Shown one piece after another: positions 1 through 64,000 of a stretch of DNA of 64,000 nt (the stretch's first letter is position 1; each line of letters starts with the position of its first letter). The notes under the pieces were generated by a model. It was not told the DNA's origin, searched no databases, and saw only the letters and a program-made list of their open reading frames with translations. Position numbers and translations under genes: made by a program. This DNA is from Paragordius varius. Lineage: Eukaryota; Animalia; Nematomorpha. Where the stretch lies: positions 8,432,001-8,496,000 of the forward strand of contig OZ176054.1 in the NCBI GenBank assembly GCA_964247055.1. The letters run 5' to 3'.

Positions 1-328
1 ATATTAATAAGTAAATAATTTAATATATTTTTGTAAAGAAAAAGATATTTTTGATCCTTATTTTTTTTAAAATAGTTACAATAGCAAAATATATAATTAA
101 GTGTAATATTAACATATTTATCCCTTATTTCGCCACCCAAACGACAAAGTATGTTAAAAAATAAGTTCCCGTCTAAAAAATATTTGTTCAACCTTTTGCC
201 AATAAAATTTTGATTTTACTGTAATTCATACATTGTTAAAGAGTACAAACTGAAATATGGGTTATGGATTGTTGGTTTTCAAACCTTATTTAAACAAATA
301 AATTTTACAAATAGAGTAAAATAATTAC

Positions 329-1548
329 CGGATTTTTGAATTGGCTATTAACGAATTTGATTGTGTCTAAAGTTGATTCGAGTTTGGATGCCATTGAATT
401 GACATTTAAATCACGCTCACCAATCAGACCAGCTATCTAAATATACATTATGACTTATGAGAAGAGATATTGCAATTTTTGTTTAAATTGTATCCAATTT
501 TTAACGTTTTAAGTATAAATGCCAATATGTATTTGCTATTTAATTATTTACATAATAATAAAATACTTATCAATAAAATATTGAATTTAATTTAACTTAA
601 CCAAACTGTTAAAAACTAATTTACTTATTCCGGTTATAAAAAAATCGATGAAAGAAATTTTCTAAAACCTGAATGTCTTGCATATATTAAAACTAAGAAC
701 CATTTACTAAAAATAATCGTTGCAATCCTTTAATAATCTTGGTTTTTATGAACTAAATTGGGACCTGATATGTTCATTAAAAATTTTATATTTTTAAAAA
801 CTCGTCCTACATTCGGATTATATAACAAAAATGTATACATAAAATTTTGGCAAAAGAAAATTTTTTTTCATCGCAATACATTTAGCGAAAATATATTTGA
901 TAAAAAAATAAGGGGAATTAGGAATAGATTACCTGAGACACAAAACCCCCAAGACTAGATTTGAGTTGCAATAATTTACCCAACCCTTTTTCAATCACGG
1001 TTGGAAAGAAAAGAAGTCTGAGCGTATGACCAGTAGGTGCTGTGTCAAAAACAACGACAGAAAAATCCATACCCTTTACTAATCTGAATATTAAATTGAA
1101 AAAAAAACTTCATAACTTCTGCATAACTCATGGCTTCGTCTATACCAGGAAAAGCTCCTACTAATTCCTTAATTACAGATTTTCCCATAGACCAACTATC
1201 TAAGATTTAGTTAATATTAAACCATTGTCGGAGAAGTAATCATCAGGCAATTCGTTAATTCCTAAGTTCGGATCTATTTCCTGAATTTTACAAGACTAAT
1301 ACCATAGCAAATAAATTATCAAATCCATTGACCTTTGTTGGAACTTTAGAAAATTTTTGATCAAAGGCATCTGATATATTATGGGCAGGATCGGTAGATA
1401 TAATCAAAACATTTTCTCTAACTTTAGCTAGTTGAACAGCTAAACTGCAACTACAAGTAGTTTTGCCAACACCACCCTTTCCACCCACAAAAATCCACCT
1501 TAATGATTTTTGCTCAATAATATTTTTGCAGGTCGTCAGATCTCCCAT
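329..1548 (-). CDS. ASNA1: ATPase ASNA1/GET3 (TRC40, ArsA family), 5' five exons; gene continues beyond the left edge
   Basis: Exons 1303-1548, 1223-1280, 1109-1199, 933-1083 and 329-436 join in phase through GT-AG introns of 22, 23, 25 and 496 nt. Product has [14 protein letters not shown] (P-loop), [38 protein letters not shown] and ends ...SQFKNP, colinear with metazoan ASNA1. Confidence 0.96.
1084..1302 (-). other. Three micro-introns in ASNA1: 1281-1302 (22 nt), 1200-1222 (23 nt), 1084-1108 (25 nt)
   Basis: Each is GT...AG. Removing each restores the conserved reading FAM|EIDP, DN|DSW and VMK|LVKG; retaining any of them shifts frame or introduces a stop. Confidence 0.93.
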
Positions 1549-2476
1549 TCAAAAGTATATCATATGGTTTAACATTTAAGGCGTTGATATTTAGTTTCAC
1601 GATATCAGTGGCATATTAGTGTTTAAAAGATTATCCTGTAAAAACTCTTAAAAATTATTTTTATTATTATCTAGTTTAAAATTTTACCAACTAAAAAATT
1701 TAGTCAAAAGTGATTATCGTCACAGAGTTATTATGAAATATTTGTCGCTCGACCAGAAAGTAAAAAATATATTTTCAAAGAATGTTATCATAATAATAGT
1801 TATTTCTAGAAAATAAAATCTTTGTTATTCAGATAAGGCGCTAAAAGATGGTTCGCAATATTTTCTACATCATACGAAAGGTAGAGTCTAAATTAGCTGA
1901 TTCTAATTGACTTTGTAAGGTATTATATTTGAAAGTACTAACGTTATAGCTGTGTATTTTTGGTTGGGGTTCAACTGTAATAACTTTTTTTTGATACGTC
2001 ATCTCTGACTTTATGGATATCGTGTCTGTTGACTTCTGTTTATTTTTATCTTTTACCGCTTTTAAATATTTCAATGTCGTATTGTTTCGTTCCTTTATTG
2101 TATCCCTTCTTGTTTTTACTATTGTCCTCGTTTTCTCTATTCTTAATACAAAATCATTTAAATACCTTCTCCAAAGAATACCATATATACACCAAAGTAA
2201 AGTTATTTTCTTTTCGACAACGTTTGTTTACAAAATTAATCAAAATGAGCTGTTGATAACTAATTTTATTCGTTACCCAAACATTATACGATAATAGCCC
2301 TCCTTTCAAAGGCCACAAGAAATTTCTTCTTTTTTTTGGTGAATCTACCTCTTAAACTATGGTGACCAGATTTTTTGAAGGAAAAAGCGGGACAAATCTG
2401 AGAAAGGGGGGGCATGGGGGAACGAAAAAATTTTATACGAAAAATTAGTGTAATATTTATTTATTTTCAACACAAA

Positions 2477-3070
2477 TATATATTTATAAAAATGGAAAGT
2501 GGTGACTTGATCTGTTTCCGACCGGTAGACCCACTCAAATCCAAATGTCAAAAATATATAATTATTTGAATGCCCCAACAATAGCTTCGCCCATTTTTGA
2601 ATTAGGTCCCCAGTTTGGGCCCACCCGGCGTAAAAAACGTATTTTTTTGAAAACACAAGTCCACAAAAATCGTGTCTTCGAGACATTTTTCCGGAAAACG
2701 TGTTGGACCATTCGATTTCAAATATGATTTTTTTACCTATTTTCGATTGAGCCAGGCAAAAAATTTAACTTAGTGCTTTTTCCATATCAGCCTATGGGTA
2801 TAGGTCTACCGGTTTAAAACTGATGTCATAAAAAATTGGCGTGCCTTTGGAGCTAATTTTCAAAAAACTTAAGAACCCATACGAGTTTAATAAAGGCTTT
2901 AATATTACCCATAAAAACTAATTATAAGCTGTTTTTTCCGTTAGCCGTCAATTTGGGGCCTTTACACCAGTAAACAATATATTAGTGTGAATGCACCCTT
3001 TTGAAAATCCTATAATAATAAGATCATAGCTAATAAATAATGTTCGAAATAATCCACATATATGGATCCT
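2477..3070 (+). mobile_element. Partial copy of the local non-autonomous Helitron family nested in the hAT element
   Basis: Starts TATATATTTATAAAAATGGAAA and is colinear with the 5' parts of the copies at 19541 and 49781. No 3' hairpin/CTAG is visible. Confidence 0.72.
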
Positions 3071-3071
3071 T

Positions 3072-4125
3072 TTATTGATCCCTTTTTCTCCCAAAAAACT
3101 TTTCCAAAGTTGTAGGACATTTGTCCTGTAATAAAAAATAGGATTTTAAAGGATCATACATTTTTAAAATTCTTTCGATAGCTGGCAGAAGAGCTAACCA
3201 ACGAAAGTATTTTTTGATTTTGAACTTGAACTTTCGCATTTTCACAGAATTCCTTAAGCGTTTCAACGCGTACCGTGTATAAAAAATAGGAATATATTTT
3301 AACAACTACATTTTAGACATATAGGTGCAACAAATTAGCAGCTGTTTGAATAGCTTTGTGTATTATATGCGCTGCACACCACGCCAATAATGTTTTGATG
3401 AGGATTATCGCTAATTTATGAAAAATATTTTTTGTCACCCTCCTTGCTTTTCCACCGAAGTTCGTATTAGCGTTGTCAGCGCAATATGCGATGATTTTGT
3501 CTTTTAAATTATTTTTTTCTATGAAGTAAAAATTTGTCGGAATTTTCACCGGCTAGAGAAATAAAATCTAAAATTTTAATTTTTATTCCGGTTTCTGGAT
3601 CAAAATATCTTATTAAAATGGGAATAATTTTGTTTCTTTGTGATTTGATGCATCAGAGTATAGAGATATGAAATTAATTTTCAGAAAATATTTTTGTATT
3701 TCAGAAAATGCATGTGGCGAAAAGACATTGCATACAATGGCTTCAGCCTTTGTACGGGTACATGTAAATTTTTTATTGAATAAGGTACGAATAACCTGTG
3801 AGGTACAATCCATAGATCTAAAGGAATGTTTGTGATTAACGGCGTGAAAGATAAAACGCCTTCGGCTAGTGCCAATCTCTTTTATTCCTCTAGCGGTTTT
3901 TCGATAAAAATCGCTCATTTTGTAAGATGATGCCGCCATATCTAAACATTTTTTTTATTTCTGTGTTTCCATATGTTTTGTAATATCACGCTTGTCGCCA
4001 TGTGCTAGGGTGAATTCCCCCTCGCATAAAGAACATTTAACAAACGATTCATTTTTTGTTTTTTTGATAAAATGAACTTCTTTCATTAATTCATTCTTAT
4101 ATTTACAACCTATTTTGTACTCATA
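3072..4125 (-). pseudogene. Frameshifted, 3'-truncated hAT transposase
   Basis: Fragments in several frames: zinc finger CSLCEGEFTLAHGDKRDITKH, HSFRSMDCTS, SDASNHK (catalytic D), CADNANTNFGG, CAAHIIH, RWLALLPAIERIL. Confidence 0.87.
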
Positions 4126-5106
4126 TTTTTAAACTAATATTAGTATAATGAAAATATTATAATACCATAATTTTCTGGACTAAACGTATAAGCTACCGAT
4201 TTGTGGTATTAATTTGTCTTTTTGATATTGTTGGTAGTAGGAGTAGGAAGCAAAGTGTATAATCATATGATACAAATTCGAAAAAAATAAATATCTTTAA
4301 TTTAAAAATAAACAATAATTTAAAATTGATATAGATTTTAAAGGTCACTAATGATGAAACATTTAAAGGATAAAAAAATAAATTTTTCAAATTTATTTAA
4401 TAAAAATTTTTTTTATGTAATTGTGAAAAAGCGGGACATTTCAAAAATGTAGCGGGACGCGGGACAAAGTGTGAAAAAGCGGGACGTCTGGTCACCCTAT
4501 CTTACACCCATATGTAGTTCAGAAAACGAAACGATGCAATAATTATTTTGCGGTACTCCTACTCTTTTTTCTTATATCTTTATTAGAGAGCATCCAATCC
4601 TATTTTCTAGAAAGCGATTTAATTTAGCTTAAAACGCTCACAAATTGTTTGTTTGCAGTTCAATGCATTTTCAGTCATTTTCCTTGATTATATTGTAATA
4701 CTTATTTATGATTTGTTTTTCGGCTTATCAAAAATTTAATTTATGTTCTAATATACCTTTTATTGAATAATCTAAAAATATATTAATTGGTCAAACATGG
4801 TATGCTAAGAAACGATCGCCATCTGAGCAAATATATTATTGAAGATTTCACTAGAACTTATTTTTCTTCCATCTAAGAGGTGAAAACTAAGAGTAGCTTA
4901 AATTTAAGTATTAAACGATAAAACTATGATTTAAATTACACAATACAAAACTTATACCATAATTCTGAATATAGTATATAAAAATTATTTTATTAAAAAT
5001 TTGCATTATAAATAAATATTATTTTCCATATATGACAGTAAAATAAATATTAAGCTATAAAATTAAGCTCGAAAAAATCCGTAAATATGGAGATATGTAA
5101 TAATTA

Positions 5107-6378
5107 TTATGGTTGTGACAGAGTATATGACGAATCAGACGAAAGAGAACTTGTATCTTCTAAGTAGGCATCAGCGCTAATTGAATCACCTAAATAATAT
5201 TAAAATACAGTAAAAATTTAAATTATACAGGAAAAACATATATTTTTGCAACCATGTTTTATTAAACTTGATTCCTTTTGGTTGAAAATGAAGAATAGAG
5301 ATGTAAATTGTTCACACACTCAAAACTTCCAAATTATAATTATATTTTTATGGAGAAAAATCAATGTTAAAAAGCATGGTTGGTTGTCTGTTTTAAAAAA
5401 TATTTGTCTTTTAGTAACGTTTTTCTCTAAACAATCCTAAATAATATTTTTTATAAAACATATAACAAAGAAATGATCAAAAAGTAAAATAGATTAAAAT
5501 TTTACCGGACGCATGATTACGTCGGAATATACGTTTACCGAAATCAAGCGATGAGTATTTTTTATACAAAGATTTTGGGACGAGCAATGAAAATTTATCG
5601 CTATTTTCATTGACTGTATGATGAGAGTTTAGATAAGTTAAAGTTTTATTTTGCGTGCCAAACGACGGATTAAAACTTTCTAAGGCATATTTACTAGTTT
5701 TGTATGTTTGTTTAGGCCTTTTTTTAGTAATGGATGATAATACTGAATAACTACACATGGGGTAAGTTAACGAATTATATCGTTTCATTTCATAATTATT
5801 GATCTTAAAAGGTATTTTTCCCTTTCTAATATTGTTGGATAAAGTGGATGATTTTTTGAAATTATTTGAAACTGTGCTGTCTAATAATATATTATCTTTT
5901 GACTTTGATGGACTTGATGTCATTTGAGGTACCATATTAATTTTACATGCTATTACCTTTGGACTATTATATAATAAAATTATGAGGTATGGATTCATAT
6001 ATATATAATGAAGAGATAAAAAAAAGTTAAGACTTACTTCAAAAAAAGGTTATCGTAATCATTCCAAAATCAGCATATATTGAGTCGAAATTTTAAAAAT
6101 TAATTTTTTTGACAAATAATATAATTTAGCGTTTTTACAAATTTATTTTTTATTTATAGGAATACTATTTTTTCGGCTTAGCAATATTTTATTTTTTTAT
6201 AAAAAATATTTATAAACTTAAACCTTACTGTTTTGTATTTGATTAAAAGGTGTATTTTAGAAATAAAATCATTCAAAAATATATAACTTTTCAATATAAT
6301 TAAGGCAAAAATTAGGATACTTAAGTTAAAAATTTCTTAAAAAGTTAATTTAGTGTTTTAACTGGTTGAACAATTTTT

Positions 6379-6428
<50 letters not shown>

Positions 6429-9400
6429 AAACGATCATAAAATCTTAAATGCTCCATCCCTTACACTATTTCGTTAAACTATACTATATTATATAATTCG
6501 ATATTTTGTTCATGAATAAATTTTACGTAATTATCATAAAACTACGTAAAATAAAAGGTATATTTCCTTTAAACAAGATATAAAGATTTATAAATTCTAA
6601 AAAATCAACTCTTTTCAAAAAATAAAGGTTAAAACAAAACATTTTTGGTCAAAAAATTACATTCATTACCTTTTATGTTCAACACTGTGTTGTTGAGACA
6701 TTTCACAATCTATTCCAGTAATACCAGAACTGGTAGGGGCTTCATCATAATCATAATGATTAAAATTATCGGCCGTGTCATAATATATTTCTGGTGAAGT
6801 ATTGCGCATAGTAACTGCCTTTGAATGTTGCTAAACCAAAAATAAATTTTTACATTAAAACAATTCAAATAATTATTATATTACTATAAAGGTCTTATTG
6901 AAACCAAAAATCAACCATATATACAAAATGTGGTAAAAAAACCAATTTTACGGGCATCGGTTCGTTATTTTTTGAGTTTCCACTACCTCCCTTTCTAAAA
7001 AAGTTGGCCTCATCATCTGCTGTTGCATTTTTCATCAAATTTGTTTTCATTACATTTTTATTATTGTCGGTGTAATCGATTTTCTCAGTTTTATCAATTT
7101 TGTCAATCGAATTTTTTGTTGGGGCAACACGCATAGGTAAAGGACCATTCAAAGCTATAATGAGTGGTACCGTTTCAAAGCCCGGAGGCATTATATTATC
7201 ATCACCTTCATCATCTATTTCATTATTATTATGTTGATTCCGTTGATTATAAGTTGGTTTGTTTGAAAGTTTAACGGCAGTTTTTGACGTTTCCTTCGCC
7301 ATTGTTGCATTTGAATTTGCATTAGTAGACGTCTTGTTTGAATCGAGATTATTGTTAATAACTTTGTTTTCATTAACATTTGGTTCAATAATATCGTTTC
7401 CAGTCTAATGCATTGTAATAATATTATTTAATAAATATTCCACAAAGCGTAATAAATCTTATACTATGCAATATTTAAAACATGAATTCTCAATTACTAC
7501 TGGTATACATTCTCAAACGCAAAAATAAATCAAAAATTATTATTTTAAGAGAGAATATCATTTAAAAATATATTATTTATAACATTCGAGATAGAAAACT
7601 AAACCATACCTTTGTATCGCTCAAGCCTGTATGCAATGTGATATTCGTTTTGCATTTATTTTGTGCAGGGCTATTATTAATGTAACAAATAAAAATATAA
7701 TGATATAATATATTCTCCACTTCGAAAATTACACAAAAGTTGTGTTATCATTTAAAAGGAATTAATTTATTTTTAACATCAATAAATTATTATATATAAT
7801 ACATTGAATATAATTCAGATTCCTCATCTATCGTGCAATATAGGGGTTGTTGGTAAGGTGTATCGTCAATCGGTATATTGGGTTCCTTTGAATTTAAAAC
7901 TTTCAATTCAAGAGCACCGTCAGAACTTTGTGTTGATATCATCCCTGAAAAAATGGTAAAACAAAAAAATTAAATGATCAATTATATCTATGTTTAATCA
8001 AATCCTAAACGTAATACCATCGTTTGCCCGATTATTATGTGTTTGAGTAGCTTTTTTGTCCTCTAGCATTATTTCCTTATTTATTTTTGCATTTGTTTTT
8101 TGACTACTAATTTTCTTGGGGGCAGACTTTTTGCGAAGGGTATTATTGGAATTTGGTTGACCATCTATTCTATTCTGATGATGGTTGAGCGACCGATAAA
8201 AATTTGATCGTAGCTGATGAGGCCTTTTTAATCCATAATAGTAATAATAGTTATGATTCATGGTTACTTTACGCATAACTTCAAACCTGAGCAAAATTTT
8301 GAAGGGAATTCGACAAATGGGACATGAACCATCTTGATACCTATGCATCAAAATAAAATTGTAAAGACACAACATAACTGGTAAAAGATTTTGATTTTTT
8401 TATAAAACCATATATTTCTAATATGATGTACCGTTTTGGGTTCCAAAATAAGGAATAATGATGTAAATTGATAATACATTCATTTTTATGTAATTGTAAC
8501 TGTAAAGATTTTATAGGAAAAACAGGGATCGAAAAATGGGTTAATTTTATTAAAAATATATGTTTTGCTTTTAAAATTTTATGTTTTACTTAAATTATGT
8601 ATTTGCATAATAAAAAAAGTAATGACCATATCCAATTTAATTCTTAGTTAAGCTCTTAAATAACCTATTATAAACATTGAGCCAATTCTTATTATTATTA
8701 TTGATGAATTAACGAAATTAATAATCAAATCAAACTTTACTACTCAATCTCAAAAATTATAAATAATTACAATTTTTTTAACATTTTAATAATTAGATAA
8801 AATGTCATTGCAATATATATATATACCTTAAAACTGTGGCACAACCGTAACAAAGACACAAATGCCGACACGGTAATAAAACGGTGTCTCTCAATCGCGA
8901 CAAACATACAACACATTCCGATTGCGCTAATATGAAATCTATTTCATCTTCTTCGTTTAAACCTGTATTGATATTATAATAAATAATATAAATGGTATAA
9001 TCCATTTTTGAAACTTGAAAGATTAGCTATTTATCAGTCTCTTTAAACATGGATCCGAAAAATTGAAATTTTCTTTTTTTCTTTTATTTTCAAAAAATAC
9101 GATTATATTTTTTTGTACACTCTTTGAACCATAAACCAATAAAGTATAAAATTAATATATTATAACTTAATATATACCATTTACACTTCAAGAGTGTCCT
9201 TGAACAATTCAAGTTGGTCCTTGAACAATTCAAGTTGGTCCTTGAACAGTTCAAGTTGGTCCTTGAACAATTCAAGTTGGTCCTTGAACAATTCAAGTTG
9301 GTCCTTAAACAATTCAAGTTGGTCCTTGAACAATTCAAGTTGGTCCTTAAAATTTATAAATTTTGATTTAACCATAATTTTTGCATTTATTTATTTATTT

Positions 9401-12400
9401 TATTATTTATTTACCTAATTTTATTTATTTATTATATATTTATTCTTTTAAAAATAAAATTTTTTATTGAAAAACCACTTTTTTTGTTTCAAACTATTTT
9501 TTTTCAATTCAACTAAATTATTGACTTTTAAATGTTTTTAATGGAAAATTTTAATTTATAACCCAGAAAACTTATATATTTTTTCATTTCGTGTTAAAAT
9601 CTTATAAATATCTAAATTTATTTTAAGAAATCAATAAAGATATACGGTTTTTCAAAGATTAAAAGTTGATATCGATTTAAAATTTATGTTAAATAATAGA
9701 AAATAGGTTAAAAACAATAAAATAGACGAATTATTTTCGATTTGATTGATAAAAGTTAAAAACAAAGCAAAAAAGTTAAAGGACCAACTTGAATTGTTCA
9801 AGGACCAACTTGAATTGTTCAAGGACCAACTTGAACTGTTCAAGGACCAACTTGAATTGTTCAAGGACCAACTTGAATTGTTCAAGGACACTCTTGAAGT
9901 GTAAATGGTATATATTTATATATTTGAGAATAATTAAAAAATAATTCAAAGTAGAAACAGGACAAAAATATATAATGTTCAAAACCGACATTTAAATTAA
10001 AACCGTTTTTTGATAAAAATTTAAACCAAATTCAAATCAAAAAAATTAGATTTCCTGTTCCGATCCCTGATATATCTCTTATTGGACATTAAATATATAT
10101 ATATAATTATTAAAAAAACATTATTGTTTTCAAAAACGCTAATTATTCCATAAATGTGAAAATATCGATCGATATAAAAAAGGTATTATAAAAGGTTATC
10201 AAAAGATATGTAAGGATACCTTCGTAAGGTGCAAAATATTTACGAGATATGGCATCATCTTCATTATTTGGAGAATTGTATTTATTCTCTGACGCTTTGT
10301 TTAATGCATTTGCTTTATGACAAGGATTTTGTTTCAATACATGATTAATCCTAAAAAGCAACCGGATATTTAGTAAACTAAGATTAAAAGGTATAATTTA
10401 TATAAAATTATGATTGAAAATTATATATAAATGATTGTTTATATTTGATTGGATAAAATTGATAATGAAAACTTTGGAGTGATAAAAAAATTGTTTTGTA
10501 AAATAATATCAGGGAAAAAGATAAAATATCGTATCTACTTAATGGTTTTTCAATATACTATTTTAAAATTATAAATACAAAAAGTTAGCATTTATTTCAG
10601 TTCTATGGATTATATATATTAAAACAGGGGGTGTCCAACATAAATAGCTTCGCAAGCCGCATTTTTAAAAAAATAATCCGATAGATCTCTTTTCCAATGT
10701 AATATATATTTAATGGCTAAAAAAATAATTTAACCCTTCATCAATCAATCAATAGTGTTTGATTAAAATATGTTCACTTAAAAAATCTTTTTAAGGGAAA
10801 ATAAATTTTAGTTTTTAATTTTACCAAAATTTGTAATTGAATTATTTTTGCAAATTATAAAAGTTTTAATTTGGTAATTTTTGAAAAATATAATTTCACG
10901 CGTGCAACACATAAGGTTGCGGAAGGGCCGAGTGTTGGAGACCACTGAATTAAAAAAATATTCTAATTTCATAAAATTTTCCGTTTTTGGAATAAGTGTA
11001 ATAATAGGAGTAATGAAAAATATAATTTAAAACTTACGGTTGTAATTCAGAAGGATTGGTATAGTTATTGTTTTCATTGTAATAATCGCTATTATTGTGT
11101 AAGATGACATCGTCAAACATATCAATACATTGATAATCAAGGTTAACGCCATTAGACTCCAAACTAGGTTTTAACGTAAATATACCATTTACAATTCAAA
11201 TTCACCCTCGAACAATTCAAATTCACCTTGGAACAATTCAAATTAACCCTAAATATAAATTATGTATTTTGGGGCTTATTTAACTCATTAATAATATAAA
11301 ATATATTTAATATTTATTATTTTTTCAATGCTATTTTAATTTTAAACAAAATTCATTTATATATAAAAAAACATAAGTATAATTTTAAATCTTAAAAAAC
11401 ACTTAATTTATTTTAGGGTGATTTTGAACTGTTTAAGAAAGAATTCGAACCGTAAATGGTTTATACTCTACCCAAAATAATTTTCAGCCAATAAATATTT
11501 ATTAACAAATTATATTACTTTTTCGGAGTGTGATGTAAAAATTTTGCTGGTGAAATCGTATTTGAAAATATCTTTTTTGAATTGGTTGAGCTAGAAACCG
11601 GGATTTCAGGTAAGGGTGAATTGGGTCTTGATGGAATCGACAAATTTTTATCATTTTTGTTTCCACAAATACTTACATTTTCTGTTTGAGAAGTAACAGG
11701 TGTTGTATGATTGCTGATAGTTGTTGAGTTTTCTGAAATTTTTGGCAGGACATTTTCACTTTTCTACATGCCATCAGAGAAAGAATTTAAAATTTATCAT
11801 CAAAAAGAATCATATTACTTGTTATGTAAACACTTCATAGCCTTTGGACAAGTTGGCGACTACTGAGCCATACCAAATTTATTTTAAAAAATTTGGGATA
11901 TTGGACAAAATTCAAAATAGATTATGTGACATTTGAGCGTATTCTTTTTTTTAAACAAAAAAAATTGTTTAAATAAACTATATTATGATAAAAAAAGTTA
12001 ATTAAAATTTTATGAATTAAATCATAATTAGGGGCAAATTTTCAATCATATTAGTAATTTTCAAAACAATCTAATGTTAAACAGCCAAAGTTCCAATAAT
12101 GTATAAAAAAACCAGAACAAATTTTTTTAAATATAATATGTATACTGATAAAATATTACCAAATAAATATAACTTTTTATTTATAACATATTTAGTTGGT
12201 GTAAAACACCTCAAGCTATAAATATAAATATTGTTCTCACCATATCAAGCTTCCGGATTGCATGCAAAACAACTGGTGATACATTCTTTTTATCACTTGT
12301 TGCGACTACGTTAAACGTTTGTGAACGGAAAACACCTTTGATAAAAAATTTGTAAATGTAAAAACCAAATGTTAGATATGTGTTTTATATAAAATAGTTT

Positions 12401-14731
12401 TTTTTGGGTTAAAAGACTTTTTGAAGGCGATAAATTAGGGGTGACCTCATTGCTTTCTGTACCGTTCATAATAAGGTTCATTTGTTGTGTCACATCTTGT
12501 AATGAATGAGAAATTTTGGATAGCCTATTTATCTTACTACTATTACTACCAGTGGTTTGATTTAAAGAAGGTTCATGGGTAGGGGTCTAAGGGGTAAAAT
12601 ATATATTATTTAAATACATATTTGGAATCATATTGATTTATGATAATTGAATCTTACAAAAAAGAGTGATTTAGTATCATGTCCATCGTCAATGACATCT
12701 CTATTCTGGTTTTCAGATTGAGTTTTAGTCGTTTTATTTACAGAATTGGTTTGACCAGAATTTAATAGGGAAGAAGCACCAAGTGAATCCAAGGAGTTAA
12801 TGGGCTGTTTTTGTATTGCTAAACATTTTTCTTTCATATCAATTTTTGGATCTATCCCATTCTCTCTAGTGGTATTCTGGAAGCTTTTACTATTTTTTGA
12901 AGCTTTTTTATCCTTTTCCACCATGTTTTTAGATTTAGCCGTGTAAATCTTTTTGTTCGTTTTAATGCCATTACTTTTTTTCACAAATGAATCAACTTTC
13001 TTAGCAGATAAGGGAATAATATTAACAGGACGTGGTTGATGATCATTCAAAAAATATTCAACAATATTCTCGGTGTTGTTGGGGTAGTAAACTATATTTT
13101 TATACTTATTTTTATTCTCTATCCCATACAATTCTTGAATGAGATAACAAAGTCCATCACAAATTAACTTTTGTTTTAGGGGTTTTATAACGTAACCACC
13201 GGTACTACCATCTCGACTACTTTCAATACTAGCTAAAGTTATGTGAACTTGGTGGTTGAGATCTATTATTAATGAAAAAGAAATAATGCTTAAGGTGATG
13301 AAAAAAATTATATTAAAATATCATAATTGATGCATGTATGAGTCTTATTCTAAAATTAATAATATGAAAAGAGATATGACTATCCTTTAGTCTGAATTAT
13401 AATTTTTAAGCTTTCACAATCTATAATTTTCGTACTAATGTGCGTTTGTATCAAATTTAATATTCTTATAATGCATACTAAGCGATTAGTATGAAAAAAT
13501 ATAGTAATATCATGATAAATGATTGAATAAATTTGTACAGTCGGCAATTTTTGCAAAAAAATTTAAATATTACAAATAAAGGTTTATACGTTTTTCAAAT
13601 CATATAGTCATGTAAAATTTCGCGATAATTTCATCAATAAAATATGTCACTATTATGTCAAATCAATTATAATCAAACCATCTACTATTTCAATTAAAAC
13701 AGAAATTAATCCAAAAATATTTAATTAATGTACCAGTTTCTTGAGTATTGCAACATATTACAACAGGATACTGTGGTAATTGCTCAAGTTCTTTTGCCGA
13801 TGGCACATAGTCTTCAGAAATAGCAATCGTATTTGTTAACACATCGACACAACATGGATTCTTATTATTATTTATGGAAAAATTGGTAGTAGACTGAGAT
13901 TCTTTTTTAGGATGACTAGAAGATGTTGGCGATGTACATTCCTGAATTTTATTTTCATTTTCGAGGGAATTATTGGTTAAGGAATTATTATTTTTGGATT
14001 TACGAAACAAATTATTGAGTTTGGAGGGACTTAAACGGATGTTTGATAAAGATGTCCGTGATACATTACCATTGTTTGCTAATGAATCTGTTTTGGAAAA
14101 CTTGTTACCACCAGATAATTTATATATTAATTCGGGACTTATCATATCGTTTGCTTTAAAGATTTGACTACAACCAGCATCAAAACTTTGGACAGATGTT
14201 TGCATACATGGATCATTTATAATATACCTTATAATAAAATGAAATGGGTTTACTGTAAGCGTCCATTATACAATTTTTCCTTAGCACAAAAAAATAGCGT
14301 TATGGATATTTTTACATCACAATCAAATAGAAATTCTATCCTATAATCTGAGGCTTTATCTCTTCTATATCATAAAAATAAATAGATACTTTGTAATTTT
14401 AATTGAATCCTTTCGTATATGAAGTAAACACTTGAGAGTGCGTACAGGTTCAAACCATAATGGAGCTTTATATGGAAACTTTAATTAAACAAAAATAAAC
14501 TAATGTTGGTTTATTGCCTAAATATTTCAATTCACTGATATCACCAAACAAAAACGTTTCAGGAGTCCTTCGTTCAAATCTATGTCCTCCCATAATATAA
14601 TATGGTGCAAAAAAAGATGCTTTGTTTATAAATAATGTACTTTTTTCAGGTAACAAATCTTTTTCCCGTAAATCATCGTTAGAACTTGAATCAAAAATCC
14701 ATGTTGACACAATTCCGATTACATTGCCCAT
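5107..14731 (-). CDS. MGRN1: E3 ubiquitin ligase MGRN1/RNF157 family (Mahogunin RING), about 1372 aa in 19 exons
   Basis: Phase-consistent exon chain: 14641-14731, 14501-14619, 14390-14478, 14254-14364, 13734-14227, 12658-13262, 12418-12586, 12241-12335, 11519-11763, 11038-11163, 10220-10377, 8827-8962, 8018-8340, 7803-7944, 7610-7670, 6952-7404, 6670-6830, 5506-5963, 5107-5189. Motifs: MG start, [97 protein letters not shown]. The low-complexity internal exons are less certain than the conserved ones. Confidence 0.9.
6384..6426. repeat. (TA)n microsatellite in an MGRN1 intron
   Basis: About 21 consecutive TA units. Confidence 0.95.
9175..9910. mobile_element. Foldback-like MITE with long TIRs built from 21-bp tandem units
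   Basis: Left arm TACCATTTACACTTCAAGAGTGTCC plus 7 x TTGAACAATTCAAGTTGGTCC; right arm is the reverse complement with 5 units. TA-rich flanks. Lies in MGRN1 intron 8963-10219. Confidence 0.88.
10625..10947. mobile_element. hAT (Buster/Charlie-like) MITE
   Basis: Termini CAGGGGGTGTCCAAC and GTTGGAGACCACTG. Flanks TATTAAAA and AATTAAAA form an 8-bp TSD (7/8, central TA). Confidence 0.8.
11183..11461. mobile_element. Shorter member of the TACCATTTAC foldback-like MITE family
   Basis: TACCATTTACAATTCAAATTCACC with 21-bp-spaced GAACAATTCAAATT units; ends GTAAATGGT. Lies in MGRN1 intron 11164-11518. Confidence 0.72.
14228..14640 (-). other. Four micro-introns in MGRN1: 14620-14640 (21 nt, in-frame), 14479-14500 (22 nt), 14365-14389 (25 nt), 14228-14253 (26 nt)
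   Basis: All are GT...AG. The last three are required to keep the conserved frame. The 21-nt one is inferred because it removes a 7-aa insertion relative to orthologues. Confidence 0.87.
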
Positions 14732-15289
14732 CAACTTTCTGTTATCACGCAAATACCCATATGTTCCCTCTTGATCCGTATAATATATATATATATATTA
14801 ATGGGCATTAAATAGATACGTGTAGGTCCACTTTCCAAAATAAAATATTTATAATAGTTTATAAATGCACCTACACTTTTTCTTCAGCTTGTAAATGTTT
14901 TTTGAGTGATCAGATCCGAACAACTTTCGAGTAGTGAAGCGTTAATTAAATCAAATATTTATTGTAGGATTAAAACGTTACTGGAAATTTTTTCAGTTGA
15001 CTTCTTTACACAGTTTTCAAGCAATTTTCCGAAACGTAGGCTCCATAGGCTCCATTAAATTTTTAATATATGTTTTTACTTCTTTATAAATGTGCCGAGG
15101 TTAGCAGAGTCATTTTTCACCTCTCCCATTTCCTTAAATATGGTTTTTTTGAAGAATGGTTTTGAAGCAGTTATAAAACGTGTAGTTTTATTCTAATAAA
15201 ATAAAAAAAATTATTCATTGTAATTTGCAAGAACTAGGCATTAAAACCTCTCAGTTTCTACCCACCTTTCCTAAATACGGATTTTGATT

Positions 15290-15500
15290 TTAAATATGCG
15301 CTGTGAACCAATTTTGGAAAACGTGTGGGCCCATTTGAATTGGAAATATATTTTTGCCAATGTACCCAGGGAAAGCGCGCCAATTTTCGTGATTGGAACG
15401 TTCTGCCTTAGCCCGGAAGGAAAAAATATTATATTTGTAATGATTTAATGTAGGGCCATTAGCATTTACAAGTGGAGATTTTTTATTCATTTCAAAATTT
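15290..15500 (+). repeat. Diverged fragment related to the Helitron-internal repeat family
   Basis: AAAACGTGTGGGCCCATTTGAATTGGAAAT resembles AAAACGTGTTGGACCATTCGATTTCAAAT in the other copies and the reverse complement of 32330-32540. Confidence 0.45.
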
Positions 15501-15779
15501 GCCGAAAGACATTTTTTTTAAATAATCTCCTTTTTTATTCACCTTGTAAAGGGGATTATAAACAATAAACGGTTTTAATGTCATTATCCCAAAAGCCTAA
15601 TCAAATTAAATAATGGGAATTTATAATTTCAAAGGTGAGAGCGATTATTCAAAATTATCCTTAATCACTCGTACGAAAATAATTTTCAAATGATATTGGC
15701 TTTGAGATAATTTTGTATGGGCATATACAAAAATAATAACGGATTTGTTTTAGTGACTCCACAATTTTTTAAAATTTCT

Positions 15780-18610
15780 CCTATTTTAGTAGAGTTTGGA
15801 TGTGTGATCGTGCCAAATTTTTAAGATTTTGGCCTTATCCATGACAAAATAATTAACAGCGTTTATGGGGCCGTGTTAATTATAATTTACTTTTTTTTCA
15901 TCTTTTTTGTTTGGGCAAAAAAGTTTTTGTTTTTGGCTTCGGTTTCTATCTTTTCCCACAATTTATTATAGTGAGTGTTTTTATCCGCCTTTATGCTGTT
16001 ATTGCTGTTTAAAATTCTGTGTTCACACTAATTCCCTTTGACTTGTGTTAATTTTGCGTTCTTCAGCTACGGCAAGACTATGAGAGAATTTTAATTTTGG
16101 ATGGTTTGTAAGGCGTAAATTCATCGGTTGTATTTTCGCAGATAGTGTGTATAGAGTCCCATAAACTTTCAATGTTTTGACAATTTTTTGGGTTGTCAAG
16201 ATTATTAAAGCGAAATTATTATCGATAATATTATAACTAAGTTTTATTAGGAAATGCTTTTGGCTTCTTGGGTAGTTGGAGTTTGGTACACAGTTTAGCA
16301 CCTAAAAGGTTGTGATCACTGTAGCAGTCAGAGCCAGGATAACTTTTAATGATTTGTAATGAACTTTTGTATTTATTCATACCAATTATAAAATAAATTT
16401 GATTACGGTATTTTTGGTAAGGTAAACGTCATGTGTTAAGGCGTCTTCTGGGTTGTTCAAAGAATGTGCATGCTATAAAAAAATTATGGCTTTGGCAAAA
16501 TCCGATGAGTCGATCCCCTCTATTTATTGTTACCAGTCCTTTGCCTCCTGCAACAGGTTATGGGCCATACTCACCAATAAATTATTAATTACCAAGGATA
16601 AATAGAATATTTTTTTTGGTACTTGTCTTATTGCTGTTTCTATCTCATTGTAAAACGTTTCACATTCGTCGTCGCTGTATGAACTGGTTGGAGCGTATAT
16701 TTGGAAAATTGTTATGGGTTGGGGTGTAATTTGGATACGCATTGATATCATACGTTCGTTAATATGTAGATGTCGGATTAATTTTCATTTAAATTTAATC
16801 ATTTAAAAACCTGTACTGTATTTGATAATGTTGTGGCCGAAATAAGGTCGGAATAAAATAATCGTGATTTTTGATTCTAACATGACATTAGAAGAAATAT
16901 GAGTTTCATATACACCGAATATGTCGATGTTGTGTTTTATCATTTCGTTTACGACAAAGTCAATTTTGTTATTGTTATTAGCACCTCTAAGGTTCCAGGT
17001 GCCAATTTTTGTATTCCAATTCCTTGAATTTAATGTTTATATTGAAAGAGGCAAGAATGTGATAGCATATGTTTGATATATATAATATAACGAGAATATA
17101 TTATGGGAGATGTGATAGAATGATTGTAATAACTGATTTATAAATATACCAATATATGGAGAGGAGTTAAAATTGCAAATAATGAAGCCACCCAAAAAAA
17201 AGACCTCCTTTGCTAAAAGAAGAAGTGGAATGGGCTATAAAACATTCGGCCATTGGAAAAGAGGCTCACAACGATTCCTTCTGAAATCATAAAATATATT
17301 CCGATGGATATCCTTCACATTTTTTTTCAAAAAATCTTATACTCAGAAAAAATTCATGAGGATTGGAGTAAAGGGTAAATCTATTGTGATACCTATTCTG
17401 CATAAAGGAAATGCCGAAATATGTAACAATTGTAGTCCAATATCACTAATAAAATCTTCTTAAAAAATCATAAAACGCCTTTTTAAAACCAGAAATATTA
17501 CTTAAGGCTGGTTTCCGAAAGGGGCGAGGATGTAGAGATATGATAGCTAATATGAGATGATAATGGAGAAACACACAGAAATTAAGGAAATCCATATGTG
17601 CTTTCTATTTTTTCAAGGCTTTTGATTCCATCCACCATAATCATCTACTTTCATTCTTAAAGCAACTAAATTAACATATTATTCTAAATTTAATCAAGTT
17701 TTAACTGATATCCACAAATCATGGGGTTCTATCCCTGCATGGTGAATGTGGGGTTACGTCAGGGCTGCGTCTTTTCACCTACTTTTTTTAATGAATATCT
17801 CAAATGCATAATGAGAAACATACCCGATAGATTCGCCGTCCAGATCGGAGGCTCTGATCTAACTTCTATTCACTATGCAAACGATACGGTTATTTTTGCA
17901 GATTCTCCAAACTCATAGACTCTCATACTACAACATTTTGTAGATGACTGTCAAAAATATGGGCTACAGATTAATCTATCAAAAACAAAAATAAAACAAA
18001 TTAACCCGATAGTTACAAACGCTTCAGTTAACGGGAATTATAGTGAAAGCGTCAAAAGTTCATATCTCGGGAGCTTAATACGTGATAATAATAATTGTAC
18101 TCCCGAGATAAATTGGAGGATAGCTATGCCCAAAACGGCCGCAAATAACAAAATTTGGGCATCACATGATGTCATAAAAACGAAAATTTGACTTACAAAT
18201 GCAATCATTTTTCCAAATTTCCTCTACGGCTGTGAAGGTTGGACTTTAAAAATACGACCTACGGATAATAAACGCTTTTGAACTCCGGATAAGGAGAAAA
18301 CTCTTACATACGGATAAAATGACTAGCAATGCAGTCTTAAATAAAATCAATCCCGATATGTCATTGCTTGGAATGTCCATTCGCACCAAACTATCCTACT
18401 TTGGCCACATTATGAGTTCTAACTCACTGGGAAAATCCTTGATGTTGGAAAAAGTTAGTGGTACACATAATAGGGCCTGAAGAAGGATAAAGTGCATGGA
18501 CATTCTACAAGAAACCCATGTAACCTTGGCAGAACTCAACAAACTAAAAGTTGTAATCTATGGAGAAATTTTATTTACAATATAAACTCGACTGCAGCAA
18601 TACACGCACA
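15780..18610. mobile_element. Decayed RTE-clade LINE with an inverted 5' half
   Basis: Minus strand ~15790-17020 has APE endonuclease (IGTWNLRG, QIYAPTS, RGDRLIGFC, SDHNLL) and linker ending WHDHTSKLY. Plus strand ~17200-18590 has RT (PPLLKEEVEWAI, AFDSI, LRQGCVFSP, YANDT, YLGS, FLYGCEGWTL, YFGHIM). Many stops and frameshifts; short (AC)-like tail near 18605. Confidence 0.88.
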
Positions 18611-19439
18611 CTTATTTTCTCTATCTCCCTTTTCCCAAAAAATGTTTGAGTTTGGAAACTTAACGGGGTTTTCTTTTATCATACTTGTTTGTCTTATGAG
18701 GTTAACGATTCCCTTTCTAGAAATTAATCAGACACTGGATAGGGTCTAACACTGTAAATTCCGTCTCATAATAAAAATTTCGCGTAAAGCACGTTTCTGG
18801 GATTTCTCGTTCTCATACAATCCTTTTATGACTAGGATGATCGCTGTTTTTATAGACCTTGAATTCGTCCCACCTTATGTGCAAATACAATATCACAAAA
18901 ATTTCAACTTTTTGGGAAACAAATTTCTTAATAAATTGAATAGTTAAATACCCCTAACTTGATTAAGCATTTTTAAAAGAGTGTGTGATGACAATATTAT
19001 GAGTTGATGCGAAACGCCGTAAAGGGATGGTTAAAGCCATTCAATCGACTTAATTTTTAAGTTTAACTATCTCATGAGTTTACAAAAAAATGTTGGCCTT
19101 GCTAATTAAGAATAAGTCACTGGAACGCCTGACAGACACATATTAACGAATTTAATTAATTAACTGAAAGCGCCATCGTTTTAATCAAGGTATAATGTTT
19201 TACAAATCAAAATGATTGAAGCATTGAGTCTTTCCATACAAAGTAAATGTTTTATATTGATATACACATATTTATATAATACTTTATTGTCTTTTTGTAA
19301 AGTAATTTCAAAAAAGATCTTAAATATTGAATTGGGTCAAATTTAAAAATATGCAGTGTTTTAGGCGTATATATTATTCAACAGATTTAAGTAGAATAAA
19401 AAATCTGATCTCATAGCTGCTAAATATTTCTCTTGGATT

Positions 19440-21804
19440 TTTCTAAAAATTTTTTACAAACTAGCATGTCGCGTAGCAAAATTATAGGGTCGCGAGTGAA
19501 AAATTTAAATTTAACAAAAAATGTTTTTTAACTTGTAAAATCTATATATTTATAAAAATGGAAAATATTGCTTTGTTATCTGTTTCCAGAAAGCCGGTGG
19601 ACCCATTCAAATCATGTCGAAAAAAATATATTTATTGAATGCCCCGACAATAGCTTGGCCCTTTTTTAAATTAGGTTCCTATTTCGGGCCCATCCGGTGT
19701 AAAAAACGGGTATTTGAAAACAGAGGTTCACAAATCGTGTCTGAGACAATTTTCCTGAAAACGTGTTGGACGATTCGATTTCAAATGTAATTCTTTTTTA
19801 CTTATTTTCAATTGCGACGAACATAGTCGGACTCGCTTTTTTAATTTAGGTCCTCTTTTTACCCGCTCCCCGTAAAATGCCACTTTTTTTGAAAAAGCCA
19901 AGTCCACAAAAATAATTTTTTGAATCTATTTTTCGCCTAAGGTATGAGACCCTAAAAATTCAATAAGGATTCCAGGTATTCCCTGTTAAAAGGCAAATAT
20001 TAGTCGAGCGTATTTTTTATATTGGCTGCTAAGTAAAGAGATACCCGCTAAAAAGTGCCCTGTCATATCTAAATAGCGTGCCTTTGGAGCTAAATTTCAG
20101 AAAACCTATCAGGCCATATGAGTACAATAGGTGCTTAAAATATTACCCGTAACAAGGTAAAAATTTAGGTCGTGCGGTTTTTTAGAATTAGCCTTCAATT
20201 TGGCCCTTGACGCCCTGAAAATGCGCCACCAACCAATGTTTTAGTTTCGCGGCAATTCAAAAACTAATGAGAGCATATGGAATCAATAAGGATTCCAGAT
20301 ATTCTTCGTAAGAATGCAAAAATTTCAATCAAGCGATTTTTTTGTATCAGCCTCTGGGTAGGGAGCTACCCGCCTAAAACTGAGCCAGCTATGTCAAAAT
20401 TGTGTTGTTTAGGAGTTAATTTTTAAAAATATCAGCCATATAAGTTTAATAAAGGCCTAAACTAAAATATTACCCGTAAAAAAATTTGAGTCCAGCGGTT
20501 TTTTAAATAGCCGTTAATTTGGCCCTTTACGCCTTAAAAAATGCGCTATCGAACTATTATTTAGTTTTGAAGCCATTCTTCCAAAAACTACTAAGAACAT
20601 ATGGATTCAAATATCAGGTATTTCCCTATAAAAGCAAAAATTTTTATGGAACGTCTTTTTATTGGCTTCTGGGTAGGGGGTTACTCCATATCGATACAGC
20701 GTGGCTATGGAGGCAAATTTTAAAAAAACTTATTAGACGATATGAGTTCGATAAGGGCTTGAAATATTACCAAAAAGGCAAAAATTTAAGTAAAGCGGTT
20801 TTATTAAATTACCCCTTAATTAGGCCCTTGCCCTGAAAAATGCCCCACCATAGAATGACTTTTTGGTTTTGGGGCACCACGAGAGCATATGGAATCGATC
20901 ATGACACCAGGTACCGAATTAAGGCAAAAAATATAATTGGTTTTTTTGCTTCGCTCCTGGTTAGAGGTTACCTGCGTAAAACTGTGTCATTATCTCGATA
21001 CAGCATGTCTTTGCCAAATTTCAGAAAACCTATGAGTCTAATAGGAACATATGCCTTATATGATAATTCCAGATATTTACCATATGAGGGCAAAAGTTTT
21101 AACCAGCGCTTTTTTATATGTGCCCTGGGTTAGAAGCTACCCGCTGAAAACTGCGCCACTATATAGAAATTGCTTTGTTTTGAAGCTAATTTACAGAAAA
21201 TTTATAAAGCCATATGAGCTCACTAAAAGCTTGAAATATTATCCATAACTATGTAAAAAAATCAGGCGTTTTTTATTAGCCGTTAATTTGGGGCCTTTAT
21301 GCCCTAAAGATACGCCATCATATAACGATAATTTAGTGTTGAGGTATTTTTTCGAATAACCCATGAGACGATCGTATCAAAGATGATTCCAAATATCTGC
21401 CCTATCAAAGATTTTACCTAAGCGCTTTTTCCAGATATGCCTCTGGGTAGGGGTCCCGATTTAAAACTGAAACGCCATACAAAAATGGCGTGGTTTTGGA
21501 GCCAATTTTCAAAAAATTAAAAAGCCATATGAGTTCAGTTAAACACATTTCTGGGGAATTTGTATAATATCATTCTTTCCTTTAAAAAGAACCACCGATC
21601 TTTATAATATCTTGTATTAGTTTACTATGAATCAGAAGATGTTATATAAATTTAAAAAATGTAGATTTATTTTTGTCAATCTCTTAAAACCGAAATAATC
21701 CTGATAAATATTATCAACAAAATTTCTAAGAGTTTTTCGAATTGTTGGGGTCGTTAAGAAACTTGCTACCATAAATGGGGTCGGGAATTACAAAAGTAAC
21801 CCTG
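19440..21804 (+). mobile_element. Internally deleted derivative (MITE) of the Buster-type hAT at 24788, interrupted by a Helitron
   Basis: 19440-19540 and 21598-21804 match the left and right terminal regions of 24788-27475, for example GGGTCGTTAAGAAAC and the terminal CCCTG at 21804. Confidence 0.7.
19541..21597 (+). mobile_element. Non-autonomous Helitron (3'-truncated) with about 10 internal ~160-bp tandem monomers
   Basis: 5' end is A|TCTATATATTTATAAAAATGG. Colinear with the copy at 49781-51845. Confidence 0.8.
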
Positions 21805-24040
21805 TCTAGGGTAAATTTGAAATGTTCAAGAGTAAAATTTAAGTGTAAATGGTATATATTAAATGTTTGAAACAATAAGTCAATAGAATAGAAATTAAGC
21901 CGATATATATATTTCAAAATTAGCACTACTTCATACCGATGAGTGGGGATAAGTAGTTTGCGATAATTGTGTTTTTTTTCAGCTATTGGTATATGATAAG
22001 TGCAAATAAAGCAATAATTCAATGTACAGGTGAATTATGAGTATTTAACGAATTAATTGCTAGTTAGCTACTAACAATAAATCAATAATAAGATGGCCTA
22101 TATACGTGTAGTATTATTTATATTTATACTCCTCACGTTTTTTTAAATATTACATTTTCCTTAGGAAAAGGCATTTGTTTTTGGATTTAGTTATCTGTCA
22201 ACTTTCCCCTAAATCGCACTTGGATCAAATCTCTTAAAATGCATCGATGATTGTCAAATAAACGCAAAAAAGCCGCGATTGTGCGATAAAATTTTTAATA
22301 TATGCTAGTATAAACAATTTTTTACAAAATTACAAATTAGCAACATTCTTACCCACGTTGTACCGTTTTTGATACGAAAACATAAGCAAAATATCCTTCA
22401 ACAAAATAGTAATAAATAAATAAAAATTAGTATTTTTACGAAATTATTTTTCAGCTAGCATGTAAAAAAAATTCATATAATATAAAAACAAGCGCATGAA
22501 TTATTCAGCTTTTATTTTTTTATAATGTGCCAATTAACCGTTTTATGTTATAATTTTGAGATAATGACCAGAAACGTTCGAAACGCCAGGGTGCCAAATA
22601 AAAAATAATTTTACCAATATCACAACTGCCTTTGAAAGTGTTAACCTTAAATTATTTACAGGTGGGATTCTTTGTATTATGTATATCACATGATTAATAT
22701 ATGATTACATTTCGGTTGGTTAATAGCCCAGACGATATTATTATTAAAGAACCCTAGTTGTAAAATATCTTATTTAAATAATCAAAAGTGCTATCACTAT
22801 TGTAGATTAAAACAAGTATATTTATAAGCATTTGCACAGTCAATTATCAATATGAACACAATTAATCCTTAATATTAATATTTTAATATTATATGATATT
22901 TTGCCTAATTGACAGGATATAAACCATGTTTATAATGGTTGATATCAAAAACTTACAGGCAACTGGCAATTTAGCATTAAATTATTCGAAAAATGAAACT
23001 ACAATCCATTAAGATGAGTAAGGTCAACTTTTAAAAACAAACTATTATTATCTCATCATAGTTTTTTTAACACATTAATGGTGTAATGTGGCGGTAACTT
23101 TGATTAAAGGATCTTTGAAAAATTAAAATTTTTCTTATCTCCAAAAGGAGCGAGCCGATAATTTAATAGATTATATGATGGCGACAAAATTTTTCTTAAC
23201 TGTAAACTTTTCCCGCAAATTATTCATTTTACCATAATTAAAGTAGGACAGATGTGAACCAAATATAATAATATTATACTCTAGGGGGAAATCATGAGAG
23301 ACAGATAATAAATAACGAATTGGTAATTTTTATACCATTTTTTTGTCACTTCTTCTTCTAGAATCTTTTTAAGTCTAATATAATAAATTTGAATGCGGAA
23401 AATGTATGAAAAATTATTATCATCATATTATAAACTAGTAGTTTAATTGGCGGCATGGTTCAAATTGTTTGACATTAAACAGAAATATTTATGTTAATGT
23501 GAGACCGCTGTAAATTATAAGAATTAACAAAAGCTATTTAAATATAGCAATAATAATTCTTGATAAAATGCTTCCAGAAAGCAACTATTTTTTAGTAGCA
23601 TTAAAAATGGAGATATGTGTAAATTAGATTGCATAATTTATCATTATAAAGTGGAAGAACAAAAATATTTTTCCTGAATAGTAAAAGATTAACTTTCCAT
23701 AAATTATTGTATGATAATACGAGTTAAAGCATTGCTAAATGTCACTCTCGAATTCGATAATCATAGGATTAAACTTTAAAAAATAATATATTAATCAAAA
23801 ATATTTTTTTTACTATCGGGACAAATGAAAAGCTTCTAAAATCCAATTTTATCATTGTCCTAAAAATTAGTGTTAAATAAATGTGTATGCTATTAGAGGA
23901 TTTTTATCTTGTTATGTTAAAGGGTAAAGACTTTAATTAAAACTCAGCAAGTTTAGTGTACGAGTCTCACGCCAATCTCACTAAAATTAAAATTAGGACT
24001 GTTTTGCCTATGGCTATGATAGCTATTTAAACGTTTGATT

Positions 24041-24273
24041 CAGTGGTGTCCAAAACAAATGGCTTTGCGGGCCGCATGTGAAATAAATATGGTCATTCAA
24101 ACATAATTAATCGATTTTAAACATAAGACAGGAGAATGAAAACACAACATAACAATTTTTTCTATTTAGAAAAATTTTCTGAGAAACACCAATTATACTC
24201 AAAAATTTTGCCGAGATTTTTTTGGCAAATTATTGATTTTTAAATGTTGGCGGGCAGCGTGTTGGACACCCTG
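24041..24273. mobile_element. hAT MITE (same family as 10625)
   Basis: CAGTGGTGTCCAA ... GTTGGACACCCTG; flanks GTTTGATT and GTTTAATC (6/8). Confidence 0.75.
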
Positions 24274-24787
24274 GTTTAATCATTAAGTTCACATAGTGCA
24301 AAGAAATAGAATTATGTATGTTTTAAATTTTTACATGGTAAATTAAATTTACAAGAACCTCCGCGTAAAAAATGTGAAAGAACTAAAACTTCGATATTGT
24401 GTGTTACTACATGATGCTTTAATGATATAATATATACATTTAAAAATATGGATAAATTTTTTATTTGATTATTTCTCTTATTAATTATTATTTTTAAACA
24501 TTAAATAGCCTCATTTATTTTTTTAATACATACAAATTTTTAAAAAGTCCTAATTTGATTTGTTCCCATAACATCAATGAACTTAAATTGGACAAGAGAT
24601 TCTTGACAATATTCCAAGACAATGTCCGTTTTTCGAATGATACAGTTGGCTTTCGTATTAAGAAAAGTTTATATCGTGATTATAATATAAATTGGATGAA
24701 AGCCGTTACAAGGCATTTCGTATCTTTTAAGAAAACTAAAAACTAAAGAGCAGTTATAAAACTATTAAACGAATTTTTAATCTACTG

Positions 24788-27475
24788 CAGGGTTTTTTTA
24801 AACTATGGGTCGCGACCCCATTTGGGGTCGAGCAAAATTATGGGGTGGCGAGTGATAAAAATACAATTTAACAAAAAATGTTTTTTAACTCGTAAAATTA
24901 TTGTAATAAAGAAAAATAACAATCATCGTATATAAATATATCATAAAATTATCTGGTTCGGAAAGACTGTTTATACTAGCATTTCTATTCCGATCATTAT
25001 AATATCTTGTATAAATCTACTATGAATCAGAAGATGTTATAGAAAATTATAAAAATTGTTATTTTTGTCAATCTCTTAAAACCGAAATGATCTTGATAAA
25101 TATTATCATAATTTCTAAGTGTTATTTCGAAGAAACTATGTAAGCATTTCATGTTATTTTCATTTACACTGTATGATTGTGAACGAAGTGCATGTTATTC
25201 CGAATTAGTAAGTTTGGAAAAAATTTCATTTAAACTCTCTGTGTCCCCTGTAACAAGATTTTAGTTTTCTTTTATTTATTTGGAAATTAATTAATCAAAT
25301 ATCACTCCAATATGTTATTTTTATATATTTATCGTATTTTAGGATAAATATATTTTTTCCCATGGATAAATGGAAATTAAATAAGAATGGTAATGACGCA
25401 GATGATAAGCCAACAAACTCTCAACTAGGAGGGAAATGTATTAGAAATGAGACATCTAATTAGCGAAAAAGAAAATATGAGGACTCCTTGCTCAATTTGG
25501 CTTTACATTTCAAAATTGTAAGGGTAATGAACAACCTCTTTGTTTGATCTGCAATGATTCATTGGCTTCGGAGAGTATGAAACCATCAAAATAAAAAAGA
25601 CATCTTGAATCAAAGCATGTTTGGTATGTCAATAAACCTAAAGTTTGAAAGATATATCTTTAAACAAATAAAAGAAAAACATCAAAATATTTATAACCGT
25701 TAATAAAAAATATTTACCATCATATGAAGTTTTATACTGTATTGCCAAAAATAAAAAGGCGTTAACCATTGGAGAAAATCTTGTGTTACCTGCTGTTATT
25801 AAAATGGTAGAAATACTACATGGAAGAAAATAGGGCGATGATATTCAAAAAATTCCTTTGTCGAACGACACTCTCTCGAATAGAAATTCTGATATTAACA
25901 TGGATTAAATAAACAACTTATGACAAGAGTTAAAAAAAGCCCAAAATTTTCGCTTCAGTTGGACGAAACAACTGATATTACTAAATTGGCTCAGTTGTTA
26001 GTATATGTCAGGTACGTTTATAAAGAAAGCGTGGAGAAAGAATTGTTATTTTGTTGTCCTATGGAAGACCATACTACAGGGAAAGACATAAATCGTAAAG
26101 TTGACGAATTTTTAAAAGCAGGAGGTTTAGAATGGAAAAATTGCTGTGAAATATGCACAGATGGTGCCAGAGCGATGACGGCAGAAATATTGATTTTAGA
26201 TCATTAAGCTGCTCATTATGATCATATAACTTTTACTCATTGCCTTATTCACCAAGAGGCTCTTGCAGCAAAAATAATAGCACCAGAATCTAACGATGTG
26301 CTTCAGGATGCTGTTGTCATAAATTTTATTAAGATACATGCCCTTACCAGTCGCTTATTTTTAAATCTCTGTAACAATATGGATTCCAACTACATAAATT
26401 TGTTATTACATTCAGACGTAAGTTTAAAAAGATTATTGTTATTAAAAGACGAGATCGAAATATTTTTAACTGAACGAAAATGTGAATTTGCTGCTTTTTT
26501 TCAAAATGACTTGTGGCTATCCAAGCTCTGTTAATTGTGAGATATTTTTGCTAAATTAATTGATCTTAACTTGTCTTCAAGGAAAAAATTGCGATAAATT
26601 TAATTCAATCAATAAAATTCAAAGTTTTATTAAAAATATCAGCATTTGGAAAAGTAGGGTCGACAAAAATTCGTTTGAAATGTTTTCCAGGTCGACAATT
26701 TTGTAATTGAGAAAATTCATGTAAAACTTTTATTAAAAAACTATTGTACATCACTAAAAGCGCTAGAAATACAGTTCCGGACATATTTTATATTAAATAT
26801 GGATTTACAAAATAGATTGGATTCAAAAGCCGTTTTATATTGGCTTAAGTGAGATTGATCATCTGCCACTTAAGATCAAGAGGAATTTGCAGAGCTTTCG
26901 TGCTCAAACTTAAAACTATAATTCGAAATAAAGTTCTTGACTGAATTCTGGATCGGAACTAGAACTGAACCCACAATCGCCGACTGGCGTTAAATGTACT
27001 TCTGCTATTCAACACCACATATTTATATGAAGTTACTTTCTCAGCTTTAACACACATCAAATCCCTATCTTCAGCGGTAAAGAATGTTGAAGAGGTCTCA
27101 CGTCCAGCAGTTTCAAACATCACATTAGGATTTGATCTGTTATGCCACAAAAAACAGGCACATCCATCTCATTAAATTTTTAACGTAAACTATAATTTAA
27201 TATTTACCACGCAACTACTTGGATATATTCGAGAGAATTAAGACGGTCAGAATCCACTTTTGTTTTTAAAACTATAATATAAACATTTCTATAACATTTT
27301 GTGCAAATTTCAATTTAGATTTTTTTATGTTTCAAAACGAATTCTAAATTTATATGTTTTCATATTATTTATCATCAAAAAATATTAATTTATTTTTCTT
27401 TTATATTTGTTGGGGTCGTTAAGAAACCCGCAATCATAAATGTGGTCTGGAATTAAAAAAGTTTAAGAAGCCCTG
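24788..27475 (+). mobile_element. Buster-family hAT DNA transposon, defective
   Basis: TIRs CAGGGTTTTTTTAAAC and GTTTAAGAAGCCCTG. Flanks ATCTACTG and ATCTAAGG form an 8-bp nnnTAnnn-type TSD (6/8). Transposase remnant inside. Confidence 0.88.
25362..27175 (+). pseudogene. Decayed ZBED5/SCAND3-like (Buster) transposase
   Basis: Fragments include SMKPSK..RHLESKH, FSLQLDETTD..AQLLVYVRY, CTDGARAM, THCLIHQEALA and a terminal QAHPSH*. Multiple stops and frameshifts. Confidence 0.9.
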
Positions 27476-28190
27476 ATCTAAGGTTTATTTTTAAATATAA
27501 TTTTTTAAATATTTTTTCCAAAACATAAAAGGGTGTAACTAATGCTAAAGTGAGTTCATGCTTTCCTAATTAATGCAAATCATATTACGGGCTTTATTTT
27601 TGGTTTATATATTCAACTCAATTAAAACTACTAACGATATATTTTAGTCAAATATTATATGTATGCCAGCCTGATTAATATTATAATTATGTAAAACAAA
27701 ATAAAATTACCCAATCATATCAGATGTAAATCTGTTAAATTAATTACAATGGACATTGATACAGTTTTAAATTTAAAAAAATTTCGCACAAATTTCAAAT
27801 TTATACCGTCATTATTTATATGTATTTTATGTGGCATGATGGACATATGTTAAAGTGTTTTTTGGTTTGGTTATCTTTTTATAAGCGGTCTATAAAAATT
27901 TAAATTTTTTTAGCTCATTAGAGTGTGATCTATAGCTTTAATTATTATCAATCTTTTAAAAGCTTTCCATATATATAAAAAAATGATGAAATTTATATTA
28001 CTATAGGATAATTCTATCTAATGCGTTTTCTACAATCAATTTTTATACGGCTTAACGGGTAAAAAATGCGATTTTTGATTTTGGCTAATAGCAGAAAAAA
28101 TTAAATAACTTTTTTTCCTAATAATTTAACCGCCATTTATATTATTATATTCGTTAAACGAAAGTTTCAAAACTTTTAATTGATGTAAAC

Positions 28191-28413
28191 CCTGGATGTC
28201 CAACATGCGGCCGTCAGAAATATTTCTGCAGCCCGAGTGAAATTTCAATTCCAAATAAATTAAAATTTTTATAAGATATTGATTGCCCTTTGCAATAAAT
28301 AATATTTTTTTTGTAAAATTACACTCTTTTATGTGAAATCCAATAAATTATTAAATAATATCCCAATATATTACAAATGCGGCCCGCTAAGTCATTTATG
28401 TTGGAAACCCATA
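28191..28413. mobile_element. Degenerate hAT MITE (same family as 10625/24041)
   Basis: CCTGGATGTCCAACATGCGGCCG ... GCGGCCCGC..TGTTGGAAACCC; the TSD is not clear. Confidence 0.6.
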
Positions 28414-29408
28414 ATTTAAACATATACATTTTTTTGGGCACACCGTAATTGTTGAATGAAACTAAATTAAATGATATATAAATATTTGCGAAAAAAATGA
28501 TTATTTAATATGTAATAAAACTTTGTAGCGGCTGGAATTTTTTTAATTTCCATTTTTTTTCTTTCCCTTAATTTAAATATTTGTGCTGCTTTGTGTGACT
28601 TCTTCTAATTCCAACAATGTTTTGTCTGACTTATGGTCAATGTTAATTTATTATGGCATTTAATTATTTTTTGTAATTAATTTCTTATTTTTTTGCCCTT
28701 TTCCGTTAAAGTTTTTAAAAAGGAAGGATAAACTCTTTTTGTTAAAAAATATTAATCAGCGTAAATTAAAAAAAGTCATTAAAAGATTTAGATTAAAAAA
28801 TGTTGTTTTTACTTAGTCAGATCTATGAAACCACCTCAAACCATTTTACTTATTAAATGTGATAATCCCATGACTTATAAATTTTATTTTATAACCGGAT
28901 GTTTTTAAAATGTATAACCTGTAATTTTAGAAAGAAGAGGACTTCTTTTCTTTAAATTTTAGTATCATCAATGCAATATTAAATAAAATATTAGCTTTAC
29001 AAAACCAAGCTGGATTATTAAATTACTTTAATATTTTTAATTTTTTTAAAAAATAATCGCTTTACGAATGTTTTTTTAGGCGAAATGTAAAAGTCATAAC
29101 CATTTTTATTGTGTAATATCATATTGCGTGACAAAATTATTTTATACATATTTCTTCATACTGATATAAATATTTATTGCTTTTTTCACCTGATAAATAC
29201 TATTAATACTAATAATTAAATTTATTTGGTAAAAATAAAGAAATAAGGATTAAAATCACCCTAACGAGCTAAAAATGTTTGCATCATTAAAAGTGGATGG
29301 CTAATAAGATTTTTTATGTTCATTATGACTGATAAATTATTTATGATAGATAGTTCGGGATAAATATTGTATAAAAAAAGTTTTTTCAGGTTATTCCCCT
29401 TAAATACT

Positions 29409-29422
29409 TATATATTTATATA

Positions 29423-29460
<38 letters not shown>
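29409..29460. repeat. (TA)n microsatellite
   Basis: Long TA run with a few interruptions. Confidence 0.9.
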
Positions 29461-29467
<7 letters not shown>

Positions 29468-29784
29468 ATAATTAATATATTATCATTGTTTTTATAAAAC
29501 TAGCCTTTTGGCAAGCTGTAGGTATTGAATATTGCATGGCGCTAAAAAAAATTTATAAACATTTTAATACCGAATATATAGATTACTATGTTAAGTAAAA
29601 ATAAACGAAATTCGCCATTCAAAAAATATTTTTTTGGATATTAGTATCTATTGTCAATAAGCCAATGTGCCGAGTTGAGATATTAACCACTCCACATAGA
29701 AAGTGGTCAGACTTAAACAAATCAAACATATGTAATATTCTTTTAAGAATTTTCAACGTTCAATTCCAGGTGAAAGAAATATTA

Positions 29785-29999
29785 TACCATTTACAATTCA
29801 AATTCACCCTAAAAATAAATTTGTTTTCGGGATAATATAACTCATCATTAATATGAAATGTATTTTTACGACATAGTTTATTATTTTTTCAGCATTATAT
29901 TAATTTTAAACAGAATTTCATATTTTAAAAAAATTATTAAATAAAGGTAATTTGTAATCCTAAAAAACACATTAGGGTGAATTTGTACTGTAAATTGTA
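29785..29999. mobile_element. Short member of the TACCATTTAC foldback-like MITE family
   Basis: TACCATTTACAATTCAAATTCACCCTAA ... TTAGGGTGAATTTGTACTGTAAATTGTA; the interior resembles 11183-11461. Confidence 0.7.
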
Positions 30000-31289
30000 T
30001 ATATTACTATAACTATGCATTAAAAAAATAATATTTAAATATTCAAAACATTCGTGTTAAAAGCCGCATTTATGCAAAAGCCAAAACTACATATTTATGA
30101 AATGCTATGACTCCTGTCGGTATAAAATATTTTAGTTATAATAACAAATTGTTGTTTTTTGCATGACTATGTTACATTTATGTACCTAGAGCTTGGCAGA
30201 AGGCTAGTTTTAAACCGTTGTTAATAATTAATTATTTTACCAAAAAATCGCAATATAATACTAAATATAAAGCTGTATTTTACCCCCTCTCATTATTCCA
30301 CATTAAAAATCATTTTTTTCGAAGCCAGTAAGGGTATTGCGTTGGTTAGGACTGACAGAATTATTCATTCCGTTTTTTTTGCATGGTGTTAATAGGGAGG
30401 GCCTTACTGTTTTTTGCAACATATATTAATAATTTATAGTTCAGCAATGAATACAGTCACAATCCCAACAGATTTCAAATGGATTAAAAATTAATGTAGT
30501 TATTTTCTCAATTTTAAAAATATTTAAAACTTTAATATTCAATAATTTTGCCGCACAATATATTCATCACTAATGACAATTTTTGTGCATTCAAACTTAA
30601 GTTATAATCATGTAAAGAGACATAATCTGGAAAAAGTGCTTTATACTGTTTTATATATGTTGCTAAAAAGTAACTCCATTTTGTTTAAATTTTCATATAT
30701 AAATTATTTTTTTAAAGGTTAATATATGTAATTACTTTTATAAATACTTAGCAGCTTTTGCGTTTACATAAGGGACACTCAGCTATTTAAACGGGTGTCA
30801 AATATGCCAAATTCATATGTTCTGTTTTTTTACTATACATATCAAGAAAATAATTATAAAGTTTTTTAAAAAAATGTCGGCTAAATGCAATTTTTAATTA
30901 TGAAAAAATGTGAAAAAAATGTTCTAACTTTAATTATCTTATAAGCTTTTATCAGTGGTTCTTAACCTTTTTATTGTTCATGCCCCACCAAATTGAAAAT
31001 ACTCTTGCGCCCTCCTCAAAAAAATCCAAGATAAAAATGTAAAATATATTATAATATTATAAAAATTCCAATCAATGAGATCCTTATATCTGCATTTTGT
31101 AAATATTTTTTCCATATCGGTGATGAATTTAGATATTCGAAATCCTTCAATTTGTTTCTAGTTTTATTTTTATATAATTCTCCAAATTTTTCGCGTGATC
31201 TTATAGGCTTCTTAATAAGGTTGGGAGGGACCTAACCCAAAGCTAATATAAAAAAACGCTTGACAAACACGAAAAATATTTGAAACAAT

Positions 31290-32540
31290 GATTGAATCCA
31301 TATAATTTCAATTTTGACGAATTCTTCAGAGCCAGGTTATTTTTGTAAACGTGAACATAGGGCCAAACCCAATAATTCAAAGGGTTCTAATCTTATCTTT
31401 ATATGGGAAATAACTAAAACCCAATATTGAATCCATATAAACTTAAAGTGAAATTGCATTAGAGCCACATTATTATATCTGATTGAATCCATAAGGTTTT
31501 TTATGAATTCTTCAGAGCCTTGTTATTATTATATGGCTACGTATTTAATATAGGGTTATACCCAATAATTCAAAAGGCGCTAATCTTATCTTTATATGGG
31601 AAATAACTAAAAACCATTATTGAATCCATATATGCTTCGAGTAAAATTGCATTAGAGCCACGTATTATTATATACTGGCGCATTTTACAGAGATGGCGCT
31701 GGCAGGGGTTAAAAAGCGCCGGTTTAAAGGTTTTTTTAAATGGCGAATACCTAAAATCATGATTTATATAGTCTCATAACTTTGGCTTACAGTAGCTTTA
31801 AAACCACGTAATTTTCATATGGCATATTTAACATATGTTCTACCATCCCAGAGGTAAATTGGAAAGACACATTGAGCTGAAATTTCTACTATCCTAAAAT
31901 TTGAAACGATGATTTAATTTAAATGGTCGCATAACTTGTGTCCATATATCTTTAAAGCATGGTTATTTCTATGTGGGGGCACATTTTACATAGAAGGGAT
32001 CCCTCTGTCTAGGAGCTTATTTTAAAAAGGCACAAAGCCAAAATCATTGCCTTTATTGGAAATGACCTAATGCTTATTGAATCCATATGGCTAAATAACT
32101 TTGGCGAAACATGCTACAACCACCTTTAGCTCTATATGGATTTACATGTGTTGACGCCCCTCCCGGGTGACATAAAAAATAAACCCAAGAGTAAGATTTC
32201 TGCTTTCATACGGGGAAAAATCAAACTATGATTTTATTACATGATTTCATAAATTAAAATCAGTTTCAAGGTCATGCTATTTTTAAGTCTTGGCGTAATA
32301 AACATAGAGTAGAGGGAGCCCAACACAGGGGGGGGGTGATTAAATAAACACTTTTTAGCATCATAGATAAAGAGATGCTTAAAAAAGTTGTTTTTGGAAA
32401 CTTAGTTTTTTTTGCAGAAAAATCATTTCGTCGGAAATGGGGGATTTGAAAATGTACACCGACCAAGTTTGGCTCATTCACTAAAAAATAAAATAAATTG
32501 ATGATTGAATTGATTGGGCCCACACGTTTACGGTATATTT
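31290..32540 (-). repeat. Old, diverged repeat array (ATTGAATCCATA motif; ~197-bp tandem duplication at 31290-31690), probably Helitron-related
   Basis: ATTGAATCCATA recurs, and its reverse complement resembles the CATATGGA(A/T)TCAAT motif of the Helitron monomers. Two near-copies of a ~197-bp unit lie side by side. Confidence 0.55.
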
Positions 32541-32749
32541 GTGCAAAAACACTCTCCTTTTTTAATTCCTTACATACAAGGACTAACTGAGGGGCAAATT
32601 TAAAAAGGTGGCTCGACTATAATCAACGCATTTTTAATATCCACAAGCTTTTCATAAATATAGGTAAGTAATTATTTTTTGACACTTTGCAAATATGTTT
32701 TTTCAATTATATAAATGTTACATGCAAACATTTTATAATTAAATATTAA

Positions 32750-33304
32750 CATTTGGATACAACACATTCATTTCAGTCCTTCGATTCAAATAGGGGTAGT
32801 TGGATACCCCAGGCCTGTTTAAAATTAAATAATTCTAAAAATATGGAATGAATTGACACGATGGCAAAATTTTGCACAATTATAACATTATTGAACCGAA
32901 ATATATAAAAAAATTCATTCAAAAATTGATATTACTTTTTTTAGAATCCTCAAGGTAAAAATTTAGTCAACATGACATGTGTGCATTGGCTAAATTTAAA
33001 AATAATACAAAATAAACGATTTTTTCTGTTCGATCAATGTTAGATGTGATTTAACTGAAAATTTAGCTTTCATATTAGCTTTAAAATCAAATAAACACGA
33101 TATTTTGCCAAAATGTTGTGAAATAAAAATGGCGTCGAAGTAGTTTAATGTGAGACTTTTTTTTAAAACCAAATTTTTTTTAGATATTTCGGCTTATTTT
33201 ATGATAAAGCATAATATAAAATTGAGCCCGTTTTTTTTCAGTAGTTTTTTAAAAAAATTTAACTTTAATATAGTCTGGTGTTAGATACCCTTTGAATAGA
33301 AGTG
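32750..33304 (+). mobile_element. piggyBac-like (TTAA) MITE family A, uninterrupted older copy
   Basis: Starts TTAA|CATTTGGATACAACAC and is colinear with 53274-53855. The right flank is degenerate. Confidence 0.78.
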
Positions 33305-34778
33305 AGAAAAAATAGCCAAAAATTTAACGAGAATAGATTATTTTCTTAATTTTATAAGTTAAACTGATATGGTTATTAACGCCACAAGGTATATATTTAA
33401 AAATGTCCGTGTGGGATATCAAACTACCCTATATTTTATCAAAGTTTTAAATCCGTCCAGATAGAGATTTTATTTTTTGATTCTAAAAATTTGTCATTTT
33501 TGGAAATTTTTTGCGCTTTGCACATTATTGCACGTATTTCCTGAATTAATTGTTTTTTAAATATAAATATGTACCACTTGTTCAAATAACTATTTATACA
33601 AGTATATACATTTTGATTAAAAAATTAAGAAATATACATTTTAATCAATATTTCGAAAAGAAAATGGAATTTTATTTTCATTTGTATTTGTTTTGTCATT
33701 GTGAACATTATTTAATGAACATTTTATGCGCGAGATAGCTAAAAATTACACGAATCCTGTTCTATCCTATCCTATTTTTTCAGTGATTTATGGCATCAAT
33801 TATTCCATATAAATGCTATATTTGACTTTTTTTCCATGTCAAAAAATCATTTCTTTATCCAGAATTATAGATATTTAGATTATGAAAATTAAAATATTAT
33901 TTTACATAATCAGGATGGTAATTTATCATTCGCATGCACTCTGATTAAAATCCAATCATCTAATTTATCATTTTTACAAGAAAAATATATTTACTCAATG
34001 ACAAATTACATTTTAGACAAAAATTTTATTTTTTTTAGATTGTCCATATTTGGGGAATTTCCCAATTAATATAATATTAATTTTTTATTCTGAAATTGAT
34101 ATATTTTATATTTTTTAACAAAATAACGCTTCTAATATTATATTATTTTGTATATCTCCATATAATAATTGAACATATACAATACACATTATTACTATGG
34201 AATACGTTGCAGATATTATATTGTATCTTCCTTCCTTCGTTATACCAACCAATATTTATTTAAATTGCAATTAATAAAAAAAGTACTTTTTAATTAGCTC
34301 TTTTATTGATAATATTTATACATGTGAAGAAGTATATTAATATCAGAAATATGATAATATGTATATATTTTATAGTTTAATTAGTAATAGATAGCTAGCT
34401 AAATAATGCAACATTAATGATACAAAACTAGTACTTACATATATCTATAAGTATGTTGAAAGTTTTCTTTTCTAAAACACATTCATTTCCATTATAAACA
34501 ATTTTTTTTATTTTATAAAATTCCAATATATCCCTACACTTGAAATGATCAAGATTTTATTATTTTGCACGTATTCCTGTTAAATCTATTTTCGCATCTT
34601 TATATGATATGTCTCTGATGTAGATAGACATTTAGGCAGGCATATATTATATCGCAAAATTTTCCCTTTTTTTTCAATCCTTGTTCCGAAACAAAATAAA
34701 TTAATTAATTAATTCTTTGAAAAAAGCGAAAATTGCTAATTCCCAACAAAGGAAAAAACCGCGCGAGCAAACGACACA

Positions 34779-36161
34779 ATGTTTCAATTTTCTTTGATGA
34801 TAACTCTTATTTTAGGCTTTTCAATACTAAATCCCTCCTCTATCGTTTCATTTATATTATCTAATGTTACAAATAATGGTAATGGTAATAAAACTATTTT
34901 GAAAAATATGTCATTGGCACATCCACCTCAACAACCCCAACACTTACCGGAGGAAAGATTCAAATTTTTTTTCTACATGACATGTATGCCCATCATAATT
35001 ATCCTGGGTATATTTGGAAATATTTGTATCATATTGGTTTGTTCGTTACAAAAAACAACTTCCACTGGATACAGGTATAGCACATATTTAGTTATAGTTA
35101 AATTTAATATTTTATCCTACGATAGATATAATAACCATACAAAATATCATTGTGCATAATTTTTATGGGCCCTGATGTGATATAATATAGTTTTAGTTAT
35201 GGTACGAATGAATTTAAACCACATGATTCCCAAATCCCTATAAATATTTTTTCTGTTAATTATGTAGCATTCCTCGGCATTTTAGGCCACATGCATTCTA
35301 ATGTAGCAATTTTAAGTTATAAAATTGATCGGGCACTTATGAAAAAATAAACAAAGAACCGTTTAGTTTTTTATGAAAAATTAATCGTAGAAAATATTGA
35401 TAATAATTTATTTCGGATTATTTGAATTATGAATATGTTACTAATCTTCTTTATGTTGTCACTTTACATTTCTGTTTGTTTGATTAATTTTTGCTAAAAT
35501 ATAGTATATTGTATAGGATTAAATATTTTTTGGGCAACATTGTACTAAAAATTTTTTTGACTTTTAACACCTCTTATACAAAAGTATTATAAGTACAAGA
35601 ATTTTTTGTGCAAATTCATGGATCCATTTACATGCACTCATATTCTTTTTTATATTAAATATCATCACTGAATTATTTAAAATTTAGAGCTCCCTCCACT
35701 TAAGTCATTGTTTATATATTTTTGGATTAATGAATACAACTTTGATATCTCATTCTTAATAATTTTTCATCTTTCGTTTAAATTTAATTAAAAATAATAT
35801 TTATTAAGCCATGTAAAAAATTAACTAAACTAACTAACTGTTTAAGATCATTTATATTCTATAAGGATATTATGCTATTGTGTGCAATTATGAAAGCGTT
35901 TATAAGTTATTAATACCTCCTAAATCATTTTCGTGATACAAAAAATTTTGATATCATGTTGCTTATATTCCTACAAGATAATTATTATTGCTATTCTTAA
36001 TATTTTTTGATCATTTTTTTATGCATATTTAATTAATTTTTGGTTTTTAGTTCCATATAATGTTGCTTCTTGTGACATACAAAAAGAGGAGACAGACGAC
36101 TGTCAGCCTATCCTCATTTATTAAGACTTTTATATGTTTTAAGAGTGTAATTTGGAAAATT

Positions 36162-36201
<40 letters not shown>

Positions 36202-39200
36202 ATAAACTATCAGAATCGTGCTGCTAATATGGTTAATTGAATTTGACATTTCGATATACAACACATTTATATAGATATATAAACACCATACCTTGAGACA
36301 AATGCGCTAGGGAATATATATATATATATATATATCGCTCCAATCCCTCAAATATACAAAAATAGTCTAGAAAAAACTAATTTGTGGTAATTATTGCGTT
36401 AAAATGATATTAATATTGTCGTTAACTAGAGATGACGGTTTAATCACATTAAACATATCTATTAAAATTTCTTTTGTGAATTTTATTAATGTTTAATATA
36501 TTTAGGATGTCTTAAATCCAATTTTTAAACGTACTAAAAAGGGGAATAGATACTTTTTGCACTTAAACATTATTTTAACTTTTTTGACTGCTATTTCTGA
36601 TATTCAACTTTATTTACATGATCTTAGAATTTAAATATATGATTTAAAAAACATTGGCTTTAACTTAACAACCTCTTACTCGTTAGTTCTGCGGTAAAAA
36701 CGAATATGACAAATGGTGATAAGCCACATAAATCAATATATTTTGAAAAAGCATAATACCTGAAGAAGGTAACATCAAAAGTTACCATAATTTTACCGCT
36801 ATAAGCAAAAAATTTTAACATGAAATTATTGGAATGATATCTTATGGTACTATATAATATATATATATATAAAATAATGGTATTTTTACTAAAAAAAGTT
36901 AAATTTCGTATTAATCAATGGAAAAGTAATTGTAGTCTTTAACAATATTTTACAATATGTTATTTAACATTCATTTGCACATTTATATTTGGACTATTCT
37001 TATATTAAAGATTAAATGGCCAAAACGTAAAAACAAATTGAAAAAAACAGTCATACTTTTTAAATCCAACATTTTCCATATAAATCAAATAACAAATGTA
37101 AAATATATAATTAAATCCGTTACCAATTGACAACGTAATTGCTTTTTGTTTTACCTAAAAAATATGAGTGTTTATCTAAAAAAAGATTTGTATTTTAGTT
37201 TATACGTTTTCTACCGCAAACGTGGAAAACATTTCTAAATCACAAGAAAACTTAAAAAGCAGCATGAAAATCCTGATGCATTTTTGGAACAGAATTAATG
37301 TTTTTCATCGGTTTTGTGTGCACTGTTAAAATTGATTGCGTCTATATTTTAACACTCTCAAATCTAATAATATTTATTGGCAATATATTTTTACAAATGC
37401 GACCTGTCGGTTTTTTGAAATGAAAATGCGGCCCGCGAAGCCATTTATGTGCGGCTCTCCAAAATAGTTATGCAGTCCGCGAGAAATTTTAAAAAATACC
37501 AAATATAAAATTTTTTAATTAGAAAATTCCTATTTACAAAATCTAAGTAAAATTCATGATTCTTAAACAAATTATCTGAGTAAGTTTTCCCAAATTTTGG
37601 CAATGAACTAGCAAAAATTGTTAAAATATATAAAGTACTAGCGTGAATCTCGTGCTGCTACGCAGCCCGAGGAAGTCCTTCGGACTTCTGGGGGGGGGGG
37701 GGTTCGAAGTTTGGATTTGAATGGGTCTACCGTTTTTCCTGTAGATCACAGCCAGCATTTTCCATTTTTATAAATATATAGATTACCATAAATAATGTTT
37801 TAATATCCATATATCTTTTAACATGCTATACATATGATAGATACTCCTTACTCAGCAGCTATCATCAAAGAAACGCTTGACTAAAATTTTTGCCTTTTAA
37901 CAGGGAATACGTGGAATCTTTATTGAATTTTTACGGTCTCATACCTAGGGCGAAAAATCGATTTAGAAAATTATTTTTGTGGACTTTGTTTTTTGAAAAA
38001 AATGGCATTTTACGGGGGGAGCGGGTAAAAAGAGGGCCTAAATCAAAAAAGTGACTCGACTATGTTCGGCGCAATCGAAAATAAGTAAACAAAAATCATA
38101 TTTGAAATTGAATGGTCCAACACGTTCTCCGGAAAATTGTCTCAAAAACACGATTTTGTGGACTTCTGTTTTCAAAAAAAACCCGTTTTTCATACGGGGT
38201 GGGCCCGAACTGGGGGCCTATTTCAAAAAAAGGGCGAAGCTATTGTCGGGACATTTATTAATGATTATATTTTTTCGATATTTGGATTTGATTGGGTCTA
38301 CCGGTTTTCCTGTACCAGATCACAAAGCCAGCATTTTCCATTTTTATAAATATATAGATGAGGATAAATAATGTATTAATATCCATATATCTTTTAACAT
38401 GCTATACATATGATAGATACTCCTTACTCAGCATCTATCATCAAAGAAACGCTTGACTAAAATTTTTGCCTTTTAACAGGCAATACGAAAAATCTTTCTC
38501 GAATTTTTACAGTCTCATACCGTGGGCAAAAAAATACAATCAAAAAAATATTTTTGTGGACTGTTTTTTTTGAAAAAAATGGCATTTTACGGGGGTAGCG
38601 GGTAAAAAGAGGGCCTAAATCAAAAAAGTGACTCGACTATGTTCGGCGCAATCGAAAATAAGTAAACAAAAATCATATTTGAAATTGAATGGTCCAACAC
38701 GTTCTCCAAAAAATTGACTTAACCCATTTTTCACACGGGGTGGGCCCGAACTGGGGACCTAATTCCAAAAAAGGGCGAAGCTATTGTCGGGGCATTCATT
38801 AATGATTAAATTTTTTCGATGTTTGGATTTGAATGGGTTCACCGGTTTTCCGGAAACAGATCACAAAGTTATATGAAAAATCAGTTTTTAGCGGGTAGCT
38901 CCTTACCCAGCAGCTATCATCAAATAAACGGTAGACTAAAATTTTTGCCTTTTAACAGGGAATACGTGGAATCCATATAGAATTTTTACGGTCTCATACC
39001 TAGGGCGAAAAATCGATTTAAAAAATTATTTTTGTGGACTTTGTTTTTTGAAAATGTGGCATTTTACGGGGGGAGCGGGTAAAAAGAGGGCCTAAATCAA
39101 AAAAGTGGCTCGGCTATGTTCGGCGCAATCGAAAATAAGTAAACAATAATCATATTTGAAATTGAATGGTCCAACACGTTCTCCGGAAAATTGTCTCAAA

Positions 39201-42200
39201 AACACGATTTTGTGGACTTCTGTTTTCAAAAAAAACCCGTTTTTCATACGGGGTGGGCCCGAACTGGGGGCCTATTTCAAAAAAAGGGCGAAGCTATTGT
39301 CGGGACATTTATTAATGATTATATTTTTTCGATATTTGGATTTGATTGGGTCTACCGATTTTCCTGTACCAGATCACAAAGCCAGCATTTTCCATTTTTA
39401 TAAATATATAGATTTACAGTCTTATGTTTAAAATTTAATAAAAAATATATATATGTCTATATAATATTGGAATGCGGCCCGTCATTTTAGTCGCAAATTA
39501 GGACCGCGAAACTATTTGTGTTGTACACCCATTAGAGTAAATAATTTTCTCATTGAGTTAATCTTATTACTAAAACGATGGCTTGTAATATAATTGTCTG
39601 TGACATATTTAAATTTCGACAGGCTACGATTAGATTATGTCTGCCTATGATACACATTGTTAGACAATATTGGAATTAAAATATCTTCTTTCCGAGACAA
39701 ATCATAAATGGCCCATTACTCAAAAATCTAAAAGTGGAAAAATTTAGATATTGAACCAATACTTTTTTAAAAAAAATATTATTATTCATTGTTTTTCATC
39801 CAATCTTTGAAGATAATTTAAAAAAATGGTATAGTAAAATAGTGATAGTTTATGAGCAGGATTGGCTTAAATTGATTTATTTTACAATATTATTTCGCTT
39901 AAAATTAATTGTTATCATCTGTTGTATGTGAACAGCTTTTTTTAAAAAAGCAAAAATGTTGCTTGAATTTTATGTGATAAATTTATTTCACCACAAAAAT
40001 AGATATTGGTTTCTTAATTAAAATGCGGAAAAAATAACATGTTAATTGTTTCTCGCCATTTCTTCACTTAAATAATGTTTTTTGAAACTAATAAATTTAA
40101 AATGTTTAAATAAAATAAAAAGGTAGGATGGTGTAATATCGATTTTATTCACATACATTAAATTGGAATTCGATACTTAAACCATAAAATCTTTAAACCT
40201 GAATTTTGAAAATCGTTTTTACTTTGGTTATAAAAAATATGATTGAATACAAAACACTGCACAAAATTGATAAAATATTTGAAGCTAGAAGGACGTATCA
40301 AAATTAGTTTTTAGGGGGTTATTAAAAACGTTCCAACTTCATCATAAAATCCAAAATTTAAATCACCCGTGCAAATAGATCAAACAGTAAAAGATTTTGT
40401 TACTTATATCTTGATCTGTGTTATCAAAAATCTCTCACACTAAATAGAAAAATATTACGTATATAATTGGAAGTTTAAGAGTGTCTTTTTTACCTTACGT
40501 CATTTCATAAAAATAATTAACAAACGCAGATGTATTATATTTACATATAGCCAATTAAAAATTTGAAAAGTATTATTTAATTGGCTAATAATTTTATAAT
40601 TGTAGGGGTTGTTTTTTTTATACATTTTAGTCCTTTAAAATATATGAGTACAATAGCTTATTTTTCATTTAATCCACGACATCAGTTTTTTTTTATGGTC
40701 TCCCAAATTATATCATTTATGTTTATTGTGTTATTTATACATAAAAATACCAATGTGGATTAGCAGTTTTAAAACACACTTGTCCTATTAAATTTTGAAT
40801 TTTAGCTATTACAAAGCTATCTAATTAAATGATTTTAAAAATTTGTGATTTTGGATAATTGTTGATTTTGTAAGTTTCAAAAATAAAAGCAGCATGAAAA
40901 TTCTGACATTTTTCCATAAAAATAGATATAAATTCATTCAAATATTTTTGAATCCTATTTTACTCTATGAATAAATAATTTGGATAAATTTTTAGATCTT
41001 TTAATACTACATTACCTTTTCACTTTTTTGTCCAAGTTTACCTTTTGGGGCTATTTTATATCCCAGAGCTAAATTTCGTATAAATAAACTAGTTTTGAAA
41101 GTTATTTTAGTTAAAATTTAATTACTATAGATTATTGTCGTTTAGATAAAAAAGTTTATATTTTTTACAATTTTGTGACTTCTAGAGCCTAAAATCGAAA
41201 CAGCTCCAAAACTGTTAAACGAACAGCTGATATTTAAAATATGTCAAGTTTTTACTGCTGGTAAAATGTAGCTTAAAAGCTTCTTTAAGAGAATTACTTA
41301 CATTTATATAATATACATTTATTTGTCCATAGAATTAGTAGCGATTCCAAAAAATTTAAAGAAAAAATAGCGGCAAAAATTTTTTACAATTTTGAATTTT
41401 TTAAAAAACATTTTTTGTATAATGTTCCTCAAAGATTACAGAATGCATATTTTTAAATTCGGCTCAATACCTTAGATAATTTTTATTGTTCAAGTTTCAA
41501 ATGGCTCTGGGGTATAAAACTATCCCAAAAGGTAATAGGGTGTTAATGCACAAATCAACAGTTTAAATTTTTATCTGGCAACAGTAATAATTAAAAATTA
41601 TAGCGTTTTTATCTGTTTAAATTTATGTAGCAAATTAACAAATAAAACAATAAAATTGTAGGAGACTGTGAATGGAGCATCGATGGCTATGGCTATAATA
41701 TAATATAAATTAACACTCTCCATTGAAAAGCTATATAGTAGAATTACAATAAATCAATCATTAATTTTTTATTTTAATTTGAATTCTAGCATCCACATCC
41801 TAATAAATTAAACAATAATTAAATCGAAAAAAAATGTATTTATAAAGTGAGGCACACGATAATATGCATCCAAATTATGAATAAATATGTGGACTCCTAA
41901 AAATAAAATTATTATTAGTCTTGACTAAGCACGAACATTAACTGTGTACCAACTTATAATGAAATTTATCAATTTTATATAAATTTTATCCAAAACCACA
42001 CGTATGAGACTTACGATTGCAATCCTAAAAAATTGCTATAAAATGTTAATTGAAACATAGGAGTTGAAACAATGTTTTTATTATTATAGCCAGTCCTTTT
42101 TAACATAAATTGTTCGTTCGGGCCGATAAAATACAAATCACCTTTTGGCATGCAAATGAAATTATGAATGATTAAAAATTGGAACATGTTAAATTAAGGA

Positions 42201-45200
42201 AATGCTAACTTAAGTTTAGACTCTAAAATTTACAAGACTGCAAAAAATAAAACTTTTTTTATTTATGATATTTTAATGATCAAACATTCAATTTAGGGAG
42301 GTATAATGATTCCGGTGAGCCCATATATTTTACAATGTCGAAAATTTTTCAAAATTGCTATTACCAAATGATTTATTTGTTATATGATATTTATTTTATC
42401 ATAAATGCATAAATAAAGTGTTTTAATTATAATAAAATAATATATTTCGGGTAGATACATAAATTTCCTTGCATTATCGGACCTTTTCTCATGCATTATG
42501 ATGATCCCTTGGCCAGTCCTTCAACTCATGGCGCATACCAAACGGTGGCCACTCAATTATAGTTTTGAATGGAACTTCTTTTTGGCCCACATCAGTTTTG
42601 TCCTTATTAACGGTTTCATGAAAACTGGGATCCTTATAACTTGCGCCCTAACAGCTGATCGATATACGGCTCTGTATTTCCCACTCCGTTACAAGGATTG
42701 GAGTAAGCCATCACGGGTTAATTGGATCATAGCTTCATGTTTTATTTTATCGTTTGGCCTTATGATACCACGGACATTTAAATTCAAAGTTTTTCAACTA
42801 TCAACTCGGAAACCGGAAAGTTTTATTGGGTATTACAAAAAGGCACGTGGTCTCTTTTTATCCAATGATGAAGAGTTTAGTAATTATAATATTACTAATT
42901 TTAATAATAATACAAATATCTCAACAACTTTAGCACCGAGCCCAGTATTTAACCATAGCAACTATTATTTCACTTTAAACAAGCATTATAAAACGCACAT
43001 TGCTCTTATATATGATTGGATACGGGAAATCGTGCTAACAATCATTCCCTTAATCCTAATTATTTTTCTTAACATTCAAATACTGGTTAAATTTCGAGAG
43101 GTTATGCATAAAAAACTCAATCTCACAAAACAGAAAGTAGTAACCAATGAGAATGTGGTTCCTAATCAGAATCAACTTGAAACAACTGCCGATAAAAATA
43201 TTAGCTACGAGGGAGCCAATGATGAATATAACTCTGAAACCATCTATTCCAAAAATCAAGGTATATTTGCGTTCACTAAAATAAAATAAGAATTATAAAA
43301 GGTAAATACAAACACTGTTAAAATATATATTTCACCCAAATAATTAAAAAGTTGTTATATCTATTTTAATAGTTGGTTCGATGAATGTTCTTAAAGACCG
43401 TGGTTATGACCAATATAAATACCAGAAAAATGGATATATCAAATGTTATAAAATAAAAAAAATATTATTTAACTAAACACTCATTACATTTTCAATTTTT
43501 TGTGTGAATTACATTTGGGGTAGTTATCTACCTCACAGCTTAAATTAGTAAACAATTTATTGTTTAATTTGTTTTATTTTAAATTTAATTCACTTCTGTA
43601 TTGAATAAAAATTAGATTTAACAGTTTTTTAACTTCTAAAGCTCCGAATTCAATCGCTTCAAAACACGATGGAAACGAACAGCTGATATTAAAATTAAAT
43701 ATCAAAAATTTGCTATTTCAAAGTTGATTATTTATATATTTCAACCATAATATGCATTTATTTGCCTGTTGTATTCACGATTTAAAAAATTAGAGAAAAT
43801 GGCAGAAAAAAGTTTTAAATGAGGATTCTACAATTTTATATTTTCTTTAAAAAAAATCTATCATACGCCTAAGCTAAAGAAAGCATATAAATTTAGCACA
43901 ATGCCAAAAATATTTTTTAAGATATTCAAAAGGTTATAAAATGTGAAAAACCGGTTTACATAGTAAGTATAAGCTATTTTTTGCCAATTGTGTTACAAAA
44001 ATTTATTTTATCTAATTATAAGGTTCGCTATATGAATACAGCGAGTACGATGATAAGAACGAAGATTATGATAGCGATGAGTTTGGTGAATTGGATAAAG
44101 ATACTGAAGGGAATTCCACATCTACAAATATAACTGTATCTTTGCCCACTGTACAACAACATGGAAACAACAATGGATCTCATACAGCAAAGTCAATGCG
44201 GCCATCTGTTTTACAATACAATAGTAATAATAATAATGTTAATAATGCTAATAAACATTTATCCATTCCACAAATTACAGTTGATTCACCCATAGAATCG
44301 AATTCCGAAGAGAGCAAAAGATTGTTAGAAAACACCAATCAATCCTTCAAAGAAACAGATCTTGATTCTCCAAAACAGCCAATAACAAATGCTCCAATAT
44401 ATATAGAAACTGATCTCGATGACAAGCTTAATCAAACAAAAACTTGTTTAAACAACATGCCAACTATAAATACGTGTAATCAACGGCTTTTAGGCCTCCC
44501 GCCAAAACGCATAGGTCCAAATCGACCCAAGCTACAAAAATCTCTGCAAACCGTTATGGCTAAACGGCGAAAAATAAGCCATTTGCCTGAAGCCTTCATG
44601 AGAACAGTAAAATCAGCCGGGGCAAAAATGTCACCGGTTAAAAGTAAGGCCACGACTCAAAATAAACAACAAAAAAAGAAGAAAGCCAAACACGAAAGGG
44701 ATGAAAGACGCTTAACTTCCATGTTAATCAGTATAGCAGTCCAATATATAATATGTTGTGTTCCACAAGCAATAACCGCCCTAATTGACAATCCGACTCT
44801 GCGACACGAAAATACGGCTTTCCGAATAAATATCATAATTACAAACGTGCTTGAGGCATCATATTATGTCCTAAACTTTTACGTGTACCTCCTTTTCGTC
44901 CAAGACTTTGCCAAACAAACTAAAAAGGCTTTACAATACGTTTTCAACAAGTAATTGGATGATTTTTAACACAGTATATTATTTTTTAATGACCACCAAT
45001 TTATGATTGACCTTGTAAGATTAGAATATTGAATACAACAGTATGTAATTTAGAATTATATAATTAAAAAAACGATATTGGTGAATTTTTAGCTAAACGG
45101 CTAATAAATTAAAAATATCAAGAGGAATTTACTCTCCAAGATAAAATAGATAAAATCTTTTAAGCAATTATTTGCACCTGCATACCATTCTGAACCATAC

Positions 45201-46279
45201 TTGTATTAAATTAATTTTTTTAATATGTAAAGCACACGGTGTGATTTATCATATTTTATAAGTTCTAGACCGTTTCTTTATTTATTAAAATATCAATTAA
45301 ATTATTTGTTGTAAGATAAGGATATGTTAAATTTTAAGACATTTCATCATTTTTTGGCTCTATTTGAATAAATTAAACTATTTAGGTAGGGATGAAACCG
45401 AAATCATTTTGGTTTTGTTTCTGGTCCCATATATATATATATTTTTAAATAGTACTTTCGAATTTTGATTTTAATTGAAAAATAGCTCATTTATTTTACC
45501 AATGTGTAGCCTCAAACTTTAAGTAACTACAAAAATTGTTCTAGAGTATTATTATCTAAAAACTAAAAATTTATATAAAATTTTTTTAACCTAAAACCGC
45601 GGTCCGTTAACAGTTCCAAAACCAAACTAATGTCCTTGACGGTTTTAAAAAGACTAATACGTTTCATAAATGCTGTGTAATAATCCCCGGGTTTTATTGG
45701 CAATATCAACAATCTATTTTAATTTCAATACCCGTTTAGATTTATTATCTGTTTATAAGAAAGATAATATAATGAAATAGTATGAAAATTAAAGTAGCAC
45801 ATTAACTGTTTATGTTTTAACTTACCATACTGATTGTAAAATTGTCTAACTTATATTAAGTAATTAATTTGGCCCCATCCCACTATAATGAAAATTAGGC
45901 CTTCATGTCCTTTGAAATAGTTATTAACCGATTAATTAAAATCATTTTTATTAATTGCATGGAGGTGTAAATTTATTAATATTTTGAATCAATTATCTAA
46001 ATTTTCGTAGGCAAAAGAAATATCCAGATTAAAAATTATACATTCAAAATGTTAATAATCTATTTTCAAAACATGTTTAAATATATGTTGGGCTCAATTA
46101 AAATGAATTTGTAATTTGTTACCTAAATTATACACATTAAATGCGTCATAATTATAAGAATTTTATTTGTTATTAACATAAATATGCATAATTTATAATA
46201 ATATATTCATTTATTTTTCCATCATAGATGCCATAATTCAAAAAAAGATGCAAAGGGTGAAACAAAAAACAAAAAATAA
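34779..46279 (+). CDS. Class A (rhodopsin-like) peptide GPCR, FMRFamide-receptor/B0563.6-like, about 693 aa
   Basis: Exons 34779-35074, 42455-43260, 44023-44950 and a probable terminal exon 46228-46279 join in phase. Motifs: TM1 GIFGN, TM2 LALSD, TM3 LTADRY, TM4 W..P, TM5 IIPL, TM6 CCVP, TM7 NFYVY. Without the last splice the ORF stops at 44954. Confidence 0.88.
36170..36198. repeat. (TA)n microsatellite in GPCR intron 1
   Basis: About 14 TA units. Confidence 0.9.
37638..39412 (-). mobile_element. Non-autonomous Helitron with canonical ends and internal tandem duplications, in GPCR intron 1
   Basis: On the minus strand the 5' end is A|TCTATATATTTATAAAAATGG (39412) and the 3' end is hairpin CTCGGGCTGCGTAGCAGCACGAG followed by CTAG|T (37638). 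Inserted between A and T with no TSD. Extra 5' termini at 38358 and 37782. Confidence 0.88.
41005..41542. mobile_element. piggyBac-like (TTAA) MITE family B
   Basis: TTAA on both sides. Inverted TTACCTTTTGGG..TAT..CCCAGAGC repeats with an asymmetric spacer. Related fragments near 43490-43960, 56300-56400, 60240-60660 and 61680-61770. Confidence 0.72.
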
Positions 46280-46649
46280 ACGATAGCACCTGATGGCAAA
46301 AAAGAAGTGAAAAGTATTGTCAAACAAGGATTGCCTTTTCATTATGACAAAGTTTAGTGGTGATATTGCAAAAATATGAAAAAAAAATTCAGTGTGATTA
46401 TCATTTATGTATATATATAGTGGAAAATTTTAATTTATGTAAATTTTGCATGTCAAATAATAAATTTGCAGAGCACAAATATCATGGTTGAGCAAAATTA
46501 TGATATAAAAAAAGTATTTCAAATTTTGTTGTACAAAACATATTTTATAATTGGCTACAAAACTCTTAATGATTATTCACTATTGAAATATCAAGATATA
46601 TGTCAAATTTTATAAAAACCTTAAAAAAGTTTGATAAATTATCTAAATT

Positions 46650-48433
46650 TTAAACTGAAGTGTATCTCATATACGGTTTGCCTGAAGGCAAAGGAAAAAC
46701 AGTGTGTTTGGGATAAAGTTTTTTAGCTTCGTCCTCTGACACATTTGGTTGGATCATACATTGTGTTCCCGGCTATAAAAATTTAACCATTGACAATTAA
46801 ATCAATTTTGTAAAAAATATTTTTTTAAATAATTTAAATATTTTTGCAAAAAAATTACTTTCCAATCCACTGGAGTTGCCACTTTTTCACGCGTCGTAAG
46901 TTGAATGGATTCAATGGCTCGTAAAATTTCACTGTGTAAATAAGTAAATTTGAAATTCATAAAAAATATTTTTTTTGTAAAAAAAAGTGTTTTTTGGTTT
47001 AGTTAATGGTGTCACATTAATAAAACGCAACTATTCAAATATATGGAAAAATTTAATTTGAGAAAAAAAAGAAAATTTTCAAAAAGACATAAATCGCAAC
47101 AATTGACATTAAAATAAATGTAGAATGATTATATAAATTAACGCTTTGGCATTGGTTTTAACTGTCGTATGTCACATTTTACAAATACTATTAGAGATCT
47201 CAAAATCAATGCACTTCAATTGAAACTTTTCTACAATTAAATGTTAAAAAACATGGATCGTTCATTAAACAAAATAGAGAGGGTTGGTACCTTTTAAAAA
47301 TAAGTCCACCGATTACTAACTAAATTTTTATTTATTCCTTAAGGCACCAAATTTGTTTAAAATATTCATATTTTTAAAATAATTGTCGTCCTAAAATGAA
47401 CTCTATATTAAAATACAAAAATAAAACCGTTCCTCAATAACTGAAACTAGAATAATTTTTTAAGAAGTTAAACTACCAGATTATTTTCAGCTGAAACCGA
47501 ATTCTAATTAAAGCTTAGATACAAGGCTCTGGTTAAATGATTCCGTTACCACCCCTATAATCCAAACATCGATAAAATTTAACAAAATTCTAATTACAAT
47601 GAGCAGGCAGGTAATATTGAAAGACGATAAGACACGACGCCACTCTTAAAATAGAATTAATTATTAATCAACTACCAGCCATTCGGTAGATCCTATACAA
47701 CATGGTTTGCAATAACCAAAGATCTCAAAACGCTTAATTTAAATAGAAAAATAGCCAAATCTAGAAATAAATAGAGAAAGTGCAACGCCATTTTATGGCA
47801 AATCCTTTTGCGTATGTATATACATGAGATGTAACAAAAGCTTTATACATATATGGTGCTAGAATATTATTAATTACTCGAAATTCCTGCCAGTAGTAGC
47901 TGGATACAAAAGAGAAAGCTTAAGCTTTTTGTCAGGACTGAAGAGATATACGGCTCTAGCAGTCAAAGGTATTCCTTGTGGACCAATTTCATCGGGATCA
48001 AACATACCCAATTTAGTTGCTATTTCACGTTTATGATCATCAATCAAAGGGTATGGGTAATCACCGCTTAATTTACCTAAACACTAAATTAAAAAAAGTA
48101 TGTTATAAATTCATATTTCAAAGATAACTGTATATATATAATATATATGAACCTGAATATCTTTAATCCAACCTTTATGCGCTTCCAACGTATCACAAGA
48201 TAAACCAATGGGTTTAACATTGTGCATCTCAAATTTTGACGCTAATTGCGCAGCTCTGGCCAATTCTGTCGTACATACTGGGGTGTAATCAGCGGGATGC
48301 GAAAAGAGAATCCCCCAACTAAAATGTATATTTAACCTTTATAAGCATACCTATTTCCAAAATAATCGTGTAATTTAAATTTTCCTGCAGTAGTAGAAAC
48401 TTCAAAATTTGGGATGGTATCTCCTAGCAACAT
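46650..48433 (-). CDS. PRDX6: Peroxiredoxin-6 (1-Cys Prx), about 216 aa
   Basis: Exons 48351-48433, 48153-48318, 47878-48083, 46859-46931 and 46650-46772 join in phase (introns 32, 69, 946 and 86 nt). Motifs: [53 protein letters not shown]. Confidence 0.96.
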
Positions 48434-48712
48434 GTTTTTTTAGTGACCCAACCGTAGAAAGTATTTTAAATCATAACCACCATGCCTCAGTACGAAATGC
48501 CTCAAATTTTAAAAATGATGGCCAAGGTATATTTATTGCATTAGTTTAGGATGGAACAGTCGATGTATTAAAGCGTATAGGTTTAACACTTTTGAAAAAC
48601 AATGGTATTATATCTAAGTTAGAATTTCTTGGCATAAAACAGTTACCTTACAAAATCAAAGCTCATGGTCATTCTAACCTTAAAGGACAGTAAATACATC
48701 ATTGACTCTTAG
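48319..48712. other. Micro-introns in PRDX6 (48319-48350, 32 nt, minus) and MRPS6 (48527-48549 and 48690-48712, 23 nt each, plus)
   Basis: All are GT...AG and each is required to avoid a frameshift or stop in a conserved protein. Confidence 0.93.
48434..48481. promoter_or_regulatory. 48-bp interval between divergent start codons of PRDX6 and MRPS6 (shared bidirectional promoter region)
   Basis: PRDX6 ATG ends at 48433 (minus) and MRPS6 ATG starts at 48482 (plus). Both N-termini align with orthologue N-termini. Promoter function is inferred. Confidence 0.7.
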
Positions 48713-49064
48713 ATATTTTATATGGGAATTTTACTCTCCACATAATCCTATTGATGATATAAAAGAAGAATTTTCTCGTGATTTAGATATAATAAAATCA
48801 AATATTATTAATTTAAATAATCCTCTGAGAAAGATTAACCATGAAAATTTTGTTGATAATTTAGAGATTGAAGATCAAGATAGCCCATATCTAACATACC
48901 AACATTATAATAAAACTATCAGATTAATGCGATATATGCCTAAACCCGTACAGTGTACTCTTCCAATCGAAAAAACTATTCCAGCTTTGCGCGATGAATT
49001 AAAGCAAAAACCTAGGTGGAAAAAAGCCTTAATACCAGGATATCATTATCCTAAAGGTCAATAA
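48482..49064 (+). CDS. MRPS6: Mitochondrial ribosomal protein S6 (bS6m), about 178 aa
   Basis: Exons 48482-48526, 48550-48689 and 48713-49064 are joined by two 23-nt GT-AG introns. Translation MPQYE..ILK..LKR..LEFLGIKQLPYKI.AH..G.YF..FYSP..SRDLDII matches the bS6 family; CTL..PALR..Y.P tail resembles arthropod mRpS6. Confidence 0.94.
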
Positions 49065-49780
49065 GCCAATAATTAATTATACATTAACCATTTAAATAAA
49101 TTATGTTAATTATTTAAAACCACTTTTTTGTAAATTTCTCAAACTTAAGAATCCTCTAACCCAAAAAAATATTATTAGAAGTTTAACCGATTTTTAGAGC
49201 TTACACTCATAAAAGGTAGCAAAAAAATGACTTTGGGTGATGATGTATTTTCAGCTCCTTGTATAAAGTTATTTGGCCATGCAATAATTCATTTTAATAC
49301 TCATACTTTATGGTTAATTGAGGCAATTTTTTCCGTATAACGTGCCCTTGTGTATTAGAAAATTGACTTAATGGGACTTTGTTAACCAATTACTTTGATT
49401 GTGGCCAGTTATATTAAATATATAGACCGTTTTTGGTTAATGCAATTCTGTGTTTCACGTGAATTATTTTCACTATGCTTTTTAGATATGTGTAGTTATT
49501 TCCATTCCAATAGACCCGTTGAAAGCCACCAAATAATATTAACTCTAGATTTTAATATTGGTAATTTAAATTTTTATGTCAATATAAGTTTTAATTTTGT
49601 TTATAACTAGGTGTGCCCCACGTTCACTCTGACTTTGACACTAGAATATATTTTTTGCAACCCAAACTGTTTTCAGTCCATACAAACTAGTTTTTTTTGC
49701 AGGCTTAATTTAAGATAGGGCTCTAATCAGCTGAAAAACTGTGGTGTTTAAACATTTTTTTTAAATGTTTAAAATTGCAA

Positions 49781-52167
49781 TCTATATATTTATAAAAATG
49801 GAAAATGCTGGCTTTGTGATCTGTTTCCGGAAATCCTGTAGACCCATTCAATCCAAATGTCTAAAAAATACAATCATTAACGAATGCCCCGATAATAGCT
49901 TCGCCCTTTTTCGAATTATATCCATTCCCCTTGTAAAAAACGGGTTTTTTTGAAAACAGAATTCCACAAAAATCGTGTCGTGGACAATTTTCCGGAAAAC
50001 GTATTGGACCATTTAATTTCAAATATGATTTTTTTTACTTTTTTTCGAATGCGTTGAACATAGTCGGCTCGTTTTAATTTAGGCCCTTTTTTTACCCGCT
50101 CCCCCCTTAAAATGCCATTTTTTTAAAAAAAATAAGTCCACAAAAATAATTTTTCGAATCTATTTTTCCCCCAAGGTAAGAAGAGACTGTAAAAATTCAA
50201 TGTTCCAGGTACTCCTAGTTAAAAAGCAAAAATTTTAGTCCTGCGTTTTTTTATATTGGCTGCCGGGTAAGGAAATACCCACAAAAAACTGCCACATCAT
50301 ATCGAAATAACGTGCCTTTGGGGCTAAGTTTTAGAAAACCTATATCATACCATATGAGTTCTATAGGTGCTTAAAATATTACCCGTAACAAGGCAAAAAT
50401 TTCGGTCGTGGGGTTTTTTGAAATTAGCCGTTAATTAGGCCCTTACGCCCTGAAAAATGCGCTACCATAGAATGAATATTTAGTTTTGAGGCAATTTTTC
50501 CAAAAACTAATGAGAGCATATGGAATCAATGATTCCAGGTATTCTCCGTAAAAAGGCAAAATTTTTATCAAGCGCTTTTTTGTATTAGCTTATGGGTAGG
50601 GGGTTACCCGTCTAAAACTGTGCGACGATTTCGAAATCGCGTTGTTTAGGAGTTAATTTTCAAACTTATCAGGCCACATAAGTTTAATAAGGGTGAAATC
50701 CCGTAAAAAGGCAAAAATTTAAAGCGGTTTCAATTAGCCGTTGAGGCTCTTTATGCCCTAAAATAGGCTATCATTGAACTATTATTTAGTTTTGAAGCCA
50801 TTCTTCCATAAACTATTAGGAACATATGGAATGAAGGATGATTCCAAGTATTCCCCTATAAAGACAAAATTTTTTATCGAACGTCTTTTTTATATTAGTG
50901 TCTAAGTAGGGGACTACCTGCCAACACCGCCATATCGATACAACGTGACTTTGGAGGTATATTTTAGAAAACTTAACAGACTATAAAGTTTATTAAGGGC
51001 TTGAAATGTTACCCGTAAAAAGGCAAAAATTTAAGTAGAGTGGTTTTATTAAATTACCCCTTAATTAGTCCCTTGCCCTGAAAAATGCGCCACCATAGAA
51101 TCATTTTTTGGTTTTGCGGCAATTGAAAATCCCACGAGAGCATATGGAATCAATCATGATTCCGGTTATTACCCGATTTAGGGCAAAAAATTTAATTGAG
51201 CGATTTTTTGTTTCGCCCCTGGTTAGGGGGCTACCCGCGTAAAACTGTGTCACCATATCGATACAGATGCCTTTGGAGCCAAATTTCAGAAAACCTATGA
51301 GTCTAATAGGAACATTTGGAATCCATGATAATTCCAGATATTCCCCATATAAAGGCTCCCAACGTTTTTTTATACCTGCCCCTAGATTAAAAGCTACCCG
51401 CCAAAAACTGCGCCACCATATAAAAAGAGCGTTGTTTTGGACCTAATTTACAGAAAATTTATGAGGCCATCTGATATCATTAAAAGCTTGAAATATTACC
51501 CGTAACTAGGTAAAAAAACAGGCGTTTTTTATTAGCCGTTAATTTGGGGCCTTGCCCTAATACGCCATCATATAACGATTATTTAGTGGTAAGGTATTTT
51601 TCGAATAACCCATGAGATGATGGTATTAAAGATGACTCCAAATATTTTCCTTTAAAGGCAAAGAATTTAACTAAGCGCTTTTACCATATAGGTCTCTGAG
51701 TAGGGGTCTACTGGTTTAAAACTGAGACGCCTATAAAAATGGCGTGGTTTTGGAGCTAATTTTCAAAAAACTTAAGAGGCCATACGAGTTCAATTAAACA
51801 CATTTCTGGGTAATTTAATATCATTTTCTATTAAAAATAGACCACAAATTATTTACTTTTTATATCCCTTGATCCCAGCTAAGTGAACACAATTTCAAAA
51901 TAAAAGTAACCATGATTTTGTAAAACGAAAATCTTAAAATAAATCCAATGATAGTTGAATATTAACCTTAATAAAGGAAAGTTTAAATATGGTAGAATTT
52001 GAGTAAACAATATGTGAGCATATGCAAAAACCCGTAAAGGAATATTAAAGACATTCTTTTTATTGAATATGTTTTTTATTATTTTTTATCTCCATTATTT
52101 ATTGCAAATTGTTAAGAAAAATCATCGGTGAGACTACGCCACAGCGAAGCGTGACAGGGGCAGGTAG
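49781..52167 (+). mobile_element. Non-autonomous Helitron, near full length, with about 10 internal ~160-bp monomers
   Basis: 5' end A|TCTATATATTTATAAAAATGG. 3' end GCCACAGCGAAGCGTGAC hairpin followed by GTAG|T (CTAG-like). Colinear with 19541-21597. Confidence 0.82.
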
Positions 52168-52956
52168 TTAGATATAAAAGGATAAAAATACAATTATTCT
52201 ACTAGTTTTTCAATTCTTTCGCTTTTCTTTTATCGAATAATCAAAATTTAGGTGAAATAATTAGGAATTTTTAGATTTTTGTGTTCGATATAACATAAAT
52301 ATGTGGGGCATGAAATTTAAATTTATAATGTCATAATCTGAAAAATTGATTCGAACTCACTTATTTTTAGATGATAAGGTATATTAGATAGGGTGGGGTC
52401 CTACTCAATGGGTATCAAAATAAGAGTGCTTTAATTTTGCCTTTAAATGGCCAATATTTAAAACCATAATTTAATCTATGCTCTCAAGGTTTTCTGAAAA
52501 ACTGCTTCAATATTTTATATGATGGCGTATTTAGGGATGCGTGAAGCCATACCGAGTGTGGCTTTATTAATCTTCGACGAACAAAAGTTTTAGTATATTT
52601 AACATAAATTTAATTTTGTTGTTTTTACACTAATTTTAATATACATTAAGTTGAGGCTTGATTGTCAAAAACGCCTCGTAATCGCTTTAAAATCAATCAG
52701 TAATGTATTAAGGCAGGAGGACGTAGCTTTGGGCCGTATAGTGCTGCCATAAATAATAAAATAAAAGATACGCGTAAAAACTAAAAGATTTTTTAAAATT
52801 ATATTACTAACACTTTAGAAAAATGAATTATTTTGTTTAGGTAAAACGAGTGGGAACAGAAAACAATCTTTTTGAAACTCTTTTTTGTTCAAATACATTT
52901 TCAATTAGGTAAATATTAATTTTATTATCTATTTTACATAAAATTTGGTTTTTTAA

Positions 52957-54123
52957 CACTTGGATACAACACACTCATTTTAGTCCTTCGATTCAAATTG
53001 GGGTAGTTGGATACCCCAGGCATGTTTAAAAACAAATACTTTATAAAGTATGAAAACAATCAAAACCATTGCAAAATTTTGCACTTATATAACATTAATA
53101 AACCGAAATATATAAAAAAATTTATTCAAAAATACTTGCTTGATATTACTTATTTTAAGCTAAAACCGAAAGGTAAAAATTCCGTCAACGTGACATGTGT
53201 ATATTGGTAAAATTAAAAAATAATCCAAAATAAAGCGCTTTTTCTATTTCTATCAATGTTAGATGTAATTTAACACTTGGATACAACACACTCATTTTAG
53301 TCCTTCGATTCAAATTGGGGTAGTTGGATACCCCAGGCCTGTTTAAAATCAAATACTTTAGAAAGCATGGAAGCAATCGAAACCATGGCAAAATTTTGCA
53401 CTTATATAACATTAATAAACCGAAATATATAAAAAATTTCATTCAAAAATACTTGATATTACTTATTTTGAGCTAAAACTGAAAGGTAAAAATTTAGTCA
53501 ACGTGACATGTGTCAAATTGTAAAATTAAAAAATAATACAAAATAAACCGCTTTTTCTATTTCTATCAATGTTAATTGTAATTTATATATAAAAAAAGCT
53601 TTAGCTTTACCCTTAAAATTAAATGAAGACTATATTTTGCAAAATTTTTGTAAAATAAAAATGGCGTCGAAGTGGCTTGAGATGGAACTTTTTTTTCAAA
53701 ACAAAATTTTATCAAGATATTTTGGCATATTTATATAATATTTATCAGGATAGAAGCATAAATTTAAATTGAGACCGTTTCCTTCAGTAGTTTTTTAAAA
53801 ATTTTAATTTAAATTTAGTCTGGGGTATTTAGATACCCCAAATTGAATCGAAGTGTTAAACAAAAAATTAGCTCTAATTTTACCCTTAAAATTAAATGAA
53901 GACAATATTTTGCAAAAATTTTGTATGATATAAATGGCGTCGATATAGTTTGACATGGAACTTTCAAAACAAAATTTTATTTAGATATTTTGACATATTT
54001 ATATAATTTTTATTAGGATAGAAGCAGAAATTTAAATTGGGACCGTTTCCTTCAGTAGTTTTTTAAAAATATTAATTTAAATTTAGTCTGGGGTATTTAG
54101 ATACCCCAATTTGAATCGAAGTG
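52957..54123 (+). mobile_element. piggyBac-like MITE family A with a second copy (53274-53855) nested at an internal TTAA
   Basis: TTAA at 52953-56, 53270-73, 53856-59 and 54124-27. Termini CACTT...AAGTG with subterminal CGATTCAAATTGGGGTA..TACCCC repeats. Confidence 0.88.
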
Positions 54124-54401
54124 TTAAAAATACTTAATATATTTTACAATAAAAAAGCTCACACTAAATTAATGTGGCTTATATTTTTTGGTAAACCCCA
54201 AAAAATCTGAACGGGCATTTGACCTAAAAAACGAAACTGTAACCAAATTTTAAAATACTGGATAAGAGCCGAAAAATGACTTTGATTGAGCCAATCTCTG
54301 GCACTTGCGTTGAAAATTGTGATTGTAGTTAACTGGTTATAACCGTAAATTGCCAAACGCAGTCAAGTCGTTCATTATTTTTATAATTCTATGTTTTTGA
54401 G

Positions 54402-55010
54402 TTAAAGATGAAATTTATTCATAACTTGATTATAAAGGTTCAAATTAGTAATATTAGATGGGTGCATAAAAATAATCCACTTTTTATTACTTTCAGAAAA
54501 TTCTATGTATTGCATAATCGTATTGTTCGATGACTTATTTGGAATAACTTGATTAACAGGAATAACAAATGACATCTTTCTTGCCCAAAAATTAAGATGC
54601 GATATTTCTAGAGTTTTATTTACAGAGTCGTAATTAATCTTCCCAATCAAACTTGTAGTAAATTTGGAATACACGAATAAAAAAGTTAAAGTTAATATAA
54701 ATCCCAAAGAAGATACTGTCAAAGTTTTTAGCGAAACAAAATTTTTATTATATTTATGAAAAATGTACGGAAGTATGACTAAGGTAGCAAAAGTTTGATA
54801 TAATTTAACCCGTGAAAGCGAAGCAATTAATGGGATGTACTTAAAAAAATATATGGTTTGATTTGGTGGTGATTTATTTGAAAATGTGCGAATAATGTAA
54901 GTACATTTTGGAAAAAATTGTTTTTGTGCCTGCATGAAAAACATTTTATATTTTAATGGTAAACTGTAGTGAACGGTCGTACTAATTAGCATGAAAACGA
55001 CATGTTTCAT
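54402..55010 (-). CDS. TMEM186: Transmembrane protein 186 (TMEM70/186/223 family, mitochondrial)
   Basis: Motifs IY.FKYI..IASLSRVKLYQT, two hydrophobic helices, IG.I.Y...LEISHLNFW.RK..VIP match the family. The true start codon is uncertain because several in-frame Mets lie in the first 26 codons. Confidence 0.85.
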   Translation of the reverse strand: MKHVVFMLISTTVHYSLPLKYKMFFMQAQKQFFPKCTYIIRTFSNKSPPNQTIYFFKYIPLIASLSRVKLYQTFATLVILPYIFHKYNKNFVSLKTLTVSSLGFILTLTFLFVYSKFTTSLIGKINYDSVNKTLEISHLNFWARKMSFVIPVNQVIPNKSSNNTIMQYIEFSESNKKWIIFMHPSNITNLNLYNQVMNKFHL

Positions 55011-55305
55011 GGATAAGATCGGGATTTAATTTTGGGGACTGTGAAATATAACTGAAAATGCTATTTATTATTATCCGCAATAGATCAAAGACAGGATCTA
55101 AATAGCAAAACGGATTGAATTTAAATTTTTAAGCAGTCTTTAAAGATTTATTAAATAAACAATAACATTATTTAAAAATTATCATAACCAGTTATCTTTT
55201 TTGATAACATTTCAATACGAAATGGGGTCGCGACCTCAACACAATTCAACATTCACATTCATTTCAATTCGACTCAGATTGAGGTAGTTACCCAGGCCTG
55301 TTTAA

Positions 55306-55804
55306 CACTTCGATTCAATTTGGGGTATCTAAATACCCCAGACCAAATTAAATTTAAAATTTTAAAAATAAATACTGAAGGAAACGGTCCTAATTTAAAT
55401 TTATGCTTCTATCCCAATAAAAATTATATAAATTGGCTAAAATATTTTAATAAAATTTCGTTTTGAAAAAAAGTTCCATCTCAAACTACTTGGACGCCAT
55501 TTTTATTTTGCAAACTTTTTGCAAAATATCATGTTCATTTATTTTTCAAAGTATAGTTAAAGCTAATTTTTTATTTAAATCATATCTAACACTGATATAA
55601 ATAAAAAAAGTGGTTTATTTTGCATTATTTTTCAATTTAGCCCTTGCACATATGTCAGGTTGACTAAATTTTCAACTTTGAAAATTTTGCCATGGTTTTG
55701 ATTCCTTCTATATTTTTTAAAAAATTTAATTTTGAACAGGCCTAGGGTATCCAACTACCCCAATTTGAATCGAAAGACTAAAATGAGTGTGTTGTATCCA
55801 AGTG
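55306..55804 (-). mobile_element. piggyBac-like MITE family A, inverted copy
   Basis: TTAA on both sides (55302-05, 55805-08). Reverse complement of 53274-53855. The left flank 55235-55305 resembles an older copy of the same family. Confidence 0.86.
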
Positions 55805-56734
55805 TTAATATTTAAGTATTAATCTTGTTTAAATTTTTAAATCTTCGTTTTACATAAAATAATTAACGCTAAAGGTTACTTGCCATTAAAACATGTATAG
55901 ATTTATTTCATCATACAAATGTAATGTTAATCAATTAAAAATAATAATATATATTGTATAAACATCTGCTCATTATAATTGCAAATCGACTCCCTACAAA
56001 ATGTGTAGTCTAGTAAAATAGTAGAGATTAGGGGCAAATGGTTTTATTAGTTACCAGCCTCCATTATTAAAATGTAGTTTTAATCTTTAGCAAAAATCAA
56101 ATGAGCACTCTATTTGTTTAAAACTTGAATATCTTCAAAAGTAGTTAAGATACGAATTTAAAATACGTTATCTTAGTCTTAGACGCATTATACAAAAAAA
56201 TTTTTTAAATATGAAACCGTAAAAAATCCATACACTTTTTTGCCGCCATTTTATATATATAAATATATTTTTAAATCGCTAATGCAACATATGGTTAGAA
56301 AAATTAAATAATTAAGTTTTCAGGCTACATTTTACCAGCAAAACTAGATATATTTTGCTCTTAATATCAGCTCTAATTTCAATGTGTTTTCAAGCTGCGC
56401 CAATTTTACACTCTTGAAATTACCAAACTGTACAAAAATATAAGCTTTTTTGTCTAGTACATGAGAAAAATGTTTGGTAATATTTTAACTAAAAAAACAA
56501 CTCTGCAACTTAAGTTCCGAGAAATAAAACAACCCCAAAATATAAGCTAGGAAAAAAGTAAAATGGTAATGAAGTGTTAATTATGAATGTCACGAATCAG
56601 TTTAAGAAGATTAACACATATAGCGTATATACCATTGTTTGGGGTGTTTGGCCAATACGAGCTATGCCACCTCGAAATCGTTAGAGGTAGCAAGAGACGC
56701 ACTGTAAGACAAGGGCTATGCTCATCGGCTGGGT

Positions 56735-58054
56735 CAGTGGTACTCACCAAAAAAAATTGACGGGTCAAATAAAATATTTTTTTTTCGAGGGCCATGAACC
56801 TTTATCGCAAATATTCCATAGCTATTTGACACATATGGACATATTTATACTCTAAATAAGCACAATGAATTTTTTGAAGATCGCATTTAAATCTTGCTAA
56901 AAACTCGTTTTGCACCATTTAGTTAAAAAAAATAAATAATTTTGATAACAACATTTATTTTGATATTAACCAATAATTTTTGACATTGGTTTCGCCTCAT
57001 GACAGGCCAGTCTAACACGTCGTCCATATGAGCTCCGGTTAAGCGATTTCTGTATGTATTCTTGACATACTTTATTTATGAATATGCCGTCTCACACGTG
57101 TAAGTTTGAGGAAAAACAGTTAGGATAACTTGAGGAAATTGAAATCATTTTTAATATCTACATATTTTTCAATGGATATGCGCCTGATCAAAACCGAAAT
57201 GCTCAAGTTGCTTATAAATGGATATATCCATAAGCCGGATTTTCAACGAGTTTTAAGCAATTTCTAATATTTCTTTATTCTTGAAATCTGATTACATCTC
57301 ATTAGATAAAAATGTTAAATGATTGTCTATTATAAAATTAATTCCATATTTTTTTCACGAATCGTTATAGTTCTTGGAAAATATTTGGGAAAAACTATGG
57401 ACATAATACATTTTTTTTTAATATACCCTTTTTTTATTTTCGTTTTCTTCTTGATTTTCTGGTGATGGATTGTAAAATGTCTTTCAATAGTGTATTTTTT
57501 TATAATTATGTTGTCCATACATATATGACAGACAACAACATTTTTTTTAAAACGACAAAAAAAATTTCTTCCATTCTTTTTAAAGGAGCGATTTTCATCG
57601 GATAATTTACGTTTTTTGGCATTAGATGTCATCCTTTGAATTATTTTTAAATATTGAATTATGCTATAAAAAAAACAGGTCGAAATTTAATGATGTTGAT
57701 TTGAAAAATATTTTATGGAAATGAGTAATATAAAATGATGCAGGATACCAATGAAAAGAATACATGCAAGTTTGGGTGAAAGGCTTGCTTAGATACAAAA
57801 AAGGAATGCAATTAAAATTTTAAAATAGAAAAGAAAATAGAATACAAAAACAGAAACAACATGTGCATAAATTTTGAAATCATTTAAATGTAAGAAACTT
57901 TTGTACATTTTAAATTGGGTAAGAAAAAATTACCAAAATTAATTCTAAAGAAATAAATTAATATTAAAATAATCCAAATTTATTTATGTGTATTTTAAAA
58001 ATTCATCAAAAAAAATAATTTAAGTATCAGCGGCCCGCGGTTTGAGTATCACTG
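56735..58054 (-). mobile_element. Internally deleted SPIN/GTF2IRD2-like hAT transposon
   Basis: TIRs CAGTGGTACTCA and TGAGTATCACTG. Transposase N-terminus at 57330-57632 (KRKLSDENRSF..CHIC..KYTIERHF..H) and a C-terminal remnant near 56960-57125 (TYTCETAYS..RNRLT..LRLA). TSD matches only 4/8. Confidence 0.78.
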
Positions 58055-58284
58055 GGCTATCATCAATAAAATAGGCCATATCACTTTGTATAAAATTTTC
58101 CTAAAGACCTGATAACTCACCGATAGGAAATTTCTAGTAATATTCTTATTTTAGATGTTGACATTTTTATATTATTTTCCTGGATAGCAAATTAAATTTT
58201 GTATTGTATAAATGTTCTAATTTTTGCGGAACTACTTTTACTATTAACAGCTTGTTTTACTTAAAAGGTTGAGGTTTCAACAGC

Positions 58285-61200
58285 ATGGTCATTCAGAAAT
58301 CTGAACCATATCCTACAATCACCAAATCTAATCAATTCGATGATTTAGAAGATATCGGCGAAATAAAAGAAAATGGATTGCAAAACGCATATTTTAGCGA
58401 TAATGAGGATTATGTAGATGATATAACGGATGAAGGTAATTTATTATACATTTTAGAATTGTTAAGCGATATACTCGCTCAGCGGCCTAAACCTCCCGAA
58501 AAATTTGATTCGCTTGTAATAGTGGATAATATACCCATTGTTGGCAAAGAAAAAATAAATAAATTAAAGGATGCTTTACGTAAAAAGTTTTCTTCAGCTG
58601 GTCCCATCATCAACGAATTTTATCCTGTTAATGAGGATGGAACAACCAAAGGGTTCCTTTATAATTCTAATAATTTATTAGTTATATGTTTTTAGAATAT
58701 GAAAGCGACAAATGTGCAAATAAAGCCATCGCTTTACTCGATGGCCATCATTTAGATAAGGCTCATATTTTACGAGTTAATGGTTTTGGCGACATTGAAA
58801 AGTATATATATATTTAACCTCTTTTATACCTTGATATAATTGATTAATTATTTTATTATAGATATGAAAATTTTAATGAAAACTCTGAACCACAACTGCT
58901 ATCATATAAAGAAATTGTAAGTTTTCATTTTTTTTTGAATAAAATATCAAACTTTTCTTCATACGATCTAAAAAAATGTCACTATAATACCGATTTTTCG
59001 GGTTGCTTTGCTTTTTCTTAGGCCATTCGCAAATTTCTTAAATATTTTAAATATTTAATTGCTAAATTTTAAATGATATATATTAATGTTTGTGTTAATA
59101 TCGTAGAAGCATTATTTCACACAAGATGTCTAATTTACAAATCTTTTAGGATAATCTTTACGATTGGTTATTACAAGTGGACGGAAACGATCAATTTATG
59201 GTTTTGGCTGAAAATGAAAATCACGAAAGTTTATTATCCATTTACCTCAATATTATAACCGGTCCTCAGTTAATCATAGAAAAAGAGGTATATTTTAGTT
59301 TTGATAACTGAAATATTCTACACACATATATATTCTATTCGTGTTTTAGACAAATAATTTGATTTAAATTATATTTTTGGTGTCATTTTTTTTAATATTT
59401 TATTTGAAATGTTCTCTTATCCTTTATAACATTGTTTTTTTATTCATTCATTAAAATTAATTTTTTTGTGGATAGCAATATAAATAAATATTTGCCGTTT
59501 TCAGATATTCTAATGATTCATCAATTAGCCTTTTTGTATTTTTTCAATAATTGGTCGCGATTAAAATTTAAAAATTATTCATGGATGTATTAAAGTTTGA
59601 AATAAACAGTAAACTAAAAACGTATTTTTGCTTTAAAAAAAATTAGAAATGGTCGGACAAAAAAGCATTTTGGTCACCTCAGGGCACCTACCTTGTAACA
59701 TATCACCCCAAGGGTGTCGCTCTTTACGGTACAGCTAATTTTGATCAAATCAAAAGGTTTACGCATCCCAACGTTGAATATGTCTTTTTTTCTCCTTGTG
59801 AAAGGTATGATTTATACTGTTTTATATATAAATATTTTTGGTTTGTCTATATAGAATGATATTTGGGCTTTTAATCAATATATATCTTTGAATAGATTAT
59901 AATTTTTTTACATTTTTTCTATAGATATTATTAAAGTGTTGTTACCAAAAATTTAGCAAATTCTAGATGCAAAATTTAAATTTAACCAGCTTACCTCTTT
60001 AGAATAAATAAATAGTTTCTATATTTTGTCTCTATTTGCACCTTAGATATTTCATAAGTTATTCTTCCAAACAAACATCGATTGGTGAACCTCTCATTCT
60101 GTGGGAAGTGTTATCTGGTGCAAAAGCTAAAGTATTCACTTATAATGCCACACCTATGTGCCTTGATCAACCATTTTGGCCACCTTTCAAGTATTTTCCT
60201 TTAAATATTAATTGTAATATTTTTATTTTTTTTCAAATTTTTATATGAAGAATTATTTTAGGGTACGTATATCCCAAAGTTTAGATTTATTTAAATATAG
60301 TACAAAAAGATATTTTGCTTAAAATATGATTATCAATATTGATTAGTTGTATATTATTTAAAATGCTTTACAGTTTTGTACTTGTTAAAGTTAAAAATTA
60401 GATAACACTTAAAGCGACTTGTAACAAACAGCTGGTAATGCATTTTTTCGCAAGTTTTTGAATTACCTCAAAAAATTTAAAATTAATTTGGCGGCTACGG
60501 GACTTTTACAATATTATTACTTTAAAAGAAATAATGTCTTTGCTATATGATTCATTTTTCTAAATTTGGCCCAATATCAGATGCTTTTTAAATCATTTGT
60601 GTTTGAAGGGTAAAAAATACCCAACAGGTAATAAAATATTTTAACTGCTATGTGTTATTTATTTTAATGTTAATCCATATTAGTGTTTGTTTTTTTATTA
60701 GAAAATAATATATAATGTTTGCACATGTGCATACAAGATATAACGACATTTTCTTTTTTCACCTTTGATAAATTTTTCATTTAAATATTAAACAGTGCTG
60801 TATAGACAAATAACTTTGAAAGTTGGGATAAATTTAGCTTATAACTTTTTAATTTCATATATTTGCTTAAATTTAAACAAAGAATATTAATTTTTACTAT
60901 AAATTTATATGATATACATTAAATTGTGTATTTTTTGTCTCTAATTTATGGCAACAAAGTTTTTTACTCAATTAAATTAACAAATTTTTTACATCATCAA
61001 ATGTTTTTGACCATATAAAACTGTGTCTATTTTTAACCCGTCTAATTTAATTTAATTGGATAATTTTTGTTTATTTTAAATAATAATTGCAATTTTATAA
61101 TTTTTAGATGGAGCTACGATGGTACATATTTTGCTCGAATATCCGCACCTGATACATTAGCCATATATAATATTCAAGTATTACCTACATTTTGTTGAAA

Positions 61201-63867
61201 ATTAAAAAATATTTTTTTCAAAGTCAGTAACACTTAATTTCCTTAAACTTAGTAATTTTATAAACACATAATTATTATTATATTAATAATATTTCCAATT
61301 TAGACATATGCACTGATTGATAAAACTCCTATGATAATCAAGGACATTGTGTAAGTGTAAAATCTTTAATTTTTTTGAAAACTTTATAATTTTAGACGGA
61401 AGCATATTGGGTTGTTTTTGTCATAAAGCATTAAAATTGTAAAAATATTATTACAAAAGTTGTTTTTGCTTAATTATTATTAAACATTATTTCTATATAA
61501 TATTAAATAATATTCTTTTTTTAACCGTTATTATTTTTTTTCAGCATTATTAGCAATTTAAATAACTCAAAAAAGATTTACTGGCTAAAATTTTGAGATG
61601 AGAATTTTTACGTTTTTAGGAATACCTTTTTGCGTTAAAGAGCCTGATTTTAAATTTGCCTTATTATCATAAAAACTTTTTTGTATTTCGAATCGCTCTG
61701 GGATAAAAAACTATTCTAAATTTTTTTTTGTTTTTAATACCCTATTTTGCCTACCAATTAAATGTTAAATAACGCGAGAAAATTTTTGCGTAAACATCTG
61801 CCACGATATAATTTTTATATAAAAAAAATAAAATCGTTATTTTATTGCCTATGCTATTAATAAATAGTGATTTTGAGTGGTCTACCCATGCTAATATGCT
61901 ATCTTACTGGGTCCACGAACGTCAAGAAATCCCCGCTAAACTTTGCATTATGAATGTGCCAGACCGGACAGATGTGAGACCGGCTTCCACCTTAGGGACG
62001 ACTGTTACGCAATGTCGCATGCTTTGGACCGATTTATACTTGGCCGTCTTGTCCGATCGTTACGCAAAGAAAAAAGTTACGCCCGAAGGTGTTAAATATT
62101 CAGTAAGTATTAAGTATTTATTGGACTGATTATTGATAGATTGATAATAGATATGTTGCATAACTAAAGTAAAAATATTTGGAATTATTATTAGGAGGAA
62201 TTCGGGCGATAATGTGAATTTTTGTGCTATAATTATTGATATATTGTGAATAAAATAAGTATGGCTATTGAGGTTTTTATTAAAAATTTGATCGATTTTC
62301 ACTCATCTGACTTTTCCTATAATAGAAATGAGGGTTGGGTTTTTGACAGTTAAATAACGGAACTGAAATTCTATAAAATTATAAAATATCTTGATTTTTA
62401 TATCTTCCATATATCACGTCTTGAACATATGTTGAAATTTTATTAGGGTTTTTCTGCGCCTTCTAATGATAATGAATGTATAACCGATACTCCCTCAGTT
62501 TTTTTTATTTTTTAGAGTGTAACCAGTATTCAGCTGTTGTTTAAAATTTTATAATAATTTGATTTAATTATTACAATACGTAGTGTAGTTTTTTACTGTG
62601 AAATTCGCGTTAACAATTCATATAATATTCATAATTAGGGCCTTTCATATGCATTTGAAATCTTTCACATTCGTCAATCCGAAGTTCCAAAGGACACAAT
62701 AGAATTTAAAAGTAATTTTCCTGGTATACTCGCATTAAATATCTAAAAATTTCGGATTTATGTAATTTTCTATTTTATATCGTAATAATCTATTGTGTTT
62801 TATTTATTTTTTTATAATTTAAAACAATTATATTAAATTTTAATCTTTTTAAATTAATCCTGATTCATTTCTATGTGTAATTTTTGTTGTATGATAATCA
62901 AAAAATAGTTAAATTGTGTGTTCATATTCTTTTACAATTTGATTTATATGACATTTATTATCTTTTTGTGCAAATTTATTTAATCATTTTTTTATAGATA
63001 AAATTGTCCATTTCCAACCCGAACCCAAAGGAAATAAAATAGGTATTATAGCGGAAAATAAGGGTGCCCGTAGTGTCTACCTCTATGAAGTAAATAGTGG
63101 AGGAAAACCGCCTACTCTTTTACGTAAGAAAAATTCATAAAAGTATTGTATGTTAGGATTTTTAATACATTTATAAGAATTAATATTAAGAAATTAATTA
63201 TTTAGCCCGAAAATTTTCAATTATATAACATTAATTAGTTTTTGTGGCAAAAATTTTATTCGGTATATTTTAATATATGTATATAAATTTAGTTGAACTT
63301 AGTATGCGCAAATTTAACCGACTTTTTTGGTGTCCGAATGGACAATTCCTGGTTATTGCCGAATTGGGATCACGATCGTAAGTTGTTATAACTCTTTAAT
63401 TTTAATTTTATTATAAATTTTTATGTTGTTTATTAAAATTAATTTTACAAATTTTTTTGATGTATCCTAATGTGATATTGAAAAAGTTTCTAATATTAAT
63501 AAATATAATTAATTGATTTATTTAAATTATTCGATGAATATTAATTTAATTACAAAAGTTTTTCTCTCATTCTAAACTATATTACAAATTTTGATTAATA
63601 TTTTAATGATTATTATGTTTTAAATTAAACTTTATATTTCGTACATTTGAATCTATTCATATACCCCATTATAAATTAATACTTTTATTATTTATATTTT
63701 TTGGCAATAAGAAAAACTTTTTTTTGCATAGTGATTCCGGTGACCTTTTATTTTTGGACACGAAAGATATGACACGCATGGCTGAAGTGTCGCATCCACA
63801 TGTGGATTTGGTTAAATGGGATTTTACCGGTCGATTTGTTGCAACTGCAGTCACACTAAATTATCAA
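58285..63867 (+). CDS. EIF3B: Eukaryotic translation initiation factor 3 subunit B, first 14 exons; continues beyond the right edge
   Basis: Exons 58285-58435, 58457-58652, 58682-58801, 58862-58916, 59150-59287, 59647-59804, 60047-60190, 61108-61177, 61304-61350, 61868-62102, 62639-62711, 62998-63123, 63293-63377 and 63732-~63867. RRM (VIVDNIP..G.TKGYMFLEY..LDK.H) is followed by beta-propeller repeats (WSPQGTYL, FSPCERY, WSYDG, FWCPNGQF, WDFTGRF). Confidence 0.95.
58436..58681 (+). other. Micro-introns in EIF3B: 58436-58456 (21 nt, in-frame) and 58653-58681 (29 nt)
   Basis: Both are GT...AG. Splicing gives DDITDEELLSDIL, matching the conserved DD..EEELL.D without a gap, and TKGYMFLEY (RNP1). 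Confidence 0.9.
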
Positions 63868-64000
63868 GTTTCTGTCTAAATTTATAACTGGATATATTTT
63901 TGAAATTAAGAAATTGTCATTTCGATGTTAATATACCTCAAACGTAGTTGTTTAGATAACAAGTGTATTTTAACTAATTAGTTATTGACGTATGCATTTT

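Follow-up and report, generated by a model that had tools for sequence, protein, structure and literature searches.

The window, by which we mean the whole 64-kb stretch of DNA that was analysed, contains five genes (ASNA1, MGRN1, PRDX6, MRPS6 and EIF3B) with 41 introns between them, and in addition a GPCR gene (7tm_1). Its assignment to the phylum Nematomorpha agrees with EIF3B, which is 67% identical to the protein of the hairworm Gordionus and 40–43% identical to those of other phyla. Rebuilding the five gene models of a preliminary description of this DNA reproduced all of them, together with every one of the 41 intron lengths (Table 1). The EIF3B model was rebuilt with the Gordionus protein as a guide, and its intron lengths correspond exactly to those listed earlier. 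In MGRN1 the sole ambiguity is the placement of a 21-nt intron; the distal half of this gene is of low complexity, and the introns there are tentative.

Table 1. Genes and introns in the window, with distances counted from the ATG of each gene.
Feature	Position	Strand	Description
ASNA1	ATG 1548	-	introns 22, 23, 25, 496 nt
ASNA1 intron 1	1281..1302	-	22 nt, GT-AG, phase 0, 246 nt after ATG; not a multiple of 3, contains stop
ASNA1 intron 2	1200..1222	-	23 nt, GT-AG, phase 1
ASNA1 intron 3	1084..1108	-	25 nt, GT-AG, phase 2
ASNA1 intron 4	437..932	-	496 nt; first ordinary intron of the gene, 616 nt after ATG
MGRN1	ATG 14731	-	18 introns of the preliminary description, 5' to 3': 21, 22, 25, 26, 471, 71, 82, 477, 355, 660, 1257, 486, 73, 132, 205, 121, 706, 316 nt; their removal gives a single open 1373-aa frame
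MGRN1 candidate intron 1	14620..14640	-	21 nt, GT-AG, in frame, stop-free
MGRN1 intron 2	14479..14500	-	22 nt, GT-AG; frame requires removal; joins ...GNKPTL to FPYKAPLW...
MGRN1 intron 3	14365..14389	-	25 nt, GT-AG; frame requires removal
MGRN1 intron 4	14228..14253	-	26 nt, GT-AG; frame requires removal; micro-intron most distant from ATG (478 nt)
MGRN1 intron 5	13263..13733	-	471 nt; first ordinary intron of the gene, 998 nt after ATG
GPCR (7tm_1) intron 1	35075..42454	+	7,380 nt, starts 296 nt after ATG of the gene
PRDX6	ATG 48433	-	introns 32, 69, 946, 86 nt; complete 217-aa protein
PRDX6 intron 1	48319..48350	-	32 nt, GT-AG, phase 2, 83 nt after ATG
PRDX6 intron 2	48084..48152	-	69 nt
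MRPS6	ATG 48482	+	introns 23, 23 nt; 179-aa protein
MRPS6 intron 1	48527..48549	+	23 nt, GT-AG, 45 nt after ATG; frame requires removal
MRPS6 intron 2	48690..48712	+	23 nt, GT-AG; frame requires removal
EIF3B	ATG 58285	+	introns 21, 29, 60, 233, 359, 242, 917, 126, 517, 536, 286, 169, 354 nt
EIF3B intron 1	58436..58456	+	21 nt, GT-AG, phase 1, in frame, stop-free
EIF3B intron 2	58653..58681	+	29 nt, GT-AG, phase 2; frame requires removal
EIF3B intron 3	58802..58861	+	60 nt, 517 nt after ATG; first of the gene beyond the micro class; corresponds by homology to intron 3 of Gordionus (39 nt)

Twelve of the 41 introns form a minimal class that coexists, in the five genes, with introns of 60–1257 nt. 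Eleven of these micro-introns are 21–29 nt long and one is 32 nt, and the remaining 29 introns are all at least 60 nt. As had been claimed from the first reading of this DNA, all 12 micro-introns are proximal to the ATG, starting 45–478 nt downstream of it (CDS positions 45–410). The sole longer intron in this 5' zone is the 69-nt intron of PRDX6, 281 nt after the ATG, while the other 28 start at least 517 nt past the ATG and are no shorter than 60 nt. Micro-introns occupy the first ranks in each of the five genes, and appear in runs of adjacent introns (three in ASNA1, three or four in MGRN1, two each in MRPS6 and EIF3B). When intron ranks are permuted within genes, p is 2.6e-7 with all 12 micro-introns and 7.7e-6 with both 21-nt candidates left out, and the position-dependent pattern is confirmed as real and non-random in the five genes of the window. 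A de novo scan of the whole 64 kb, which required an open frame of 18 codons or more on either side and applied a codon-usage score, recovered no further convincing micro-intron beyond those already known; the remainder consisted of chance GT..AG pairs within exons, or of candidates with non-coding flanks. The start codons of PRDX6 and MRPS6 are separated by 48 bp, and it is this spacing only that suggests a position of the ATG close to the transcription start site (TSS).

All 12 micro-introns carry GT...AG ends, and ten of them are needed for the reading frame, being either not a multiple of three or interrupted by a stop. Exon 1 of ASNA1 corresponds to residues 29–105 of the human protein (6so5_A), and the next exons continue gap-free. 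With intron 2 removed, exon 2, made up of 19 codons and one split codon, spans exactly residues 106–125 of 6so5_A. Across intron 3, residues 154, 155 and 156 are the last of exon 3, the split codon and the first of exon 4, respectively. On human PRDX6 (1prx_A), exon 1 covers residues 5–30 and exon 2 residues 33–86, with the split codon in between. Placing MRPS6 intron 2 at 48668–48690 instead (also 23 nt) yields a worse protein. Relatives were sought for the last exon of MRPS6 and for a TMEM70-like ORF, and none were found. The 5' splice site of the micro-introns reads GTA in eight cases and GTT in four, and G is present at position +5 in one of 12 as against 10 of the 29 longer introns, all of these being small numbers. 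Their GC content is 0.14–0.30. The micro-introns are most probably ordinary GT-AG spliceosomal introns, whose excision we infer from these features. The sequencing runs that contain the locus are all DNA, and their contigs are colinear across the EIF3B introns of 21, 29 and 60 nt; no sequence words of the locus were matched in the RNA-labelled runs of the species. An Rfam scan of the window found no RNA genes, and hence no snRNA to inspect.

Both 21-nt introns, in MGRN1 and EIF3B, are multiples of three without an in-frame stop, so that neither is proven by its sequence alone. Introns of Paramecium whose length is a multiple of three tend to contain stops, in contrast to these two. Once the MGRN1 candidate is removed, the spacing is presumably nearer to that of the vertebrate protein, and the candidate is a plausible intron. 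The seven residues that the EIF3B intron would encode are absent from the annotated Gordionus protein.

Cross-species comparison of introns was made for EIF3B alone. All 13 introns of the gene in the window match introns 1–13 of Gordionus sp. m RMFG-2023 in both codon and phase. The position and phase of intron 1 are common to the first introns of Gordionus (43 nt), Lingula (484 nt), Soboliphyme (128 nt) and Oppia (391 nt), and those of intron 2 are common to introns of 40, 430, 1292 and 63 nt in the same four genera. The EIF3B micro-introns therefore occupy ancient positions, which indicates old introns that have shrunk rather than gains. The Gordionus introns, whose lengths are taken from an RNA-seq-guided annotation, measure 43, 40, 39, 40 and 82 nt, followed by introns of 205–7467 nt. 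The five shortest are thus the first five of 16, an arrangement with a chance probability of 1/4368. As judged from these gene models, the 5' polarity is common to the two hairworms for the one gene compared, and both show the same order from short 5' to long 3' introns. However, the minimum in Gordionus is 39–43 nt compared with 21–29 nt in the window, its zone of short introns extends farther, over five introns and up to 816 nt past the ATG, and its distal introns are far longer, reaching 7.5 kb with transposase genes inside. The edge of the zone also differs: intron 4 is 233 nt long in the window but 40 nt in Gordionus, and intron 5 is 359 nt in the former and 82 nt in the latter. Short-5' polarity in EIF3B is absent from nematode, mite and brachiopod. 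The nematode gene has introns of 48–63 nt all along its length, interleaved with others of ~2.3 kb, and the introns of Lingula are 141–536 nt throughout. In a second individual, the block 58196–58934, which includes the three short 5' introns of EIF3B (110 nt in all), shows two differences, at 58258 and 58471, both of which fall outside the introns. Pieces of long introns differ by ~5–8%. The comparison is consistent with strong constraint on the short EIF3B introns.

The GPCR gene departs from this arrangement. Its first intron joins ...TSTGY to RYINFLALSDLF (TM2), the next exon matches Pfam 7tm_1, and the intron contains repeat copies. The presence of such a 7.4-kb intron in the zone, taken with a zone edge that differs between the two worms, indicates that intron size is not dictated by position as such. 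For the five genes themselves, the earlier characterization of their long introns as kb-scale and filled with transposable elements was overstated. The longest is 1257 nt, and on self-comparison of the window a second copy exists for only 6.5% of the bases in these long introns. Of the window as a whole, 17% recurs elsewhere in it. Within the long introns of the five genes, only a single segment, in EIF3B intron 9, is clearly high-copy. With so little recognisable repeat, growth by insertion is unsupported for the long introns of the five genes.

The arrangement had been taken to lack a precedent, but microintrons clustered at the TSS have already been published for flatworms, namely Opisthorchis felineus and other trematodes, Schistosoma, Echinococcus and Macrostomum (Ershov et al. 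2019, PMC6530080). As in the window, flatworm genes combine a minimal class with kb-scale introns, and their microintrons are adjacent to one another and prefer the 5' end or TSS (PMC6530080). The flatworm lengths peak at 37 and 90 nt (class <75 nt) as opposed to 21–32 nt here, and the flatworm splice sites are reported to lie nearer to consensus (PMC6530080), whereas the 5' site of the hairworm seems, on small numbers, to be reduced to GT[A/T]. Because Platyhelminthes and Nematomorpha are different phyla, the pattern is of independent origin. Flatworms carry out spliced-leader trans-splicing, and we know of no such process in hairworms. Inspection by eye for spliced-leader acceptors ahead of the five ATGs shows AG-ended pyrimidine stretches upstream of MRPS6, EIF3B and MGRN1 and none upstream of ASNA1 and PRDX6, a distribution that speaks neither for nor against such acceptors. 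Smaller introns at the 5' end are reportedly mentioned in the genome paper of Schistosoma mansoni.

Animals were believed to have no introns of <30 nt until a 2026 paper, which places them in only two compact-genome parasite lineages, the myxobolid myxozoans and Dicyema japonicum (Hadjez et al. 2026, PMC13644364). These lineages resemble the hairworm in having <30-nt GT-AG introns at ancient conserved positions, a parasitic habit, A-rich stretches that precede the AG, and short introns beside short neighbours (PMC13644364). Their 5' site is reduced to 'GTa' (PMC13644364), and that of the hairworm may be similar. However, ultra-short introns are there the genome-wide median (22–27 nt) of compact genomes (PMC13644364), whereas in the window they are a minority restricted to gene starts in a repeat-rich genome. 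No 5' polarity is described by Hadjez et al. 2026 (PMC13644364) and Nematomorpha are unmentioned; our search of the available literature on Nematomorpha found no discussion of introns. The ciliates Paramecium and Nyctotherus have ~25-nt introns (PMC5014332) that are alike in length and in their near-complete occupation by splice signals, but there all introns are tiny and do not form a positional class. What is new is that tiny introns are stacked at gene starts instead of being scattered, and that they are smaller than the flatworm class and in another phylum. Hairworms would be the third animal lineage with introns of <30 nt, and the first of them whose genome is rich in repeats.

The explanation that we favour, while finding ourselves evenly divided as to whether it is correct, is that the micro-introns occupy ancient positions and have contracted to a minimum length particular to the lineage, and that the polarity is an evolutionary steady state and not a requirement of splicing. 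The minimum would be about 21–32 nt in the hairworm of the window and close to 40 nt in Gordionus. Hairworm introns would exist in two states, 'minimal', with little but splice signals and presumably recognised across the intron, and 'expanded'. The probability of the minimal state would drop steeply with distance from the 5' end in broadly expressed genes, a category that is assumed here from gene identity, and whose contrast class is the single GPCR. We infer a selection that would remove insertions from the initial few hundred bases of genes with constitutive expression. A general deletion bias could then bring 5' introns down to the size floor, where they may remain because they present a tiny target in which nearly all bases are signal, and distal introns would be free to expand. 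Of the mechanism put forward in the preliminary description, the half that combined shrinkage with a tolerant spliceosome is consistent with the ancient positions of the EIF3B micro-introns. The GPCR intron and the shifted zone edge speak against a strict positional rule.

A local mutational bias seems to us unlikely. Under it, breaks, recombination or repair concentrated in promoter chromatin would raise the number of deletions over the opening few hundred bases, and introns there would contract with no selection for smallness. Such a bias would fit the origin of the micro-introns by shrinkage rather than gain, and their lineage-specific polarity, but the GPCR retains its 7.4-kb intron 296 nt after the ATG. 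In addition, the short 5' introns lack indels or base differences between individuals where the long introns have many, the reverse of what a deletion-prone zone predicts, and the GC of the micro-introns (0.14–0.30) lacks the rise that recombination-driven biased gene conversion should bring. Chance among the five genes, or models that hide distal micro-introns or invent proximal ones, is largely refuted as a source of the pattern, and we consider it extremely improbable. In its favour, the sample is limited to five genes, the MGRN1 model is tentative in its distal half, and the 21-nt pair, in frame and stop-free, resembles chance GT..AG pairs that are common within exons. However, the permutation result persists without that pair (p = 7.7e-6, against 2.6e-7 with it), the EIF3B model is matched intron by intron to Gordionus, the de novo scan of 64 kb yields no other convincing case, and the alignments to the solved human ASNA1 and PRDX6 structures are unbroken over the junctions.

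Position-dependent splicing would account for the same distribution if introns shorter than ~35 nt could be excised only near the cap or promoter, for example with the help of the cap-binding complex or the CTD of early-elongating Pol II, and so survived only in the first ~500 nt. This we regard as quite improbable. In its favour, no micro-intron begins more than 478 nt past its ATG. With 48 bp separating the start codons of PRDX6 and MRPS6, the TSS of either gene, wherever it lies, can be no more than a few hundred nt away from their micro-introns, and the seemingly weak 5' sites (+5 G in 1/12 versus 10/29) could require assistance. Help from the cap-binding complex is, to our knowledge, known for the cap-proximal intron only, whereas as many as four consecutive micro-introns occur here. 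The polarity in Gordionus moreover occurs at ~40 nt, a length that many animals splice anywhere, and the nematode orthologue has 48–63-nt introns along the entire gene. In myxozoans and Dicyema, too, a conventional spliceosome handles <30-nt introns, which there form the median class (PMC13644364). That introns of up to ~30 nt can be excised only in the promoter-proximal transcript, through the early-elongating polymerase or cap factors, we hold to be very doubtful; if true, it would constitute genuinely position-dependent splicing, and would explain the convergent 5' clustering in flatworms.

The same polarity is present in a second hairworm with minimal introns of ~40 nt, and the similar pattern of flatworms is still unexplained. 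Since the arrangement recurs in two unrelated phyla, a general cause is likely and testable, and may lie in selection acting on DNA close to the promoter or in some property of co-transcriptional splicing at its early stage. Gene finders run with a default minimum intron length would be expected to leave the 5' ends of many hairworm genes truncated or frame-shifted.

The window has a G+C content of 25–35% and carries animal genes on both strands. Five of them (ASNA1, MGRN1, PRDX6, MRPS6 and EIF3B), called housekeeping on the strength of their names, contain introns of 21–32 nt, here termed micro-introns. Their 5' ends were read directly and all five models were then rebuilt by script, with the intron lengths of the preliminary description serving as constraints for all but EIF3B. 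Under these constraints ASNA1 and PRDX6 each have a single open path, the latter yielding a complete protein of 217 aa. MRPS6 and MGRN1 have two each, which differ solely in the placement of the second 23-nt intron and of the 21-nt intron, respectively. EIF3B was rebuilt independently, with the protein of a second hairworm, Gordionus sp. m RMFG-2023, as guide, and all 13 lengths were matched exactly. The lengths first proposed for the five genes are thus reproduced.

Features of the window, with positions in window coordinates
Feature	Position	Strand	Basis
ASNA1/GET3	ATG 1548, extends past left edge	-	gene model
Broken transposase-like ORF	3313-3939	-	
MGRN1	14731 to 5107	-	gene model
Minisatellite arrays, MGRN1 introns 9 and 11	9090-9390, 9652-9991, 11167-11259	-	
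MGRN1 intron 1 (21 nt, candidate)	14620-14640	-	
Repeat of about 2.1 kb, long copies	19539-21595, 49779-51845		
Broken transposase-like ORF	25920-26534	+	
Rhodopsin-type GPCR	ATG 34779	+	gene model
GPCR intron 1	35075-42454	+	
Repeat of about 2.1 kb, tandem partial copies	37844-39414		
PRDX6	48433 to 46650	-	gene model
MRPS6	48482 to 49064	+	gene model
TMEM70/TMEM186/TMEM223-family gene, intronless, 202 aa	54405-55010	-	Pfam PF06979, E 6.5e-8
Block with EIF3B exons 1-4	58196-58934		
EIF3B	ATG 58285, extends past right edge	+	gene model
EIF3B intron 1 (21 nt)	58436-58456	+	

The TMEM70-family protein has no detectable relatives in a search of 5.8 billion proteins. If the model of MGRN1 is right, its product has 1373 aa; vertebrate MGRN1 is less than half as long. 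The added length consists of long Asn/Ser/Lys-rich low-complexity inserts among the conserved N-terminal, RING and PPGF blocks, and part of these low-complexity 'exons' may be intronic ORFs.

Among the 41 introns of the five genes, the 12 micro-introns all start 45–478 nt past the ATG (CDS positions 45–410). A 69-nt intron of PRDX6 starts at 281 nt, and the remaining 28, which are 60–1257 nt long, start at least 517 nt past the ATG. Micro-introns hold the first ranks in all five genes, an order with a probability under within-gene shuffling of 1/4 x 1 x 1/4 x 1/3060 x 1/78 = 2.6e-7, or 7.7e-6 when both 21-nt candidates are left out. The 5' confinement noted in the preliminary description is therefore upheld. 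'Promoter-proximal' is read from distance to the ATG, and the one indication that the ATG lies near the transcription start is found at PRDX6 and MRPS6, whose start codons are divergent, head to head and 48 bp apart. This spacing implies either a tiny promoter shared by the two genes, with 5' UTRs that are very short or overlap, or else processing of some kind at the 5' end.

All 12 micro-introns are bounded by GT and AG. In ten, the length is not a multiple of three or an in-frame stop lies inside, so that the reading frame closes unless they are excised. Solved human structures provide an independent check on the exon junctions of ASNA1 and PRDX6. Exons 1, 3 and 4 of ASNA1 align with residues 29–105, 128–154 and 156–205 of human ASNA1 (6so5_A), the first residue of exon 3 corresponding to 126, and the space left over is filled exactly by exon 2 (20 residues) and one split codon. 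Exons 1 and 2 of PRDX6 align with residues 5–30 and 33–86 of the human protein. The other two candidates, the 21-nt first introns of EIF3B and MGRN1, are in frame and without a stop, and a scan of the window shows that chance in-frame, stop-free GT..AG pairs are common within exons; these two therefore need further support. The EIF3B segment shares codon and phase with intron 1 of Gordionus (43 nt), the brachiopod Lingula (484 nt), the nematode Soboliphyme baturini (128 nt) and the mite Oppia (391 nt), and the annotated Gordionus protein (...DDISDQ/ELLSDF...) lacks the seven residues that it could encode. Homologous position and protein together suggest that it is a real intron; the MGRN1 candidate is plausible only. 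Contigs from DNA runs read straight through the introns, every run containing the locus being DNA, and no words of this locus were found in runs labelled RNA for this species. At 21 nt the two candidates are the smallest introns seen, and retention of either would add just 7 residues. They may represent 'retention-safe' introns at the size limit, although with n=2 chance stands at about 0.2.

When one EIF3B exon of the window is compared with 1.84 billion representative proteins, the top hit is a Gordionus protein of 707 aa (61% identity, E 1e-21; assembly GCA_954871325); the next full-length match has 47% identity. The two hairworm proteins are 67.4% identical over 573 aligned residues, and identity to brachiopod, nematode, mite and shrimp is 40–43%. 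These values assign the window to a horsehair worm (Nematomorpha) other than Gordionus. The exon chains of the annotated Gordionus, Lingula, Soboliphyme and Oppia genes were reconstructed exactly from their genomic loci, and introns were mapped between species through pairwise protein alignments. All 13 introns in the window match Gordionus introns 1–13 in codon and phase.

Lengths (nt) of homologous EIF3B introns in the two hairworms
Intron	Window	Gordionus
1	21	43
2	29	40
3	60	39
4	233	40
5	359	82
6	242	1923
7	917	2337
8	126	724
9	517	205
10	536	6822
11	286	642
12	169	2226
13	354	474

In Gordionus, whose gene models were built using RNA-seq alignments, the first five of 16 introns are the five shortest (chance 1/4368), the same polarity as in the window, with a size floor of about 40 nt. 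Introns at homologous sites in Lingula are 141–536 nt without trend, those of Soboliphyme interleave lengths of about 60 nt and about 2.3 kb along the gene, and Oppia has four introns left. The five-species comparison indicates that the micro-introns of EIF3B are reduced forms of ancient introns, that the 5' polarity is confined to the two hairworms among these five, and that it predates the further loss of length (about 40 nt down to about 23 nt) in the window's species. The Soboliphyme set is itself sharply bimodal (48–70 nt versus about 2.1–2.6 kb), in near-regular alternation.

Pieces of long introns in contigs from another individual (run X4) diverge from the window at about 5–8% of positions; for example, 226 nt of EIF3B intron 4 carry 10 substitutions and 3 indels, and 185 nt of intron 5 carry 12 substitutions and 3 indels. 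A 739-nt block comprising 89 nt of upstream sequence, EIF3B exons 1–4 and the 21-, 29- and 60-nt introns shows two differences only (58258 and 58471), both outside introns and common to run X4 and the assembly's own sample. With divergence at 6%, the 110 nt of short intron should carry about 6.6 differences (Poisson p about 0.001). In this one further individual, the short introns of EIF3B are as conserved as exons. Over the stretch compared with run X4 (58196-59664), the species proves very diverse in sequence.

The data are best read as a two-state intron system with a 5' gradient, in which ancient introns close to the 5' ends of broadly expressed genes would be held at the shortest length that the spliceosome tolerates and distal introns would drift upward in size. 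The favoured cause is selection against insertions near promoters, with a deletion bias acting alongside it and minimal introns being stable as a 'small target'. Confidence is much higher in the descriptive part of this statement than in its causal part, and the statement as a whole has about an even chance of being correct. A promoter-focused mutational bias is an unlikely alternative, as a deletion-prone zone would not show the exon-like conservation of the short EIF3B introns, which is expected if nearly every base is a signal. Splicing assisted by the cap or the promoter seems slightly less probable again, and that the pattern is an artefact is very improbable.

The two-state reading does not amount to a strict positional rule. 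Intron 1 of the GPCR gene starts 296 nt past the ATG and is 7,380 nt long, so a long intron is tolerated and spliceable within the first ~500 nt. The edge of this zone also differs by species: EIF3B introns 4 and 5 are of minimal size in Gordionus and of ordinary size in the window. A probability gradient dependent on gene class seems to describe the pattern better than a hard boundary, the gene-class contrast being drawn from one gene, the GPCR.

The genome paper of Schistosoma mansoni reportedly describes smaller 5' introns. In trematodes and other flatworms, microintrons (length peaks of 37 and 90 nt) were reported to occur in clusters, preferentially near the transcription start and beside 3-kb introns, and it was suggested that intron definition is preferred at 5' ends (Ershov et al. 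2019, PMC6530080). The clustering resembles that in the window, although the phylum differs. According to Hadjez et al. 2026, the only animals with introns below 30 nt are myxobolid myxozoans and Dicyema, whose compact genomes have them as the median class; the text of that paper has no mention of Nematomorpha, and none of the hairworm-genome papers searched mentions introns. What is new here is flatworm-type 5' clustering in another phylum, with a size floor that reaches the myxozoan and dicyemid range.

The long introns were initially described as 'TE-filled'. This is not supported for the five genes, where most of the repeat content found consists of MGRN1 minisatellites, but it holds for the GPCR intron, which contains repeat copies, and for Gordionus EIF3B, which has DDE transposase genes inside its introns. 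The minisatellites have a 21-nt unit and translate as repeated NLNCSRT / SWSLNNS. The two broken transposase-like ORFs, of which the plus-strand one has a weak match to DUF4371 (hAT-associated) under Pfam's cut-off, are probably decayed DNA transposons. ORFs of the repeat of about 2.1 kb matched no Pfam family; its long copies are 81% identical to each other, and the tandem partial copies in the first GPCR intron are 97% identical.
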